This document shows, one piece after another, positions 1 through 64,000 of a stretch of 64,000 bases of DNA. A program made the translations under genes and the position numbers. Position 1 is the first letter of the stretch; each line of letters begins with the position of its first letter. The stretch is from an uncultured Planctomycetia bacterium (GTDB lineage Bacteria; Omnitrophota; Gorgyraeia; Gorgyraeales; Gorgyraeaceae), in NCBI GenBank assembly GCA_964415355.1, contig CAYPYS010000002.1:138475-202474 (forward strand). The letters run 5' to 3'. Under the pieces are notes generated by a model that worked only from the letters and a program-made list of their open reading frames with translations, searched no databases and was not told the DNA's origin.

Positions 1-1150
1 GAGTAAATTTTTCAGCTGCCCATGCTGTCAGGACGCTCATGCCTTCAGAGTCAGCGACAAGCAGGTGCACTCCCATTTTGCTCGCTTCTATCTCCGGCGT
101 CACGGTATAGAATGTCAGAGAAAAGTTCGTGGTTACCATGAGCGGAGAATTTTCATTGACCGCGCCGATGGCGTAAAGTTTCGGCTCGACCGTAACCGGT
201 TTCTGCGGATCAGTGTAAATATTTTGTCGCAGCGTCACGATAGGGAGTAAAACTTCTTTATCCAGGGAGTCGATTACTATTATGCTCGCGTATTTGGCAA
301 TATATGTGCATGCTTCCTGTACCATGTTGTATTTTTCTTTGCTTTTCACAAACGCTATTATCGGATAACCGAGCGACCTCTGATTTTTCTTTAAAGCTAG
401 CCTTCTGGCCTGAGTAAAGTCATTTAGCGCTTGATGGAGCTCGCCAGGACCGGGATCCAAAACTATCGCCTCTATTCCCTGTGAACTAGCTTCTTTAGAT
501 AGCTTATCTAATTCGTCTAGATTTTCAGCCTTTAGCGCCAATGGGACTTTGTAGGTTTTGGCAATTCCGCACATTTCTTTTATGTTAGCGCTGTTCGCGG
601 CATATATAAGAGGTTTTTTATCAGCGCACTTTTTCACAGCCGATTCCATCGCCTTGGTGTCATCGCTGATGAGTATCAAGGCCTTTTTTGTAAGCGAAGA
701 GGCCTTGTCCGCGGCGCTTTCAAATTTTTCAGCAGACCCACTCTTGTTTATAATCGCAACCATATCGATCGTTATATGCTGGCCGACTCTCTCAAAACCG
801 GTTTCTTCTATAGATTTTATTTTCGCGGTCAATTCAGCATCAGATAGCGTGTCTTCCGTGCTTATTGCTATAGCAGTCTGGTGATAGAAGGTTTTTTCAT
901 GCCTGAACAGGACCGTTTCCCCGCCCGCTTCTACTTTGCTGTCTCCGGAGCCGAACGCCACTGTCGCTATTGGCGGCCGCGATGCCTGATCCAGGGCCTT
1001 TTTCGCGTCTTCTGTTATATCAGGGCACTGGTCCAGTGAGGCCTTTTTCATGGCGAGCTTCATAGCGAACGCAAGACATGTGGGCGAGCCGCATTTTTTG
1101 CAATTTGTCTTAGGTAAGAGTTTGTAGATATCAAGGCCTGATAGTGCCAT
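1..1150 (-). CDS. acsC: Corrinoid iron-sulfur protein large subunit AcsC, partial (C-terminal part lies beyond the window start). Not in the ORF track because it is truncated.
   Basis: Reverse-strand translation from the ATG at 1150 gives MALSGLDIYKLLPKTNCKKCGSPTCLAFAMKLAMKKASLDQCPDI..., matching the AcsC N-terminal Cys-x2-Cys-x4-Cys-x16-Cys-Pro 4Fe-4S motif and overall Moorella AcsC similarity. An AGGAGA SD sits in the 17-nt gap after acsB. Confidence 0.8.
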   Translation of the reverse strand, partial: MALSGLDIYKLLPKTNCKKCGSPTCLAFAMKLAMKKASLDQCPDITEDAKKALDQASRPPIATVAFGSGDSKVEAGGETVLFRHEKTFYHQTAIAISTEDTLSDAELTAKIKSIEETGFERVGQHITIDMVAIINKSGSAEKFESAADKASSLTKKALILISDDTKAMESAVKKCADKKPLIYAANSANIKEMCGIAKTYKVPLALKAENLDELDKLSKEASSQGIEAIVLDPGPGELHQALNDFTQARRLALKKNQRSLGYPIIAFVKSKEKYNMVQEACTYIAKYASIIVIDSLDKEVLLPIVTLRQNIYTDPQKPVTVEPKLYAIGAVNENSPLMVTTNFSLTFYTVTPEIEASKMGVHLLVADSEGMSVLTAWAAEKFT

Positions 1151-1167
1151 TATAGTCTCCTATCTTG

Positions 1168-3345
1168 TTAAATAACCGCTTCCATTTTCAGGGCTGGGTG
1201 GCCGACTTTTTCCAGATAAGGCAGCAGCTCTTCTGTAGTCGTGGCAATGGTTTCGTCCGCGATTTTATTTACAAAATCCGGATCGCCCAGCTCTTTGCAT
1301 CTCTCTTTTAATTTGTCACCAAGAGATTCTTTTAATTCTTTTGTCATCCAGACAACTCTTTTTAGTCCGCCTTCGGCAGATATGAATTTTTTACTCGTCA
1401 AATAAAGCCTACCCACTCCCATGAAACCGGGTGTCTGCATGCCTCCGCCGATCGTGCCTGCCAGAGTTGAAAAGCCCATGCCAGCTGGCGTAGGGCCGGC
1501 GTACTCGCGGTTTACGACCATAAATCCATTGGCTTCAGGCAGTATTGCGATAATGCATTCAAAGCATCCGCAGCTTGTCTCGGGCGCGTCCATTATAGAA
1601 TAACCGCAAAATCTTTCTAATGTGCGGTTTGATTTTTGGTTTATTGCTTCGTTTACGCCTGTCCATTCTCCTTTTACAGGATCGAGGCATTGCCCTTTCT
1701 TCACAGGTTGATTTGGACCTGTTGGGTTTAGCTCATTTGACGCCTTTGCGTCCAGCCAGTTATACGCGCCGCACAAGCCTATCCTCTCGGGTTTGATTAT
1801 ACATACGTGATTTGGCGCAAAACTCTGACAGAGCGTGCATGTCCAGAATACATCCACGCTATCATCTGTCATGCCTGCTACGCGTGCGTCTCTTTCTTCG
1901 TATGATTTCCGAGCTTCTTTTATTAATTTTTTTACGTCCTCTTCTTTTGTATAAATCGTGATCTGCACTTTATCAGCTATGGCGCTGAATACATCATGAA
2001 AACGTGCGTGCAATATCACGCCAAAGTGTTTTAGTTTAAGACCTTTGTTTTTTGCATCTTTTGAAATCCTGACCCAGCACATATCTCTTTGTCCCATGTG
2101 AAATATGCCCATAGCTTCGTTCAGAAAACTATGTATCTGTCTTTCCAGGATAGGCTCGAAGTCCTTCTGCATCTTTCTCCCGGCAACCTCGACAACAACT
2201 CCTAGAGGCGCTGCATCGCCCTCTTTCATATCATCTACCCCTGGTCCTACGACTCCGATCTTTCCATCTTCTATCTTTCCCCCGTCTACCATTTTTACAA
2301 ATTCGAAGGCATCTGAATATTTTCCACCAAACTGTGCAAACATTTGTTCGCGCCTTACGCGTTCGCCTTCAAACGCAGGAGAATATGAAACTGGTATCGG
2401 TATTTCTGAGATCTTTAGTTTTATACCTCTTAATTCTATTGCTGCAGGCACTATTTTCTTATGGTTCAGTTCTTTTATGACATGTTCGTATGTACAGATG
2501 CCGGTTGGTCGTATTTCAGGAATATCGGTATCTGCGATTACAGGAAAGCCCATGTTTATCGCGCCTGCACCTGTAGCATATTTTATATCATCTAGCTCTC
2601 CTAAGACCATGCCAAACGCAAATACGCGATCTTTGCAATATTTTAAACATTTAAGCGCTTCGCCTTTTTTGTGTCCACCAAAAGTAAGCGCGCCTCGAAT
2701 AGCCCAGTTTAAAGGATATATGGCGCTAAGGGTGTCCCTGCCGTAAGGCACTATATAGGTATCCCAACCCATCTCTACTTTTTCCTCTAAGAGCTGATCT
2801 ATTATACTGTGACCTCCTGCATTGCTTCCGACAAATGTCATGATGCTACGCTTCTGAAGTTCGCGCACTATATACACTGCAGTTTTGTTATCTGGTGCTG
2901 CACCGAGAATGGCCGCGAATCCAGGCATTCTTCCATCAACAAGCTGTATGCCTAGGGTGCGCAATATAGTATCCGAGAAAAAACCATTACAGTCTTTTTG
3001 CGGCTCTTGATTATAGAGGTAACGCAAGCCCATTATTATCTCTTCACACAATAGAGTAGCCACTCCCGAATCTAGAGTGTCTCCTAAATAAGGCAACCAG
3101 ATTTTTTCACTTGGATCGTCGTGCAATAGTGTCTTTGAGAAATCCAGAACCTTTTTTGCCTCTTTTAGGTTTTTTACTTCTTCGCCTAGCAATGCATAGG
3201 CCATAGGGAAATAAAAGGCTGTCTCTGGAAACTTGACCTCGCAGCTCTCGTTTTTTTCTTTAATAGCTTTATTTAAAAATTCTTCAGCCTCTTTATATAT
3301 TGCCTTTGCGCCCCTTATGGCAGCTGATGCAATTATTTTTGACAT
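1168..3345 (-). CDS. acsB: Acetyl-CoA synthase catalytic subunit (CODH/ACS A-cluster subunit)
   Basis: 725 aa. Strong similarity to Moorella AcsB, including VDVFWTCTLCQSFAPNHVCIIKPERIGLCGAYNWLDAKAS and the CGCFECIIAILPE A-cluster region. Confidence 0.9.
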   Translation of the reverse strand: MSKIIASAAIRGAKAIYKEAEEFLNKAIKEKNESCEVKFPETAFYFPMAYALLGEEVKNLKEAKKVLDFSKTLLHDDPSEKIWLPYLGDTLDSGVATLLCEEIIMGLRYLYNQEPQKDCNGFFSDTILRTLGIQLVDGRMPGFAAILGAAPDNKTAVYIVRELQKRSIMTFVGSNAGGHSIIDQLLEEKVEMGWDTYIVPYGRDTLSAIYPLNWAIRGALTFGGHKKGEALKCLKYCKDRVFAFGMVLGELDDIKYATGAGAINMGFPVIADTDIPEIRPTGICTYEHVIKELNHKKIVPAAIELRGIKLKISEIPIPVSYSPAFEGERVRREQMFAQFGGKYSDAFEFVKMVDGGKIEDGKIGVVGPGVDDMKEGDAAPLGVVVEVAGRKMQKDFEPILERQIHSFLNEAMGIFHMGQRDMCWVRISKDAKNKGLKLKHFGVILHARFHDVFSAIADKVQITIYTKEEDVKKLIKEARKSYEERDARVAGMTDDSVDVFWTCTLCQSFAPNHVCIIKPERIGLCGAYNWLDAKASNELNPTGPNQPVKKGQCLDPVKGEWTGVNEAINQKSNRTLERFCGYSIMDAPETSCGCFECIIAILPEANGFMVVNREYAGPTPAGMGFSTLAGTIGGGMQTPGFMGVGRLYLTSKKFISAEGGLKRVVWMTKELKESLGDKLKERCKELGDPDFVNKIADETIATTTEELLPYLEKVGHPALKMEAVI

Positions 3346-3373
3346 ACATCTTCCTCCTCGTAAGCAGCTAATA

Positions 3374-3940
3374 TTATTTTTGTTTTTTTTGTCTTTGGCG
3401 TATCAACTTGTCGATTTTGTCTTCTTTAAAATTTACCAGATATTCTTTTTTCTTTTTTTTGTTTAGTTCTTTTATAGTTTTAAACTGCAATGCCTTGCTC
3501 GGGCAGGACACTACGCAAGCAGGAAATTGGCCTTTCTCGAGCCTTTCGAAGCAAAGGTCACATTTGGTTACAATTGTGTTTCTCTTGCTTGCAGCTGTGC
3601 TTTTTCGCCTTATTCGGATTGCTCCAAAAGGACAGGCTGGTATGCAGCGCTTGCACCCAACGCACAAATCATCTTTTATCAAAACAGGTCCTTCTTTGTC
3701 TGATTTTATTATGGCCTTGGTCGGACAGATTTTAACGCATGGTGTGTCGTCGCAATGTCTGCACTGCAGAGGCACTGCGAGATCGCCTATTCTTTCTACT
3801 TTGACTCTTGTCTGTGGCAAAGGTTTTTCATCAACAGCCTTTGCCAACTCTTTTGATTTTGAATGCACTATCGCACACTGGAGCTCGCAAGTCCTGCAGG
3901 CCAGGCATTTTTTCGGATCAATTATAATAATACCCTTCAT
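3374..3940 (-). CDS. CooF-like 4Fe-4S ferredoxin (iron-sulfur electron-transfer protein)
   Basis: 188 aa with four CxxCxxCxxxCP-type cluster motifs and a Lys-rich C-terminal tail. Located between cooS and acsB. Confidence 0.7.
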   Translation of the reverse strand: MKGIIIIDPKKCLACRTCELQCAIVHSKSKELAKAVDEKPLPQTRVKVERIGDLAVPLQCRHCDDTPCVKICPTKAIIKSDKEGPVLIKDDLCVGCKRCIPACPFGAIRIRRKSTAASKRNTIVTKCDLCFERLEKGQFPACVVSCPSKALQFKTIKELNKKKKKEYLVNFKEDKIDKLIRQRQKKQK

Positions 3941-3958
3941 ATTTCCTCTAACATCTCG

Positions 3959-3997
3959 TAACTTTACACTTTAACATTGTTGAAATGTAAAGTTAGG
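3959..3997. repeat. REP-like palindromic intergenic repeat copy
   Basis: taactttacactttaacattgttgaaatgtaaagttagg. Contains the cooS stop and lies about 18 nt upstream of the ferredoxin start. Confidence 0.9.
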
Positions 3998-5879
3998 CTT
4001 TAAGCTTAAGTGCTTCGCGTTTTTTGTTTATGTGCTCTATCATCAGCTCGGCACCTTTGATGGGATTTTTTTCAAATGCCCATTTGCCGCCGAACATTGG
4101 TTCTATTTCATTGCACATATAATTTTTAAGGTTTTTAGCGCCAAGGACTCGCAATGGCGAGCCAATGACTACAAAGATCCCTGATGTAATAAAATACCAG
4201 CCTATGGCAATTGCTTTTTCAGACATCCATTCCGGCGCTGCGCCTGCAACAGGAAGCTCGTCGATGCTGTTTCCGATGCCACCTTCTTTCACCATCTCGC
4301 AGCATGCTGTGAGAATTCTAGTATTGTCAACGCATGATCCTGTGTGCAGGACCGGCGGAATACCTACTGCTTCGCAAACTTCTTTAAGGCCGTCGCCCGC
4401 GTATCTGAATGCTGCCTCAGGCGTTAAGAGTCCTGCCTTTCCGCATGCACCGGCAGAGCAACCTGTTTGCACTACTAGCACGTCATTCTTTATAAGGTGT
4501 TTTACCATGTCGGCATGACACATGCTCGACTCGTTCTTAGGATTGTCACAACCTACCACGCCTGCTACTCCTCGTATCCTGCCGCTCATTATTGCGTCGT
4601 TCAGCGGCCTGTATGTCCCCCTGAACTTGCCGCCGAGATTGTAAAAGACATTCTCCATGGTGAAACCGGCGACTATCGTCATTTTTTCTTTTGGTATGTT
4701 GACCTTGGATTTGTCCCTATTTTTATAATTTTCTATCGCCTGCGTCAGGATATTCTTTGCTATCTTAAGTGCGTCTTTTTCGTGAAATTCAATATGATCT
4801 ATTCCTTTAAACCTTGCCTTTGGTGAAGTCGATATAAGCTTTGTGTGATAGTTTTTAGCGACATCCGGGAGTGAAGGCATTATGCATTGCACATCCACGA
4901 TCATTGCCTCTACGGCGCCTGTGACTATTGCGAGCTCCTGCTGCAGGAAATTTCCTGCCATAGGCATGCCGTGTCTCATCAAGATCTCGGCAGCAGTGCA
5001 GCATATACCTGCAAGATTAATGCCTTTTGCCCCACTTTTCTTTATTAAATCGAGTATTTCTTTGTCTTGACTTGCTGTGACGATCATGTCTGACAGGGTC
5101 GGCTCGTGGCCGTGCACCAGGACATTGACCTCGTTATCTTTTAAGACGCCCAGGTTTACTTCTGCGCGTATAGGTTGCGGAGAACCGAATAGTATATCAC
5201 TGAGGTCTGTCGCTATCATGGATCCGCCCCAGCCGTCCACGAGCGATGCCCTGATAGCCTGCTCAATGACATGCTTGTATTCGTTGTCGCAACCCATGTG
5301 CGTGCGCGAAAAAGCCTGCACTACCTCTATATCAATGCCTACGGGAGTTACGTTAAATTTCTTCCAGTTCTCGCGTTGTTTTTTCGGAGCCCTCTTGAGA
5401 AGCGTCAATTCACCTTCTTGCTGACCAAATTCTTTCAAAATCCTTTCACCTAACTCTTCAGCTATTTTAAGATCATTCTTGCCTTCTACTTTTAATCCAA
5501 ATTCCTGGGCTATGGCCCTTAATTTTTTAGGATCCTTTATCTGGTAATCCTTTGCCTGACCCCTGCCCAGTTCCAATAATGTCTTTGCGAGGTCGCGGCC
5601 GTGGTCAGAGTGGCACGCAGCGCCTGCTGCGGTATTGCGCGCAAGATTTCTCGCGGCTATGGTGTCTGCGTCTGCTCCACACGTGCCTACCTTTGCGCCT
5701 TCGCCAAAAGGGTCTATGCGGCACGGACCCAGGTTGCACAGCTTGCAGCATACTCCGAGCGTTCCGAATCCGCAGTGCGGCTCTTGGATTGCGAAGCGGT
5801 CCCACACCGTATCGATATTGCTCTTTTTAGCGAGATCGATCAATTTATCATTTACAGGATTACCCGTTGGTTTTGACAT
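3993..5879 (-). CDS. cooS: Ni-dependent carbon monoxide dehydrogenase catalytic subunit (CooS/AcsA)
   Basis: 628 aa. N-terminal HCGFGTLGVCCKLCNLGPCRID cluster-binding signature of the CooS/AcsA family. Confidence 0.9.
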   Translation of the reverse strand: MSKPTGNPVNDKLIDLAKKSNIDTVWDRFAIQEPHCGFGTLGVCCKLCNLGPCRIDPFGEGAKVGTCGADADTIAARNLARNTAAGAACHSDHGRDLAKTLLELGRGQAKDYQIKDPKKLRAIAQEFGLKVEGKNDLKIAEELGERILKEFGQQEGELTLLKRAPKKQRENWKKFNVTPVGIDIEVVQAFSRTHMGCDNEYKHVIEQAIRASLVDGWGGSMIATDLSDILFGSPQPIRAEVNLGVLKDNEVNVLVHGHEPTLSDMIVTASQDKEILDLIKKSGAKGINLAGICCTAAEILMRHGMPMAGNFLQQELAIVTGAVEAMIVDVQCIMPSLPDVAKNYHTKLISTSPKARFKGIDHIEFHEKDALKIAKNILTQAIENYKNRDKSKVNIPKEKMTIVAGFTMENVFYNLGGKFRGTYRPLNDAIMSGRIRGVAGVVGCDNPKNESSMCHADMVKHLIKNDVLVVQTGCSAGACGKAGLLTPEAAFRYAGDGLKEVCEAVGIPPVLHTGSCVDNTRILTACCEMVKEGGIGNSIDELPVAGAAPEWMSEKAIAIGWYFITSGIFVVIGSPLRVLGAKNLKNYMCNEIEPMFGGKWAFEKNPIKGAELMIEHINKKREALKLKA

Positions 5880-6603
5880 CTAAAGCCCCCTCCAGATCTT
5901 TTATGAATTGAGAATTTTTTGGCAACTTCCCTCTTGAATCTATAAGAGACTCATCAACTCTTATAAAACCCTCTATATTTGACCCTTTTAAATTCTTTCG
6001 TATAAAATCCCTGTCCTTATCCGACCTGACCCTGTTTCCGATAACGGAGATTTCTTTAACCTTTAGATTCTCAGCCAGCTCTTTTATTCTACCCGCTGTG
6101 TTTATAGAGGTGCTATTGGGCTCTACAATTATAATAAACTTGTCGACTGCCTGCGCTGTGCCTCTGCCCAGGTGCTCTACGCCTGCCTCCATGTCCACGA
6201 TCGCGACCTCATCTCTATTTAAGAATACATGACTCAATAGCGCTTTTAAGAACGCGCTCTCGGGGCACACGCATCCGGCCCCGCCTTTTTTGACAGTGCC
6301 CATCTCCATGAGCCTGATGCCGTCTACGAGTTTTGAAAATTTATCGGGTATGTCATCCACTTTCGGGTTCAGCTTAAAAAACGCGCCGACTTCCCCTGTG
6401 CGCTCGAGTATCATCTTTTTTAATTCAGCTATCGGCTGTGGTCTTTCTGTGATCCCGAGGGCTGTTGCCAGATTGGCGTCAGGGTCAGCGTCGATAGCGA
6501 TCACGTTGCGCCCTTGTTTTTTAAAAATAAGCGCAAGGCCAGCTGCAACTGACGTCTTACCAACCCCACCTTTACCCGTAATTGCTATTTTCATATCCAC
6601 CAA
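5860..6603 (-). CDS. cooC: CODH nickel-insertion accessory ATPase CooC (AcsF-like)
   Basis: 247 aa. MKIAITGKGGVGKTSVAAGLA Walker A with a MinD/CooC fold. Overlaps the cooS start by 20 nt. Confidence 0.85.
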   Translation of the reverse strand: MVDMKIAITGKGGVGKTSVAAGLALIFKKQGRNVIAIDADPDANLATALGITERPQPIAELKKMILERTGEVGAFFKLNPKVDDIPDKFSKLVDGIRLMEMGTVKKGGAGCVCPESAFLKALLSHVFLNRDEVAIVDMEAGVEHLGRGTAQAVDKFIIIVEPNSTSINTAGRIKELAENLKVKEISVIGNRVRSDKDRDFIRKNLKGSNIEGFIRVDESLIDSRGKLPKNSQFIKDLEGALDVKTNG

Positions 6604-6616
6604 TATTTTTTAAAGT

Positions 6617-6655
6617 TAACTTTACATTTCAACAACGTTAAAATGTAAAGTTAGG
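6617..6655. repeat. REP-like palindromic intergenic repeat copy
   Basis: taactttacatttcaacaacgttaaaatgtaaagttagg, about 13 nt upstream of the cooC start. Confidence 0.9.
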
Positions 6656-6657
6656 CC

Positions 6658-7524
6658 TTATAGACCTGCCGCGTCCAGGACCATGGGCACTTTCTTGTCC
6701 CAACCTATGGGCATTATATGGATACCCTGCGATATAGGCTTTAGTTCCTTTATTAATCTGGCTGCGATTTCAATGGACGTGGCGCTCTTGTCTTGTGTTT
6801 TATCCATTTCCTGGATCAGGCTATCAGGCACAGATACGCCAGCTACATTCTTGTTCATATATTTAGCCATGCCGGCTGATTTCAAGAGCACGATACCCGC
6901 TATTATAGTAGTTTTTAAGTGCTTAGCTGCATCAAGAAATTTTTTAAATAGCATCACGTCATATATTGCCTGCGTTTGGAAAAATTGAGCGCCTGCCTCG
7001 ATCTTTTTCTCCATCTTAACTATCTCCGGCTCTATGGGGTCAGCCCCGGGATTCACAACAGCACCTGTGCAGAACTCCGGTTTCCCTTTTAATTCCTTTC
7101 CGACCATATCCTTTCCAGATTCCAATGTCTTGATTGCCTCAAGCAGCTGTACGGAATCCAGATCAAATACTGGCTTTGCCTGCGGGTGGTCTCCCAGCGC
7201 AGGATGGTCTCCGGTCAGCGCAAGGATGTTCTTTACGCCAAATACCGCTGCTGACAATAAATCCGATTGAAGCGCTAGCCTGTTCCTGTCTCTGCATGTA
7301 ATCTGAAATACAGGCTCAATGCCGCGCTCTATCAGAAATTTACATATAGCCAAAGAGCCTACGCGCATGACAGAGCTCTGGAGATCCGTTACGTTTACGG
7401 CGTCTACCCTGTCTTTTATAAGCTCAGCATCTTTTAACATCTCTTCGATGTCGGTTCCTTTTGGCGGACCGATCTCAGAGGTCAATATAAATTTACCAGC
7501 TTTGATTTTATCGCACAAAGACAT
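6658..7524 (-). CDS. metF: 5,10-methylenetetrahydrofolate reductase, small MetF type
   Basis: 288 aa of the MetF family (…TCRDRNRLALQSDLLSAAVFGVKNILALTGDHP…). No metV-like partner is adjacent. Confidence 0.8.
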   Translation of the reverse strand: MSLCDKIKAGKFILTSEIGPPKGTDIEEMLKDAELIKDRVDAVNVTDLQSSVMRVGSLAICKFLIERGIEPVFQITCRDRNRLALQSDLLSAAVFGVKNILALTGDHPALGDHPQAKPVFDLDSVQLLEAIKTLESGKDMVGKELKGKPEFCTGAVVNPGADPIEPEIVKMEKKIEAGAQFFQTQAIYDVMLFKKFLDAAKHLKTTIIAGIVLLKSAGMAKYMNKNVAGVSVPDSLIQEMDKTQDKSATSIEIAARLIKELKPISQGIHIMPIGWDKKVPMVLDAAGL

Positions 7525-7539
7525 ATCTACCTCTTTCTC

Positions 7540-7587
7540 TAACTTTACACTTTAACGTTTTTAACGTTGTTGAAATGTAAACTTAAG
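7540..7587. repeat. REP-like repeat copy with a 9-nt internal duplication
   Basis: taactttacactttaacgttt-ttaacgttgttgaaatgtaaacttaag. Contains the folD stop. Confidence 0.85.
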
Positions 7588-8446
7588 CCATTTGAAGTTT
7601 AAAGGCTTCGACTAGATTTTTCATTAACATTGCTACTGTCAGGGGACCAACGCCACCTGGAACAGGAGTAATATAGGAAGCTTTTTCCTGTGCCTTATCG
7701 AATTCTACATCGCCGACCAATTTTCCTTCGACTCGATTTATGCCTACGTCAATTACAATAGCACCTTCTTTTATCCATTCACCTTTCACGAGTCCGGCCT
7801 TGCCGACAGCTACTATCAGAACCTCTGCTTTTTTTACGAATTCCGGAAGTGTCCCTCTTTGTCCTGTAGCTATATGACATACAGTGGTCGTGGCAAATTT
7901 ATTCAATAACAATAAAGACAATGGTTTTCCAACTATTTCGCTATGACCGACAACGCAGGCTTCTTTTCCATAGAGCTTAAGCGACTCTATTGAATTCAAT
8001 AGCTCCATACATGCAGCTGCTGTGCAAGGCAATATCTTAGCATTGCCGAATACGATTTCTCCCATATTCTGAGGATGCACTGCTTCAACATCCTTTAGGG
8101 GCGCAATATAGCGCGAAATGATCTTTGCATCTATCTGTTGCGGAAGCGGCATCTGTACGATAATACCATTTACAGCCTTGTCGGAATTGAGTTTGGTCAT
8201 TGCTTTTATAAGGTCTCCTTGGGAACTTTTTGCGTCTAATTTTTCGAGCTGATATTCTACGCCAAGATTTTCAGCATTCTTTTTTTGAGATTTCAGGTAA
8301 ACTTCTGAAGCAGGGTTTTCTCCTACCTGGATACTTACTAATCGTGGTACGGTTTTATACTTGGCTTTTAGCCCCTCAATCTCACTTTTTATGTTTTCTT
8401 TTATACTAGCAGAGAGTTTTTTACCGTCCAATAATTGCGCAGCCAT
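7583..8446 (-). CDS. folD: Bifunctional methylene-THF dehydrogenase / methenyl-THF cyclohydrolase
   Basis: 287 aa. FolD family with the MAAQLLDGKKLS… start and a Rossmann GxxGxxG. Confidence 0.9.
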   Translation of the reverse strand: MAAQLLDGKKLSASIKENIKSEIEGLKAKYKTVPRLVSIQVGENPASEVYLKSQKKNAENLGVEYQLEKLDAKSSQGDLIKAMTKLNSDKAVNGIIVQMPLPQQIDAKIISRYIAPLKDVEAVHPQNMGEIVFGNAKILPCTAAACMELLNSIESLKLYGKEACVVGHSEIVGKPLSLLLLNKFATTTVCHIATGQRGTLPEFVKKAEVLIVAVGKAGLVKGEWIKEGAIVIDVGINRVEGKLVGDVEFDKAQEKASYITPVPGGVGPLTVAMLMKNLVEAFKLQMA

Positions 8447-8447
8447 T

Positions 8448-9047
8448 TTATTTCATCCTTTCGCTTGTTTTGGTCAGGGTTTTTTTATACAAGTCCGCTA
8501 TTTCTTTTTTTAGCGCATCCAATCCCCGTGTTTCTTTTTTTATAAAATCATCGCCTGTCATTCCTTTCAGATTTATCTCACAATTAAATACGCCGGAATT
8601 AAAAGTCGCATTTAAAAGCTCGGCCCCGCAGCCAACGTCTGTGATCAGATTAAGATTCCCTTTCTCCGAAAGATCCAGAGCTATGTTTAGCCCGCTTTTT
8701 GCCGAGCCGCATATTTTTTGACAAATATCATAACCGTTTTTTAAGGCAGCTTCAATGATTTTTTTGTCCTTGGTCTTAAAGGCGTCTCGTATGGCGGAAT
8801 AAGCCTTTACGTCTTCGTCGATCAGCGCGCTAAATTCTTTCCGAATACCTGTTAGCAGGGCAAGATCTTTAGTTATGTCTTGCTCAAAGTCTTTATATCT
8901 TTCCTTTCCAATCGTAAAATTACATACCATTTCCAATAGCGCTATGCCAAGCGCTCCGGTAAAAGCAGCTGCGCTTCCGCCGCCAGGCGCTGGCTTCTTC
9001 GCCGCGAGGTCTTCGATATATTTATTTACAGATTCATTTACATACAT
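8448..9047 (-). CDS. fchA: Methenyl-THF cyclohydrolase of the cyclodeaminase-domain type (FchA-like)
   Basis: 199 aa with the FTCD C-terminal cyclodeaminase-like domain (GGGSAAAFTGALGIALLEMV). Lies between fhs and folD. Confidence 0.7.
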   Translation of the reverse strand: MYVNESVNKYIEDLAAKKPAPGGGSAAAFTGALGIALLEMVCNFTIGKERYKDFEQDITKDLALLTGIRKEFSALIDEDVKAYSAIRDAFKTKDKKIIEAALKNGYDICQKICGSAKSGLNIALDLSEKGNLNLITDVGCGAELLNATFNSGVFNCEINLKGMTGDDFIKKETRGLDALKKEIADLYKKTLTKTSERMK

Positions 9048-9068
9048 CTGATTTGCTCCTTATCTCGC

Positions 9069-9106
9069 TTAAGTTTACAATCAACATTGTTGAAGTGTAT
9101 ACTTAG
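9069..9106. repeat. REP-like repeat copy, mixed-arm subtype
   Basis: ttaagtttacaatcaacattgttgaagtgtatacttag. First of two tandem copies between fhs and fchA. Confidence 0.85.
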
Positions 9107-9109
9107 CGC

Positions 9110-9147
9110 TTAAGTTTACTTTTAACATTGTTAAAAGTAAACTTAAA
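9110..9147. repeat. REP-like repeat copy, GTTTACT-arm subtype (perfect palindrome)
   Basis: cttaagtttacttttaacattgttaaaagtaaacttaa. Contains the fhs stop. Confidence 0.9.
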
Positions 9148-10852
9148 ATAGGCCTTTTATTTTTCCGTCCTTGTCGATATCTACTTTTGTGCCGGCTGGT
9201 ACTGACGGTAGTCCCGGCATGGTGCGCATTGTGCCGCAAAGTGGATATAAAAATCCAGCGCCTGCTGATATCCTGACGTCTCTTATGGGTAATGTAAACT
9301 CCGAGGGCCTCCCTTTTAATTTAGGGTCATGCGACAGCGAAAGATGTGTCTTTGCCATATTCATCGGCAGTTTATCATAGCCCTGTTTTGTGTAATAATC
9401 TATTTTCTTTTCAGCTTCCTCGGAATACTCGACATCCTTCGCGCCGTATATTTTTTTTGCTATTCTTTCTATTTTTTCTTTTATAGGAACATCCAAAGGA
9501 TATAAGAATTTAAATTTTGATTTTTGTTCACACATTTTTAATACAGCCTGCGCAAGGTCTTTGCCGCCCTCTCCGCCTTTTTCCCATACGTCGCTTATGA
9601 CTACATCCATTGCCCCTGCTTTTTTGGCAATGTCCTTGATCGCATTTATTTCTTTTTCAGTGTCATATAAAAATCTGTTGATAGCCACTACTACGGGCAC
9701 GTTAAATAGTTTTATGTTTTCAATGTGCTTCACCAAATTTCCAGCACCTTTTACAACGGCTTCGACATTCTCTTTCTTTACAAGATCCATGTCCAATGGC
9801 TTGCCGGGAATTGCCTCAAATCCTCCACCGTGCATCTTTAGGGCTTTTACCGTACACACCAAGACCATGCCGTCCGGAGGCTTAAGGCCCTTGCTTCGAC
9901 ATTTGATATTCGCGAATTTTTCCGCCCCGCAGTCTGCTCCAAAGCCGCTCTCTGTTACGACGTAATCCCCTAGCTTCAGCGCGATCATATCTGCAAGGAC
10001 AGAATTGTTGCCGTGTGCTATATTTGCAAAAGGTCCCGCGTGCATAATACAGGGCGTGTTTTCGGTGGTCTGTATTAAATTTGGCTTAAGCGCGTCTTTT
10101 AAAAGGACTGCCATCGCGCCAGCGCATTTCAAATCTTCAGCAGTGACCGGTTTTCCGTTACGCGCCGTAGCAACGACCATTCTCGCAAGCCTTTTTCTTA
10201 GATCAGTCAGGCTTTCTGCGAGCGCCAATATAGCCATGACCTCACTGGCAACAGTTATATCAAAACCAGTATCTCTTGGTATGCCGTTTTCTTTTCCGCC
10301 AAGGCCTATCTTGATCTGCCGTAATGCCCTGTCGCTGATATCAACACATCGTCGCGTCACTATAGAGTCAGGGTCGATGCCCAGGGCATTTCCTTTTAAT
10401 AAATGGTTGTCTATGAATGCCGCCAATAGATTATTCGCAGCGCCTACTGCATGAATGTCTCCTGTAAAATGGAGATTTATATCCTCCATTGGTAATACCT
10501 GTGAGTAGCCGCCTCCGGCTGCACCACCTTTTATGCCGAAGACAGGTCCCATAGAAGGCTGTCGCAAGGTCGTAATGACTTTTTTCCCGAGCTTAGCGAG
10601 TCCTAGGCTTAACCCTATAGTGGTCACGGTCTTGCCTTCTCCTAAAGGCGTTGGCGTGATCGCGGTGACATCGATATATTTTCCTTGCGATTTATTTTTA
10701 AGACGGTCAAGAATGGAAAGGGATATTTTGGCCTTGTATTTTCCGTAGAACTCTAATTCATCTTCTTTAATGCCGATCTGAGAGGCTATTCCATTGATAG
10801 GTTTTAATTTTGCAGCTTGCGCTATCTCAAGGTCACTAGGAACTTTTTTCAA
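9143..10852 (-). CDS. fhs: Formate--tetrahydrofolate ligase
   Basis: 569 aa with the PTPLGEGKTTTTIGL P-loop and full-length FTHFS similarity. Its stop codon lies inside a repeat copy. Confidence 0.95.
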   Translation of the reverse strand: MKKVPSDLEIAQAAKLKPINGIASQIGIKEDELEFYGKYKAKISLSILDRLKNKSQGKYIDVTAITPTPLGEGKTVTTIGLSLGLAKLGKKVITTLRQPSMGPVFGIKGGAAGGGYSQVLPMEDINLHFTGDIHAVGAANNLLAAFIDNHLLKGNALGIDPDSIVTRRCVDISDRALRQIKIGLGGKENGIPRDTGFDITVASEVMAILALAESLTDLRKRLARMVVATARNGKPVTAEDLKCAGAMAVLLKDALKPNLIQTTENTPCIMHAGPFANIAHGNNSVLADMIALKLGDYVVTESGFGADCGAEKFANIKCRSKGLKPPDGMVLVCTVKALKMHGGGFEAIPGKPLDMDLVKKENVEAVVKGAGNLVKHIENIKLFNVPVVVAINRFLYDTEKEINAIKDIAKKAGAMDVVISDVWEKGGEGGKDLAQAVLKMCEQKSKFKFLYPLDVPIKEKIERIAKKIYGAKDVEYSEEAEKKIDYYTKQGYDKLPMNMAKTHLSLSHDPKLKGRPSEFTLPIRDVRISAGAGFLYPLCGTMRTMPGLPSVPAGTKVDIDKDGKIKGLF

Positions 10853-10884
10853 GTCTCACCTCCTGATTTACTCAAGCAAGAGCT

Positions 10885-10923
10885 TTAAGTATACACTTTA
10901 ACATTGTTGAAATGTATACTTAA
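10885..10923. repeat. REP-like repeat copy, GTATACA-arm subtype
   Basis: ttaagtatacactttaacattgttgaaatgtatacttaa. Overlaps the yraN stop. Confidence 0.9.
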
Positions 10924-11300
10924 TATTTATATCGTTCATTTAATTCAAAGGCGTTTTTAATGAGCTTGATTTTCGGGCTGTTGCTGTCCACGTCTTCGAC
11001 GCTTACCACGTCAAATTTACAGTTTTTGTTTTCCAGCTTTTTCAGTTTTATATACATCAATGCTGTCTTGGTAATTTGATCTTGCTTTCTTCTGTCAATA
11101 GACTGCTCCGGAAGCCCGAACGCTTTTGAATTTACTGAACGTACCTCAATAAAAGAAATATATCCGTCGTCAGCTATTATGTCTATTTCTCCGTGCCTTG
11201 TCCTGAAATTTTTTTCGATTATATCATACCCTTGACTTCTCAGAAAAGAGGCTGCTATCTCCTCCCCTTTTTTACCAGTCGAAATCCTTTTAAAAGTCAT
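10920..11300 (-). CDS. yraN: YraN-family endonuclease (UPF0102)
   Basis: 126 aa. GEEIAASFLRSQGYDIIEKNFRTRHGEIDII motif. Conserved position downstream of rnhB. Confidence 0.8.
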   Translation of the reverse strand: MTFKRISTGKKGEEIAASFLRSQGYDIIEKNFRTRHGEIDIIADDGYISFIEVRSVNSKAFGLPEQSIDRRKQDQITKTALMYIKLKKLENKNCKFDVVSVEDVDSNSPKIKLIKNAFELNERYKY

Positions 11301-11953
11301 TTCTTCTTCACAGGCGCGAAGCTTTTCCTATGAATCGCGCAAGGGCCGTTCTTTTTCAATGCATCGATGTGCGTTTTTGTCCCATAACCTTTATGTTTTG
11401 AAAAACCGTATTGAGGGAATGTTTTATCATAAGAAATCATTATTCTATCACGCGTGACCTTCGCGATGATAGACGCCGCAGCGATCGAAAGGCTCTTTGA
11501 ATCCCCTTTCAAAATAGGGACTGTTTTGTAAGGGAGGTCCGGGCTCATGTTGCCATCCACAAGCACGCAGACATTTTTCCTTATTTGTTTTTTCTCGCAT
11601 CTATTTAAACGACAAAATTCTTCTACGAGTCTCTCCACGGCTTGCTTCATGGCTGAAAGCGTAGCGACCCTTATATTTTTCTTGTCTATAAAACCGTGTC
11701 CTCTTAGGCCTACTCCAAAAACAGCCTTTCTGGATATCTCGCTAAAGGCCTTTTCCCTTTGTCTGGGAAGCAATTTTTTAGAGTCGTCGATTCTCTCTCC
11801 AAAACGAGGAAAATTAAATCTTTTTAATGGAGATGTTTTAAGGACAACAGCTGCTGCTACTACAGGACCGGCAAGCGGGCCCCGCCCCGCTTCATCTAGA
11901 CCGATGATTACGGCCGCGCCTTCAAGAAATGCCCTCTTTTCACAGAGGAGCAT
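11297..11953 (-). CDS. rnhB: Ribonuclease HII. The start is probably the internal ATG at 11953; the track ORF extends to 11986.
   Basis: GLDEAGRGPLAGPVVAAAVVL catalytic motif. The track's N-terminal extension overlaps rplS. Confidence 0.8.
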   Translation of the reverse strand: MLLCEKRAFLEGAAVIIGLDEAGRGPLAGPVVAAAVVLKTSPLKRFNFPRFGERIDDSKKLLPRQREKAFSEISRKAVFGVGLRGHGFIDKKNIRVATLSAMKQAVERLVEEFCRLNRCEKKQIRKNVCVLVDGNMSPDLPYKTVPILKGDSKSLSIAAASIIAKVTRDRIMISYDKTFPQYGFSKHKGYGTKTHIDALKKNGPCAIHRKSFAPVKKK

Positions 11954-12314
11954 CCTCCTTTTTGTCAAGCGTTTGTTCCTCTTCAATCTTTGTGCGTTTC
12001 CCTATTTTTTTACGCAGATAATATAGCCTGGATCTTCTGACCTTGCCTTTTTTTACGATAGCGACAGAATCTATCGAGGGCGAATGCAGCTGAAAAACCC
12101 TCTCTGCGCCTTCGCCATACGATATGCGCCTCACAGTGAAGGTTTCTCTTGAGCCAGAGCCTTTCCTGGCTATGACTATACCTTCAAAGGCCTGCAGGCG
12201 AGTCTTGTCGCCTTCCTTGATCTTTACGAAGACCTTTACTGTATCCCCGGCTTTAAAATCAGGCATATTCTTCTTTGCAAATTCCTTTTCGAGTTCACGG
12301 ATTTTACTGTTCAT
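11940..12314 (-). CDS. rplS: 50S ribosomal protein L19
   Basis: 124 aa with full-length L19 similarity (…FEGIVIARKGSGSRETFTVRRISYGEGAERVF…). Confidence 0.9.
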   Translation of the reverse strand: MNSKIRELEKEFAKKNMPDFKAGDTVKVFVKIKEGDKTRLQAFEGIVIARKGSGSRETFTVRRISYGEGAERVFQLHSPSIDSVAIVKKGKVRRSRLYYLRKKIGKRTKIEEEQTLDKKEDAPL

Positions 12315-12323
12315 TTCTCCTCC

Positions 12324-13010
12324 TCATTTAATTAAATCTGGTCTTTTTTTCTTTGTTGCCTTCAGGGACTCTTTTTTTCTCCATTCTTTGATCTTTTCAT
12401 GATCCCCTGACAAAAGTACCTTTGGGACCCCCATGCCTTTATAATCAGCAGGCCTTGTGTATTGCGGGTATTCCAGTAAATTTTTCGAAAAAGATTCTTC
12501 TTGATTAGAATCTTCATTTCCCAGCGCGCCGGGCAAAAGCCTGATAATGCTATCGATCATTACCATGGCAGCGAGCTCTCCGCCTGTCATGACAAAATCA
12601 CCTATCGATATTTCTTCGTCGATCAGATACTCCCTGACTCTCGCGTCAATACCCTCATAATGTCCGCATAGCAAAATCATATGCTCATGCTTGGACATTT
12701 TTTTTGCCAGCTTCTGGTTAAAGGTCGTGCCTTTTGGACTCAGTAAAACAGTCCGGGTCTTTAATCTTTTGTCCTTGGTCTTGCGTCTTATGTAATTTAC
12801 GGCTTCAAAGAACGGCTCGGCGTTCATAACCATGCCCGGTCCGCCGCCAAACGGTTTATTGTCCACTTTTCTATGCTTGTCTTTTGTAAAATCCCTTAAG
12901 TCCACGACGTTTATTTCTGCGACGCCTTTCTTGAGGGCTCGTTTTACAATGGACTCTCCGAGCACAGCATCAAACATCTTTGGAAATATAGTCAATACAT
13001 CTATGCGCAT
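12324..13010 (-). CDS. trmD: tRNA (guanine37-N1)-methyltransferase
   Basis: 228 aa. MRIDVLTIFPKMFD start with a SPOUT fold. Confidence 0.9.
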   Translation of the reverse strand: MRIDVLTIFPKMFDAVLGESIVKRALKKGVAEINVVDLRDFTKDKHRKVDNKPFGGGPGMVMNAEPFFEAVNYIRRKTKDKRLKTRTVLLSPKGTTFNQKLAKKMSKHEHMILLCGHYEGIDARVREYLIDEEISIGDFVMTGGELAAMVMIDSIIRLLPGALGNEDSNQEESFSKNLLEYPQYTRPADYKGMGVPKVLLSGDHEKIKEWRKKESLKATKKKRPDLIK

Positions 13011-13046
13011 ATTAACTTGCTGTCATTGTGATGCCGATCCGAAACC

Positions 13047-13289
13047 TTATAGCACGCCTTGCTTTTTTAGAAGACTCTTTACGATCTCAGATGGCGTTGC
13101 GCCATTGGATATCCAATATTTCGCGCGCTCCTTATCCACCATGATAAGAGCCGGGTTTTTTGAAGGGTCATAATAGCCGATCTCTTCAATGGTCTTGCCG
13201 TCCCTGGCTCGTTTTTTATCGCACACGACTATCCTCTGATGAGGCTTTTTCTTTGTCCCGAACCTTTTCAATCTGATTCTTACTGCCAC
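13047..13289 (-). CDS. rpsP: 30S ribosomal protein S16
   Basis: 80 aa, MAVRIRLKRFGTKKKPHQRIVV… (rimM is absent between rpsP and trmD). Confidence 0.9.
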   Translation of the reverse strand: MAVRIRLKRFGTKKKPHQRIVVCDKKRARDGKTIEEIGYYDPSKNPALIMVDKERAKYWISNGATPSEIVKSLLKKQGVL

Positions 13290-13303
13290 TTTAATCCCTC
13301 CTT

Positions 13304-13340
13304 TAACTTTACATTTTAACGTTGTTGAAATGTAAAGTTA
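13304..13340. repeat. REP-like palindromic intergenic repeat copy
   Basis: taactttacattttaacgttgttgaaatgtaaagtta, about 14 nt upstream of the rpsP start. Confidence 0.9.
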
Positions 13341-14603
13341 TTCTTCTTTTTCTCGTTTTATCTTTGCGCCTAATTGTTCTAGTTTATCTTCGATGCTATG
13401 GTACCCGCGGTCCAGGTGATATATCCTGGATATCTCGGTCGGGCTTTTGGCAACTAGGCCTGCCAACACCAGCGCCGCGCTGGCCCGCAAATCCGACGCC
13501 ATAACAGGAGCCCCGCTTAAACGGGAAACGCCCTTGACTATTGCCCTGGATCCCTCGAGCATGATCTGGGCGCCCATCCTGGCGAGTTCGCCTACATGCA
13601 TAAACCTTTCGGGATAGACCTTTTCGCTGATCACGCTTATACCCTTTGTAACGCACATTAGCGCCATCATTTGCGCCTGCATATCGGTTGGAAAACCAGG
13701 ATACGGCAGAGTGGTCACATCGACCGGCTTCAATGCGTAAGGCCTCCTTACTCTTAACCCGTCTTTTACCTTTGTTACCTTGGCGCCCGCGTTGTGTAAT
13801 TTATCCACTATCGCACCAAGATGTTCTATCTTGGTGTGCTTGATCGTTATGTCTCCGCCAGTAATGGCTGAGGCGACCATGAATGTCCCAGCCTCTATTC
13901 TATCGTATATGACAGAATGTTCTGCGCCGCGAAGAGAAGTTACTCCTTCTATTTCTATGCTAGGCGTATTGTAACCTTTTATCTTGGCGCCCATTTTAAT
14001 TAAAAAATTTGCCAGATCATTTATCTCTGGTTCGCAGGCAGCGCTTTCTATCACAGTCTTTCCTTTTGCGAGCGTCGCAGCCATCATAAGATTTGCGGTT
14101 GCCAATACGCTTGGACCAAAATTTCCGCCTAAGTAAACCCTGCCGCCTTTTAAAGTCTTTGCGTCGGCGACTATATAACCGCGCTGGATCTTTATATCGG
14201 CGCCTATGGAACGCAGCCCTTTTATATGCAAATCAATGGGTCTGGGTCCGATCACGCAACCGCCCGGCATGGAAACCTCGGCATGTTTTAGCTTAGCCAG
14301 AACAGGCCCTAACACGCATATCGATGCCCTCATCGTACTGACAAGTTTATAAGACGCTGTGCAGTTAGAGTAATTACCCGGCTCTACGGTAACAACGTCG
14401 TCTTCCATGTTCACCTTTACGCCCAATGTTCTCATTATCCGGAGCATGGTGTAGACATCTCTGAGCGGCGGCACATTTTTTATTACAGATTTGGACTCCG
14501 TTAAGAGGGTCGCAGCCAGAATTGGTAGCGCCGCGTTCTTTGCCCCGCTTAGATCGACGACCCCTTTTAACTTTGCCCCGCCCTCTACGATAAACTTATC
14601 CAT
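13338..14603 (-). CDS. murA: UDP-N-acetylglucosamine 1-carboxyvinyltransferase. The start is probably the MDKF… ATG at 14603.
   Basis: MDKFIVEGGAKLKGVVDLSGAKNAALPILAA N-terminus and full-length MurA similarity. Confidence 0.9.
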   Translation of the reverse strand: MDKFIVEGGAKLKGVVDLSGAKNAALPILAATLLTESKSVIKNVPPLRDVYTMLRIMRTLGVKVNMEDDVVTVEPGNYSNCTASYKLVSTMRASICVLGPVLAKLKHAEVSMPGGCVIGPRPIDLHIKGLRSIGADIKIQRGYIVADAKTLKGGRVYLGGNFGPSVLATANLMMAATLAKGKTVIESAACEPEINDLANFLIKMGAKIKGYNTPSIEIEGVTSLRGAEHSVIYDRIEAGTFMVASAITGGDITIKHTKIEHLGAIVDKLHNAGAKVTKVKDGLRVRRPYALKPVDVTTLPYPGFPTDMQAQMMALMCVTKGISVISEKVYPERFMHVGELARMGAQIMLEGSRAIVKGVSRLSGAPVMASDLRASAALVLAGLVAKSPTEISRIYHLDRGYHSIEDKLEQLGAKIKREKEE

Positions 14604-14620
14604 GCTAAATTCCACCTAGC

Positions 14621-14660
14621 CTAACTTTACATTTCAACAACGTTAAAGTGTAAACTTAGG
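14621..14660. repeat. REP-like palindromic intergenic repeat copy
   Basis: ctaactttacatttcaacaacgttaaagtgtaaacttagg. Contains the prmC stop. Confidence 0.9.
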
Positions 14661-15509
14661 GCGCAGTTCTACTACCCTGTCTATATTCGAGAAATCCTTT
14701 GTTACCTTATATGTTTCAAATAATCCTGTCGAGTTAAAAATAGCTTTAATGACTTCCGATTGATCGGCCCCTATTTCTATCAATAGCGCCCCATTTTTTC
14801 TTAAATAATGCAAGGCATCACTTGCAATGCGCCTGTAAAAATCAAGGCCATCGTGTCCTCCGTCCAGAGCGACGCGAGGCTCGAATGTAACCTCTTTTTG
14901 CAATACGCCTAATTCATCATTGCGCACGTAAGGAGGGTTGCATACTATTATATCAAATTTGAGATCTTTATCAATCGGTAAGGCCTTAAAAAGATCCCCC
15001 TTGCAAAAGTTAATTCTTTTATCCACGCCATGAATAGAGGCGTTATGACTGGCTGTTTCTAACGCGCTCTGAGAAATATCAGCAGCAAATGTCTTTGCGC
15101 ATGGCAATGACTTGGCGAGGCTGGTCGCTATGTTACCGCTACCTGTGCAGAGGTCAAGTATCTTCATGCTCCGTATATTGTATTCTGCATATCGCAAAAC
15201 TTCTTTTACTAAAACCTCTGTCTCTGGCCTGGGAATAAAAGTGTCCTTGTTCACAATGAAATCCATCCCCATGAATTCTGCGTGGCCGATTATGTATTGA
15301 AGCGGTTCTCCTGATAAGCGTCTTTCTATAAGCGCTTCGCATAACTTAAAAGTCTTATCGTCAACAGCGCCGTTATTCAGGTATAATTCTTCTCTCGCGC
15401 AGTTCAGCGCATGGGACAATAAGACCTCAGCCTCTATCTGCGGAATGCGCACAGAATACCTGTTTATTAGATAAAAAATGTTTTTTTCTGCTCGTAGGGT
15501 TTCTAGCAT
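14643..15509 (-). CDS. prmC: Release-factor glutamine N5-methyltransferase (HemK/PrmC)
   Basis: 288 aa with the NPPY motif (IIVCNPPYVRNDE). Stop codon and the last ~6 codons lie inside a repeat. Confidence 0.85.
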   Translation of the reverse strand: MLETLRAEKNIFYLINRYSVRIPQIEAEVLLSHALNCAREELYLNNGAVDDKTFKLCEALIERRLSGEPLQYIIGHAEFMGMDFIVNKDTFIPRPETEVLVKEVLRYAEYNIRSMKILDLCTGSGNIATSLAKSLPCAKTFAADISQSALETASHNASIHGVDKRINFCKGDLFKALPIDKDLKFDIIVCNPPYVRNDELGVLQKEVTFEPRVALDGGHDGLDFYRRIASDALHYLRKNGALLIEIGADQSEVIKAIFNSTGLFETYKVTKDFSNIDRVVELRPKFTL

Positions 15510-15516
15510 AATTTTA

Positions 15517-16581
15517 TTATTTCTGCCCCAGCTTTATTTTTTTCTCAGCCAATTTTAAGGCTTCGATGACCTCGTCTATTTCGCCCTCCATGACCCTGTC
15601 CAGTTTATGTATGGTAAAACCTATCCTGTGATCGGTCACCCGCCTGTCGGGGAAATTATAGGTGCGTATCTTTTCGCTGCGGTCGCCTGAGCCTACCTGT
15701 TTTTTTCTGTCGCTTGCCATCTTCTTCTCTTGCTTGCTTCGCAAGCCTTCCAATATTCTCGCCTTTAAGACCTTCATGGCAGCAGCTTTATTTTTATGCT
15801 GCGATCTCTCGTTTTGACATTGCACCACGATGCCTGTGGGAATATGCGTGATCCTCACCGCGGAATCCGTGACATTCACATGTTGACCGCCTGCGCCGCT
15901 AGACCGATATGTGTCGATTCTCAGGTCCTGCGGGTTTATCTGGACGTCCACGTCTTCAGCTTCCGGCAATACAGCGACCGTGACGGCAGAGGTATGTATT
16001 CTGCCAGAGGATTCTGTGCTGGGGACCCTCTGCACTCTATGCACCCCGCTTTCGTATTTTAAATTTTTATACACATCTTTACCTTTTACGGCAAATATAA
16101 CTTCCTTAAAACCGCCTACCTCGGCTATATGGCTATCCAGCACTTCTGTTTTCCAGCCGCGCTTTGCCGCGTATTTCGAATACAGCCTGAACAGGTCACC
16201 TGCGAACAGCGAGGCTTCGTGTCCACCTGTCCCGGCCCTTATTTCCATGATTACGTCTTTGGCTGCGTCAGCATCTTCTTCGATGATCGCCTCTTCCAGG
16301 CCTGTCTCCAGGGCTTTTCTCTTTTTGTCCAGGTCTTCGAGCTCGCTCTTTGCCATCTCGCGCAGTTCTTCGTGCGTCTCTTTCTCTAAAAGCTTTTTCG
16401 CTTCTTCCTCTTCCGAAACTATTTTTTTATACTCTTTGTATTTCGCGACAAGGTCTTCCATTGACGAAAGTTCTTTTGCGAGCTTGCGGCACTTCTCCAG
16501 ATCAGACGCCACCTCATTGTCCGCCAGAAGGACCTTTATCTCTTCGTATCGTTTTAATATAGAATCCAGTTTCTCAAGCAT
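15517..16581 (-). CDS. prfA: Peptide chain release factor 1. The track start 16608 is a repeat-derived extension; the likely start is the [12 protein letters not shown] at 16581.
   Basis: [35 protein letters not shown] (GGQ motif region). Confidence 0.9.
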
Positions 16582-16589
16582 AGCTATTC

Positions 16590-16627
16590 TAACTTTACAC
16601 TTCAACAACGTTAAAGTGTAAAGTTAG
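16590..16627. repeat. REP-like palindromic intergenic repeat copy
   Basis: taactttacacttcaacaacgttaaagtgtaaagttagg, about 8 nt upstream of the prfA start. Confidence 0.9.
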
Positions 16628-16629
16628 GT

Positions 16630-16830
16630 TTATTTTTTCTTGTATTTCTTTAAGAACTTCTCTACCCTGCCGGCAGAATCCACGAATTTCTGCTTGCCCG
16701 TAAAGAACGGGTGGCACTTGGAACATATTTCTACGCGTATGTTCTGTTTAGTAGAGCGCGTGTGTATTACCTCGCCGCAAGCGCAGATAATAGTAGCGTC
16801 TTTGTACTCTGGGTGAGTTTTAGCTTTCAT
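16630..16830 (-). CDS. rpmE: 50S ribosomal protein L31
   Basis: 66 aa, [28 protein letters not shown]…[10 protein letters not shown] zinc ribbon. Confidence 0.9.
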
Positions 16831-16855
16831 GATCGATCTCCTCCGTATCTTGTCT

Positions 16856-16892
16856 TAACTTTACATTTCAACAATGTTAAAGTGTAAAGTTA
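16856..16892. repeat. REP-like palindromic intergenic repeat copy
   Basis: taactttacatttcaacaatgttaaagtgtaaagtta. Contains the rho stop. Confidence 0.9.
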
Positions 16893-18155
16893 CTTGTTCA
16901 AGGTTTCCAGGAATTCCTCGTTTGTCTTCGTCTTGCTGATCTTATTCAGCAGAAGCTCCATCGCCTCTATGCTGTTCAGCTCATTTAAAACTTTCCTCAT
17001 TATCCATACCCTCTGAAGTTTCTTTTCTTCTAAAAGCAGCTCTTCTTTTCTCGTGTTTGACCGCTTTATATCAATGGCCGGATAGATCCTCCTCTGAAAC
17101 AGGTTTCTGTCCAGTTGGAGTTCCATGTTTCCCGTGCCCTTGAACTCCTCGAATATAACCTCATCCATCCTGCTGCCTGTGTCGACAAGGGCAGTCGCGA
17201 TTATAGTCAAGCTACCGCCTTCTTCTATATTTCTTGCCGCGCCAAAGAATCTCTTTGGTTTGTGCAAAGCGTTCGAATCTACGCCTCCTGAGAGGATCTT
17301 TCCAGAATGAGGCACTACAGTGTTATACGCCCTTGCGAGGCGGGTTATGCTGTCCAGCAGTATCACGACGTCCTTTTTATGCTCGACCAGTCTCTTTGCC
17401 TTTTCGAGCACCATCTCGGCAACCTGGACGTGTCTTTCAGCCGGCTCGTCAAAGGTAGAGCTTATAACCTCGCCTTTTACAGAGCGCTCCATGTCAGTGA
17501 CTTCTTCGGGCCTTTCGTCGATTAAAAGCACCATTATAATGGTATCTGGAAAATTTTCAGAGATACTGTTTGCCACTTTCTGCATGATTATCGTCTTGCC
17601 GCTATAAGGGGGCGCGACGATCGTGCCTCTCTGTCCCTTTCCTATCGGCGTCAAAAGATCCATTATGCGCGTAGTGTTATCTTTTTTCTTTGACTCAAGT
17701 ATATATCTTTCATTTGGATAAATAGGGGTGAGATTATCGAACAATATCTTGTCTTTTGCGGATTCAGGGGATTCAAAATTCACCGCCTCTACCTTTAACA
17801 ATGCAAAGTATTTTTCACCCTCTTTAGGCGGCCTGATCTGCCCGCTTACTGTATCGCCTGTCCTCAAGGAAAACTTTTTAATCTGCGAGGGCGATATGTA
17901 TATATCATCGGGACAAGGCAAATAATTATAATTCGGCGAACGCAAAAACCCAAACCCATCAGGAAGGGTCTCTAGTACTCCCTCGCCGAAAATAAGGCCT
18001 GACCTTTCTGTTTGAGCCTGCAGGACCTTAAAAATAAGGTCTTGCTTCTTGAGCCCGCTTATATTATTTACCTTCATGTCTTTGGCAATCTTATTTAGCT
18101 CTGAAATCTTAAGTGACTTTAATTTCCCGATATCCAATTTTTCGCTTACTGGCAT
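16890..18155 (-). CDS. rho: Transcription termination factor Rho
   Basis: 421 aa with an N-terminal RNA-binding domain and RecA-like ATPase ([17 protein letters not shown]). Confidence 0.9.
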
Positions 18156-18742
18156 AGTTCACCCCTGAGTGTTTTCCAGATCTTTCTGACCTGGGTTAAA
18201 GTTGCTTTTTTCGAACCATTATTATCTATGATAAAGTCAGCGAGCGCCAGCTTTTTTTTTAATGGCGCCTGCTTCTTGATTCTGTCCAAGGCCTTTCTCT
18301 TGGTCATGCCTTTTGCCTTGACTATCCTGCGGATTTGCTTGTCCCTTCGCGTCTTTACAACGATCAATCTATCCAGGCTCTTGTGGAATTTTGTTTCGAC
18401 AAGAAGGGGTGCGTCTACAATGACAACGCTGTTTCTCTTCTCCTTTCGAATGATCCTTTTGATCTCCTTTATGGCATGCGGATGAACCAGCTTATTTAAA
18501 AGCTTAAGCTTGGATTTTTCTTTAAAGACTATCTCTCCGAGCTTCTTTCTGTTAATAGTCTTATCCCCAGCCAGCACTTCTTTGCCAAAATACCCGATTA
18601 TTTTTTTGTACACCAATGTATTAGGCCTTATTAATGAATGACAGACCTTGTCAGCATCGATGACTATGCCGCCAAGCCTGGCGAACATTTTCGCGACTTC
18701 TGTCTTACCACTTCCAAAGCTTCCTGTAATGCCTATAACCAT
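18146..18742 (-). CDS. coaE: Dephospho-CoA kinase
   Basis: 198 aa, [21 protein letters not shown]-loop. Overlaps the rho start by 10 nt. Confidence 0.85.
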
Positions 18743-18757
18743 TTTGTCTTTATCGTC

Positions 18758-18796
18758 TAACTTTACACTTTAACGTTGTTGAAATGTAAAGTTAGG
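18758..18796. repeat. REP-like palindromic intergenic repeat copy
   Basis: taactttacactttaacgttgttgaaatgtaaagttagg, between polA and coaE. Confidence 0.9.
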
Positions 18797-21470
18797 GGGA
18801 TTCCTTTGTTTCTAGCCAGTTCTTGCCGTGTTTGACGCTTACCTTCACAGGTACCCTTAGCTTTACAGCGCCTTCCATCCTGTTTTTTATAAGAGTGCAC
18901 ATCACATCAAGCTCTTCCTCCGGCACTTCGAATACCAGCTCATCGTGCACCTGTAATATCATCTTTGAGGAAAGTTTTTTCTTTTTCAGGTCTTCGTGGA
19001 TATTGATCATGGCAATCTTTATAAGATCTGCCGCAGATCCCTGTATGGGAGTATTGATAGCTATTCTCTCAGCCTGCTGTTGCTCCTTCATGTTTCCGTT
19101 CATGATCTCAGGGATATATCTACGCCTGTTAAAAAGCGTTGTCACGTAACCCGCGTCTCTCGCTTCTTCTATTTTTTCTTCCATGTATATCTTGACCCGG
19201 GGGTATCTTTCGAAATAAGAGTCTATGAAGTTCTGCGCGCTCGCCGGATCGATAGTAAGGCCCCTGGACAGTCCAAACGCGCTCATGCCGTAGACTATGC
19301 CGAAATTTACAGCCTTTGCATTCGACCTCATCTCAGGCGTGACATCTTTTTCATCGACACCAAAGACCAGGGAAGCTGTATGCGCGTGGATATCCATTTC
19401 TTTTTCAAAGGCAGTTATGAGCTGTTCATCTTCTGATAAATGAGCCAGTATCCTTAACTCTATTTGAGAATAATCCGCAGCTACGATCAGGTTTCCTTTA
19501 TCCCCGATAAAGGCCCTTCTGATCTGCCGGCCCTGATCTGTTTTAATAGGTATGTTTTGTAGATTAGGGTTACTGGAAGAAAGCCTCCCCGTAGCTGTGA
19601 CGGTTTGGTTGAATGAAGTATGAAGTCTTTTGGTTTTTGGGTTTATGAGTTCTGGCAGGGCATCTATATAGGTAGATTTTAATTTGGTCAACTCTCTGTA
19701 ACGTAAAAGCTCCTTTGGTAAGGGGTGCACTGCTGACAATCTTTCCAGTACGCTCACATCAGTAGAGACGCCTGTCTTTGTTTTCTTTATAACAGGCAAC
19801 CTCATTTTTTCAAACAGCACCTCGCTAAGCTGCTTTGGTGAATTTATATTAAACTCCTCTCCTGCCATTTTATAGATATTTGCCACGATCCCGGATAGTT
19901 CTTTTTCCGTAGACTTGGATGTTTTTTTCAAAAATTCAACATCGATCTTTACGCCGTTCTCTTCTATCTCGCAAAGTACATCTATTAAAGGAAGTTCTAT
20001 CTCTTTAAAAAGCTTATCCAGCTCCTTTTTAAAAAGTGCACCTTCAAAGACTTTTTTCAACCTCAGGGTCACATCGCTGTCTTCGCAGGAATACCGGGAA
20101 ATTCTGTCCAAAGGGACTTCTCGCATAGTTATCTTCTTCTTGCCGGTTCCCAAGAGGCCAGCCAAAGAGATATTTTTATGGCTGAGGTGTTCAAATGCAA
20201 GATCGTCTAAATTATGGTTCATTTTTGAAGGGTTCAGCAAATAAGAGGCTACCATGGTATCAAACTCGATCCCCTTTAAAACTATGCCATATCTAGAAAG
20301 CACCAGTTTTTCATATTTTATATTCTGTCCTGTCTTTTTCACTTTTTCGTCTTCCAATAGCGGCTTAAGCGCTTTAAACGCGTATTTAATATCCACGCCC
20401 TGTTTTTCACCAAGCAATGGCACATAATATGCCTTGCTTTCTTCCCAGCAAAAAGAAATGCCAATGGCTTCTGCGGTCAAGGGATCTGGCCCAGTAGTCT
20501 CGAAGTCCAGCACAAATGCTTTTTGTTTCTTTAGTTTCGCCACGAATTCGTCGAATTCCTTTTTGCCGGCAATGGTCTTGTAGCAGGCCTCTCGCCGCAC
20601 GTCTGAGTCGTCGGAAGCGATTTCCTTGGCAAGGGTTTTGAATTCCAGCTCTTTAAAAATCTGAAGAAGCATTGTGCTGTCAGGTTCTGTTACCTGCATT
20701 GCATCGAGTTTTATGTCTAAAGGTACGGATATGTCCACAGTAGCCAGCTCCTTTGACATCCTGGCGTTTTCTTCTTCTTTTTCCAATAGCTGCCTTTTTG
20801 ACTCGCTTTTTATCTTGTCAAGATTGTCGTACAGGTTTTCTATGTCGGTAAATTCTCTTATTATCTCGATAGCTGTCTTTTCTCCTATACCTTTCACCCC
20901 GGGTATGTTATCGCTCGCGTCGCCTGCAAGCGCCATGAAATCCACGATATTTTCAGGTCCTAAGCCGGAGAATCTCTCCTTGACGGATTTTTTGTCATAG
21001 ACAAGACCTTCTTTGTGCGTGCTGTATATCTTTATATCGTCATTGACTAGCTGCAATGCGTCCTTGTCGCCCGTGACGATATAGACGCTTATGCCTTCCT
21101 TCGATATCTTTTTTGCTACAGTAGCCAGCACGTCGTCTGCCTCATATCCCTGTAATTCGAATATCGGGATATTATAGGCCTGGACAGTCTTTTTTATCAG
21201 AGGCAGTTGCGATACAAGATCGTCCGGCATTGGCTTTCTTTTGATTTTATAGTCTTTAAACTTTTTGTGCCTGAACGTAGGCCCTTTTAGATCGAACGCC
21301 ACAGCAAGATAATCAGGTCTCTCTGCCCCAAGCAGTTTTTTGAGCATCAATATGAATCCGTAGACAGCGTTTGTAGGCTGCCCCTTGGAGTTTTTAAGGT
21401 CTTTGATGGCGTAATACGCCCTGTAGCAATAAGAATTCCCGTCTATCAAGAAGAGCTTCTTTTTTTTCAT
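18792..21470 (-). CDS. polA: DNA polymerase I
   Basis: 892 aa with a 5'-3' exonuclease domain, 3'-5' exo-like domain and family A polymerase domain (…RRAAKAVNFGIVYG…QVHDELVFEV). Confidence 0.95.
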   Translation of the reverse strand: MKKKKLFLIDGNSYCYRAYYAIKDLKNSKGQPTNAVYGFILMLKKLLGAERPDYLAVAFDLKGPTFRHKKFKDYKIKRKPMPDDLVSQLPLIKKTVQAYNIPIFELQGYEADDVLATVAKKISKEGISVYIVTGDKDALQLVNDDIKIYSTHKEGLVYDKKSVKERFSGLGPENIVDFMALAGDASDNIPGVKGIGEKTAIEIIREFTDIENLYDNLDKIKSESKRQLLEKEEENARMSKELATVDISVPLDIKLDAMQVTEPDSTMLLQIFKELEFKTLAKEIASDDSDVRREACYKTIAGKKEFDEFVAKLKKQKAFVLDFETTGPDPLTAEAIGISFCWEESKAYYVPLLGEKQGVDIKYAFKALKPLLEDEKVKKTGQNIKYEKLVLSRYGIVLKGIEFDTMVASYLLNPSKMNHNLDDLAFEHLSHKNISLAGLLGTGKKKITMREVPLDRISRYSCEDSDVTLRLKKVFEGALFKKELDKLFKEIELPLIDVLCEIEENGVKIDVEFLKKTSKSTEKELSGIVANIYKMAGEEFNINSPKQLSEVLFEKMRLPVIKKTKTGVSTDVSVLERLSAVHPLPKELLRYRELTKLKSTYIDALPELINPKTKRLHTSFNQTVTATGRLSSSNPNLQNIPIKTDQGRQIRRAFIGDKGNLIVAADYSQIELRILAHLSEDEQLITAFEKEMDIHAHTASLVFGVDEKDVTPEMRSNAKAVNFGIVYGMSAFGLSRGLTIDPASAQNFIDSYFERYPRVKIYMEEKIEEARDAGYVTTLFNRRRYIPEIMNGNMKEQQQAERIAINTPIQGSAADLIKIAMINIHEDLKKKKLSSKMILQVHDELVFEVPEEELDVMCTLIKNRMEGAVKLRVPVKVSVKHGKNWLETKESP

Positions 21471-21546
21471 TATATTATCACATCTTTATTTGATATGGAA
21501 TTTTGTATAGAACGGATGGATTTAGATATCGTTAGGTATCAGTAGA

Positions 21547-22695
21547 TCATTCCGGCACCATATCGAGTATTGTCTCAAATTCTTCTCTCGCGCCGGCATG
21601 ATCATTCTGGTGGTAAAGTAGAATACCTTTGTTATAATGGTCCTCTATCCTCTCCTCCTTCATTTTATCTTTTACAATCTCTTCTAATTCCAGCAGGGCC
21701 AGGTCATCCGGATATGTTCTTTTCGCTATCCTTATCGTATCCAGGGCGTGGGAATATTCCCCTTTTTTATAATAACTATTAGCCTTGGAATAATAGGCCT
21801 TGGCTTTAGGGCTTGACTTCGGTATCTGGATTTCCTTTTTTGGCCTCGAGGTCTTTGCCTCTGGTATCTTTTCGGAAGCGTCTTTCTTTATACTTTCGAT
21901 ATTTGCCCCGCCTCTCTTTTTATCTCTTTCTCTTTTCAGTCTCTCCTCTGCCAGCCGCAGTGACTTTTGGATCTCTGTTTGCAGCGCCGATTTTCTGGCA
22001 GTTTCAACCCTCTCTGTTCTCTTTGTTTTTCTTTCTGCTTTAGGTTTGGATCCCAGGCGCGTCCAGCCTTTTGATTCTGGTTTTTTAACAGTGATATCTT
22101 TTTTTTCTTTTTGTATATTCTTTTTTGCCCGACTCTTGGTATAGCTAGACTCTCTTTCTCTGGCAGGCTTGATCTTCGCGCTTTTGCTTCTGGACCCGAG
22201 TAATCCCAGCTTCTCAAGGCGCTGCCTGGCTTCTTCTTTCCACGTGTCTCCTGGTTCGCCGAGCCTGTATCTCTTCATCCAGTGAAACGCGGCCTTTTCC
22301 AGCTCGCCTTTTCTCTCGTAAAGAAGCGCTAAATTTGTATGCGCTTTTGCATAACTCCTGTCTATTGTCAGGGCCTTTTGATATTCTGATTCTGCCCTGT
22401 CAAGCAGGCCTTTTGCCTCGTATAAGATCCCGAGATCATTATGAGGCGTCGCGTAATTAAGATCGAGCTCAGCTGCTTTCTGATAGTATGAGATAGCAGT
22501 ATCAATATCTCCTATGTCCTGAGCCTTAAAGCCTTCTTCGCGATAAGAAACAGCCTCTTCCGAGAAACTCCCAGCGTATATATACCTGTTATTTAAAAGG
22601 GAGATGGAGGAAATAAGAAAAAATATTATTGCGACCCTGATAAATATGTATAAATATTTACCCATTAACCCCTCTTTTTGACATAAGTCTATCAT
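21547..22695 (-). CDS. TPR-repeat protein with an N-terminal membrane anchor and a long Lys/Arg/Glu-rich low-complexity linker
   Basis: 382 aa with TPR-like motifs at both ends (…AISYYQKAAELDLNYATPHNDLGILYEAKG…). Confidence 0.55.
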   Translation of the reverse strand: MIDLCQKEGLMGKYLYIFIRVAIIFFLISSISLLNNRYIYAGSFSEEAVSYREEGFKAQDIGDIDTAISYYQKAAELDLNYATPHNDLGILYEAKGLLDRAESEYQKALTIDRSYAKAHTNLALLYERKGELEKAAFHWMKRYRLGEPGDTWKEEARQRLEKLGLLGSRSKSAKIKPARERESSYTKSRAKKNIQKEKKDITVKKPESKGWTRLGSKPKAERKTKRTERVETARKSALQTEIQKSLRLAEERLKRERDKKRGGANIESIKKDASEKIPEAKTSRPKKEIQIPKSSPKAKAYYSKANSYYKKGEYSHALDTIRIAKRTYPDDLALLELEEIVKDKMKEERIEDHYNKGILLYHQNDHAGAREEFETILDMVPE

Positions 22696-22727
22696 ATCGA
22701 ATTTGTTGCGTCAAGGAAAAATCCCCT

Positions 22728-22766
22728 TAACTTTACATTTCAACAACGTTAAAGTGTAAAGTTAGG
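22728..22766. repeat. REP-like palindromic intergenic repeat copy
   Basis: taactttacatttcaacaacgttaaagtgtaaagttagg, between the BNR-protein gene and the TPR gene. Confidence 0.9.
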
Positions 22767-22768
22767 AA

Positions 22769-24283
22769 TTAGAGATTTGTCTGTTTTGAAAAGTAGCCGC
22801 CGGTGAAAGCGTCCAAATCAGCCGTAAGCTCTTGAATGCGCAGGTCTATTTCCAGTTTTTCTCTCAAGTCTTCCGGCGGCGAGAGGTGTGTTTCTATCTG
22901 CAGTCTCCTGCGTTCAAAATAAGTCCTTGTGATCTCGTCTAGGATATCGTCCCTGAGCTGCACCATTAGCCGCGACCTCGTGTCGATGCTCGTCTGATCA
23001 TCATTCCAGACAAGTTCGCCAAGGTCCCAGGACATGGTCACATCCCAGGATATAACATCATCACCTTTTGTCAACACATCAGGATTCTGTCCCGCATCCC
23101 AATGATAATAGTCAGTGACATATCTATCCAGCCCTACGGATAAATCCGGGAGCAGTGCTTTCTTGCTCGCGGCGCTCCTCCATTCTTTGATCTTTTCAGG
23201 GTGGACTTCTGCGTACTTGATAGCTATTTCCTGCACCTCTCTTATTGTCGGTTCGTTTTTAAATCGTTCGATCACGTCATCCTTTTTAAAATCGAGCTGG
23301 GTTTTTTCTGAAAAAAGGACAGCATTTTTCAGATCTATCCTGTACAGGCCTTTGTCTGTCGCAGCCCAGAGTTTCGCGTCATCTGCCGACACGGATCTTG
23401 CCTCGCTGGTGCTCATGCCTTTATAGAGCGATGTCCATATTTTATTTTCATCATTAAAAACAAAGACCCCTTTATCAGTCGCGGCAAACAGCGCGTCGAG
23501 GGATAAAAGACGCTTTACTTTCAGAGAAGACAGCCCTGTTAAGGGAAATCTTTTCCAGCTTTGCCCTTTGTCCTCGCTCATGAATATCCCGTAATCAGTC
23601 GCAAGCAATAATCTCTTCTCCTCGACAAGGGCGCTGTTAATAGGCCTTGTCGCAATAGCTGAAGAGTCTGTCGAATCACTGTCGTATCCTGCTTCTTCTG
23701 TATATGTTACAAATATTCTTTTCCAATTAGAATCTTTTCCTCTATGTGCGCCGTTTTCAGTGATAAGCAAGATCTCGTCATCCATAAAAGAAATCCACTT
23801 TACGCCTATATTGCCTGCTTCACCTGTATCCTTTTCCCATGTCGCACCGCTGTCGCTGCTGGCGAACAGGCCGCCTCCTGTTCCGACGTAGATCCTGTTA
23901 TCTGTAAACGCGATACACAAGACATTATTTTCTTCAGAGCTCAAGCCTTTAAATATTCTTTTCCAATTTGATCTGCCATTTTCGCTTCTAAAGAGTCCTC
24001 TTTTCGTGCAAACAAATGCGCTGCCGTCAGCAGAAGCCCCTATAAAATTAATAATGTTTGTATCGCCGCTTGTGGAAAAGACCGCGGACCATTTTTTGCC
24101 ATTATCTTTGCTCATGTATAAAGTCTTTGAGGCTGAGGCGTAGATGGTGCCTTTTTCATGAGGCAATGTTATGATTTCTTTTATGTCTGGATCCTTGATC
24201 CCGGAAACCAGTGTCCATGCTTCATCGGCCACGCAATCACCGCAAAAAATAAAAAATAACAACACGATAAAAAAATACTTCAT
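22769..24283 (-). CDS. Secreted BNR/Asp-box repeat (beta-propeller, Ycf48/sialidase-like) protein with an uncharacterised C-terminal domain
   Basis: 504 aa with a signal peptide (MKYFFIVLLFFIFCG) and several S-x-D-x-G-x-(T/S)-W Asp-box motifs (SDSGATWEKD, EDKGQSWKRF). Confidence 0.5.
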   Translation of the reverse strand: MKYFFIVLLFFIFCGDCVADEAWTLVSGIKDPDIKEIITLPHEKGTIYASASKTLYMSKDNGKKWSAVFSTSGDTNIINFIGASADGSAFVCTKRGLFRSENGRSNWKRIFKGLSSEENNVLCIAFTDNRIYVGTGGGLFASSDSGATWEKDTGEAGNIGVKWISFMDDEILLITENGAHRGKDSNWKRIFVTYTEEAGYDSDSTDSSAIATRPINSALVEEKRLLLATDYGIFMSEDKGQSWKRFPLTGLSSLKVKRLLSLDALFAATDKGVFVFNDENKIWTSLYKGMSTSEARSVSADDAKLWAATDKGLYRIDLKNAVLFSEKTQLDFKKDDVIERFKNEPTIREVQEIAIKYAEVHPEKIKEWRSAASKKALLPDLSVGLDRYVTDYYHWDAGQNPDVLTKGDDVISWDVTMSWDLGELVWNDDQTSIDTRSRLMVQLRDDILDEITRTYFERRRLQIETHLSPPEDLREKLEIDLRIQELTADLDAFTGGYFSKQTNL

Positions 24284-24299
24284 AACTGCCCCCTTTTTT

Positions 24300-24336
24300 T
24301 AACTTTACATTTCAACAACGTTAAAATGTAAAGTTA
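24300..24336. repeat. REP-like repeat copy, adjacent to a GC hairpin
   Basis: taactttacatttcaacaacgttaaaatgtaaagtta, about 16 nt upstream of the BNR-protein gene start. Confidence 0.9.
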
Positions 24337-24338
24337 AT

Positions 24339-24365
24339 ATGTCATTCCCGCGAAAACGGGAATCT
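24339..24365. repeat. GC-rich hairpin element (second repeat family), copy 1
   Basis: atgtcattcccgcgaaaacgggaatct: a 7-bp stem ATTCCCG/CGGGAAT flanked by GTCAT. Confidence 0.7.
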
Positions 24366-24489
24366 TCTATTGGCAAGACACTCGACATCTGGACTTTCTT
24401 TCAGAAAATTTTAAGAATAGATGGATAGGTTCAGTATACTACTGTATCGGAAAAGCAATCAAGGCAGGAAATCGTGACTACGGGACATT

Positions 24490-25290
24490 CTATTTTTTAT
24501 CTACCCTCTTCAACAGGACCGCGCTGAATTCATTGCTCGTAAACGGCATAGGCCCGAACTGTTTTTCGACGATGTAATTCTTTTCTAAGTAACGGATGAT
24601 CTCATGGGCATAGTCTATTCCAAATCTCGCTGCCCCGTATTCTGATGTGTTTCGCGGTAAAATGGCTGCGTAGGAAACCTTTTTTTCTTCAAGGGTATCG
24701 ACTACCATTTTTTCAGAAGCACTCTCTGCTAGATCCAGAGGAAAGTATGTAAATCTGTATGCCGGGTTTTTTCTTTCAGCTAAAAAATTTAACATCAAGC
24801 CTTCTGGGAAGACAACGAGCGAATCAGACGGCCCTGTATTATGTATGAGGTAATCCAGGAGCTCTTTTACCCTATTGTAAGCGGGATAAACAAAGATGTT
24901 TCCTTTTTCCGTAGATATTTCTAATGTGCGATTTTTATAAGCATAGGCTGATATAGACGCATGACTCACGATAAATGCAATAGATACGATTACGAAAGCA
25001 GACCTGCAAAAACGCTGTGATATTTTATTTGTTGACGTTTCAGGGACCATCTTTAGAAAAAATATGTAATAGCACAGCATGCCCGGGACAAGCAAATAGA
25101 AACCATACTGGCCTGCCCAGGTCTTAAATAGTATGCGCGTTAATAGCAGGATCGAAAAAATAGAAAAAACCATTAAGAATAAAAACCTTTTTTGCCGAGT
25201 CTTCAAATAGCTCTTATATGCTATGACGCCAAGCGAGATGCATATGAGCGGGGTGCATAGATATTGCATGTAATACGGGAAAAACCTCAC
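24490..25290 (-). CDS. Membrane protein, possibly the C-terminal part of a split GT-C (ArnT/PMT-like) glycosyltransferase
   Basis: 266 aa with N-terminal TM helices then a soluble domain. Overlaps the upstream ORF by 77 nt in another frame. Confidence 0.4.
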   Translation of the reverse strand: MRFFPYYMQYLCTPLICISLGVIAYKSYLKTRQKRFLFLMVFSIFSILLLTRILFKTWAGQYGFYLLVPGMLCYYIFFLKMVPETSTNKISQRFCRSAFVIVSIAFIVSHASISAYAYKNRTLEISTEKGNIFVYPAYNRVKELLDYLIHNTGPSDSLVVFPEGLMLNFLAERKNPAYRFTYFPLDLAESASEKMVVDTLEEKKVSYAAILPRNTSEYGAARFGIDYAHEIIRYLEKNYIVEKQFGPMPFTSNEFSAVLLKRVDKK

Positions 25291-26203
25291 CTGGACAAAA
25301 ATGGACGCTTGCTATGACGGCCATAGCAAGCGGCATCGCGATGATTTTTTTCTTTTTAGACAATATCGATCCTGCGAAGAAAAATAAGCTGCTTATGGCG
25401 AGGTAATAAAGTGTTATCTTGAGGATCGATGCTATATTAAAAGACAGATTATCTGCGCCCATGAGTCTGGCAGTGAAAGGTGCGGTCAGGTCCAGGTTCT
25501 TCAGGAGCAGGTTTATATCTCCTGTGCCGGCAAATGCTGCATAGACGAGACCGGCTGCGATGAGTGGGAACATGCAGCGCAGGCCTATGTCTTTTACGCG
25601 ACTTCTGGATGCAAGCAGGCTGCCTATGAAAAGTGAAATAATAAGCGCTATACCTATCTCCAGTCTTGTGATCAATGTCAATGTCGATAAAAGAACCAGT
25701 GCGCATGAATACATTGGCCTCTTTCCGTCAAGTATACGGTAGTAGAAAAATAAGGCCGCAGTCGCTAGCGTGATACCATGGGTCGCTGAATAAGTGTAAG
25801 GTATTATGAAATTAAAGATGCCTGACTCGTAGTATTGCCCAAACGCGAACACAAAAAGAAAAGTGAGAACAGAAAAAGTCGAGAGCCGGGGATTTAGAAA
25901 GACGCGGGATATTTTATATATAAGAAAAGACAATAGCGCGGTCGTAAGTGCGCCGCTTATAACCATGGTGTTGATATTCATGCCGAAAACAGAGCACAGA
26001 AATGCGTTGAAATGCGGCGAAAAAGGGCCATACTGATACAATACGTCTCTATATAAGCTGTCCCCTGAGAGTATCCTCCATGGCACATACAGTTCTCTGC
26101 CTGTGTCAATGATAACACTGCCCCACTTAAGCCACGAGACTTTAAGTAGAAGGATAAAAACACACGCGATAATCAAAAATGGAATATATTTTCTTTTGCG
26201 CAT
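25214..26203 (-). CDS. Polytopic membrane protein, GT-C (ArnT/PMT-like) glycosyltransferase-like N-terminal part. The track start 26278 is a repeat-derived extension; the likely start is the MRKRKYIPFLII ATG at 26203.
   Basis: More than 10 predicted TM segments. Overall ArnT-like topology. Confidence 0.45.
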   Translation of the reverse strand: MRKRKYIPFLIIACVFILLLKVSWLKWGSVIIDTGRELYVPWRILSGDSLYRDVLYQYGPFSPHFNAFLCSVFGMNINTMVISGALTTALLSFLIYKISRVFLNPRLSTFSVLTFLFVFAFGQYYESGIFNFIIPYTYSATHGITLATAALFFYYRILDGKRPMYSCALVLLSTLTLITRLEIGIALIISLFIGSLLASRSRVKDIGLRCMFPLIAAGLVYAAFAGTGDINLLLKNLDLTAPFTARLMGADNLSFNIASILKITLYYLAISSLFFFAGSILSKKKKIIAMPLAMAVIASVHFCPGEVFPVLHAISMHPAHMHLAWRHSI

Positions 26204-26208
26204 TATGG

Positions 26209-26256
26209 ATTCCCGCTGGAGTTTATCCCCGCGAAAGCGGGGGCGAGAATGACACG
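26209..26256. repeat. Degenerate GC-hairpin element next to a repeat copy
   Basis: gattcccgctggagtttatccccgcgaaagcgggggcgagaatgacacgcg. Shares the ATTCCCGC and GAATGAC ends and an internal CCCCGC-gaaa-GCGGGG hairpin. Confidence 0.5.
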
Positions 26257-26259
26257 CGT

Positions 26260-26297
26260 TAACTTTACACTTCAACAACGTTAAAGTGTAAAGTTAG
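26260..26297. repeat. REP-like palindromic intergenic repeat copy
   Basis: taactttacacttcaacaacgttaaagtgtaaagttagg. Encodes the C-terminal residues and stop of the GT2 gene. Confidence 0.9.
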
Positions 26298-27095
26298 GTC
26301 CAGATAATATTGACCTTCCTGTATCCTGCCGCGCTTCAAACACCCGTTTCCGTATATCCGACATTTCTTTTTAAGTTCCTGTAGCGCGAGTTTTTTCTGC
26401 GAATCGTCAAGCGTCCCTGATTTCAGGATTTTTGCAATCGCCTGTATCCTGAAGCGGTCTATACCTGCTGCATAGATAGAAGAAACCTGATCCTCTCTGC
26501 CCCCGTCTTTTAATGTCAATGGCCTGTCCATAAGATAAAAAGAATGTTTTGCGCTCGTCCTTAACCAAAAATCATAATCTTCGCAGCAGGAGAGCTGTTC
26601 GTCGAAGAGCCCAATGGCATCGAAGAGCTGCCTCTGTACCATTGCCGTGGACATACTGACAACGCACAGAGGAAGGCACTTATCAAAAATATAACCGTGA
26701 AATTTTTTATGCCTTTTCTTTTGATTTAGAATCTCACCGTTTCTGTACCATGTCTCCTGGGTATGGGAGATGAGATATTGGGGATTTTTCTGCATTGCCT
26801 CTATTTGCAACGCGAGCTTTTCTCTGTCCCACCAATCATCAGAGTCCAAAAATGCTATAAAATCCCCCTTAGAGGCTTTTATGCCTGCATTTCGCGCAGA
26901 TGCAGGTCCTTTGTTTTGTTGTTTAATATACATAAGACGTCCGCTGAAATCAGATATGAGATCCGCTGTGCCATCTTCTGAGCCGTCGTCGACTATGATT
27001 AGTTCAAAATCCTTGAAGCTTTGCGAAAAAACAGATTCTATGGCTTTTTTTAAACGATGAACGCGATTAAAGGCAGGGATAATGACGCTGATCAT
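26265..27095 (-). CDS. Family 2 glycosyltransferase
   Basis: MISVIIPAFNRVHRLKKAIESVFSQSFKDFELIIVDDGSEDGT with a DxD motif (FLDSDD). The last ~10 codons (…[10 protein letters not shown]) are encoded by a repeat copy. Confidence 0.8.
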   Translation of the reverse strand: MISVIIPAFNRVHRLKKAIESVFSQSFKDFELIIVDDGSEDGTADLISDFSGRLMYIKQQNKGPASARNAGIKASKGDFIAFLDSDDWWDREKLALQIEAMQKNPQYLISHTQETWYRNGEILNQKKRHKKFHGYIFDKCLPLCVVSMSTAMVQRQLFDAIGLFDEQLSCCEDYDFWLRTSAKHSFYLMDRPLTLKDGGREDQVSSIYAAGIDRFRIQAIAKILKSGTLDDSQKKLALQELKKKCRIYGNGCLKRGRIQEGQYYLDLTLHFNVVEV

Positions 27096-27308
27096 TTATC
27101 TTGTCGGAAGAGGTAACTTATCAAGGGCGCTTTTGTATAAATAATTCAGATATCTGAAAAAATTACTCCAATTGATCCTGTGCTCTATAACGGTGTATTC
27201 TACGCCCATTTTTGTCTCTATTTTTCTATGCGTTTCCCAAGTGTTGCTCTTGAGAAAAACGGAAAGGAGTATGGCGAGCGCTATAATAAACAAGAACAGT
27301 CTTTTCAT
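27096..27308 (-). CDS. Small secreted or membrane protein of unknown function
   Basis: 70 aa with an N-terminal hydrophobic segment. Its stop abuts the GT2 start. Confidence 0.35.
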   Translation of the reverse strand: MKRLFLFIIALAILLSVFLKSNTWETHRKIETKMGVEYTVIEHRINWSNFFRYLNYLYKSALDKLPLPTR

Positions 27309-27405
27309 TTTTTTCTCCCTCTTAATAGATCTTTATGTATTTTCTTTTTTTCGCGCAGAAGCCTTGAGATATCTTTTTGCCTGCGGGTGACCTTTTGCTT
27401 CATGA

Positions 27406-27867
27406 TTATTCGACCCTGATCTTGCCTGTGCTCCCGATAATCGAGATAGTTTTTGAGTTGCCTTGCTTGTCGGTAATCGTGACAGAACCGCTTCCTTCCT
27501 CTATCGCGCCTGTGGTATAGAACGCGACTCGATCGCCTTCAAAGGTTATGGGATCTGCATCTTCTTCACTGCGATCTTCAAACTTTATAGACGGTGGAAG
27601 CCTGCGTTTTCTTTCAAAGAGTTTTCCTTCGTCATCCTCTATCCAGTACTCTGAGTTGTCTTTATCAAAGAAAACCACGTATTTCTGCCTGTATGTTATG
27701 GCATTGCTCTTCGCGACGCGCAGCGTGCCTAAAATAGCCCTCGCAGCTGTCTTTAGCCGCAGGCCTTTGCCAAATCCGGATGTAAATGGTAAGGAGAGGC
27801 CGAGTATCAATGTTATTACTGCAAGAACCACCAGCATCTCGACCAATGTAAAGGCTTGTTTTTTCAT
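27406..27867 (-). CDS. Minor pseudopilin, GspH/FimT-like (prepilin-type N-terminal cleavage/methylation domain)
   Basis: MKKQAFTLVEMLVVLAVITLILGL class III signal peptide. Confidence 0.7.
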   Translation of the reverse strand: MKKQAFTLVEMLVVLAVITLILGLSLPFTSGFGKGLRLKTAARAILGTLRVAKSNAITYRQKYVVFFDKDNSEYWIEDDEGKLFERKRRLPPSIKFEDRSEEDADPITFEGDRVAFYTTGAIEEGSGSVTITDKQGNSKTISIIGSTGKIRVE

Positions 27868-27890
27868 AGATATGAGTTTCTTTTTTTGCC

Positions 27891-27928
27891 TAACTTTACA
27901 CTTTAACGTTGTTAAAGTGTAAAGTTAG
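27891..27928. repeat. REP-like repeat copy (perfect palindrome), first of a tandem pair
   Basis: taactttacactttaacgttgttaaagtgtaaagttag. Confidence 0.9.
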
Positions 27929-27966
27929 TTAAGTATACATTTCAACAACGTTAAAATGTAAAGTTA
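27929..27966. repeat. REP-like repeat copy, mixed arms, second of a tandem pair
   Basis: ttaagtatacatttcaacaacgttaaaatgtaaagtta. Contains the GspG-like gene stop. Confidence 0.9.
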
Positions 27967-28398
27967 CCAATTGTTTATGTCGTCTCTTTCTGTGCCGTCG
28001 CCTTTTCCGTCCGGTCCCAGGGAATAGAGGTCATACATGTATTCATTGTGCACACCTGGGTTTACATAGACAAAGGCATTGCCCCACGCGTCCATGTATT
28101 CGCCATTTTCGTTGCGCTCCTTCTCTCTTATCTTAAGGTAAGGCCCGCTCCAGTCAAAATCCCCTGGATCTTCGGTGAGCGCGATCACAAGATTGCTGTT
28201 GCCGGAATCAGGATATGCGCCCATATCTGTCTCGTACATGCTGATCGCTGTTTCAATCGTTGCCAGCTGCGCCTTTGCCTTGGTAATCGCCCCGCGCTTT
28301 CTCGCCTGCTGCGCACCGCCTACCACCATCCCGGCCAATATAGTAATAATAGCTATTACAACCAAAAGCTCTATAAGTGTAAAACCTTTTCTCTTCAT
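27964..28398 (-). CDS. Major pseudopilin/pilin, GspG-like
   Basis: MKRKGFTLIELLVVIAIITILAGM plus the GspG-type motif …IETAISMYETDMGAYP. Confidence 0.8.
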   Translation of the reverse strand: MKRKGFTLIELLVVIAIITILAGMVVGGAQQARKRGAITKAKAQLATIETAISMYETDMGAYPDSGNSNLVIALTEDPGDFDWSGPYLKIREKERNENGEYMDAWGNAFVYVNPGVHNEYMYDLYSLGPDGKGDGTERDDINNW

Positions 28399-28417
28399 AC
28401 GTCACCTCATTTCCGGC

Positions 28418-28456
28418 TTAAGTATACATTTTAACATTGTTGAAATGTATACTTAA
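28418..28456. repeat. REP-like repeat copy, GTATACA-arm subtype
   Basis: ttaagtatacattttaacattgttgaaatgtatacttaa, between the PilB-like copy 1 and the GspG-like gene. Confidence 0.9.
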
Positions 28457-28471
28457 ATTATGTATGAGTAT

Positions 28472-30181
28472 TTATATGTATTCTTTTGTTTCTCTGAGGA
28501 CTTCTTCGGCTGTTGTCTTGCCTTCCAAGATTTTTTTTATGCCGTTTTCACGCAATGTCTTCATGCCAGTCTTTCTCGCTGCGTCTCTTATTGCTGACAG
28601 GCTTTCCCGTTTAACTATAAGCTCTCTCAATAGTTCATCCATAATAAATAACTCGTATATTCCTGTCCTGCCCTTATATCCTGACCCATTGCACTCCGAA
28701 CAGCCTTCTCCTTTATAAAACTTAAGTCCCTTTACCTGTTCCTGCGAAAGCCCCAGATCAGAAAGTTCATGCCCGTGAGGATCGTGGGCCTTTTTGCATT
28801 TTGGACAGATTAATCTCACGAGCCTCTGCGCGATTACTGCCCTGATGGTGGAGATTATCAGAAAAGGCTCTATGCCCATGTCCATGAGCCTGGTAATGGC
28901 GCCGGGCGCGTCATTGGTGTGCAGCGTGCTAAAGACCAGATGCCCTGTAAGAGCGGACTGGATGGCGATCTCTGCTGTCTCAGAATCCCTGATTTCTCCG
29001 ACCATTAAAATATCAGGGTCCTGCCTTAACATGTGCCTGAGTATCCTGGCGAAAGTAAGGTCTATTTTTGGATTGACAGCGATCTGGATAATGCCTTCTA
29101 CGTCGTATTCAACAGGATCTTCAGCTGTAATTATCTTATATTCGATCTTATTGATCTCCCGAAGACAGGAATAAAGCGTTGTGGTCTTGCCGCTTCCGGT
29201 CGGACCTGTGGTCAATAAAATACCGTTCGGCCTGTGGATTATATTTCTGAGCCTGGATTTAATAGCATCATCTATGCCAAGCTGGTCCAGGGATAAACTG
29301 ACCACGCTCTTGTCAAGCACCCTCATTACAATGCTTTCGCCGTATAGCGTAGGCAAGGTCGATACGCGCAAGTCAACGCTTTTCCCTCCGATATCCATCA
29401 TGATCCTGCCGTCTTGCGGCAACCTGTTTTCCGCGACGTCCAGATTGGCCATGACCTTTATCCTGGAGCTTATAGCCAGGCTCAGGTCTCTCGGCGGATG
29501 CGCAGCGTCATAACATACCCCGTCTATCCTGTATCTTATGCTGTAGTCTTTTTCAAAAGGCTCGAAATGTATATCTGACGCCTTGTCTCTTATCGCCCTC
29601 AGAAGCACCATGTTCAACAATTTTACAACAGGCGCCTGCGAAGCTATTTCTTTTAGCTTGTCAGCGCCGTCACTTTTTTTAATAGCAGTTTTGCCCGACG
29701 TCTTTTTTGCCTCGTCTATGACATCTCCGAGCGATTCTTCCTCTTCGCCGTAATATCGATCTATGGCTTTTTTAATGGCGTCTTCTTTTGCCACGACCAT
29801 CTTTATGTTCAGCCCTGTGACAAAACGCAGGTCATCCACGAGTTTCATGTTTAAGGGATCAGAGACAGCTATGACTACTCCGCCTGCCTCGACCTTTATC
29901 GGCACAATGCTGTAAAATTTTGCCGTTGAAGCCGATATCTTATTTATGGCATTTCTTTCTATGTTTAATTTAGAAAGGTCGACCAGCTCGACGCTTAGCC
30001 ATTTTGCGATAGTGGTCAACAGGGTCTCTTCGGTTATATAGCCATAGCCTACGAGGATCTTGAAGATATTCTTTCCGGTCTTCTTTTCTTCTTCTGTAGC
30101 GTCGTCTATATTTTGTTGCGTAAGCAATTTTTTATCGACGAGCTTTTTTAACAATAAATTATATTGTACATTATCAGGCAT
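28472..30181 (-). CDS. Type II secretion / type IV pilus assembly ATPase (GspE/PilB family), copy 1
   Basis: 569 aa with an N-terminal T2SSE_N domain, Walker A (TGPTGSGKTTTL), and a tetra-Cys Zn motif (CPKCKK…CSECNGSGYKGR). Confidence 0.85.
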   Translation of the reverse strand: MPDNVQYNLLLKKLVDKKLLTQQNIDDATEEEKKTGKNIFKILVGYGYITEETLLTTIAKWLSVELVDLSKLNIERNAINKISASTAKFYSIVPIKVEAGGVVIAVSDPLNMKLVDDLRFVTGLNIKMVVAKEDAIKKAIDRYYGEEEESLGDVIDEAKKTSGKTAIKKSDGADKLKEIASQAPVVKLLNMVLLRAIRDKASDIHFEPFEKDYSIRYRIDGVCYDAAHPPRDLSLAISSRIKVMANLDVAENRLPQDGRIMMDIGGKSVDLRVSTLPTLYGESIVMRVLDKSVVSLSLDQLGIDDAIKSRLRNIIHRPNGILLTTGPTGSGKTTTLYSCLREINKIEYKIITAEDPVEYDVEGIIQIAVNPKIDLTFARILRHMLRQDPDILMVGEIRDSETAEIAIQSALTGHLVFSTLHTNDAPGAITRLMDMGIEPFLIISTIRAVIAQRLVRLICPKCKKAHDPHGHELSDLGLSQEQVKGLKFYKGEGCSECNGSGYKGRTGIYELFIMDELLRELIVKRESLSAIRDAARKTGMKTLRENGIKKILEGKTTAEEVLRETKEYI

Positions 30182-31832
30182 CCTGCGTTACCCTCATGAC
30201 CTCTTCGATTGTCGTGAGGCCTCTTTTTACCTTTTCTATGCCATCCTCTTTTAGCGTCCTCATGCCGCTGTCTCTTGCCTTTTTGTATATCTCGGAGCTC
30301 GGGGCATTGCTTAAAATCAATTCCCTGAGCTCATCGGTCAGGACCAATACTTCATATAGCCCCATCCTCCCTTTAAATCCGGTATCGCCGCAGGCCGGGC
30401 AACCAGTGCCGCGATAAAGCTCAATATCTCCATCCTTTTTTTGATCCAAGGAAAGAGCTATTCTTTCCTCTTCAGAAGGCTTGTATGGTTTCCTGCACGA
30501 TGCGCAAACAGTCCTTACTAATCTTTGAGCGAGCACGCCCTGCACAGTAGAAGCGACAAGATATGGTTTTACACCCATGTCGGAGAGTCGCGTAACCGCG
30601 CTCGGCGCGTCATTTGTATGCAATGTGCTGAATATCAGGTGGCCTGTAAGGGCAGACTGGATGGCGATCTCTGCTGTTTCCAGGTCTCTGATTTCTCCGA
30701 CCATTATAATGTCAGGCGCCTGCCGCAGCATAGATCTAAGACCGGCAACAAAGGTAAGTCCTATCAGAGGTTTTACCTGAACCTGGTTTACCCCGTCCAG
30801 CTGATATTCGACAGGGTCCTCTATGGTTATGACCTTTCGCTCTCTTTGATTAATATGGCTGAGGATCGCGTATAAGGTCGTTGTCTTACCGCTGCCGGTA
30901 GGCCCTGTGATCAGCATTATGCCATTGGGTAATTTTATCAATGTCTCTATGGCTTTTCTCTGGTCTGGTAGAAAACCAAGGTCCTCGATCCCTACCATAA
31001 AACTTGATTTGTCAAGTATCCTCATGACAATGCTTTCGCCGTGGATACCCGGAAGGCTGGAAACCCTCAGGTCGATCTCTCTATCGTCGACCCTTACCTT
31101 TATCCTGCCGTCCTGCGGCATCCTCTTCTCCGCAATATCCATGCCCGCCATGATCTTGACCCTGCTAAGCACTGACCCCTGCAATCTCTTTGGCGGACCA
31201 GATACTTCATGTAAAACGCCGTCTACCCTGTATCGCAGTCGGAATTTATTTTCGAGAGGCTCTATGTGTATATCGCTGGTCCTTCTCTTTATGGCCTCGT
31301 TTATTATAGTATTAACCAGTTTGATTATAGGGGTGTCCTCGCTTCCCTTTACTGCTTTTATTTCCTCTGACATCTTTGCCAGGTCGACCCCTGTCTTTTT
31401 CTTGGAAGCATACAATTCTTCAAGTGCTCTTTCCAGATCATCGGTCAAAGCCAGCTCCATCTCTATCTGCAGGCCCAGTATTTCTTCCAGGTTATTTTTC
31501 GCGAGAAAATTCAGAGGGTCATCGGTGCATATGTGTAATTTATTGGCCTCGTGTTTTATCGGGACTATTTTATGAGCAAGCGCGATGTGTGGAGGAAGGA
31601 CGTTTACGTTTTTTTTGTCAATGTCCCGGGCTTTTACAGATATGGGCAGCATGCCTATCTGAGAGATCAGAGTTCTACCGACTTCTAGATTTGATATATA
31701 TCTTAATTTTAAAAGCGCGCTGGAGAAACGCTCTTTTGTCTTTTTCTGCTCATCGAGCGCTTTCTTTATCTTTTCTTCATCCAGAAGCCCGATATTTTTT
31801 ACAAGATCTTTTACTATTTTTTCTTTATCCAT
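30174..31832 (-). CDS. Type II secretion / type IV pilus assembly ATPase (GspE/PilB family), copy 2
   Basis: 552 aa. Paralogous to copy 1 (TGPTGSGKTTTLY, CASCRK…CPACGDTGFKGR). Overlaps copy 1 by 8 nt. Confidence 0.85.
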   Translation of the reverse strand: MDKEKIVKDLVKNIGLLDEEKIKKALDEQKKTKERFSSALLKLRYISNLEVGRTLISQIGMLPISVKARDIDKKNVNVLPPHIALAHKIVPIKHEANKLHICTDDPLNFLAKNNLEEILGLQIEMELALTDDLERALEELYASKKKTGVDLAKMSEEIKAVKGSEDTPIIKLVNTIINEAIKRRTSDIHIEPLENKFRLRYRVDGVLHEVSGPPKRLQGSVLSRVKIMAGMDIAEKRMPQDGRIKVRVDDREIDLRVSSLPGIHGESIVMRILDKSSFMVGIEDLGFLPDQRKAIETLIKLPNGIMLITGPTGSGKTTTLYAILSHINQRERKVITIEDPVEYQLDGVNQVQVKPLIGLTFVAGLRSMLRQAPDIIMVGEIRDLETAEIAIQSALTGHLIFSTLHTNDAPSAVTRLSDMGVKPYLVASTVQGVLAQRLVRTVCASCRKPYKPSEEERIALSLDQKKDGDIELYRGTGCPACGDTGFKGRMGLYEVLVLTDELRELILSNAPSSEIYKKARDSGMRTLKEDGIEKVKRGLTTIEEVMRVTQDA

Positions 31833-31836
31833 AGCC

Positions 31837-32499
31837 CTATTTATTGATCAAGCTCGCGAAATATCCGGCGCCGAAACCATTATCAATGTTTACAACGCTG
31901 ACCCCTGGCGCACAACAATTCATCATGGTCAGAAGCGGTGCAATGCCTTTAAAATTGGCGCCGTATCCGACACTTGTAGGAACAGCTATCACTGGTTTAT
32001 CAGTAAGGCCCGCAACTACGCTCGCTAAAGCGCCTTCCATGCCCGCCACTACAATCACCACGTTGGACATGGATATATCTCCTAGCTTGTCAAATAACCT
32101 GTGTATGCCGGCCACGCCAACGTCATAGACCACTTTTACTTTGTTTCCCATGACCTCAAGGGTGGCCTTTGCTTCTTCCGCGACCGGGATATCGCTGGTG
32201 CCCGCAGTTAAAATCAAAACCTGCTTATTATTCTTTGTCTTGCGCTTCTTTTTGTAAATGACCTTCGCTGTTTCATTGTATCGTACGTCTGGATAATATT
32301 TTTTCAGATGCTCATATAGCGGCTTTTTGGCTCGCGTGAGAAGAACATAGTCGGTTTTTTTTAGCAAATTACCGAGTATTCTTTTGACCTGTACATGAGT
32401 TTTACCCTCGCAATAGACGACCTCGCTAAAACCCTTGCGCGCTTGCCTGTGGTGGTCTATCTTGGCAAAACTCAGATCAGAATATAGTTTATTAGCCAA
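31837..32499 (-). CDS. LarB-like (PurE/AIR-carboxylase family) nickel-pincer cofactor biosynthesis protein. The likely start is a TTG at 32499 with an AAGGAG SD; the track start is inside a repeat.
   Basis: PurE-like C-terminal region VVIVVAGMEGALASVVAGLTDKPVIAVPTSVGYGANFKGIAPLLTMM with an LarB-type N-terminal extension. Confidence 0.55.
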   Translation of the reverse strand: MANKLYSDLSFAKIDHHRQARKGFSEVVYCEGKTHVQVKRILGNLLKKTDYVLLTRAKKPLYEHLKKYYPDVRYNETAKVIYKKKRKTKNNKQVLILTAGTSDIPVAEEAKATLEVMGNKVKVVYDVGVAGIHRLFDKLGDISMSNVVIVVAGMEGALASVVAGLTDKPVIAVPTSVGYGANFKGIAPLLTMMNCCAPGVSVVNIDNGFGAGYFASLINK

Positions 32500-32507
32500 C
32501 GCTCTCC

Positions 32508-32545
32508 TTAGGTTTACTTTTAACATTGTTGAAAGTAAACCTAAG
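32508..32545. repeat. REP-like repeat copy, GGTTTACT-arm subtype
   Basis: ttaggtttacttttaacattgttgaaagtaaacctaag. Overlaps the larB-like SD and start region. Confidence 0.85.
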
Positions 32546-32553
32546 CCTCTATG

Positions 32554-32850
32554 TTATTGTTTAAAGATTAGATACAAGATGAGCACGATTGCAGCGCAAG
32601 ATAGGATATAAAAATCGTTAAAATAAAAAAAGTCCCTTATCTTGTCGGAAGAAGTCGCAATGCGCTCGTAACGCGTCCACTTTCCTGATTTACTGCGATA
32701 CGAATCCAAATCATCAGACTTGTACCGCGTATAGATGCCCCCTATCTTGTAAGAAGACACCTCGCCTTTATCTATAATGTCCTGGAAATCACCCTCAGAG
32801 ATACCGAGATAGTCCGCAGCCTCTTTAAGCGTTAAGAATTTCTTTATCAT
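32554..32850 (-). CDS. Membrane-anchored excisionase/MerR-type HTH (HTH_17) protein. The track start 32868 is a repeat-derived extension.
   Basis: LTLKEAADYLGISEGDFQDIIDKGEVSSYKIGGIYTRY HTH plus a C-terminal TM helix (FYILSCAAIVLILYLIF). The start assignment is uncertain because the repeat abuts the ATG. Confidence 0.5.
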   Translation of the reverse strand: MIKKFLTLKEAADYLGISEGDFQDIIDKGEVSSYKIGGIYTRYKSDDLDSYRSKSGKWTRYERIATSSDKIRDFFYFNDFYILSCAAIVLILYLIFKQ

Positions 32851-32888
32851 AAGTTTACATTTCAACAACGTTAAAGTGTAAAGTTAGG
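32850..32888. repeat. REP-like repeat copy, mixed arms
   Basis: taagtttacatttcaacaacgttaaagtgtaaagttagg. Abuts the ATG of the HTH gene. Confidence 0.9.
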
Positions 32889-32891
32889 CCT

Positions 32892-33413
32892 TTATTTATT
32901 CGCTTTTTCCTTTGAAATCCATTTATCCACTGAAACCCTGTCGAATCTCCATTCACCCTCTTCTTTAAAAGCGGGTATTTTCCCAGAGTCAGCCCAATCC
33001 AGAATATTCGATACTTCTACTTCTAGATATTTGGCAAGCTCTTTTGCGTTAAGGGCCTTGGACCTTTGTTCTGAATAATTCAACATCTGGCATTTTCCTT
33101 GGAGCACCGCGCCTGCTTCTACGCTCAATACCGGCGTTTTCACGTCTCCTACGATGTGAGCGTGCGAAAGAATCTTCAATTCCTTCTCCGCCAAAATATT
33201 GCCCACGACCTTTCCGCCGATCATTATCTCTTCACCTTTTATGTCTGCGCGGACAGATGCGTTGTCTCCGATAGTCAGGCTGCCCTTTGTGTCCAGCTTG
33301 CCCTCGAAGTTTCCGTTTATCCTGAGATTCACTGGGTCCCTGAACGCTAGCGTGCCCTGCATGCTGGCATCGACATCTAAGATCTTTTGCTCATTTTTGT
33401 CTCTTCTAGCCAT
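32892..33413 (-). CDS. Bactofilin-domain protein fused to a C-terminal excisionase-type HTH. The likely start is the MARRDKNEQ ATG at 33413 with an AAGGAAGGGGGAG SD.
   Basis: Bactofilin beta-helix signature …IVGDVKTPVLSVEAGAVLQGKCQM, then LNAKELAKYLEVEVSNILDWADSGKIPAFKEEGEWRF (HTH_17). Confidence 0.65.
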   Translation of the reverse strand: MARRDKNEQKILDVDASMQGTLAFRDPVNLRINGNFEGKLDTKGSLTIGDNASVRADIKGEEIMIGGKVVGNILAEKELKILSHAHIVGDVKTPVLSVEAGAVLQGKCQMLNYSEQRSKALNAKELAKYLEVEVSNILDWADSGKIPAFKEEGEWRFDRVSVDKWISKEKANK

Positions 33414-33858
33414 TTTCTCCCCCTTCCTTATCTTTTTCTGGAATTTGAACCTTCCGTAATATATATAAAGCGGCAAGCGCTATTATAGTCGTAACAACGC
33501 CTGCCATCGTTAAGCCACAGCCAACTGCCAGGCCAATACCTGCAACAGTCCAGAGACTCGCGGCAGTAGTAAGTCCTGTCACGCTTGCTCTAGAGCGGAT
33601 AATCGTCCCTGCGCCCAAAAACCCTATACCTGTCACGACTCCGGCAGCTATCCTGCCGGGATCGACTGGCGCGCTGTCACCGAAGCTAATAAACATATAA
33701 ATAGACGTCAACATGATAAGAGCGGATCCGAGACATACGAGGATATGCGTCCTGAAGCCAGCTATCCGTTTATTATGCGTCTCTCTTTCAAAGCCCACAA
33801 GGCCTCCCAGTATCGCAGCCACGATCAATCGCATGACTATTTGCGCATTGCTTAACAT
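33406..33858 (-). CDS. MgtC/SapB family membrane protein
   Basis: 150 aa, …ILGGLVGFERE… MgtC signature and 4 TM segments. Confidence 0.7.
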   Translation of the reverse strand: MLSNAQIVMRLIVAAILGGLVGFERETHNKRIAGFRTHILVCLGSALIMLTSIYMFISFGDSAPVDPGRIAAGVVTGIGFLGAGTIIRSRASVTGLTTAASLWTVAGIGLAVGCGLTMAGVVTTIIALAALYILRKVQIPEKDKEGGENG

Positions 33859-33876
33859 ATTCGCTCCTCTCCTCGT

Positions 33877-33915
33877 TAACTTTACATTTTAACGTTGTTG
33901 AAATGTAAAGTTAGG
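33877..33915. repeat. REP-like palindromic intergenic repeat copy
   Basis: taactttacattttaacgttgttgaaatgtaaagttagg. Contains the tsaD stop. Confidence 0.9.
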
Positions 33916-34909
33916 GCTGGGCAGTGATGTCCAGCGAAGACGTGACCCCTTTTTTATATAGCCTGTACGCAAGGCCTGCCACCATTGCCGCATTGTCTGT
34001 GCATAGCGCGAGCGGCGGGAAATATACCTTAAAATCCCTAAACATAGATTCTCTCTTGATCATTTCCCTGAATCGCGAATTAGCGCTTACGCCGCCACCT
34101 ACAACAAGAGTCTTTATGCTGCATTTCTCCATGGCCTTTATCGTATTTTTAACAATGAGCTTTAGCGCTGATTCCTGGAAACTTGTCGCGATATTCCGTA
34201 TCCCCTCACCCGCATTTCGTATGCCGTGAGATTTTACGTAATATAAAACAGCTGTCTTTATGCCGCTAAAGCTAAAATCCAGGCTGCCTGAGATGCCCCT
34301 GCATTCAAACCTTATAGCGCGAGGATTGCCTTTCTGCGCCAATCTGTCTATTATAGGTCCGCCTGGATACCCGAGTCCCAATATTTTTGCTACCTTGTCA
34401 TATGCCTCGCCAATGGCATCGTCCAGCGTATCGCCCAGTATTTTAAAGTCGTCGAAATCTCTCACGACGCAAAGCCTTGTATGTCCTCCTGACATAACAA
34501 GCCCCATAAAAGGGAATCTAAGAGCCTGTCTTGTCATTAGCGCTGCATAGACATGCGCCTTGACATGGTCAACTGCGATCAGGGGAATGCCCAGCGCGAA
34601 AGCCATTGCCTTTGCACAGGTGATGCCTGTTAGGAGTGCCCCAACAAGCCCTGCGCCCTGAGTCACAGCCACTGCATCGATATCTTTTATGCCTATCCGC
34701 GCATTTTTCAAAGAACCATTTATTACCTTGTCAAGATTTTCTACATGATGCCTCGTGGCTATCTCGGGTATCACGCCGCCGAATCTCTTATGATGTTTCA
34801 GGCTCGACGAGATCTCGTTGGATAAAATCTCCTTACCGTTTTTTACGACACTCGCCGCAGTCTCGTCACACGATGTCTCAATACCTAATATAAGCATAAC
34901 ATTTTTCAA
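33911..34909 (-). CDS. tsaD: tRNA N6-adenosine threonylcarbamoyltransferase
   Basis: MLILGIETSCDETAASVV start. Kae1/TsaD family. Confidence 0.9.
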   Translation of the reverse strand: MKNVMLILGIETSCDETAASVVKNGKEILSNEISSSLKHHKRFGGVIPEIATRHHVENLDKVINGSLKNARIGIKDIDAVAVTQGAGLVGALLTGITCAKAMAFALGIPLIAVDHVKAHVYAALMTRQALRFPFMGLVMSGGHTRLCVVRDFDDFKILGDTLDDAIGEAYDKVAKILGLGYPGGPIIDRLAQKGNPRAIRFECRGISGSLDFSFSGIKTAVLYYVKSHGIRNAGEGIRNIATSFQESALKLIVKNTIKAMEKCSIKTLVVGGGVSANSRFREMIKRESMFRDFKVYFPPLALCTDNAAMVAGLAYRLYKKGVTSSLDITAQP

Positions 34910-34921
34910 GCCCAGCTACCT

Positions 34922-36193
34922 CTAGCTGGCACCGTATATAATGATCCCTTTCAGCACATCTACTGCGCTCAAAATCTGGTTATCGTATTTCTCCTGCTTT
35001 TCTTTTTCTGCCTGGATTTTTTCTTTGTCATCTTCTTCAGGGCGCAAAAGCTCATCAAATATATCCGCATCCTCTTCGTCGCTCTCTGTTTTTGCAAGTT
35101 CCTTATACCTGACTACTATGTCAGGTTCAATTCCTTCTCCGTGTATAGAGCGGCCCTCTGGCGTAAAATATTTGCTCGTGGTAAGCCGCACTGCTGAGCC
35201 GTCTGATAGAGGCACTACTGTCTGAACAGACCCTTTACCGAAACTTTTGGTCCCTATTAAGATCCCCCTCTTGTGGTCTTGTATCGCCCCGGCGACTATC
35301 TCCGACGCAGACGCGCTGCCCCCGTTTATCAGGACAACCATCGGGTAATCCAGATGTTTGTTTTTCTTCCTTGACTTAAACATGATGTTCTGATTTTTGA
35401 CCCGTCCTTTTGTTGAGACAATTATTTTATCAGGTTCTAAAAATTTGCCTGCGGTATCAATGGCTGCCTCAAGCAGGCCTCCGGGATTATTCCTCAGGTC
35501 CAATATAAAACCTTCCATGCCTTTATCCTCGAGCTCCCTCAGGCTCTTCTCGAGTTCGCGATGGGTCTTCTCCTGAAAATCAGACAACCTTATATAGCCA
35601 ATACCCTGCTCTATGATCTCTGCTTTTTTAATGCTCTCTATCTTTATGATCGATCTCGTGATCGCAAAATCCAGCAGTTTTTTCTCGGATTCCCTCAGCA
35701 CCGTGACTTCGACATCTGTCCCTGGCTTGCCGCGTAATTTTTTGACCGCGCCCATAAGCGTGAGGTCTTTAGTGATCTCGCCGTTTATCTTAACGATCTT
35801 GTCGCCTGCCTTAAGGCCGACTTTGTACGCGGGGGTATCATCAATAGGCGTGATTACGGTAAGGAGGTCATCTTTTATTGTAATCTCTATGCCGATGCCT
35901 CCGAATTCGCCTTCTGTCTCTATTCTCATTTCATTGTACATCTCAGGGTCCATAAATTGACTGTATGGGTCCAAAGACGAGAGCATGCCTGTCATGGCCC
36001 CGTATATGAGATCCTTTGATCCCGGCTCCTCTACGTAATCCGAGCGTATAAGGCTGACTGCGTCAGAAAATAATTCTAACTGCTTATACAAGTCATCTGT
36101 TTCATTGTCTTTTTCGGCAAGACTGACATCGCTGAAAATAAAACCTGTTGCGAGCATGACAGCCACCAGCATCATAACAATCTTCTTATCCAT
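34922..36193 (-). CDS. ctpA: Carboxyl-terminal processing protease (S41, PDZ-containing). The track start 36229 is a repeat-derived extension; the likely start is the MDKKIVMMLVAV ATG at 36193.
   Basis: Signal peptide, PDZ domain and S41 catalytic region (…LINGGSASASEIVAGAIQDHKRGILIGTKSFGKGSVQT…). Confidence 0.85.
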   Translation of the reverse strand: MDKKIVMMLVAVMLATGFIFSDVSLAEKDNETDDLYKQLELFSDAVSLIRSDYVEEPGSKDLIYGAMTGMLSSLDPYSQFMDPEMYNEMRIETEGEFGGIGIEITIKDDLLTVITPIDDTPAYKVGLKAGDKIVKINGEITKDLTLMGAVKKLRGKPGTDVEVTVLRESEKKLLDFAITRSIIKIESIKKAEIIEQGIGYIRLSDFQEKTHRELEKSLRELEDKGMEGFILDLRNNPGGLLEAAIDTAGKFLEPDKIIVSTKGRVKNQNIMFKSRKKNKHLDYPMVVLINGGSASASEIVAGAIQDHKRGILIGTKSFGKGSVQTVVPLSDGSAVRLTTSKYFTPEGRSIHGEGIEPDIVVRYKELAKTESDEEDADIFDELLRPEEDDKEKIQAEKEKQEKYDNQILSAVDVLKGIIIYGAS

Positions 36194-36210
36194 AAATCTC
36201 CTTTCAGTGC

Positions 36211-36249
36211 TAACTTTACATTTCAACAACGTTAAAGTGTAAAGTTAAG
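36211..36249. repeat. REP-like palindromic intergenic repeat copy
   Basis: taactttacatttcaacaacgttaaagtgtaaagttaag. Contains the gatB stop and lies about 18 nt upstream of the ctpA start. Confidence 0.9.
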
Positions 36250-37669
36250 CGGAAAGTCTTGATTTTAGTATCTCGCTTACCTTCTGCGGATTTGCTTTTC
36301 CTTTTGTCTTTGCCATCACCTTTCCGACCAGAAACATAATGGCATTCTGTTTGCCGGCTTTGTAATCGCTGACAGATTTTGGATTTTCAGCGATCACCCC
36401 GTCTACAGCCTTTTCTATCGCATCCTTATCAGAAATCTGCTCCAATCCTTTTTCTTTTACCACGGCACCAGGCGCATTGCCTGTCTCTATCGTTTCGACC
36501 AATACGCTCTTTGCGACTTTACCTGTGATCGTCCCTTTTTCTATCATTTCAAGCATACTCGCAAGATGCTTTTCTTTCAAGTTCAGCTTGTCGATCGTCA
36601 GATTTTTATCTTTCATGTAAGCAGAGATATCGCTCATGATCCAGTTCGCGATAATCTTAGGTTTGTTGAATAATGACGTGCATCTCTCAAAATAATCCGC
36701 AAGCCCCCTGTCGCTGACCATGAAAGCAGCGTCGTATTCGGAAAGATTATATTCTGATATAAATCTTTTTTTTCTTGGCTCAGGAAGTTCGGGAATTTCT
36801 TTTTTAAAGTCTTCCAGCAGCTTTTTCTCGAAATCAAACGGCACCAGGTCTGGCTCCGGGAAATATCTATAATCATGGGCCTCTTCTTTGGACCTCATAG
36901 ATTCGGTAATATCTTTCGCCGCATCATAAAGCCTTGTTTCCTGGATAATCCTTTGCCCGTCTTCGAGCAGCTCTACCTGCCTGTCTCTTTCGTGCTCCAG
37001 GGCCGCTTTTACCGCGCTAAAGGAGTTCATGTTTTTTATTTCGGTTTTTACGCCGAGTTCGGTAGCGCCGGATTTTCTCAGGGATATATTAGCGTCGCAC
37101 CTGAGGCTTCCTTCTTCCATATTGCAGTCCGAAACATCTATGTACTTCAGGATAGATTTAAGAGCGGTTAAATATACATGTGCCTCTAGGGGGGAATTTA
37201 TGTCTGGTTCGGTCACTATCTCCAATAACGGCGTCCCGGAGCGGTTAAAATCTACAAGGCTGCAATCTTTCTCGTGAAAGAGCTTGCCTGTGTCTTCCTC
37301 CAGATGCACCCTGCGTATTTTTATGCGTTTTTCCTTGCCGTCGATCATTATCGCGAGATGCCCGTTTTGAGAGAGAGGCTGGTTAAATTGAGATATCTGG
37401 TAAGCCTTTGGAAGGTCAGGATAAAAATAATTTTTTCTATCGAATCGTATCTTTTTTGCGATCTGGCAATTCAGGGCAATGGCGACCTTTGCGCCGAGCC
37501 TTAAGGCCTGCCTGTTTAATACTGGCAGTGATCCGGGAAACCCCAGACATACAGGACAGGTCTGCGTATTTGGCGCAGCTCCGAAGTTCGTAGAACATCC
37601 GCAGAATACCTTGCTCTTTGTTTTTAACTGTAGATGGACTTCTAGGCCGATCACTGTTTCGTATTTCAT
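36245..37669 (-). CDS. gatB: Asp-tRNA(Asn)/Glu-tRNA(Gln) amidotransferase subunit B
   Basis: MKYETVIGLEVHLQLKTKSKVFCGCST start. 474 aa. Confidence 0.95.
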   Translation of the reverse strand: MKYETVIGLEVHLQLKTKSKVFCGCSTNFGAAPNTQTCPVCLGFPGSLPVLNRQALRLGAKVAIALNCQIAKKIRFDRKNYFYPDLPKAYQISQFNQPLSQNGHLAIMIDGKEKRIKIRRVHLEEDTGKLFHEKDCSLVDFNRSGTPLLEIVTEPDINSPLEAHVYLTALKSILKYIDVSDCNMEEGSLRCDANISLRKSGATELGVKTEIKNMNSFSAVKAALEHERDRQVELLEDGQRIIQETRLYDAAKDITESMRSKEEAHDYRYFPEPDLVPFDFEKKLLEDFKKEIPELPEPRKKRFISEYNLSEYDAAFMVSDRGLADYFERCTSLFNKPKIIANWIMSDISAYMKDKNLTIDKLNLKEKHLASMLEMIEKGTITGKVAKSVLVETIETGNAPGAVVKEKGLEQISDKDAIEKAVDGVIAENPKSVSDYKAGKQNAIMFLVGKVMAKTKGKANPQKVSEILKSRLSA

Positions 37670-37706
37670 TATCTTGTCGCCCGCCCTTTGCTAGTCGCTT
37701 ATAATT

Positions 37707-37746
37707 TTAAGTATACATTTTAACAATGTTAAAATGTATACTTAAG
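37707..37746. repeat. REP-like repeat copy, GTATACA-arm subtype (perfect palindrome)
   Basis: ttaagtatacattttaacaatgttaaaatgtatacttaag, between gatA and gatB inside the gatCAB operon. Confidence 0.9.
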
Positions 37747-37748
37747 CC

Positions 37749-39191
37749 TCATGGCATAGTTGGTTTTTTCTTGTGCCAGTCTGTTGCTTGTTCGTAATTA
37801 TACGCTATTCTTAAAATCGCCTCTTCGTCAAAGGCCTTGCCCAATACCTGAAGCCCTATCGGCAGGTTCGATTTTGTAAAACCACAGGGAACGGAAATCC
37901 CAGGTATGCCTGCCAGATTCGCTGAAATAGTAAAGATATCCGAAAGATACATCGTAAGAGGATCGTCTGTCTTCTCGCCCACCTTAAATGCCGGAGTCGG
38001 AGAAGTGGGCGTGACGATAGCGTCGTACTTAGAAAACGCGTCTTCAAAATCCTTTTTTATCAATGTCCTCGCTTTTAATGCCTGGAGATAATACGCATCG
38101 TAATACCCGCTGGACAGGGCGAATGTCCCAAGCAATATCCTCCGTTTTGCTTCCTCGCCAAAGCCCTCTCGCCGCGTCTTCCTGTGCATCTCTATGACAG
38201 ATTTTGTAGCGCTCGCCCTTAACCCGTATTGTACGCCGTCAAATCTTGCAAGGTTCGAGCTGGCTTCTGCAGTCGCGATCAAATAATAGACGCTCACTGC
38301 GTACTCTGTGTGCGGCAAGGTCATGTCTTCGCAATGCGCTCCCATCTCTTGTAGCTTTTTTATTGCTACTGACACGGTCTCCTTTACTTCTTTATCAACG
38401 CCCTTTATAAAGTATTCTTTTGGGATGCCTATTTTTAGGCCTTTTATGTCTTTTTTTATCAATAAGGGAAAATCAGGAACAGGAGTATTTACAGATGTTG
38501 AATCCATTGGATCATGGCCTGATATAGCCTTTAATAAGAGTGCTGCGTCTTCCACATCCTTGGTAAGCGTGCCTATCTGGTCCAATGACGAGGCAAATGC
38601 TATGAGGCCATATCTGGAAACTCTTCCGTAGGTCGGTTTTAAGCCCACTACTCCGCAGAGTGAGGCTGGTTGCCTGATAGAGCCGCCTGTGTCTGACCCC
38701 AGCGCGAATACAGCTTCATCCGCGGCAACGCACGCTGCAGAGCCGCCGCTAGACCCGCCAGGGATCCTCTCTAGATCCCATGGATTTTTTGTCGCGCCGT
38801 AACAGGATGTCTCAGTGGAAGAGCCGAATGCAAACTCATCCATGTTAGTCTTGCCCATCAATAGGGCGTTTTCGTCCAGTAGCTTTTCTATTACAGTAGC
38901 GTTATAAGGCGGCAAAAAGCCTTTTAATATATCAGAGGAACATGTGGTGAGTTCATCTTTTACGCAGATATTATCTTTTATAAAAATCGGCAACCCCTGA
39001 AGCCCGCCTTTCTTTGGAGACTTGCTTCTCTCGAGGACCTTTTTCTTGTCAAAGTTCACTATAGCGTTCAGGGATTTATTTTTCTTTTCCACGGCCTCTA
39101 TAATACTCTGGCATATATCTATATGCGATATATCTCCATTATTGATAAGGCCTGTCAGTTCGTGCGCAGTAAGTTCGTTTAATTTTTTCAT
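37749..39191 (-). CDS. gatA: Asp-tRNA(Asn)/Glu-tRNA(Gln) amidotransferase subunit A
   Basis: 480 aa with the amidase signature ([33 protein letters not shown]). Confidence 0.9.
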
Positions 39192-39478
39192 GTCTCTATG
39201 ATCTTCTGGACCTTGAACAGGTCATCTTTTTTAGCAGGCGCGTTCTTCATTGCTTCGGAAGAGGGCAAGGATTTTTTAACAGCATCCTCCCTGTAGACAT
39301 TCCTTATCTCCAGGACATGGCTCGTGGGCTCAAGCTTCGAGGTGTCCAGCTTTTTCAGCTTATGGACATACTCTAAGATCCGGTCTAGCTGCTTAGTAAA
39401 ACAGCTTAACTCTTTATCATCCAGCCCTACCCTGGCCAGATTCGCCACATATTTGACAGTCTCTGTATTTATCGCCAT
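39188..39478 (-). CDS. gatC: Asp-tRNA(Asn)/Glu-tRNA(Gln) amidotransferase subunit C. The likely start is the [14 protein letters not shown] at 39478.
   Basis: GatC family. Overlaps the gatA start by 4 nt. Confidence 0.85.
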
Positions 39479-39486
39479 AATCTTGT

Positions 39487-39525
39487 TAACTTTACATTTC
39501 AACAACGTTAAAATGTAAAGTTAGG
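39487..39525. repeat. REP-like palindromic intergenic repeat copy
   Basis: taactttacatttcaacaacgttaaaatgtaaagttagg, about 9 nt upstream of the gatC start. Confidence 0.9.
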
Positions 39526-39532
39526 TTTTTTC

Positions 39533-40351
39533 TCAGCCAGCCAATGACGCAAACTGTTCCAATGATACTGTTTCAGGTCTCTGGGCCGGATCTACGCCAG
39601 CTAGCCGCAACCTTTTCAACATCTCTTCTTTTGACGCAAACGCCAGACTAGGATAAAGAGAACTGGATATCATCTTCCTGCGCTTGCCGAAACATATCCT
39701 TATTATTTTAAACAGTTTTTCCTCATCAGTCAAGTAAAGAGGTTTTTTGCGGATAGATATCTTTAAAAAATACGAATCGACTTTAGGCTGCGGGTAGAAC
39801 GATCCCTTCTTTACTGTAAACAATGCGGTTGGCTCTGAGTAAAACTGCGTAAAGCAAGAGATAGAGCCATATATCTTGCTGCCGGGCCTGGCGACAAGCC
39901 TTTCTCCGAACTCCTTCTGCACGGTTATAAAAATCGAATCGACAAAATTTCTGTTGTTTAATAGATGGATCAGGATGGGGCTCGATATGTAATAAGGAAG
40001 ATTTCCGACGATTTTTAACCGCTGCGGGCCAGTGTCGCGAAAATCATATCTTAATATGTCGCCGCGGATAAGATCTAAATTAGTCGATGCAGTCAGCTCA
40101 GAAACAAGAAACTCGTGCAGCCGCTTGTCCTTCTCGATCGCTATCACTTTATCGCTGCACTCGCACAGCTCTCCCGTAAGAGCAGCTAAACCCGGGCCTA
40201 TCTCGAGCACAACATCTTTCTTACCCGGCGCTATAGCCCTGACTATTTTTTCTTGCACATTCTTGTCTATAAGAAAATTTTGGCCTAGTTTTTTATTTGG
40301 CTTGATATTGTACCTGCGAAGGGTAGGTTTGATTTCTTTTATAGTCAGCAT
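39533..40351 (-). CDS. rsmA: 16S rRNA (adenine1518/1519-N6)-dimethyltransferase
   Basis: KKLGQNFLIDKNVQEKIV motif, KsgA family. Confidence 0.9.
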   Translation of the reverse strand: MLTIKEIKPTLRRYNIKPNKKLGQNFLIDKNVQEKIVRAIAPGKKDVVLEIGPGLAALTGELCECSDKVIAIEKDKRLHEFLVSELTASTNLDLIRGDILRYDFRDTGPQRLKIVGNLPYYISSPILIHLLNNRNFVDSIFITVQKEFGERLVARPGSKIYGSISCFTQFYSEPTALFTVKKGSFYPQPKVDSYFLKISIRKKPLYLTDEEKLFKIIRICFGKRRKMISSSLYPSLAFASKEEMLKRLRLAGVDPAQRPETVSLEQFASLAG

Positions 40352-41184
40352 CTAGAATTTTTGCACATACTAACCGCCAGTTTTATCGCTTGCTTCATAG
40401 ATCCCGGATTTGCTTTGTTCTTGCCTGCGATATCATATGCAGTGCCATGGTCAGGCGAGGTGCGCACAAAAGGAAGTCCAAGAGTTATATTTACCCCGTT
40501 TTCAAAAGCTATCATTTTAAAAGGTCCCAGTCCCTGATCATGATACATTGCTATTACCGCATCCAGCTTTTTATTAAACGCCATATAAAATGCAACGTCC
40601 GCAGGTAAAGGCCCCTGCAGCCTAGCGATTTTGGTTTTTGATTTTTTAATGGCCGGGATTATGACTTTTTTTTCCTCTTGCCCTATTAACCCATGTTCTC
40701 CGCTGTGCGGATTTAGCCCGCATATGCCGATCCTGGGTCTGGATAGATTGAAATATTTTTTCAAAGCAGCATGAGTCAAGGCTGCAGAATCTTCTATTCT
40801 TTTTCTAGTAAGGATTTTTGGCACTTCTTTTAGGGGAACGTGTCGAGTAACGAGCGTGACCTTTAAAAGAGGTGAATAAAACATCATCGCTATTTTTTTT
40901 ACGCGGGCGGCGCGGGCGAAAAACTCAGTATGTCCTTCGAAACGCACGCCTGTTTTATTGATAGCGGCTTTACTCACGGGTGCAGTAACTAAGCCGCAGG
41001 CGCGGCCTTTCTTTAAAATAGAAACAGCTCTTTCTATGGCTTCGAACCCAGTGTTATCGTGTGTGTTTATTACGGAAAATTCAGCGAGGGAGTTAACGCG
41101 AGGATCTTTAAGCGCTTTTTTTGTAATTTCAGGACCTATGCCTCTCGGGTCTCCTGTTGTAATCAAGATATGAGGTCTTTTCAT
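40345..41184 (-). CDS. pdxA: 4-hydroxythreonine-4-phosphate dehydrogenase. The track start 41217 is a repeat-derived extension; the likely start is the MKRPHILITTGDPRGIGPEI ATG at 41184.
   Basis: PdxA family signature with metal-binding His residues. Confidence 0.85.
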   Translation of the reverse strand: MKRPHILITTGDPRGIGPEITKKALKDPRVNSLAEFSVINTHDNTGFEAIERAVSILKKGRACGLVTAPVSKAAINKTGVRFEGHTEFFARAARVKKIAMMFYSPLLKVTLVTRHVPLKEVPKILTRKRIEDSAALTHAALKKYFNLSRPRIGICGLNPHSGEHGLIGQEEKKVIIPAIKKSKTKIARLQGPLPADVAFYMAFNKKLDAVIAMYHDQGLGPFKMIAFENGVNITLGLPFVRTSPDHGTAYDIAGKNKANPGSMKQAIKLAVSMCKNSRC

Positions 41185-41198
41185 ATAAAGCGCTTCCC

Positions 41199-41236
41199 TA
41201 ACTTTACATTTCAACAATGTTAAAGTGTAAAGTTAG
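41199..41236. repeat. REP-like palindromic intergenic repeat copy
   Basis: taactttacatttcaacaatgttaaagtgtaaagttag, about 15 nt upstream of the pdxA start. Confidence 0.9.
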
Positions 41237-41248
41237 AAGCGGGCATAG

Positions 41249-42193
41249 TTATTTTATCGATATATATGCTTCAGCTCTAAGTTCACCCAGCCATTCGTTC
41301 AGCTTTTCTTTAAATTTCTTTTGAAAAAGCCTGGCCTTGATGTTTCCCTGGACATCTTCAAGTGGCAGATAACCGGAATGCGTGATATCTCCTATCTTCA
41401 GAATATGGTAACCGATATTGCTCTTAATGGGCTTTGAGAATTCGCCTGGCTTTAAGTTGAATATAACCTGATCGAGTTCCTTTAGCATCTCGCCTTTTCC
41501 AATGAACCCCATGTCTCCGCCCCTGTCTTTATTAGGGCCTTGCGAATAAAGCCTTGCTAGTCCTGCGAAATCCTTTCCCTTCCCCAGCTTCGCGTAGATA
41601 TTCTCTATTTCCACTTTCGCTAATTCGAAGTCCACCTCATTATCCGCCTTTAGCAAGATATGCCAGACCCTATATTTTTCTTCCAACTTGAAATCCTCCC
41701 TGCGTTGCTCATAATATTCACTTATCTCAGACGGTAAAACAGCGACCCATGATTTTACCTCGATGTCCAAGACCTTTTTCATCATTATCTGGTCTTTATA
41801 TCTGTTTTTTAAATCAGCTACTGTGATACCCTGGGTCTTGATAGTATTATTAAAAACCTCTTCCGAAGGGAAGCTGCTCTTGACCGACTCCAGCTTTTTA
41901 TCTATCTCGCCTTCCCTTACCTTTATTTTCAGCTTTTTCGCGCGGCTCAATATCAATCTGTCTTCTATCATCTGTATCAGTATATCTTTTTTTGCCTCTT
42001 CCATTTTATCCAGCAGTTCGCTCGCCTCGTATTCCTGCACGTATTGAGCGTATAAGACTGCCAATAATTGGTCCACGTCTTGCTGGGTTATCACTTCATT
42101 ATTTATAACAGCGACCACTTTGTTCACGACCTGACCGTATGCGAACACAGGCTGCATGAGCATCAATAATAAAATCATTATCTTTACGTACAT
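41249..42193 (-). CDS. SurA-like periplasmic chaperone / parvulin-type peptidyl-prolyl isomerase
   Basis: Signal peptide, SurA N-domain and a PpiC domain (VWHILLK…GGDMGFIGKGEM…IGYHILKI). Confidence 0.75.
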   Translation of the reverse strand: MYVKIMILLLMLMQPVFAYGQVVNKVVAVINNEVITQQDVDQLLAVLYAQYVQEYEASELLDKMEEAKKDILIQMIEDRLILSRAKKLKIKVREGEIDKKLESVKSSFPSEEVFNNTIKTQGITVADLKNRYKDQIMMKKVLDIEVKSWVAVLPSEISEYYEQRREDFKLEEKYRVWHILLKADNEVDFELAKVEIENIYAKLGKGKDFAGLARLYSQGPNKDRGGDMGFIGKGEMLKELDQVIFNLKPGEFSKPIKSNIGYHILKIGDITHSGYLPLEDVQGNIKARLFQKKFKEKLNEWLGELRAEAYISIK

Positions 42194-42209
42194 TACAATG
42201 CCCTTCTCG

Positions 42210-42248
42210 TAACTTTACACTTTAACGTTGTTGAAATGTAAAGTTAGG
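42210..42248. repeat. REP-like palindromic intergenic repeat copy
   Basis: taactttacactttaacgttgttgaaatgtaaagttagg. Contains the mfd stop. Confidence 0.9.
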
Positions 42249-44139
42249 TGGTTTTGTTTAGGCCAGCTACTATTTCGCGAAGCATCCTGCAGTACAGATC
42301 AAATCCTATTGCTGAGATATAACCGTGTTGCTGCGACCCGAGCAGGTTGCCCGCACCCCTTATTTCCAGATCCTCCATGGCTATCTTAAACCCCGAGCCA
42401 AGTTCTTTATAGCGCTGGATGGCCCTTAGCCTTCTCTCTGATTCAGTACTTATAACACTGCCCTTGGGTTTCAAGAAAAATGCGTAGGCCTTGCTCTTGA
42501 ATCTCCCTACCCTGCCTTTTAATTGATATAAATCCGCGAGGCCAAACCTGTCTGCCCGGTTAACTATCAATGTATTTGCGTTTGGTATATCTATACCTGA
42601 CTCTATTATAACGGTACACACGAGAACGTCAATACTTCCTTTTATAAATTCCCTCATCACGCCTTCTAACTCTTTAGGCCTCATCTGACCGTGCGCAACA
42701 GATATCTTGACCTCAGGCACTGACTCCTGCAGATGGGACGCTACCCTGTCTATGCCTTTGACCCTGTTATGGATAAAGAACACCTGACCGCTCCTTTTCT
42801 TCTCTCTGACTATGGCCTTGCGGATAAGTCCTTTGTCGTATTCGGTGACGCAGACATCCACCGGCAGTCTATCCTGCGGAGGCGTCTCGATAATAGACAT
42901 ATCTTTTACTCCCATAAGGGACATGTATAGAGTGCGCGGGATAGGGGTCGCTGTGAGCGTCAACACGTCTACCATCAGCCTCATTCTCTTTAGTCTTTCC
43001 TTGTCCTTTACGCCAAACCTCTGCTCCTCGTCTATAATCACAAGACCAAGGTCTTTAAATTTAATATTTTTTCTCAGGATAGCATGGGTCCCTATGACAA
43101 TGTCCACGTTACCGTTCTTGACCGCCTCTAGAGTTTCCAGTATCTGTCCCTGCGATCTAAAACGACAGATCAATTCTACCCTGACGGGAAAATCCTCCAT
43201 CCTGTCCTTAAAGGTTATGTAATGCTGCTCTGCCAATAGCGTCGTCGGGACGAGGATGGCGACCTGCTTATTGTCCATGACTGCTTTAAATGCTGCGCGT
43301 AACGCGACCTCTGTCTTTCCGTATCCGACGTCGCCGCACAACAGCCTGTCCATAGGCTTGCCGGACTCCATGTCTCTCTTTGTTTCCAGGCAAGAACGCG
43401 CCTGGTCAGGCGTTTCTTTGAAAGGGAATTTCTCTTCGAATTGGCACTGCCAGTCAGTGTCTTTTGAAAATGCGAACCCGCTCAGGCTCGAGCGCATCGC
43501 GTTTACTTCCAAAAGATCGAACGCCAGTGAATAGATACCTTTTTTAACCCTATTTTTTGCCTTGCTCCACGTCTTTGTCCCCAGCCTATAGATCTTCGGC
43601 GGTCTTTTTTCAAACCCAACATACTTCTGTATCAAATGCATTTCTTCTATCGGCACGTATAATTTGTCATCCTCTGCGTACTCGATAACTATATGATCCT
43701 TGTCTTCGCCTTTAAAGCTTATCTTTTCAAAGCCTCTAAAGATGCCTATTCCATGCTCGACATGCACGACGTAATCATCGATCTGTACATCAATAAAAGA
43801 CTCAAGCGGCGCCGCTTCCCCTATCTCGAGTTTCTTAAGCGCTTTTCTCTTTGGATACAGGTTGAGCTTCGGAAGGATTATGACCATGGCATGTTCTTCC
43901 AGGGTCTCGCTTGACGCTATGCTGTAGCTTCTTATTAACTCTACCTTCTTTCCTACCAGCTCTATTCTTACTGGCCCGTCAAACGTAGGGGGGAATATAT
44001 CTATTATGCCTCCGCGCATGCTAAAATCGCCCGGCTCTGATATTCCCTGGCACCTCTCATAGCCATAATCGACCAGCTTTTTGGCAAGGGCCTTATACTC
44101 TATGTCTTTACCTCGGTATATTTTTATAGACTCGAACAT
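42244..44139 (-). CDS. mfd: Mfd-like transcription-repair coupling factor, short form lacking the N-terminal UvrB-homology module
   Basis: 631 aa. Starts in the D3-like region (GGIIDIFP), then a CarD/RID-like domain (YVVHVEHGIGIF), then an SF2 translocase (GDVGYGKTEVAL, DEEQRFG) and TRG motifs. Confidence 0.7.
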   Translation of the reverse strand: MFESIKIYRGKDIEYKALAKKLVDYGYERCQGISEPGDFSMRGGIIDIFPPTFDGPVRIELVGKKVELIRSYSIASSETLEEHAMVIILPKLNLYPKRKALKKLEIGEAAPLESFIDVQIDDYVVHVEHGIGIFRGFEKISFKGEDKDHIVIEYAEDDKLYVPIEEMHLIQKYVGFEKRPPKIYRLGTKTWSKAKNRVKKGIYSLAFDLLEVNAMRSSLSGFAFSKDTDWQCQFEEKFPFKETPDQARSCLETKRDMESGKPMDRLLCGDVGYGKTEVALRAAFKAVMDNKQVAILVPTTLLAEQHYITFKDRMEDFPVRVELICRFRSQGQILETLEAVKNGNVDIVIGTHAILRKNIKFKDLGLVIIDEEQRFGVKDKERLKRMRLMVDVLTLTATPIPRTLYMSLMGVKDMSIIETPPQDRLPVDVCVTEYDKGLIRKAIVREKKRSGQVFFIHNRVKGIDRVASHLQESVPEVKISVAHGQMRPKELEGVMREFIKGSIDVLVCTVIIESGIDIPNANTLIVNRADRFGLADLYQLKGRVGRFKSKAYAFFLKPKGSVISTESERRLRAIQRYKELGSGFKIAMEDLEIRGAGNLLGSQQHGYISAIGFDLYCRMLREIVAGLNKTT

Positions 44140-44146
44140 ACTTTTC

Positions 44147-44183
44147 TAACTTTACATTTCAACAATGTTAAAGTGTAAAGTTA
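44147..44183. repeat. REP-like palindromic intergenic repeat copy
   Basis: taactttacatttcaacaatgttaaagtgtaaagtta. Contains the argS stop. Confidence 0.9.
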
Positions 44184-45851
44184 CATCTTTGTTGGGGCGG
44201 AAACTCCTAAAAGGGTTAGCCCGCTGCGAAACACCTGTTGCAGCGCTGATATAAGGGCGATTCTCGCCTTGGTCAATGATTTATCATCTGTCGCAACGCG
44301 ATAAGAATCGTAGTAAGAGTGGAAAAGGACCGCCAGGTCCTGGAGATAAGAAAGCAATACAAATGGTTCCAGATTATTTGCCGAAGATTCTATTGTCTTG
44401 GGATACTGCATTAATTTTTTTATTATGCCTATCTCCTCTTTTTTGTCCAAGAGGTCAAGGGCAGCGCTTCTGGCCGCGCCCCTTTTCCCCGCAAATTTAA
44501 TGATGCTTGAGATCCTGGCGTGTGCATACTGGATATAATAGACAGGATTATCCATTGTCCGGGCCTTTGCCAGCTCTAAATCAAAATCCAAATGACTATC
44601 CGTCCGCCGCATCATAAAAAAGAATCTGCCAGCGTCTTTTCCGACCTCATCGATTATCTGTCTCAGCGTTACAAATTCCCCTTCTCGTGTCGACATCCTG
44701 ACAGGCTGCTTGTTCCTATAAAGAGATACAAGCTGCGAAATAAGTATAGAGATCCTCTCTTTGTCATGCCCCAGCGCCTGGCAGGCGGCTTTTATACGAT
44801 TTACGTATCCGTGATGGTCGGGCCCCCATATGTTTATTATCCTGTGGTAGCCTTTTTCCAGCTTGATCTTATGATAGGCGATATCAGGGGCAAGATAAGT
44901 ATAGCTGCCGTCATTCTTCATCACTACCCTGTCCTTATCATCCCCGAACCTGGTAGACGCAAACCAGGTAGCCCCGTCTTTTTCGTATAAAAACTTTTTT
45001 TCTTTCAAAATAGCCAGCGCTTTTTTTATCAGGTCTTTTTTGGAAAGTCTTCTCTGGCTGAACCACACGTCAAAAATAACGCCGAAATCTTTTAGGTCTC
45101 TTTTTATCGTGCGCATCATGTGCTTGTACGCGTAGTCACTAAAAACTCCGACGCCCGTATCTTCTATGCGGTTTTTTATTTTAGGGAAGCTTTGTAGTAT
45201 TTTTCTCGCTATTTCATAGATGTAATCACCCTTATAGCCGTTTTCCGGAAATTCCGAGGACTTACCTGCCACCTCTTTTGATCTAGCCTTGACTGACTCA
45301 CCCAAAAGTTTTATCTGTACGCCTTCGTCATTTATATAATACTCGCGGATGACTTTATACCCGCAGGCCCCGAGGATCTTCGCCAGGCTATCTCCTACAG
45401 CTGCCTGTCTTCCGTGAGCAACTGTCAGCGGGCCAGTCGGATTGGCGCTTACAAATTCTATCTGTATCTTTTTCCCGCGCCCCATAGAAGTCTTTCCAAA
45501 TTTACGGGACTCGGTCAATATCTCCCTGAGAGACAAGATGAAAGCTTTATTTGACAGGTAGAAATTTATGAAGCCCGGCTTTTCAACTCTTATTTCTTCG
45601 ATCATGCCGCCTAATTCGCAGGAAGCAATATCTTTCTTCAGGTTTTCTACTAAGGCTGCGGCAATATCGTTCGGTGACCTCCTGACTTCTCCAGCCAGGC
45701 GCATGGCGATATTAGTCGAAAAATCTCCAAATTTCCTGTTCTTGGGAATCTCTAGATAAAGATTGGATACTGCATTGCTGGAGTAGTCCGGGAATGTATT
45801 TTTTATGGCGCGGAGTATTGCTTCAATGAGGGAGGGTTCTATCTTTAACAT
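44181..45851 (-). CDS. argS: Arginine--tRNA ligase
   Basis: 556 aa with full-length ArgRS similarity (N-terminal Arg_tRNA_synt_N, catalytic core, DALR anticodon-binding domain). Confidence 0.9.
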   Translation of the reverse strand: MLKIEPSLIEAILRAIKNTFPDYSSNAVSNLYLEIPKNRKFGDFSTNIAMRLAGEVRRSPNDIAAALVENLKKDIASCELGGMIEEIRVEKPGFINFYLSNKAFILSLREILTESRKFGKTSMGRGKKIQIEFVSANPTGPLTVAHGRQAAVGDSLAKILGACGYKVIREYYINDEGVQIKLLGESVKARSKEVAGKSSEFPENGYKGDYIYEIARKILQSFPKIKNRIEDTGVGVFSDYAYKHMMRTIKRDLKDFGVIFDVWFSQRRLSKKDLIKKALAILKEKKFLYEKDGATWFASTRFGDDKDRVVMKNDGSYTYLAPDIAYHKIKLEKGYHRIINIWGPDHHGYVNRIKAACQALGHDKERISILISQLVSLYRNKQPVRMSTREGEFVTLRQIIDEVGKDAGRFFFMMRRTDSHLDFDLELAKARTMDNPVYYIQYAHARISSIIKFAGKRGAARSAALDLLDKKEEIGIIKKLMQYPKTIESSANNLEPFVLLSYLQDLAVLFHSYYDSYRVATDDKSLTKARIALISALQQVFRSGLTLLGVSAPTKM

Positions 45852-45875
45852 AAAAAAGGATACAAGCTAGCATCT

Positions 45876-47000
45876 CTATTTTTTTCCACGTTTTTTCTTA
45901 CCCAGAACCATTAGAAACACCTTAACGATCTCCGGGTCAAACTGCGTACCGGAGCCTTTCAGGAGTTCCTGTTTTGCCTTTTTCAGGGACAAGGCCTTTC
46001 TGTAGGGCCTGTCTGACACCATTGCTTCGTAGGCGTCCGCGATCGAAAGTATCCTTGCGCCCAAGGGTATTTTTTCTTTTTTTAGCTTTCCCGGATATCC
46101 GGTCCCGTCATATCTTTCGTGATGCCGTAGGATCAAAGGCGCCAGCTCTTTCAAAAAATCGATCTGCTCAACGATGCCTGAGCCTAAAACAGGGTGCATT
46201 AACATTACCTTCCACTCGTCAGCGTTCAGCCTCGACGTTTTTCTTAGAAGACCGACGTCTATCCCTATCTTACCTATGTCATGCAGGAGACTCGCATACT
46301 TAAGAACCTCTCTGTCGTGGCTGGAGATTTTCATGGCCTCGCCTACTTCCATGCAATTTTCCATGACATTTTCTGAATGGCCGTACGTGTAACTGTCCTT
46401 GGCGTCTATAATGTTTGATAGCGTCTTTATGGTATTAAGGTAGGCTATTTCAGCCTGCTCATATAATCTCGCGTTTTCGATGGCAATTGCCGCCTGGCTT
46501 CCAAACATCGACAAAAGCTTGACATCGTCTTCGGTATATTTACCGATCTTTTTGTTATAAACACTTATAACGCCCATTATCTTGTTCTTCAAGATCAAAG
46601 GCACTGTCAATAACGAGTGCAGCTTTTTCTGTCTTGCAATATTAGGGTACTTGTAAAGCTTTTCCTTGCGCAGGTCGTTGATGACGTAAGGCCTGGCTTC
46701 TTTGACCACCCTGCCTGCTATGCTCTCGCCGACCTTAAGCTGTCTTTTGACATTAAAATGGCTCGAGCTATCAAGCCCATAGGAAGCCTTTAGCAGTAAT
46801 GTTTCTCTTGTCTCATCCAGTAACCTGAGCGTACAAGAAGACGCATTTATGATCTTCGCAGCTTTTCGTGTGATAAGTTTTAGTGCTTGGTCTAAACGGA
46901 GAGTAGAGGTTATTAATTTACCGACTTCGTAGAGAGCAGAGAGTTCTTTTACTTTCTTCTGGAGGTTTTTTTCGAGCGTGTTTTTCTTTTTTTCTGACAT
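45876..47000 (-). CDS. GAF-domain HD-GYP phosphodiesterase (c-di-GMP signalling)
   Basis: GAF domain N-terminal, then HD (…HDIGKIGI…) and the HHERYDGTGYP motif. Confidence 0.8.
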   Translation of the reverse strand: MSEKKKNTLEKNLQKKVKELSALYEVGKLITSTLRLDQALKLITRKAAKIINASSCTLRLLDETRETLLLKASYGLDSSSHFNVKRQLKVGESIAGRVVKEARPYVINDLRKEKLYKYPNIARQKKLHSLLTVPLILKNKIMGVISVYNKKIGKYTEDDVKLLSMFGSQAAIAIENARLYEQAEIAYLNTIKTLSNIIDAKDSYTYGHSENVMENCMEVGEAMKISSHDREVLKYASLLHDIGKIGIDVGLLRKTSRLNADEWKVMLMHPVLGSGIVEQIDFLKELAPLILRHHERYDGTGYPGKLKKEKIPLGARILSIADAYEAMVSDRPYRKALSLKKAKQELLKGSGTQFDPEIVKVFLMVLGKKKRGKK

Positions 47001-47335
47001 AATCTAAGTTTCGGCGCATCGCCCCACAAGCCTTCTAAATTATAAAATTCCCTCAATCCACTCTTGAATATATGCGCAACTACGTTGTATGCATCGACAA
47101 GAATCCACTTGGCGTCCTGGTAGCCTTCTACGCTCGAAATGGATTCCCTGGCCTTGTGCAAGCCTTTTTGGATATTATCTGTGACTGACTGCGCTCTTCG
47201 CGCAGAACTCGCTGTAGCAATAATGAAGAAGTCCGTAATATTGGAAATCTTTCTCATGTCCAATATTACGATATCTTCCGCTTTCTTTGCCTTAGCGAGA
47301 TCCGCGACAAGTAGCGCCTTTTGTCTAGAGCTCAC
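46949..47335 (-). CDS. rsfS: Ribosomal silencing factor RsfS (Iojap family), GTG start
   Basis: …DIVILDMRKISNITDFFIIATASSARRAQS…WILVDAYNVVAHIF. Confidence 0.8.
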   Translation of the reverse strand: MSSRQKALLVADLAKAKKAEDIVILDMRKISNITDFFIIATASSARRAQSVTDNIQKGLHKARESISSVEGYQDAKWILVDAYNVVAHIFKSGLREFYNLEGLWGDAPKLRLCQKKRKTRSKKTSRRK

Positions 47336-47353
47336 GTATTATTCCGAAACCTC

Positions 47354-47500
47354 TTATTTTGATGCAAGGATGCAGAACATGTTTGTTCCGCAGGAAACGC
47401 AAACGCCTTTATTGGCTTTTCTCTTATTCTTCATCGTTACTTCCTTTGCGTTCTTCATTTCCTTCTTGGCCTTGCATTTTACGCAATAACCTTGTGCCAT
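47354..47500 (-). CDS. Small (48 aa) tetra-Cys zinc-ribbon protein (DUF5679-like). Not in the ORF track.
   Basis: Manual translation: MAQGYCVKCKAKKEMKNAKEVTMKNKRKANKGVCVSCGTNMFCILASK, preceded by a strong AAAGGAGGTG SD, with stop TAA at 47354-47356. Confidence 0.5.
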   Translation of the reverse strand: MAQGYCVKCKAKKEMKNAKEVTMKNKRKANKGVCVSCGTNMFCILASK

Positions 47501-47530
47501 ATCAGCACCTCCTTTTACGATTTTGAAACA

Positions 47531-47559
47531 AATTTAACACACTATCGCCAAATTGTCAA
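47531..47559 (-). promoter_or_regulatory. Candidate sigma70-type promoter for the small zinc-ribbon gene, directly downstream of a repeat copy
   Basis: Minus-strand TTGACA, a spacer of about 17 nt, then TAAATT. Confidence 0.3.
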
Positions 47560-47571
47560 ATTATTTCGCCC

Positions 47572-47610
47572 TAACTTTACATTTTAACGTTGTTGAAATG
47601 TAAAGTTAGG
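47572..47610. repeat. REP-like palindromic intergenic repeat copy
   Basis: taactttacattttaacgttgttgaaatgtaaagttagg. Contains the nadD stop and lies directly upstream of the candidate promoter. Confidence 0.9.
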
Positions 47611-48178
47611 AAGTATACAAATCGTGTTTTTGAATGTATTTCGCTACCTTTTTTGGGACAAAATCACGTATATCCCGACCGTTTCTTATCCTGTCTCTTA
47701 TTTTGGTCGAAGAGATATCTTTAGCGTCGATATCGAGAACTATAAATTCGCCCGATGAGCCTCTGATTTTAAAGCCCGGACGCTTAATGACTATGAACTT
47801 GCAAAGCCTTAGTATTCGCCTGAGGTTTTTCCACTTATCAAGGGCTGTCAATGAATCAGAACCTGTTATAAAAAATATTTCGGCGCGCGAACCGTATCTC
47901 TTCCTGAAATGCCTTAGCGTCTCTACGGAATAAGACCTTCCTTTTCTCTTTAGCTCGACATCTGAGACTTCGAATCTCTTATAGCTCTCTATGGCAAGCC
48001 TGACCATGTCATACCTGTGTCTTGCCTTAGTGACCCTGATGTCTTTTTTATGCGGAGGCAGGTTTGTCGGGATAAAGATCACCTTGTCCAGGCAAAGCCT
48101 GTCGCGGATCTTCTTTGCTAGATGCAAGTGTCCCAGGTGAATAGGATCGAATGTCCCGCCTAATAGCCCTATCTTCAT
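47606..48178 (-). CDS. nadD: Nicotinate-nucleotide adenylyltransferase. The likely start is the MKIGLLGGTFDP ATG at 48178; the track ORF extends to 48271 into lpdA.
   Basis: GGTFDPIHLGH motif. Confidence 0.85.
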   Translation of the reverse strand: MKIGLLGGTFDPIHLGHLHLAKKIRDRLCLDKVIFIPTNLPPHKKDIRVTKARHRYDMVRLAIESYKRFEVSDVELKRKGRSYSVETLRHFRKRYGSRAEIFFITGSDSLTALDKWKNLRRILRLCKFIVIKRPGFKIRGSSGEFIVLDIDAKDISSTKIRDRIRNGRDIRDFVPKKVAKYIQKHDLYTS

Positions 48179-48185
48179 ATCATCT

Positions 48186-49553
48186 CTATAAAGAATGTAT
48201 TGCTCGGTTATGTATTGCCTCGGAGACCTCTTGAACGACTTCGGATAATGTAGGGTGAGCGTGAATGACATCGGCGAGCTTTTCGGATGTTATCCCGAAT
48301 TGAACGCATGGCGAGAACTCAGCTATTAATTCTGTAGCGCGAGGGCCTATTATCTGAGCCCCTAATATCTTGTCACTTTCATTATCCACAACGAGCTTTA
48401 TGAAGCCTTCTGTCTCGCCTAAAACATGCGATTTTCCTGTAGCAGAAAATAAAAATTTTCTGGTGCGCGTCTTTAGTCCTCGCTCCCTGGCTGTCTTATC
48501 GCTTAAGCCGACACTTGAGATCTCTGGCTGCGTGAAAATGCAATTTGGCACCGCATCGTAGTTTAAAACCTTTTCTTTCCCCGATATGTTTTCTACGGCG
48601 CAGATAGCTTCTTTTGAAGCCACGTGGGCCAATAAAATCCCGCCTATCGCGTCACCGACGGCGTATATGTTTTTAACGTTTGTCCTGTAGTACTTATCTA
48701 CTTCTACCCACCCCTTATTGCATTCTATCCCCGCATTCTCTATGCCTAAATCCTTGGTATTGGGAATTCTGCCGACACATACAAGCGCTTTATCAGCAGG
48801 GAATGCTGCGCCGCTTGAAAGCGTCGCGCTGATCCCGCCCTCTTTTTTATCTATTTTTTCTACCTTTGTCTTTGTAAATATTTTTATGCCCTTCTTTTTG
48901 AATATCTCGGAAATTTTTCTTACTATTTCAGCGTCTTCATTTGGCAAGAGCTGATCCATCATCTCGATTATCGATACCTCTGAACCAAATGACCTGAAAA
49001 TAGATGCGAATTCGCATCCGATAACGCCTCCGCCGACTATAACTATGCTTTTTGGCACGCTTTGTAACGCCAGCATATGAGAACTCGACAAGATATAGGT
49101 TCCATCATAAGGTATGCCCGGTATTTCAAAAGGAAGGGAGCCTGTGGCTATAAGTATGTTTTTCGCCTCTACCTCTTCCTCATCAGATATTACATGCGCG
49201 GCATCTTTTATTTTTGCTTTTTGCTTAACAAGGTCGATCTTTCTCGCTTTTACAAGCATTTCTATGCCAGAGGAAAGTTTTTTAACGATCTTTTCCTTTC
49301 TTTCCTGCACCTTTGAAAAATTTAAATTGCACTCTTTCACGTCTATGCCAAACTCATCCGCGCGTTTTATGCTCGAATACAGGCTGCTGGAAACAGACAG
49401 CGCCTTTGTAGGTATGCAACCCCAGTTAAGACACACGCCCCCTATTTTTTCTTTTTCAAAAAGACAGACATTCAGACCCAGCTGGGCTGCTCTAACAGCC
49501 GCGACATAACCTCCAGGCCCAGAACCTATTATTACCAGGTCATATTTTTTCAT
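48186..49553 (-). CDS. lpdA: Dihydrolipoyl dehydrogenase
   Basis: MKKYDLVIIGSGPGGYVAAVRAAQLGL start with the redox-active CLNWGCIPTK motif. 455 aa. Confidence 0.85.
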   Translation of the reverse strand: MKKYDLVIIGSGPGGYVAAVRAAQLGLNVCLFEKEKIGGVCLNWGCIPTKALSVSSSLYSSIKRADEFGIDVKECNLNFSKVQERKEKIVKKLSSGIEMLVKARKIDLVKQKAKIKDAAHVISDEEEVEAKNILIATGSLPFEIPGIPYDGTYILSSSHMLALQSVPKSIVIVGGGVIGCEFASIFRSFGSEVSIIEMMDQLLPNEDAEIVRKISEIFKKKGIKIFTKTKVEKIDKKEGGISATLSSGAAFPADKALVCVGRIPNTKDLGIENAGIECNKGWVEVDKYYRTNVKNIYAVGDAIGGILLAHVASKEAICAVENISGKEKVLNYDAVPNCIFTQPEISSVGLSDKTARERGLKTRTRKFLFSATGKSHVLGETEGFIKLVVDNESDKILGAQIIGPRATELIAEFSPCVQFGITSEKLADVIHAHPTLSEVVQEVSEAIHNRAIHSL

Positions 49554-49557
49554 ATTT

Positions 49558-49584
49558 AGATTCCCGCTTCCGCGGGAATGACAT
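49558..49584. repeat. GC-rich hairpin element (second repeat family), copy 2
   Basis: agattcccgcttccgcgggaatgacat: an 8-bp stem ATTCCCGC/GCGGGAAT, 5-6 nt upstream of the lpdA ATG, with GGGA in the stem arm. Confidence 0.7.
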
Positions 49585-49587
49585 TGC

Positions 49588-49625
49588 TTAAGTATACTTT
49601 TAACAATGTTAAAAGTATACTTAAG
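49588..49625. repeat. REP-like repeat copy, GTATACT-arm subtype (perfect palindrome)
   Basis: ttaagtatacttttaacaatgttaaaagtatacttaag. Confidence 0.9.
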
Positions 49626-49646
49626 CGTTGAAATGTAAAGTTAGAG
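49626..49646. repeat. REP-like repeat half-copy
   Basis: cgttgaaatgtaaagttagag (right arm only). Contains the mdh stop. Confidence 0.7.
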
Positions 49647-50525
49647 TTTGTTTATGCCTTCTCTTATTTTTTCAGCGGATTTCTTGAAAGCCTTTTTTTC
49701 TTCGCCAGAAAGCCCTATTTCGATTATTTCTTTTATTCCCGTGCTCCCCAGCACAACAGGCACTCCTATATAGATATCCTTTTCGTCATACTGACCATCA
49801 AGATATGAGCTGACGCATATTGTTTCTTTTTCGTCGTTTAATATCGCTTTTAGCATGCGAAACACTGCTGCGGAAGGCGCGAAATAAGCGCTCCCTGTCT
49901 TTAGATGTGATACTATTTCAGCGCCCCGATTCCGGGCTATTTCCGAGGATTCGTTAAAGATGTTTTGCTGGAGTTCTTTGGATCTATTGACGGGCAGCAT
50001 GGTATCTCCGTGGCTACCCATCATGAAAATATTATCCTTGTCTAGAGACTCGGTCCTCTGGGAAACTGCGTTGAAAAACCTGGTCGTATCCAATAGGCCC
50101 GCCATGCCAATGACTTTCTTTGGATCGAATCCTGTTGTTTTCATGACAAGATAGGTCATTACGTCGAGCGGGTTTGTCACGACGATTACTATGGATAGAG
50201 GGCAAAGTTTTTTTATGTGGCTAGATATATCTTTGAGGATCGCGGCATTTTTTTTCAAAAGATCATCCCGCGACATGCCTGGTTTTCGGGCGAGCCCTGC
50301 TGTTACAACGACTATGCCGGCGCCTTTGATATCGCTGAAATTCTCTGTACCGGTTATCTTGGATTTCGAGTCAAAGATAGGCCTCGCGTCGGAAATGTCC
50401 AGTGCTTTGCCTTTTGCCAGGCCAGGCACTATGTCGAGCAGGACAACATCTGCGAGCCCGGCATCTGCGACCCTAGATGCTATCATTGCGCCAACGTTCC
50501 CTGCTCCTATTACCGCGATCTTCAC
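49641..50525 (-). CDS. mdh: Malate dehydrogenase (LDH-like MDH family). The likely start is a GTG (VKIAVIGAG) with an AAGGAGG SD; the track start 50555 is a repeat-derived extension.
   Basis: KIAVIGAGNVGAMIA Rossmann motif and full-length Ldh/Mdh family similarity. Confidence 0.85.
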   Translation of the reverse strand: MKIAVIGAGNVGAMIASRVADAGLADVVLLDIVPGLAKGKALDISDARPIFDSKSKITGTENFSDIKGAGIVVVTAGLARKPGMSRDDLLKKNAAILKDISSHIKKLCPLSIVIVVTNPLDVMTYLVMKTTGFDPKKVIGMAGLLDTTRFFNAVSQRTESLDKDNIFMMGSHGDTMLPVNRSKELQQNIFNESSEIARNRGAEIVSHLKTGSAYFAPSAAVFRMLKAILNDEKETICVSSYLDGQYDEKDIYIGVPVVLGSTGIKEIIEIGLSGEEKKAFKKSAEKIREGINKL

Positions 50526-50536
50526 GAATACCTCCT

Positions 50537-50577
50537 TAACTTTACATTTCAACAACGTTAAAGTGTAAAGTTAGAGC
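50537..50577. repeat. REP-like palindromic intergenic repeat copy
   Basis: ttaactttacatttcaacaacgttaaagtgtaaagttagag, between icd and mdh. It overlaps the AAGGAGG SD region of mdh. Coordinates may be off by 1 nt. Confidence 0.9.
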
Positions 50578-51665
50578 TTGGCGATTATGGCGTCTGCCAT
50601 CTGGCTCGTGCCAACAGCAGTAGGATCATTGCGATCCTCTTTTAGATCATAGGTAACGCTTTGATTTTCGCTTATGACGTCAGCAACAGCCTTTTCAAGC
50701 CTATCAGCAGCTTTATCTTCATTTAAATACCTGAGCATCAACACGCCTGACAATATCATTGCCGTAGGGTTTACCTTATTAAGTCCGGCATACTTTGGGG
50801 CGCTGCCGTGTATCGCCTCGAATAAAGCTGCGGTATCTCCTATATTTGCTCCAGGGGCAACGCCTAATCCGCCTGCAAGCCCTGCACAAAGGTCTGACAA
50901 GATATCACCGTACAGATTCGGAAGCACTAAAACATCATATAATTCAGGTTTCTGCACCAGCTGCATGCACATATTGTCCACGATCCTGTCTTCGAATTCA
51001 ATTTTTCCCTCGTATTTCTTAGCCACTTCTCTTGCTACGCTGAGGAATAATCCGTCGGTTTCCTTCATGATGTTGGCTTTATGCACGGCTGTTACTTTTT
51101 TTCTCTTGTTTTTTACCGCATAATCAAAGGCGAATTTTACTATCCTCTCTGACGCGCTTCTGGAAATAGGCTTTATCCCGATAGCAGAATCATTCTTTAC
51201 GGCAGAGCCGCTCATGCTCTCTATACACTTGATCATATCCTTGGTGTTTTTCTTGCCCTCTGAAAATTCTATGCCTGCGTAGAGATCCTCTGTGTTTTCC
51301 CTGACAACGACCAGATCTGTATTGGGATACTTGGTTTTAACGCCTTTGTATATTTTGCACGGCCTCAAACACGCATAAAGATCCAGGGCCATTCTCAGCC
51401 TGACATTGACTGACCTGAAACCTTTACCTACAGGCGTAATAATAGGTCCTTTTATGGCGACCTTATTGTTTCTTATAGAATCCAAGGTTTCATCGGGAAG
51501 AGGGGTACCGAATTTGCCAATAGCCTCTTCGCCGGCTATCTGCTCCTCCCACTCTATTTTCACGCCAGTAGCGTCTATGCATCTCTTTGCAGCCAGGCTG
51601 ACTTCTTTGCCTATGCCGTCTCCAGGGATCAGTGTGATTTTATGTGACAATGTTAAGCCCTCCAT
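50571..51665 (-). CDS. icd: Isocitrate dehydrogenase (E. coli-type IDH fold of the isocitrate/isopropylmalate dehydrogenase family)
   Basis: [21 protein letters not shown], matching the IDH substrate-binding S-x-N…R…R motif. Also …[37 protein letters not shown]. Confidence 0.8.
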
Positions 51666-52137
51666 GTTTCTTGTAAAGATTTACTATGCCGCCTTCTTCT
51701 ATCAGCGCTCTCTGAAATTTATTAAAAGGCTTTATATCCAGACGCTTGCCTTTCTTGGTAGAAATAATGCCTTTTTTTAAATCTACCTCCAACTCCTCGC
51801 CTTCTTTTATCAAGCTAGTGTTGCACTCGATAAGAGGAAGCCCCAGGTTAAAGGCATTCCTGTAAAATATCCTGGCAAAGCTTTTTGCCAGCACCGCGTG
51901 ACAACCCGCATGCTTGATAGCCAGGGGTGCTTGTTCGCGAGATGATCCGCACCCAAAGTTTTTACCAGCTACAACAAAAAATGACTTGCCGTGAAGCTCT
52001 CTGTAAAAATTTGGATTAGCATCTTCGAACACGTGCTTCGCCAGCTCATCAGGATCTGTGATGGAAAACTTGTATCTGCCGGAAATAATGAGATCTGTAT
52101 TTATGTCGTTGCCGAACTTATACGCTAGACCTTTCAT
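51640..52137 (-). CDS. Aconitase-family small subunit (LeuD-like swivel domain)
   Basis: 165 aa, [23 protein letters not shown]… LeuD/HACN small-subunit family. Confidence 0.7.
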
Positions 52138-52153
52138 TGTTCACTCGCTCTCC

Positions 52154-52193
52154 TAACTTTACACTTTAACATTGTTGAAATGTAAAGTTAGAG
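52154..52193. repeat. REP-like palindromic intergenic repeat copy
   Basis: taactttacactttaacattgttgaaatgtaaagttagag. Contains the pilT stop, upstream of the leuD-like start. Confidence 0.9.
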
Positions 52194-53237
52194 GTGGCGT
52201 GCCTCCTCAGGGTGCTTTACATATGTCTTGTAGGTGTCAACGCTTATTACACCCTTTTGGAAAAGGGCTTTTAGCGACTTATCCATAGTATGCATGCCGT
52301 ACTGAAAACCTGTTTGAATATGCGTCAAGAGCTGCTCTGTTTCCTGCTCGCGAACAAGATTTCTTACCGCAGACGTGGCGACCATTACTTCTGTCGCCAG
52401 TACCCTGCCAGGCCTATCCACTCTGGGCAAAAGCTGCTGACTGATGACGCCCTGAAGCGCCCCTGCCAGCTGGATCTTGACCTGCTGCTGCTGATAAGGA
52501 GGAAATACATCTATAATCCTATCTATTGTCTGGGTCGCGTCAGGAGTATGCAGGGTGGCTAATACCAAATGTCCTGTTTCTGCCGCTGTCAACGCAGTAG
52601 AAACTGTCTCCAGGTCTCTCATTTCGCCTACAACTATTACATTGGGGTCCTGCCTCAAGGCATGAGTCAATGCATTTGCAAAAGACCTGGTATCAGAATA
52701 GACCTCTCTCTGTTTTACGACGCTGCGCCTATTTATATGCATATATTCTATAGGGTCCTCTACCGCGATAATTATGGATTGTCGTTCATGATTGATAAAA
52801 TTTATCATGGACGCCATGGTCGTGGTTTTTCCGACACCCGTGGGCCCGGTAATGAGGACCAGGCCCTGGGTCTTGCGCGCCAGATCCGTGACCACAGGGG
52901 GCAAGCCAAGCTCTTCAAAGGTTTTTATACGCAGAGAAACCATTCTAAACGCTGCTTCGACATTGCCTCTCTGCATATGCACATTGACGCGAAATCTGTT
53001 CAAGCCAGGCACTTCGAAAGAAAGATCCAGCTCCAGGTCTCTTTCAAAAATAGCTTTCTGTTTATCGTTTAATATACTATATATCAAACGCTTTGCGTCT
53101 TCTCTTGTTATTTTTGCAAATTCTGAAAGCGGGATAAGCCTGCCATCCACTCTGACAATGGGCACTGAATTAACGGTTATATGAAGATCAGACGCATTTT
53201 TTTCGCTCGCGATTCTTAAAAGACCTCTGAGATCCAT
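52188..53237 (-). CDS. pilT: Type IV pilus retraction ATPase PilT
   Basis: 349 aa with Walker A (GPTGVGKTTT), Asp box and His box. PilT length with no N-terminal T2SSE_N domain. Confidence 0.9.
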   Translation of the reverse strand: MDLRGLLRIASEKNASDLHITVNSVPIVRVDGRLIPLSEFAKITREDAKRLIYSILNDKQKAIFERDLELDLSFEVPGLNRFRVNVHMQRGNVEAAFRMVSLRIKTFEELGLPPVVTDLARKTQGLVLITGPTGVGKTTTMASMINFINHERQSIIIAVEDPIEYMHINRRSVVKQREVYSDTRSFANALTHALRQDPNVIVVGEMRDLETVSTALTAAETGHLVLATLHTPDATQTIDRIIDVFPPYQQQQVKIQLAGALQGVISQQLLPRVDRPGRVLATEVMVATSAVRNLVREQETEQLLTHIQTGFQYGMHTMDKSLKALFQKGVISVDTYKTYVKHPEEARHL

Positions 53238-53250
53238 AATTAACCTCTCT

Positions 53251-54495
53251 TTATAAATATTTCCTAGGGTCTGTGATCTTGCCTTCTATGGCAGAAGCAG
53301 CCACTGTGGCCGGGGACCCGAGATATATAAATGCGTCCGGATTCCCCATTCTTCCCTTAAAATTCCTGTTCGCGGTCGAAATCACGTTTTCGCCTTTGGC
53401 CGGTACGCCATTATGCGTGCCCACGCAAGGACCGCAGCCAGGGGCGACTACGCAAGCACCAGCCTTGACAAAGTCCGCAATAATACCTGCTTTAAGCGCT
53501 TTTTCAAAGATAGATTTCGAGGCCGGGGCGACTATCATCTTTACGTATTTATGGACCTGTCCTTTTTTCAAGACAGAGGCCGCTATCTTTAGATCTTCCA
53601 GCCTGCCGTTCGTGCACGTGCCGACAAAAGCCTCATCTATCTTTATATTCTTTAGTCGGTTAATGGGCTTAACATTATCAACTGTATGGGGCCTTGCGAC
53701 CTGCGGCGTGATTTTACTGACGTCGTATTCGATGACTTCGGAATAATGGGCGTCTCGGTCACTTTTTATTTTACGGGCAGTGGAACGCAAATATTTAAAT
53801 GTCTTTTCGTCAGGTTCGATCATGCCTGCCTTTGCCCCCATTTCAATGGCCATATTGGTGATAGTGAATCTAGCATCCATACTGAGACGCCTTATATAAT
53901 CTCCGGTAAATTCTACTGCTTTGTAAGTGCAATAATCTGCTCCCAGGTCCCCTATTATATAAAGTATGATATCTTTTGAAAAAGTACCTTTTTTAGCCTT
54001 GCCCTTCAAAATAATCTTTACGGTCTCCGGCACCTTGAACCAATTTTTACCAGAGGCCAAAGCCACTGCCAGATCAGTCGATCCCATGCCAGTGGAAAAA
54101 GCCCCTAAGGAGCCGTACGTGCACGTATGAGAATCAGCACCCACGACCAGGTCGCCTGGTTTGACAAGCCCTGATTCAGGGATGACCTGATGACACACGC
54201 CCTGGCCGATATCAAATATCTTCACGCCCCTGTCATGTGCAAAATCACGCATTTTTTTATGTATCTGGGATACTCCGATATTCGGGCTGGGGGCGCTGTG
54301 ATCAATGACCATGCAGAATTTATTTTTATTAAAGACCTTTTTCGCGCCTATTTTTTTGAATGAGTCTATAATAAGGGAGCTGGTCCCGTCCTGGCCAAAG
54401 CAAAAATCTACATCACATACAGCCACGTCTCCGGCCTTCACGTCTTTTCCGCAATGTGAGCTAAATATCTTCTCTGCTATGGTCTTACCCATCAC
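53251..54495 (-). CDS. Aconitase-family large subunit (LeuC/HACN-type, ~415 aa short form)
   Basis: Fe-S cluster Cys residues (…GTCTNGRLEDL…, …VAPGCGPCVG…) in the archaeal-type LeuC architecture. Confidence 0.75.
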   Translation of the reverse strand: MMGKTIAEKIFSSHCGKDVKAGDVAVCDVDFCFGQDGTSSLIIDSFKKIGAKKVFNKNKFCMVIDHSAPSPNIGVSQIHKKMRDFAHDRGVKIFDIGQGVCHQVIPESGLVKPGDLVVGADSHTCTYGSLGAFSTGMGSTDLAVALASGKNWFKVPETVKIILKGKAKKGTFSKDIILYIIGDLGADYCTYKAVEFTGDYIRRLSMDARFTITNMAIEMGAKAGMIEPDEKTFKYLRSTARKIKSDRDAHYSEVIEYDVSKITPQVARPHTVDNVKPINRLKNIKIDEAFVGTCTNGRLEDLKIAASVLKKGQVHKYVKMIVAPASKSIFEKALKAGIIADFVKAGACVVAPGCGPCVGTHNGVPAKGENVISTANRNFKGRMGNPDAFIYLGSPATVAASAIEGKITDPRKYL

Positions 54496-54503
54496 GGCTC
54501 CCC

Positions 54504-54519
54504 AAAGTGTAAAGTTAGG
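54504..54519. repeat. REP-like repeat half-copy
   Basis: aaagtgtaaagttagg. Contains the pnp stop, upstream of the leuC-like gene. Confidence 0.6.
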
Positions 54520-56581
54520 CTTGCTTGATGCTTAGGTTCAGCCTGCCCATCTCATCTATTTTGATAAGTTTGACTTTTACTTTATCGCCTATCTTTACGG
54601 CATCCTCTACATTCTTAATAAATTTACCGGAAAGCTCAGACACATGAATCAGGCCTTCCTTACCTGGGAATATTTCGCAAAACGCGCCAAAGTTCATTAT
54701 GCGCGTAATGGTTCCTTCGAATACAGATCCCACTTCAAGATCCCCTGTTATGCCTTTTATCATCTCCATGGCTTTATCGATAGCCTCTTCGTTGTCCGAA
54801 GCGACAGATACCTTGCCATCATCGTCTACTTCAACAGTAGCGCCTGTATCTGCGATTATCTTTTTTATGATCTTGCCGCCAGGGCCTATTACGCTCCTGA
54901 TCTTATCCTTCTCTATAGTGATACTTTTTATCTTAGGCGCATACTCGGAAAGTTCTTTTCTAGGGGATCCAATTGCCTCTGAGATCTTCTTCATTATAAA
55001 TTCCCTGGCAGGCGCAGCCTGTTTCATTATCTTCTTTATTAAATCAATGTCTATGCCGTCGATCTTCAGGTCCATCTGAAGAGCAGTAATGCCCTCGTCC
55101 GTACCTGTGACTTTAAAGTCCATATCGCCGAAATGATCCTCGACGCCCGCAATATCTGTCAGGATAGCGCTGTTCTTTCCTTCCTTGACCAAGCCCATGG
55201 CTATGCCTGTCACAGGTTTCTTGATCGGAACGCCCGCGTCCATTAGAGAAAGCGTACCAGCGCAAACAGTCGCCATACTGCTAGACCCATTGGACTCAAG
55301 GACCTCTGATACCATCCTTACTGTATAAGGAAAATCTTCGTTAGAGGGCATAACTGCTTTAAGCGCCCTCTCGGCCAATGCGCCGTGCCCGATCTCTCTT
55401 CTGCCGGGTCCTCGCACAGGCTTCACTTCTCCGACGCTAAATGGCGGAAAATTATAATGCAGCATAAAACTCTTGAACTTCTCTCCTTCTAATGTATCGA
55501 GGCGCTGTTCGTCTTGGCCTGTGCCAAGCGTAGTGACGGCGAGACTCTGGGTCTGCCCCCTTGTAAACAAACCAGAGCCATGAGTCCTTGGCAACACGCC
55601 TACTTCACAGGTTATTTCTCTGAGATCTTCGTGTTTTCTGCCATCCACCCTCTTTTCTTTCTCCAGAACAGACCTTCTGACCCCTTCTTTTTCGACTTTA
55701 TGCAATGCGCTCTTTATATCAGCATCTTCGAGTGTTTCATCGTCAGTCTTTAATTTTTCTATTATTTTGTTGCTTAATACCTCGATCGCCTCTTCTCTCT
55801 GCTCTTTTGCAGGAAGCAAATATATCTTTTCAAGTTCAGATGAAGATAAATCCTGAACCTTTTTGTGCAACTCTTTTGATATGATCTTGCATTCTGGTTC
55901 AAACTTTTTCTGTCCACACTTCTTTTGCAAGCCCAGCTGCAACTCTATGGTCTGATCGATATAGTCCTGCGCAAGCTCTATAGCCTCGAGCATCTTTTCT
56001 TCTGAGATCTCTTCAGCACCTGCCTCAAGCATTACAAGCTTACCCTTGAGCCCTACTGCTACAAGGTTCAGTTTGCTGTTCTCGAGTTCTTCAAAAGTAG
56101 GGTTCACGATAAATTTATCGTCTTTCAGGCCGATCCTCACTGCGCCAACAGGGCCTCCAAACGGAATATCCGAAATAGTCAATGCGCACGAGGCGCCTAT
56201 TATAGCAAGGATATCCGAATCATTCTCCCCGTCACTAGAAAGCACTATGGCATAAACTTGTACATCATTCATAAAGCCTTCGGGAAACAGTGGCCTTATA
56301 GGCCTGTCTGTCAGGCGGGCAGTCAAGATCTCCTTTTCCGTAGGCCTGCCTTCTCGCTTAAAATATCCACCTGGTATCTTGCCGGCCGCATAGGTCTTTT
56401 CCTGGTATTCGACTGTAAGAGGGAAAAAGCCTATGCCTTCTCTTATCTTTTTTGAGCACGTCGCCGCGACCAAGACCACTGTGCCGCCATACTGCACGCA
56501 GACTGCGCCATTTGCCTGCTTTGCCATCCTGCCTGTTTCTATAATAAGATTCTCGTTTCCTATTTTGCTTTCGACTTTCAT
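54515..56581 (-). CDS. pnp: Polyribonucleotide nucleotidyltransferase (PNPase)
   Basis: 688 aa with two RNase PH domains plus KH and S1 domains. Its stop lies in a repeat half-copy. Confidence 0.95.
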   Translation of the reverse strand: MKVESKIGNENLIIETGRMAKQANGAVCVQYGGTVVLVAATCSKKIREGIGFFPLTVEYQEKTYAAGKIPGGYFKREGRPTEKEILTARLTDRPIRPLFPEGFMNDVQVYAIVLSSDGENDSDILAIIGASCALTISDIPFGGPVGAVRIGLKDDKFIVNPTFEELENSKLNLVAVGLKGKLVMLEAGAEEISEEKMLEAIELAQDYIDQTIELQLGLQKKCGQKKFEPECKIISKELHKKVQDLSSSELEKIYLLPAKEQREEAIEVLSNKIIEKLKTDDETLEDADIKSALHKVEKEGVRRSVLEKEKRVDGRKHEDLREITCEVGVLPRTHGSGLFTRGQTQSLAVTTLGTGQDEQRLDTLEGEKFKSFMLHYNFPPFSVGEVKPVRGPGRREIGHGALAERALKAVMPSNEDFPYTVRMVSEVLESNGSSSMATVCAGTLSLMDAGVPIKKPVTGIAMGLVKEGKNSAILTDIAGVEDHFGDMDFKVTGTDEGITALQMDLKIDGIDIDLIKKIMKQAAPAREFIMKKISEAIGSPRKELSEYAPKIKSITIEKDKIRSVIGPGGKIIKKIIADTGATVEVDDDGKVSVASDNEEAIDKAMEMIKGITGDLEVGSVFEGTITRIMNFGAFCEIFPGKEGLIHVSELSGKFIKNVEDAVKIGDKVKVKLIKIDEMGRLNLSIKQA

Positions 56582-56592
56582 AATATCTCCTT

Positions 56593-56620
56593 GAAAAAAA
56601 AGGCGGATAAAAATCCGCCC
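56593..56620 (-). terminator. Intrinsic terminator/attenuator hairpin between rpsO and pnp
   Basis: Minus strand: GGCGGAT-loop-ATCCGCC, followed by an 8-9 U tract and then the pnp SD (AAGGAGATATTA-ATG). Confidence 0.6.
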
Positions 56621-56679
56621 GTAAACCCGGCGTCGCTCAGCTAATTAACATAAATTATAGAGCAAGGCCAGGGACATCT

Positions 56680-56946
56680 CTATTTTTTTAACTTTAAGCT
56701 CTCTACGAGTTCGCGATACTTTTCCGCATTCTCTCTTTTTAAATACCCTAATAAGCTTTTTCTCTGGCTGACTAGACGTAAAAGCCCTACCCTCGAATTA
56801 AAATCCTTCTTATGGGTCTTAAAATGGTCTGTTAGGCCATTAATCCGCTTGGTCAATAAAGCTACCTGCACGCTACAGGAACCAGTATCCTTCTCGTGCT
56901 CTGCGAAATCCTTTATGATCTTCTTCTTTTCCTCGCTTTTTACCAC
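56680..56946 (-). CDS. rpsO: 30S ribosomal protein S15
   Basis: 88 aa, …VQVALLTKRINGLTDHFKTHKKDFNSRVGLLRLVSQRKSLLGYL…. Confidence 0.9.
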   Translation of the reverse strand: MVKSEEKKKIIKDFAEHEKDTGSCSVQVALLTKRINGLTDHFKTHKKDFNSRVGLLRLVSQRKSLLGYLKRENAEKYRELVESLKLKK

Positions 56947-57029
56947 TGTCTTAACTCCTCTCTTATTCTCTGTTATAGAGCCAAATTATACTATGCTTTA
57001 GAATCCAGGTCAAGTGTTTTATTGCTACC

Positions 57030-57068
57030 TAAGTTTACACTTTAACGTTGTTGAAATGTAAAGTTAGG
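57030..57068. repeat. REP-like repeat copy, mixed arms
   Basis: taagtttacactttaacgttgttgaaatgtaaagttagg. Encodes the C-terminal [10 protein letters not shown] and stop of the GT2 gene. Confidence 0.9.
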
Positions 57069-57886
57069 TAGAGGTGGATTTTTATCTCATATAATAATAT
57101 AAAAGGTAGATTTGATATAATGCCCCATAGGGAGTCGTTTTTTCTCATACATCTATATCTGTTCCTGATATACATTTTTTTTAGATCATTTGATAAATAC
57201 GGGAAGTTCAGGCCTTTCTTTCCCCCTGACGTGCCGCCTCTCTCATGATAAGCAATTGCCTTCGGGCTATAATAAGCCTTCCATCCCTTTTTCTGTGCCC
57301 TCCAGCATATGTCTAGATCCTCATAGTACATACCAAATGTCTCGTCAAAATACCCATTTTCATCCTTTATATCCATGAGCATGCGTTTCCTGAAAAATGC
57401 GCATGCGCCGCTCGCGCCAAAAACATAGCCTGGGTCTTCGTATTGCCTCTTATCCGGTTTACCATAGCCTCTTTCTGCGGGCTTTCTATCCCTTCCTACA
57501 AACAAGCCTGTCGAATCGATGGTCTTTTTATCATTTCTCAAGATCTTGCCGCTGACCATGCCGATCCTGGGATCAAGGCCAATGGCCCTTAGTGCCTCTT
57601 TTAAATAATCCTTATCCAAGATCACGTCATTGTTAAGACACAGCATAAAGTTGCCCTTAGCTGCTCCTATCCCTTGATTATAAGCCTTGCAGAATAATAA
57701 ATTCCGCGCGTTCCATATAAGCCTGGCTTCAGGGTAATACATCCTTACCATCTCAACGCTGCCATCAGTAGACGCATTGTCGACAACTATGATTTCTATA
57801 TCCTTGAAACCCTGGCCCCTGACAGAATCAAGGCACTGCCTCAGCAAATCTTTTCTGTTGTAATTTGCTACTATTACAGAAATCAT
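57035..57886 (-). CDS. Family 2 glycosyltransferase
   Basis: MISVIVANYNRKDLLRQCLDSVRGQGFKDIEIIVVDNASTDGS. The C-terminal …[10 protein letters not shown] is encoded by a repeat copy. Confidence 0.8.
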   Translation of the reverse strand: MISVIVANYNRKDLLRQCLDSVRGQGFKDIEIIVVDNASTDGSVEMVRMYYPEARLIWNARNLLFCKAYNQGIGAAKGNFMLCLNNDVILDKDYLKEALRAIGLDPRIGMVSGKILRNDKKTIDSTGLFVGRDRKPAERGYGKPDKRQYEDPGYVFGASGACAFFRKRMLMDIKDENGYFDETFGMYYEDLDICWRAQKKGWKAYYSPKAIAYHERGGTSGGKKGLNFPYLSNDLKKMYIRNRYRCMRKNDSLWGIISNLPFILLYEIKIHLYLTLHFNNVKV

Positions 57887-57900
57887 TATATCGCACTGGC

Positions 57901-57939
57901 TAACTTTACACTTTAACGTTGTTGAAATGTAAAGTTAGG
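57901..57939. repeat. REP-like palindromic intergenic repeat copy
   Basis: taactttacactttaacgttgttgaaatgtaaagttagg, in the divergent region between the GT2 gene and the plus-strand O-antigen-ligase-like gene. Confidence 0.9.
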
Positions 57940-57941
57940 GT

Positions 57942-59639
57942 TTGGTGTTGCGTAACTTACCGCTGTATTTTATAATATATTATATCATGAACAAGGAAAC
58001 TAATCTAAAAAAGATATCACCTCCATTGTTTTTTTTGTTTCTGTTATTTGTCTTTATCCGTCCCTTTGTCTCGGAAATAGCTTACCCCGTAATCAGCGGA
58101 TATATGCGAACAGCTGTCTTAATGTTATTTCTCGCAAGCCTGTTGTCTAGTAAGGAGTTCCGGATTGCAAAAAATCTCTTTAACAAACCCCTGTTGCTCT
58201 ACTGTATCGCGATAGCCATATCCCTGCTTTACACTATAAATCTACGCGCTAGCCTGCATCAAATATACCAATTAACTCCGCTATTGTGCCTTTTTTATCT
58301 CGCCCTGAATCTGGAAAAAAACCAGTCCGTTAAATTAGTAATCCTCCTGGTACTTGCAGCGTCGGTGTTGAGTATTTATGGGGCATGCCAATACCTCTGG
58401 GGATTTGAGAATACAAAAAATTACCTAAGTCTGCACATGAAGGACATGCTGCAGGCAAGATATGCCAGAGAAATACTTATGACGAAAAGAGCGATTGCTA
58501 CATTTTTTTCGCCAAATATGTTTGCGGTATTTCTCGCAATGACCATACCGCTCTGCGCGGGACTTTTATTGGACAATCTAAAAAATAAAAAACGTAGATT
58601 GTTTTTTGGCTTTTCTGCGATATGTATGCTTACGGCGCTTCTTCTTACAAAATCTATGGCCGGGGCCATAAGCATGTGTTTCGGCGCTATCATATTCTTT
58701 GCTTTTGCCTGTCATCGGCCATCCAAAAAAATATTCATCTTTCTCGTGTTTATATTATTATTGCCTCTATTTTTACTATTATTACGCTCTGACATGTTTG
58801 TCAATATCTTAAATCAGCAAAATACAATATTACAGCGATTAAGTTTCTGGAGAAGCGCATCGGAGATCATCAAGGATTTTACCCTTAGGGGAGTCGGGAT
58901 AGGGAACTTTGCAAATGCCTATCCAGGATACAGAGAACTCGTAGCGAACGAAACAAGATTGGCCCATAATGTATTCCTGCAAACCTGGGCTGAGGCGGGG
59001 CTATTAGGCATGATCTCTATGATCTTATTGGTATGGGCCTTCATAAAAAGCTCCTTAAGGATCGAAAAGAATTTTTTTAACATAGGACTTATTGCCTCGG
59101 GCTATGTGTTTTTAATAAACAATCTGTTTGATTTTTCTTATTTCATACCACAGGTTTCATATCTATGGTGGATAAATTTGGGCCTTGTGGCACAAAACCT
59201 TAAGCGCCAGGACACCAGAACTAACTATAGATTAAAATTATTTATTGCCTTAATGGTTTTAATGATAATATATTTGAATGTAAAATCCACCATTGCGTCA
59301 GCTTATTTCCAAAGAGAAGATTACAGAAAGGCAATCGCCCTGGAGCCTTATAATGACTTATACTATGCGAGAATAAACGAATACGACAAGGCCATTGCCC
59401 TTAATCCTCGCTCTCCCTTCTATCACAAAAACCTGGCCCTATCATACCTTGATAAAAACATGATAAAAGAAGCTATCGCAGAGCTAGAAAAGGCCTCTGA
59501 GCTGTATCCTGCGGATGAGTCATTGCACCAGCAATTGTTCGATTTATACACTGCGACAGGGCAAAAAGAAAAAGCTGAAAAAGAGAGGCTCAGGCTTGAA
59601 GAATTTCATTCAAAATATTCAGGATATTTTATCAGATAG
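57942..59639 (+). CDS. O-antigen ligase/polymerase-like (Wzy_C) polytopic membrane protein with C-terminal TPR repeats. The start may be the ATG at 57987.
   Basis: This is the only plus-strand gene. It has about 12 TM segments and a C-terminal TPR region (…AIALNPRSPFYHKNLALSYLDKNMIKEAIAELEKASELYP…). A TATAAT lies at about 57971. Confidence 0.6.
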   Translation: MVLRNLPLYFIIYYIMNKETNLKKISPPLFFLFLLFVFIRPFVSEIAYPVISGYMRTAVLMLFLASLLSSKEFRIAKNLFNKPLLLYCIAIAISLLYTINLRASLHQIYQLTPLLCLFYLALNLEKNQSVKLVILLVLAASVLSIYGACQYLWGFENTKNYLSLHMKDMLQARYAREILMTKRAIATFFSPNMFAVFLAMTIPLCAGLLLDNLKNKKRRLFFGFSAICMLTALLLTKSMAGAISMCFGAIIFFAFACHRPSKKIFIFLVFILLLPLFLLLLRSDMFVNILNQQNTILQRLSFWRSASEIIKDFTLRGVGIGNFANAYPGYRELVANETRLAHNVFLQTWAEAGLLGMISMILLVWAFIKSSLRIEKNFFNIGLIASGYVFLINNLFDFSYFIPQVSYLWWINLGLVAQNLKRQDTRTNYRLKLFIALMVLMIIYLNVKSTIASAYFQREDYRKAIALEPYNDLYYARINEYDKAIALNPRSPFYHKNLALSYLDKNMIKEAIAELEKASELYPADESLHQQLFDLYTATGQKEKAEKERLRLEEFHSKYSGYFIR

Positions 59640-60164
59640 CCTAAAGGTGATCTTTTTAAGCGCTAAAGATAAAAGATTTACTATAATATAAACGCTCACA
59701 TTTATAAATCTGACTATAATATAAATTGCCTTAAAAGGCAGGGCTAGTATATTTTTAATGATTTCAAAAAAAGGCCTTACGCGCAAAAGATACCACTCGT
59801 CACAGTAATTGTACAAGAGTTTGGGGCATTTAAATCTTCGAAATGCCTTCCAGACCAGAAATGGGTTCAGGGACAAAATAACTACTGCATCAAAATCTCC
59901 CGCCAAAACCTCTGGGTCATTCGTAGTAAAAATATTTTCATGTGACACTACATGCGAAACGAGCCCTATTTTAAAATCAGGTAATATAATTTTACAGTCT
60001 GCGTTTTTAAATCTTTTTTTAATGCTCCCTACTGCCTTACGAAGGTGCTCTTCATAAGGAAGGCTTATAACGAGAATATTTTTTATTTTTCCTGGATCTA
60101 TGCTATCTTTACGAGCCAAGTCAATGAACAGTCTTCCTGTTTTTTTCAAAATATAATTTATCAT
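59619..60164 (-). CDS. Hypothetical protein. Its C-terminal ~45 aa read through an AT-rich spacer, so it may be a gene remnant.
   Basis: 181 aa. Converges on and overlaps the plus-strand gene by 21 nt. No confident family assignment. Confidence 0.3.
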   Translation of the reverse strand: MINYILKKTGRLFIDLARKDSIDPGKIKNILVISLPYEEHLRKAVGSIKKRFKNADCKIILPDFKIGLVSHVVSHENIFTTNDPEVLAGDFDAVVILSLNPFLVWKAFRRFKCPKLLYNYCDEWYLLRVRPFFEIIKNILALPFKAIYIIVRFINVSVYIIVNLLSLALKKITFRLSDKIS

Positions 60165-60172
60165 GAGAAGCT

Positions 60173-60243
60173 AAGTTTACACCCCACTTTACTTCCTTAA
60201 GGACTCGCGGGGCATGCTTTAACGTTGTTGAAGTGTAAACTTA
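60173..60243. repeat. REP-like repeat copy interrupted by a 33-nt insertion
   Basis: Left arm taagtttacac, then the insert cccactttacttccttaaggactcgcggggcatg, then the right part ctttaacgttgttgaagtgtaaactta, which encodes the GT4 C-terminus and stop. Confidence 0.7.
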
Positions 60244-61394
60244 TATAGTTCTTCCAGCTGGTTTGCTAATAAGTCCCAATTATATCTCTTTTCGACGAGC
60301 TGCCTGGCATTCCTCCCCAGCCAGGCCCGTTTTTTTGCATCTAAGGTAAGATCTATGACCTTGCTTGTGAAATCTTCAGGGTCATCTGCTATAGATATAT
60401 TCTCTCCGTCCATGACTTCTGTCACACCCTCGCAGCCGACAGAAGTCGAGACAACTGCTTTTTCCATTCCCCATGCTTCAAATAACTTTCCCCTCATGCC
60501 TGTGCCTGATCTTACAGGCATCACGAAGACCTTGCTTCTGGCTAGATAAGGTCGTATGTCTTTTACGTATCCGGTTACAGTAACGTTTTTATCCCGTTCA
60601 AGTGCCAGGATCGAATCTGGCGGGTCAAATCCCACTATTGTAAAATTAACCTTAGGAAGCTTTTTGCGTATCAATGGAAATATATCCCGGTAAAAATAAT
60701 GCACTGCATCGACATTCGGATGATGCCTAAAGAACCCTACAAATATAATATCCATATCCTCTTCTGCGCCTTTAGAAGGGCTGAAAAAGCCATGATCTAC
60801 GCCCATGGGTATCGCTGTTGCATCCAGGCCCGGTGAATATGATTTTAAAGCCGAGGCCTCGTTCTCTGTCATGGTAATCACCTTATCGAATCTATTGCAA
60901 ATCCTTGCCTCATATATCTCTTTTTTAAGCGCACTTCCCCACGTCTTCGCCTTCTCTGAAAATGACCTTCTTAGTCTTATCTCTCTTAACTGGGCCAAAT
61001 AGTGCAACTCGTGCTCTGTTAAAAACTTAATAGAGCATGAGTTATCCGGTGCATATTGAGCCATGATCAAATATTCAAAGTGCAAAATATCAAAATCCTC
61101 TTCATCTAATCTATTTTTGATCAGATCCTTCATTGGCTTATAGGAAAATTCGTCGATCATAGGAGGTAATATAGATAGTGCGTCTGCCCTCCACGGATAA
61201 TCTTTTTTTACTACATCAACTCTTTTGCACATCTTCTTTAATTCCGGTAAAAACCTTTCTTCCTCAGGGGCTATAAATGATACAAGGCTTACGCTATTTT
61301 TAGCTGTAAGCCTTTTGATCAATTCGAACATCCTGTTACATCCTGCATTTATGCCACGACAAGGGATATAAGGACAGATATAAAGAATCTTCAT
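60219..61394 (-). CDS. Family 4 (GT-B) glycosyltransferase
   Basis: …GKLFEAWGMEKAVVSTSVGCEGVTEV… GT4 C-terminal motif. The last 8 codons (KFTLQQR) come from an interrupted repeat copy. Confidence 0.8.
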   Translation of the reverse strand: MKILYICPYIPCRGINAGCNRMFELIKRLTAKNSVSLVSFIAPEEERFLPELKKMCKRVDVVKKDYPWRADALSILPPMIDEFSYKPMKDLIKNRLDEEDFDILHFEYLIMAQYAPDNSCSIKFLTEHELHYLAQLREIRLRRSFSEKAKTWGSALKKEIYEARICNRFDKVITMTENEASALKSYSPGLDATAIPMGVDHGFFSPSKGAEEDMDIIFVGFFRHHPNVDAVHYFYRDIFPLIRKKLPKVNFTIVGFDPPDSILALERDKNVTVTGYVKDIRPYLARSKVFVMPVRSGTGMRGKLFEAWGMEKAVVSTSVGCEGVTEVMDGENISIADDPEDFTSKVIDLTLDAKKRAWLGRNARQLVEKRYNWDLLANQLEELYKFTLQQR

Positions 61395-61402
61395 GCTGAC
61401 GT

Positions 61403-63742
61403 TTATTTAAATTTCTCCAGGATAATGTCCTGCAATCTATTGCTTATTTTTTTCCAGTCATATTTCTCTGCGACCAGGGCAATGGCATCTTCTGACATGC
61501 GTCTGTGTAAAACATTATCTTTGTCCAACATATTTATATTGTCCGTGAATTTAGCAACAGAGCATGTCAATATAGGCTGCCTCCCGTTTGTCTTTATGCC
61601 GCGAGCCCCGCATTCCGTTGCTACGATAGGTAACCCATAGGACATGTAATCCAGCATCTTTATATTCACGCCTGATCCGCTAAACATAGGATTAATAGCT
61701 ATGTCCGAACTCTTTAATGCCTGGCCAAGTTTATTGTCAGATACCCTGCCCAGGAATTTTACGTTCCCCGGTATATCTTCGCCCTTAAATGCATCTGCTA
61801 TATTCCCGACTATTAAAAACGTAAATTCCTTGAGTTCAGGAGCTATTACGCGCAGAATAAACCTGACTGCATCTATGTTAGGCTTGTATAGCGCTGCGAC
61901 GAAAAGGACCACTTTTTTATCAAGCGGCAATCCTAGCTCTTTCTTGGAGAGCCCTTTCTCTTCGCGACTGGCCAGTTGTTTTGCATATGAACCATTGGGT
62001 ATTATGTATATTTTTTCTGGATTTACGCCGTAGATATTTACAAAGGATTGCTTTTCTTCTTCAGAGCAAGCCATAATCAGATCACTCTTCCTGCACGCGT
62101 CAGCCTCAGCCTTTTTAACATACTTTAAAATAAAACGTTTTAGCATATGTCTTTCCAGAATCCGGTCCATAAGTAAATATTCACAATTATGTGCATCATA
62201 GATAAAGATCTGCCCATTATTTTTACGCATAGATAAAGACGACCAGGGATGAGAGCATACCAATATATCTGCTTTTTGAGAACCAAGGATATGCCTAAAA
62301 TTTCGATCCGTGTGCATACATAAATAAGAAAAGAGATTAAGAAAATGGTTTTTTATGACCTTTCCCTCTATGGCGCGCCATGAATAATAATGCCGCGGAA
62401 ACGGGCTCAACACCTCTTTGAAATTATCGCGTATCCTATTAAAGGCGTATTTCTCCCCATTGGATACGCTATAGTCTACCCCGACATAAGTAATATCAAA
62501 CAGGTGTTCTGAAATATTGGAAAATAAATTCCAGATCCGCTTAGGGCCTCCCCAGAGCGGCGGATAAAGCCTGGCTGTATCGCTTATAAGCATTCTCAAT
62601 TTACTATTTTTAGGCTTAACTGCATTGATGCTTCTCCCTGTCTTTTCGATCTTTATTCGGTTGGTTTTTTTTCTGCGATCAAGACTCTCCTTTAAATACC
62701 TGCAAGTGGCTACAAAAGGATTGGCTTCGCTGTATCTTACTGCATAGTGCTGCAGACATGGACTTTTGCAATTATAAGCGATCTTGCGTACCTTACGAGC
62801 TTGTCGTGACTGCCATATGTCTTTTATGCTACTATGTTTGACATTGCCTATCAGATGCTTGCAGATGAAGGCCTCGCCATCAGGGCAGATATTCGGCCCC
62901 ATAAACCCAGCGTAACATCCCATAGAACTATTCCTTATCTTGCCTTTGAAGTATTCAGGGTATAGCCTTAGGGCGTATTCCGGATTATTGACCAGCCCGT
63001 TCTTCTTCTTGAACTCGATGATCTCCTCTATTACCCTGCTCAATATCTCTATCTCTTTCTCGTTCATGGCATATTTATTATCCCTGCTATCCAGCTCTAC
63101 ATTGCTAGCCATAGCAGGCATGATAGAGACATTCGCAAAGTTTAATTCCTTGCCCAATTTTATCAGATCCAGCGCTTCCTTTAAGTTTTCTTTCATCAAA
63201 ACATACGTAACGCCGATGCGCACGTCGGTCTTCCTGTCTTTGCTGATTTTTCGGATGAGCTTAATATTATTGATTATCCTGTCAAAACAACCTTTGACCC
63301 CGCGTATAGAATCATGCATCTCTGCAGTGGCCCCGTCCAGCGAAGTCTCGAGATAAAACTTATGGTGCGGCAGCTCCGTAAGCTTCTCTGCTATCTTTTC
63401 GTCTATCAGCGTCAGATTCGTATTGACATAAACAGTGTGATCTATCTTCTTTGAGGCATAGTCCAGTATTTCAAAAAAATCCTTTCTTATAAATGGCTCT
63501 CCCCCGCTCAAGACGATGTCACGAACACCCCAGGATGCCACATCCTCTACTATTTTTATGATTTCACTGAGGCTGATCTCTTCCTCGGGCCTTGTAGGAT
63601 GTTTGCGAATGTCACACATCTTGCATTTTAAATTACATCTTTTCGTAAGCAAGATCCCTGCGTAATCCGGTTTAACCAGTGGCGCGTTGAGTTTACGCGA
63701 AAGCCAGAATAAATATATTTTTTTTAATTCTTCTCTGGTCAT
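61403..63742 (-). CDS. Fusion of an N-terminal radical SAM/SPASM domain to a C-terminal GT4 glycosyltransferase
   Basis: 779 aa with the CNLKCKMCD (CxxxCxxC) motif and a SPASM Cys cluster (MGCYAGFMGPNICPDGEAFICKHLIGN…CKSPC), then a GT4 domain (…GLPIVATECGARGIK…). Confidence 0.7.
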   Translation of the reverse strand: MTREELKKIYLFWLSRKLNAPLVKPDYAGILLTKRCNLKCKMCDIRKHPTRPEEEISLSEIIKIVEDVASWGVRDIVLSGGEPFIRKDFFEILDYASKKIDHTVYVNTNLTLIDEKIAEKLTELPHHKFYLETSLDGATAEMHDSIRGVKGCFDRIINNIKLIRKISKDRKTDVRIGVTYVLMKENLKEALDLIKLGKELNFANVSIMPAMASNVELDSRDNKYAMNEKEIEILSRVIEEIIEFKKKNGLVNNPEYALRLYPEYFKGKIRNSSMGCYAGFMGPNICPDGEAFICKHLIGNVKHSSIKDIWQSRQARKVRKIAYNCKSPCLQHYAVRYSEANPFVATCRYLKESLDRRKKTNRIKIEKTGRSINAVKPKNSKLRMLISDTARLYPPLWGGPKRIWNLFSNISEHLFDITYVGVDYSVSNGEKYAFNRIRDNFKEVLSPFPRHYYSWRAIEGKVIKNHFLNLFSYLCMHTDRNFRHILGSQKADILVCSHPWSSLSMRKNNGQIFIYDAHNCEYLLMDRILERHMLKRFILKYVKKAEADACRKSDLIMACSEEEKQSFVNIYGVNPEKIYIIPNGSYAKQLASREEKGLSKKELGLPLDKKVVLFVAALYKPNIDAVRFILRVIAPELKEFTFLIVGNIADAFKGEDIPGNVKFLGRVSDNKLGQALKSSDIAINPMFSGSGVNIKMLDYMSYGLPIVATECGARGIKTNGRQPILTCSVAKFTDNINMLDKDNVLHRRMSEDAIALVAEKYDWKKISNRLQDIILEKFK

Positions 63743-63755
63743 GTCGACATCTTGA

Positions 63756-63956
63756 CTATTTTCTGTTTATAAAGTTGCAATTCAAAATCCTGCACGTCCT
63801 ATTGCAGCTCAAAATCTCTTTTCTTCTTTTTTGAGCTGTCTGACTATTCCAGATATCGCTCAATTTATTATCCAGGATATTTCCTATAGGTGCCATATTC
63901 CAGCATGTCAGGATATTCCCGTATTCATCGAGTATAATATTTTTTTCAGCTGTCAT
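63756..63956 (-). CDS. SPASM-like Cys-rich fragment or small standalone protein
   Basis: 66 aa, …DEYGNILTCWNMAPIGNILDNKLSDIWNSQ…CNRTCRILNCNF, resembling the C-terminal half of a SPASM domain. An in-frame stop lies 12 codons upstream. Confidence 0.35.
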   Translation of the reverse strand: MTAEKNIILDEYGNILTCWNMAPIGNILDNKLSDIWNSQTAQKRRKEILSCNRTCRILNCNFINRK

Positions 63957-64000
63957 GCACCTGCTCTCTCTGTTGTATTCTTCTGGATTTTTAAAATATT

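Follow-up and report, generated by a model that had tools for sequence, protein, structure and literature searches.

What is a short palindrome doing in almost every gene junction of a bacterial chromosome, and does it spread as mobile DNA or serve as a structural or regulatory RNA? The question is raised by 64 kb from an uncultured Omnitrophota bacterium with Wood-Ljungdahl pathway genes (the window, meaning the whole stretch analyzed). It holds 32 full-length and 3 partial copies of the palindrome CC-TAACTTTACA-YTTYAAC-NNN-GTTRAAR-TGTAAAGTTA-GG, a hairpin-forming repeat of 37 to 45 bp that matches no Rfam family. Searching the window for the arm AACTTTACAYTTYAAC with up to 3 mismatches gave 60 matches, compared with 2.57 +/- 1.71 in shuffled sequences, and pairing of arms resolved 27 canonical copies of 37 nt each. 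The remainder comprise one copy with divergent hybrid arms (9069-9105), three copies of a short subfamily in which each arm is 1 nt shorter (9110-9147, 32507-32544, and 49588-49625), one copy with a 9-nt internal tandem duplication (7540-7585), and the three partial copies (49626-49643, 54499-54517, and 60216-60243). A covariance model trained on the copies recovered 31 loci in the window, and 2 more overlapping or adjacent copies were recognized by eye. The count given in an earlier sequence-only reading (33 full, 2 half, and 1 interrupted) therefore holds to within one or two copies. The same reading described unequal arms with a fixed 3-nt bulge, which is incorrect: both arms have the same length, the 3 nt form the loop of the hairpin, and the sole irregularity of the stem is a 1x1 mismatch or wobble. 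The density in the window, about one copy per 2 kb, is high and probably lies inside the range of the densest REP-like families described. The motif is also not confined to the window, as five further copies occur in the adjoining 6 kb and matches occur in other MAGs.

All copies in the window are intergenic. Only three or four of about 33 gaps of at least 40 nt lack one (polA/TPR, rpsO/pnp, 27095-27406, and perhaps 61331/61403), which bears out the claim that nearly every such gap is occupied. Within operons, for example, among the Wood-Ljungdahl genes and in gatCAB, copies separate the stop codon from the following SD; the stop codon lies in the base of the stem, and the start that follows is 7 to 25 nt past it. 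In 19 cases the upstream gene terminates within a canonical copy, and in 16 of these its stop is the element's first TAA (one third expected); the terminal TAA is the upstream stop codon in about half of copies. The individual copies are listed below, with notes on species P (84% DNA identity) and on other genomes compared (L024 and similar labels).

3959..3995: canonical 37-nt copy; minus-strand TAA is the stop of the upstream Prismane/CooS-like gene; SD and ATG of the next gene 18 nt downstream
6617..6653: canonical; upstream stop 7 nt ahead of the element; species P ortholog is of the AAGTTCACA type
7540..7585: central 9-nt tandem duplication (TTTAACGTT x2), hybrid arms; TAA is the upstream stop; ortholog in species P intact
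9069..9105: divergent, hybrid arms AAGTATACA / AAGTTTACA; orthologous to the single copy of species P at this junction
9110..9147: short subfamily, CTTAAGTTTACT-TTTAAC-NNN-GTTAAA-AGTAAACTTAAG; TAA is the FTHFS stop; missing at the same junction in species P
10886..10922: canonical, AAGTATACA subfamily; TAA is the upstream stop; in species P, the sequence at this junction is unrelated and the ORF longer
13304..13340: canonical; TAA is the EPSP synthase stop; species P ortholog differs at 5 inner positions
14622..14658: canonical, hybrid outer arms; upstream ORF stop inside the element (+13)
16590..16626: canonical; L31 / RF-1 junction
16856..16892: canonical; TAA is the rho stop codon
18758..18794: canonical; TAA is the polA stop codon
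22728..22764: canonical; upstream stop 7 nt ahead of the element
24300..24336: canonical; next ATG 16 nt downstream; preceded by a small hairpin, TTCCCG..CGGGAA
26260..26296: canonical; upstream ORF stop inside the element (+29)
27891..27927: canonical, perfect palindrome; second of two copies 2 nt apart
27930..27966: hybrid arms ACTTTACA / AGTATACA; TAA is the stop of a pilin-like gene; first of the adjacent pair
28419..28455: canonical, AAGTATACA subfamily
32507..32544: short subfamily, AGGTTTACT...AGTAAACCT
32850..32886: canonical, hybrid outer arms
33877..33913: canonical; TAA is the tsaD stop codon
36211..36247: canonical; TAA is the gatB stop; junction also occupied in L025
37708..37744: perfect palindrome, AAGTATACA subfamily; gatA / gatB junction
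39487..39523: canonical; ksgA / gatC junction, also occupied in L026
41199..41235: canonical; surA-like / pdxA junction
42210..42246: canonical; TAA is the mfd stop; L107 (a 91% relative) has a different palindrome of ~70 nt there
44147..44183: canonical; TAA is the argS stop; junction occupied in L026, L024, and L107 (L107 copy interrupted)
47572..47608: canonical; TAA is the upstream stop codon
49588..49625: short subfamily, AAGTATACT type; placed where an older canonical copy would have its center
49626..49643: half copy, one arm to CAAC, abutted by the 49588 copy; TAA is still the ldh stop
50537..50573: canonical; TAA is the isocitrate/isopropylmalate dehydrogenase stop; junction occupied in L026
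52154..52190: canonical; TAA is the T2SSE ATPase stop
54499..54517: half copy TAACTTTACACTTT; SD and ATG directly after; TAA is still the pnp stop
57030..57066: canonical, hybrid outer arms; upstream ORF stop inside the element (+29)
57901..57937: canonical, in a divergent gap 14 nt upstream of a minus-strand glycosyltransferase start and ~50 nt upstream of a plus-strand Wzy-like gene; no stop codon involved
60216..60243: three-quarter copy of one arm, loop, and 7 nt of the second arm; upstream ORF stop is the inner TAA

Relative to transcription, both orientations are equally common (12 to 13). The repeat is nevertheless polar, as a C on one arm faces a T at the mirrored position of the other in 28 of 31 copies (p = 5e-6), and the loop sequence tracks orientation. 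All window copies are bounded by TA...TA within Y-TA...TA-R flanks. Such boundaries, random orientation, and the use of TAA stops far above chance would suit a minimal MITE made of two back-to-back terminal inverted repeats of a DDE-transposase insertion sequence (IS630/Tc1- or IS5-like), and insertion at TA, TAA, or TTAA with target duplication would account for the link to stop codons. We consider this origin very improbable and the proposed insertion route no likelier. The bounding TA belongs to the covarying stem, with mirror CA...TG variants in L007, L021, L028, and L018 that a duplicated target would not show; the copies gave no evidence of target-site duplication, and the Y...R flanks are equally present where TAA is not a stop. 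Matched arm changes would also not restore recognition by an unchanged transposase, 37 bp is far under the usual MITE size, and searches of the window and of ~300 kb from repeat-carrying genomes turned up neither a parent insertion sequence nor a lone terminal repeat beside a transposase.

The arm variants noted in the sequence-only reading, and their switching together across arms, were confirmed. Of 65 copies, 61 have two identical outer arms, across five arm types, and where junctions are orthologous in species P, both arms there are of a different type. At pair 8-38, 45 copies have CG, 21 have GC, and 3 are unpaired; pair 10-36 is UA in 63 and AU in 6, pair 11-35 is UA in 62 and CG in 7 (neither with any other state), and pair 5-41 is UA in 64, CG in 4, and other in 1. 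The covariation score was 0.189, compared with 0.119 in shuffles, a value reached by 0 of 500 shuffles. Compensatory change is thus real, but it is confined to few subfamilies and therefore represents few independent events. This co-switching bears on the idea that the repeat is a DNA site for a dimeric host protein (nucleoid-organizing, uptake-signal, or global regulatory) with AAGTTTACA half-sites at fixed spacing. Function would then not depend on orientation, and between-species sequence conservation would be expected, as would a constant outer 9-mer and total length around a variable interior. However, half-sites should vary independently, the spacer would need neither self-complementarity nor within-genome uniformity, coding DNA contains no single half-sites (unlike the case of uptake sequences), and copies are missing in some close relatives, all of which leaves a binding site with only a slim chance of being correct.

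At least three other MAG species share the repeat, with exact matches in three species-representative MAGs, and the 33-nt core is the same across species with Mfd only ~75% identical (L028; also L007, L012, and L021). Only the closest syntenic genomes contain diverged relatives, in which the outer stem AAGTTTACA…TGTAAACTT is kept and the inner stem differs. Across the clade, the outer 9-mer and total length (35 to 37 nt) are conserved and the inner sequence varies, with the inner stem homogeneous within a genome and different between genomes. Over the same ~22 kb of conserved synteny, occupancy ranges from 0 to 13 junctions: 13 in the window, ~9 palindromes in L024 (several combining the same outer stem with other inner stems), 4 in L026, 1 in each of L025, L027, and L028, and none in L108. 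The covariance model found no match in relatives with Mfd at most 61% identical, and the largest populations encountered are those of this genome and its sister species. Compared with species P, four junctions are shared and two copies are window-only; no copy-number polymorphism was seen among same-population metagenome contigs (99.8 to 100% identical), and the genomes compared yielded no clean pair of empty and filled sites. Turnover is visible within the window, where the 49588 copy sits at the expected center of the 49626 copy, copies lie in adjacent pairs (27891/27930 and 9069/9110), the copy at 7540 has a 9-nt duplication at its center, and the half copies at 54499 and 49626 retain only the stop-codon end; in L107, one copy is broken by an insertion. 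Several junctions are occupied in distant relatives as well, a pattern compatible with repeated insertion and also with long persistence or function. Retention of the core across diverged species, unlike typical REPs, could likewise reflect selection for a host function.

One form of such a function would be an operon-punctuating RNA hairpin selected by the host, perhaps once mobile and now functional. The placement exactly between stop and next SD in operons, with the stop in the stem base and a start close behind, agrees with this, as do the stable stems (z-scores of -6 to -10), the core kept between species, the junctions filled in distant relatives, PNPase and Rho encoded in the window, and canonical intrinsic terminators that are not enriched in the scanned region. 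The hairpin could block 3'-to-5' decay by PNPase, be cut by a double-strand RNase to give cistrons unequal stabilities, or couple termination with reinitiation, although each of these options seems doubtful to us. L108, no more distant than L024 (81% Mfd identity), has the same operons with similar gap lengths and yet no copy. Both orientations occur, and selection on the transcribed-strand RNA is unsupported, with no preference for G.U over A.C (28 versus 33, p = 0.61). One copy lies in a divergent promoter/5' region with no upstream gene, unfoldable half copies persist, and inner stems that are homogeneous within genomes and different between them require copying rather than site-by-site selection. 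We therefore regard host-selected RNA as an unlikely account of the repeat as a whole.

Signals for transcription fare worse still. TTTACA and TAAAGT/TATACT resemble -35 and -10 hexamers, and a few copies were detected by promoter and terminator scans, as might be expected of a bidirectional promoter (TTTACA ... TAAAGT) or a per-gene terminator. However, the repeat matches neither a sigma-70 promoter nor an intrinsic terminator: the two hexamers are 19 nt apart, both are weakened in the arm variants TTCACA/TGAACT, and only two or three copies passed the promoter scan and one the terminator scan, with no enrichment over shuffles (promoters, 42 versus 32 +/- 5; terminators, 23 versus 22 +/- 4). 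The stem has no following T-run, and a terminator 7 to 25 nt ahead of the next start would deprive operon genes of their promoter. We give this reading almost no credence.

On the choice between a mobile REP/MITE and a structural or regulatory RNA, which the sequence-only reading had left open, the evidence favors mobile, subfamily-wise copying because copy number is lineage-specific with gain and loss at 84% identity, and because copies are nested or decayed, randomly oriented, and nearly all heirs of one polar "haplotype." The repeat behaves like selfish, copy-amplified DNA of the REP type and is probably an "untagged" REP-like hairpin, mobilized in trans and tolerated inside operons. We also think it reasonably likely that it is nonautonomous DNA, multiplied from few master variants into short gene spacers in one Omnitrophota clade. 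Copies have been gained, lost, and replaced at gene junctions in either orientation, keeping the built-in asymmetry of the master. Copying would need a trans-acting enzyme that reads the stem in its folded form and not a particular linear sequence, since outer-stem changes seem to survive only if present on both arms, and the conserved mismatch would mark one strand, like the hairpins of HUH/Y1 (RAYT, IS200/IS605-type) enzymes. Copies inside operons, after the stop codon and before the next ribosome-binding site, would be transcribed as intercistronic hairpins (-17 to -28 kcal/mol). Both stem ends read TAA on either strand, so any frame entering the repeat terminates, and for about half of the upstream genes the first TAA is now the working stop. 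An insert that folds back on itself would keep the stop near the next start, which may explain why operons tolerate the repeat.

Neither a RAYT/Y1 gene nor any other transposase turned up in the window, in agreement with the sequence-only reading, or in ~300 kb from repeat-carrying genomes, with a positive control at an unrelated locus detected. The missing RAYT is weak evidence because RAYTs are single-copy.

Comparison with known systems places the repeat nearest to REP-like families. Like integron attC sites, it forms a hairpin just past or overlapping each gene's stop codon, and its center YTTYAAC...GTTRAAR resembles the attC core motifs RYYYAAC / GTTRRRY. In attC, however, the core motifs stand at the outer ends of a 57- to 141-bp site with extrahelical bases, whereas here they lie beside the loop, the flanking genes are syntenic housekeeping genes rather than cassettes, and no integrase is nearby. 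Neisseria Correia elements and other MITEs are also small, nonautonomous, intergenic, and transcribed with their neighbors, and the window copies share their TA boundaries. Correia elements, in contrast, are 100 to 155 bp, with 26-bp terminal repeats and true TA duplication, whereas this repeat is a single 37- to 45-bp hairpin with TA within the pairing stem.

Untagged REP-like families exist in Mycobacterium tuberculosis, Deinococcus, Bordetella, Brucella, and cyanobacteria (PMC3733652). Like those stem-loops, the repeat is abundant and intergenic and has no conserved terminal tag or known dedicated transposase; it differs in its phylum, sequence, and higher density and in an outer stem that is clade-conserved around genome-specific inner stems. 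With the RAYT-mobilized REP/REPIN sequences of E. coli, Pseudomonas, and Stenotrophomonas, it shares a high-copy, strictly extragenic imperfect palindrome of 20 to 65 nt, complementary-stem subfamilies, a conserved stem imperfection, stop-codon termini, marked copy-number variation among related genomes, and persistence at orthologous junctions (PMC3733652, PMC6006769, PMC2817692). Unlike them, it has no unpaired GTAG/CGTC guide at the stem foot, occurs nearly always as singlets rather than inverted doublets (REPIN-type doublets are almost nil in the window), has an AT-rich stem, fills nearly every gap of at least 40 nt, comes with no RAYT found, and has a core common to several species, whereas REPs are normally species-specific. 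REP families divide into subfamilies with alternative complementary stem residues, and their termini frequently provide a flanking gene with its stop codon (PMC3733652). The provision of stop codons by the TAA of the present repeat is the most striking point of its anatomy and had been missed by the sequence-only reading.

A search with the arm AACTTTACAYTTYAAC, allowing up to three mismatches, returned 60 matches in the window, compared with 2.57 +/- 1.71 in dinucleotide-preserving shuffles. Pairing of these arms yielded 27 canonical copies of 37 nt each, to which the following variant and partial copies are added.

Variant and partial copies of the palindromic element in the window
9069-9105: copy with hybrid arms
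9110, 32507, and 49588: three copies of a subfamily that is shorter by one nt per arm
7540: copy with a 9-nt tandem duplication at its center
49626, 54499, and 60216: three partial copies

In total, 35 copies or remnants are present in the 64 kb, all of them (35/35) intergenic, which amounts to approximately one copy per 2 kb and approximately 2% of the DNA there. Adjacent pairs are found only at 27891/27930 and 9069/9110, and the remaining copies are singlets. Only three or four gaps of at least 40 nt are free of the element, and a covariance model made from element copies recovered 31 window loci. The sequence-only reading, which described a hairpin repeat filling nearly every intergenic gap, is therefore borne out in its copy counts, intergenic placement, and few empty gaps, except for the 3-nt bulge it proposed: the arms are equal in length, the three odd bases form the loop, and the predicted fold contains one 1x1 mismatch but no bulge. 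The motif is also not confined to the window, as five further copies lie in a 6-kb extension beyond the window start and at least three other metagenome-assembled genomes (MAGs) carry it (CAYULJ01, UBA10183, and DRR093005_bin.42). All but one of the approximately 60 genes of the window are on the minus strand, an extreme strand bias, and the coding strand shows strong purine loading (plus-strand AT skew of about -0.2 and GC skew of about -0.12 over positions 1-64000).

Read along the minus (coding) strand, the element has the sequence CC-TAACTTTACA-[YTTYAAC-NNN-GTTRAAR]-TGTAAAGTTA-RN. With a length of 37 to 45 nt, a stem of 16 to 20 bp, and a loop of 3 nt, it is a short imperfect palindrome of the REP-like kind, and its flanks (CC-TAAC...GTTA-GG) are themselves paired. 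Predicted free energies range from -16.6 to -27.7 kcal/mol (z-scores of -6 to -10), and either strand folds equally well. The inner 17 nt are polar, carrying C in one arm and T at the mirrored position in 28 of 31 copies (p = 5e-6), and the loop, AAC/AAT versus GTT/ATT, tracks this polarity. Relative to the direction of transcription, the polar unit lies in one orientation in 12 copies and in the other in 13. The 13-mer CGCGGGAATGACA occurs exactly twice, at 24340-24352 and 49571-49583 on opposite strands, each time adjoining an element; as an associated motif it was rejected, since allowing two mismatches gave 4 occurrences versus 1.45 expected, which is not significant.

Base pairs were counted over 69 element copies from five genomes.

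Base pair counts at covarying stem positions
Pair 8-38: CG 45, GC 21, other 3
Pair 10-36: UA 63, AU 6, other 0
Pair 11-35: UA 62, CG 7, other 0
Pair 5-41: UA 64, CG 4, other 1

Compensatory change between the arms, as claimed from the sequence alone, is upheld in that both the covariation score and the count of cells changed on both sides exceeded 500 of 500 shuffles and all slid controls. However, the pair counts derive from a few subfamilies and do not represent numerous independent events. Identical outer arms, belonging to five arm types, are found in 61 of 65 copies from species P (MAG CAYULJ01) and the window lineage. On the transcribed strand, G.U pairs (28) are not in excess over A.C pairs (33). 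Nothing therefore indicates optimization of the sense RNA specifically, and selection on sense-strand RNA was rejected on this basis. The bounding TA pairs belong to the stem, and their mirrored change from TA...TA to CA…TG argues against a TA target duplication. With these bounding bases covarying as a pair and no direct repeat beyond them, there is no evidence for a miniature inverted-repeat element (MITE) of the TIR/TSD type, and no parent insertion sequence sharing terminal repeats was found in approximately 300 kb from element-carrying genomes.

Rfam gave no match at gathering score over the whole window and none on elements at E <= 1 in 13200-19000. An intrinsic terminator is rejected because the stem is AT rich and the downstream flank is A/G rich without a T-run, with one copy passing the scan and no enrichment over shuffles. 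The best sigma-70 promoter hexamers are 19 nt apart, whereas 16 to 18 nt are required, and the two to three copies passing that scan are likewise no enrichment over shuffles. In integron attC sites, the R''/R' core sites are outermost and the L boxes have extrahelical bases, and the sites accompany mobile cassettes and an integrase, whereas the AAC…GTT motifs of the element are central rather than terminal and its neighbors are housekeeping genes in conserved synteny; an attC identity was rejected on these grounds. A viral origin was rejected after an IMG/VR search returned no element matches.

The closest resemblance is to REPs. Like the REPs associated with RAYT transposases, the element is a short imperfect palindrome with many dispersed extragenic copies, and its subfamilies (five outer-arm types) differ by complementary stem changes. 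RAYT-type REPs, however, carry an unpaired GTAG, GT[AG]G, or CGTC at the 5' foot and frequently form inverted doublets (REPIN/BIME) at fixed spacing, and copies of them flank a single-copy Y1/HUH transposase gene, the RAYT, in an arrangement called a REPtron, whereas the element has neither GTAG nor CGTC and forms only the two adjacent pairs. A search by HUH regular expression and phmmer, using IS608 TnpA and E. coli RayT sequences, yielded no HUH motif or phmmer match in the window, the 6-kb extension, 91 kb of species P, and the syntenic relatives (approximately 300 kb of element-bearing DNA); as a positive control, it detected the IS200-like Y1 transposase in L086, an unrelated locus (E = 7e-9). 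Abundant intergenic palindromic stem-loops lacking a conserved terminal tag form a described class (PMC3733652), and untagged REP-like families without a known transposase exist (PMC3733652; PMC6006769). Because it lacks both the GTAG/CGTC guide and doublets, we file the element as an untagged REP-like stem-loop repeat.

The element is closely tied to the ends of genes. Its first TAA is the in-frame stop of the upstream gene in 17 window copies (15 full and 2 half), and among the 19 canonical copies of the window and 6-kb extension with an upstream ORF ending inside, 16 use this first TAA, where one-third would be expected. Overall, about half of the copies act as the stop codon of the upstream gene, and given this share and its fraction of window DNA, the repeat is now part of the grammar of gene boundaries. 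The Shine-Dalgarno (SD) sequence and start codon of the next gene follow 7 to 25 nt past the stem, which places these copies within operons, including gatCAB and those of the Wood-Ljungdahl pathway (CODH/ACS and folate genes), and RNA polymerase must read through them. The link to gene 3' ends is not obligatory, as one copy occupies a gap between divergent genes, 14 nt ahead of the start of a glycosyltransferase gene. We rejected a directional target model, in which IS200/IS605-like insertion 3' of TAA would make the inner orientation predict the stop end: the window alone gave a hint (9 A/5 B versus 3 A/9 B), but over 70 contexts the signal was gone (A 11/B 11 at offset 0). In species P, a single element (contig L010, 3846-3882) appears to terminate two convergent ORFs of 1059 and 139 codons, each taking the TAA at its own palindrome end. 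At 57938-57990 of the window, an element and the likely start codon (ATG at 57988) of a plus-strand Wzy-like gene flank a near-consensus sigma-70-like promoter (TTGCGT … TATAAT); the TTG at 57942 that the ORF list gives probably does not mark the start of this gene.

Members of the Omnitrophota are uncultured, mostly ultrasmall bacteria with compact genomes. Window proteins are identical to proteins on metagenome contigs from several samples, and the Mfd homologues are all labeled Omnitrophota, the nearest named one being "Ca. Gorgyraea atricola" (78%). An exact-pattern scan of species-representative genomes returned at least 17 loci, with the taxonomic spread being a lower bound. Species P is syntenic with window positions 6479-14507 at 84% DNA identity. 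Its contigs (L008-L023) carry the label "uncultured Planctomycetia," which is probably wrong judging from this identity and synteny with the window, whose proteins all match Omnitrophota.

Synteny around mfd is kept in six relatives (L024, L108, L025, L026, L027, and L028; Mfd 73 to 81% identical), but element occupancy is not. In this region, 13 of 23 junctions are occupied in the window. L024 has approximately nine intergenic palindromes, several of which share the outer stem AAGTTTACA…TGTAAACTT with the window but differ in their inner stems, and L026 has four copies, which occur in both orientations and have a further, distinct inner stem. L025, L027, and L028 have a single copy apiece, and L108 has none despite comparable gap lengths. 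No match to the element was obtained in relatives whose Mfd is at most 61% identical. Four junctions are occupied in both the window and species P, and two copies are window only; at shared junctions, species P carries another arm type on both arms, such as AACTTTACA…TGTAAAGTT replaced by AAGTTCAC…GTGAACTT. At the argS/mfd junction of L107, whose Mfd is 91% identical, the orthologous copy (1814-1911) is split by an insertion of approximately 40 nt, which has its own inverted repeat (CCGCG…CGCGG), and another junction is occupied by an unrelated palindrome. Same-population contigs (99.8 to 100% identical) had no indel or difference at any copy, and in a metagenome scan with Mfd for close relatives suited to empty-site analysis, identity was at most 75% among the matches listed. 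Intergenic DNA of these related Omnitrophota also contains other palindrome families.

Other palindromes in intergenic DNA of related Omnitrophota
L024, 352-386 and 9953-9987: palindrome TTAGGTTACGAAAAT…ATTTTCGTAACCTAA, two occurrences
L026, 932-970: classic GTAG-tagged, G+C-rich REP, GTAGGGGGCGGG…CCCGCCCCCTAC
L107, 3836-3925, and L108, 3190-3325: element of approximately 70 nt containing ATCCTGAGGATGCGACCGAAGGA

The lineage-specific abundance, the gain, loss, and replacement of copies, their nesting and decay, and their random orientation, together with a polar "haplotype" in nearly all copies and inner stems that are uniform within but different between genomes, point to a copy-amplified, nonautonomous repeat of the REP kind rather than independently evolved functional sites. 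Based on the paired arm changes and the conserved strand-marking mismatch, the element is probably mobilized by a trans-acting enzyme that recognizes the stem in its folded form. We keep alive a functional or exapted reading, an intercistronic hairpin affecting mRNA decay or translational coupling, in light of the core kept between species, some junctions also being occupied in distant relatives, and the tight setting of copies between stop codon and SD; such a role is compatible with a mobile origin. A bolder proposal, which we regard as improbable, is that the hairpin is a clade-wide "operon punctuation" signal with the stop codon in its stem base, whose outer stem (AAGTTTACA/TGTAAACTT) would be read by a conserved Omnitrophota protein, and which would change in a coordinated way at hundreds of junctions whenever its reader changed. 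The hairpin would then be more than selfish DNA. Candidate readers would be a nuclease specific to hairpins or a domesticated enzyme of the HUH type, and if true, this would be a new way of organizing polycistronic expression in streamlined nanobacteria.

As a REP-like repeat, the element is of a kind already known, and its most striking features are on record for REPs, whose termini often provide the stop codon of flanking ORFs and whose families include subfamilies with alternative complementary stem residues (PMC3733652; PMC6006769). What is new is the family, the host phylum, the density, the share of genes ending in the element, and the outer stem conserved across the clade. Searches of the available literature turned up no description of it, and the main genomic survey of the Omnitrophota mentions no palindromic repeat family (PMC10066038). 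Copy numbers across the clade form a natural gradient, ranging between 0 and 13 in 22 kb with identical synteny, that can be used to study REP-like expansion, replacement by new subfamilies, and decay, and the clade provides a means of searching for the enzyme that copies untagged REP-like elements. In practical terms, the repeat fragments metagenome assemblies and muddles the calling of gene ends in these MAGs.

Comparison with L109, a strain contig of the same population, revealed two differences in coding regions. Two overlapping minus-strand ORFs of 266 and 354 aa, with a weak PMT_2 match, occupy window positions 24490-26278, where L109 has one 570-aa gene; the single-gap difference indicates a frameshift, reflecting either a pseudogene or an assembly error. 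Approximately 40 of 46 substitutions fall in two MshEN/T2SSE pilus ATPase genes (28789-30450 and 34186-34229), with the remainder of the 21.5 kb near-identical, and this cluster resembles the trace of a recombination event or a pilus locus that evolves rapidly.
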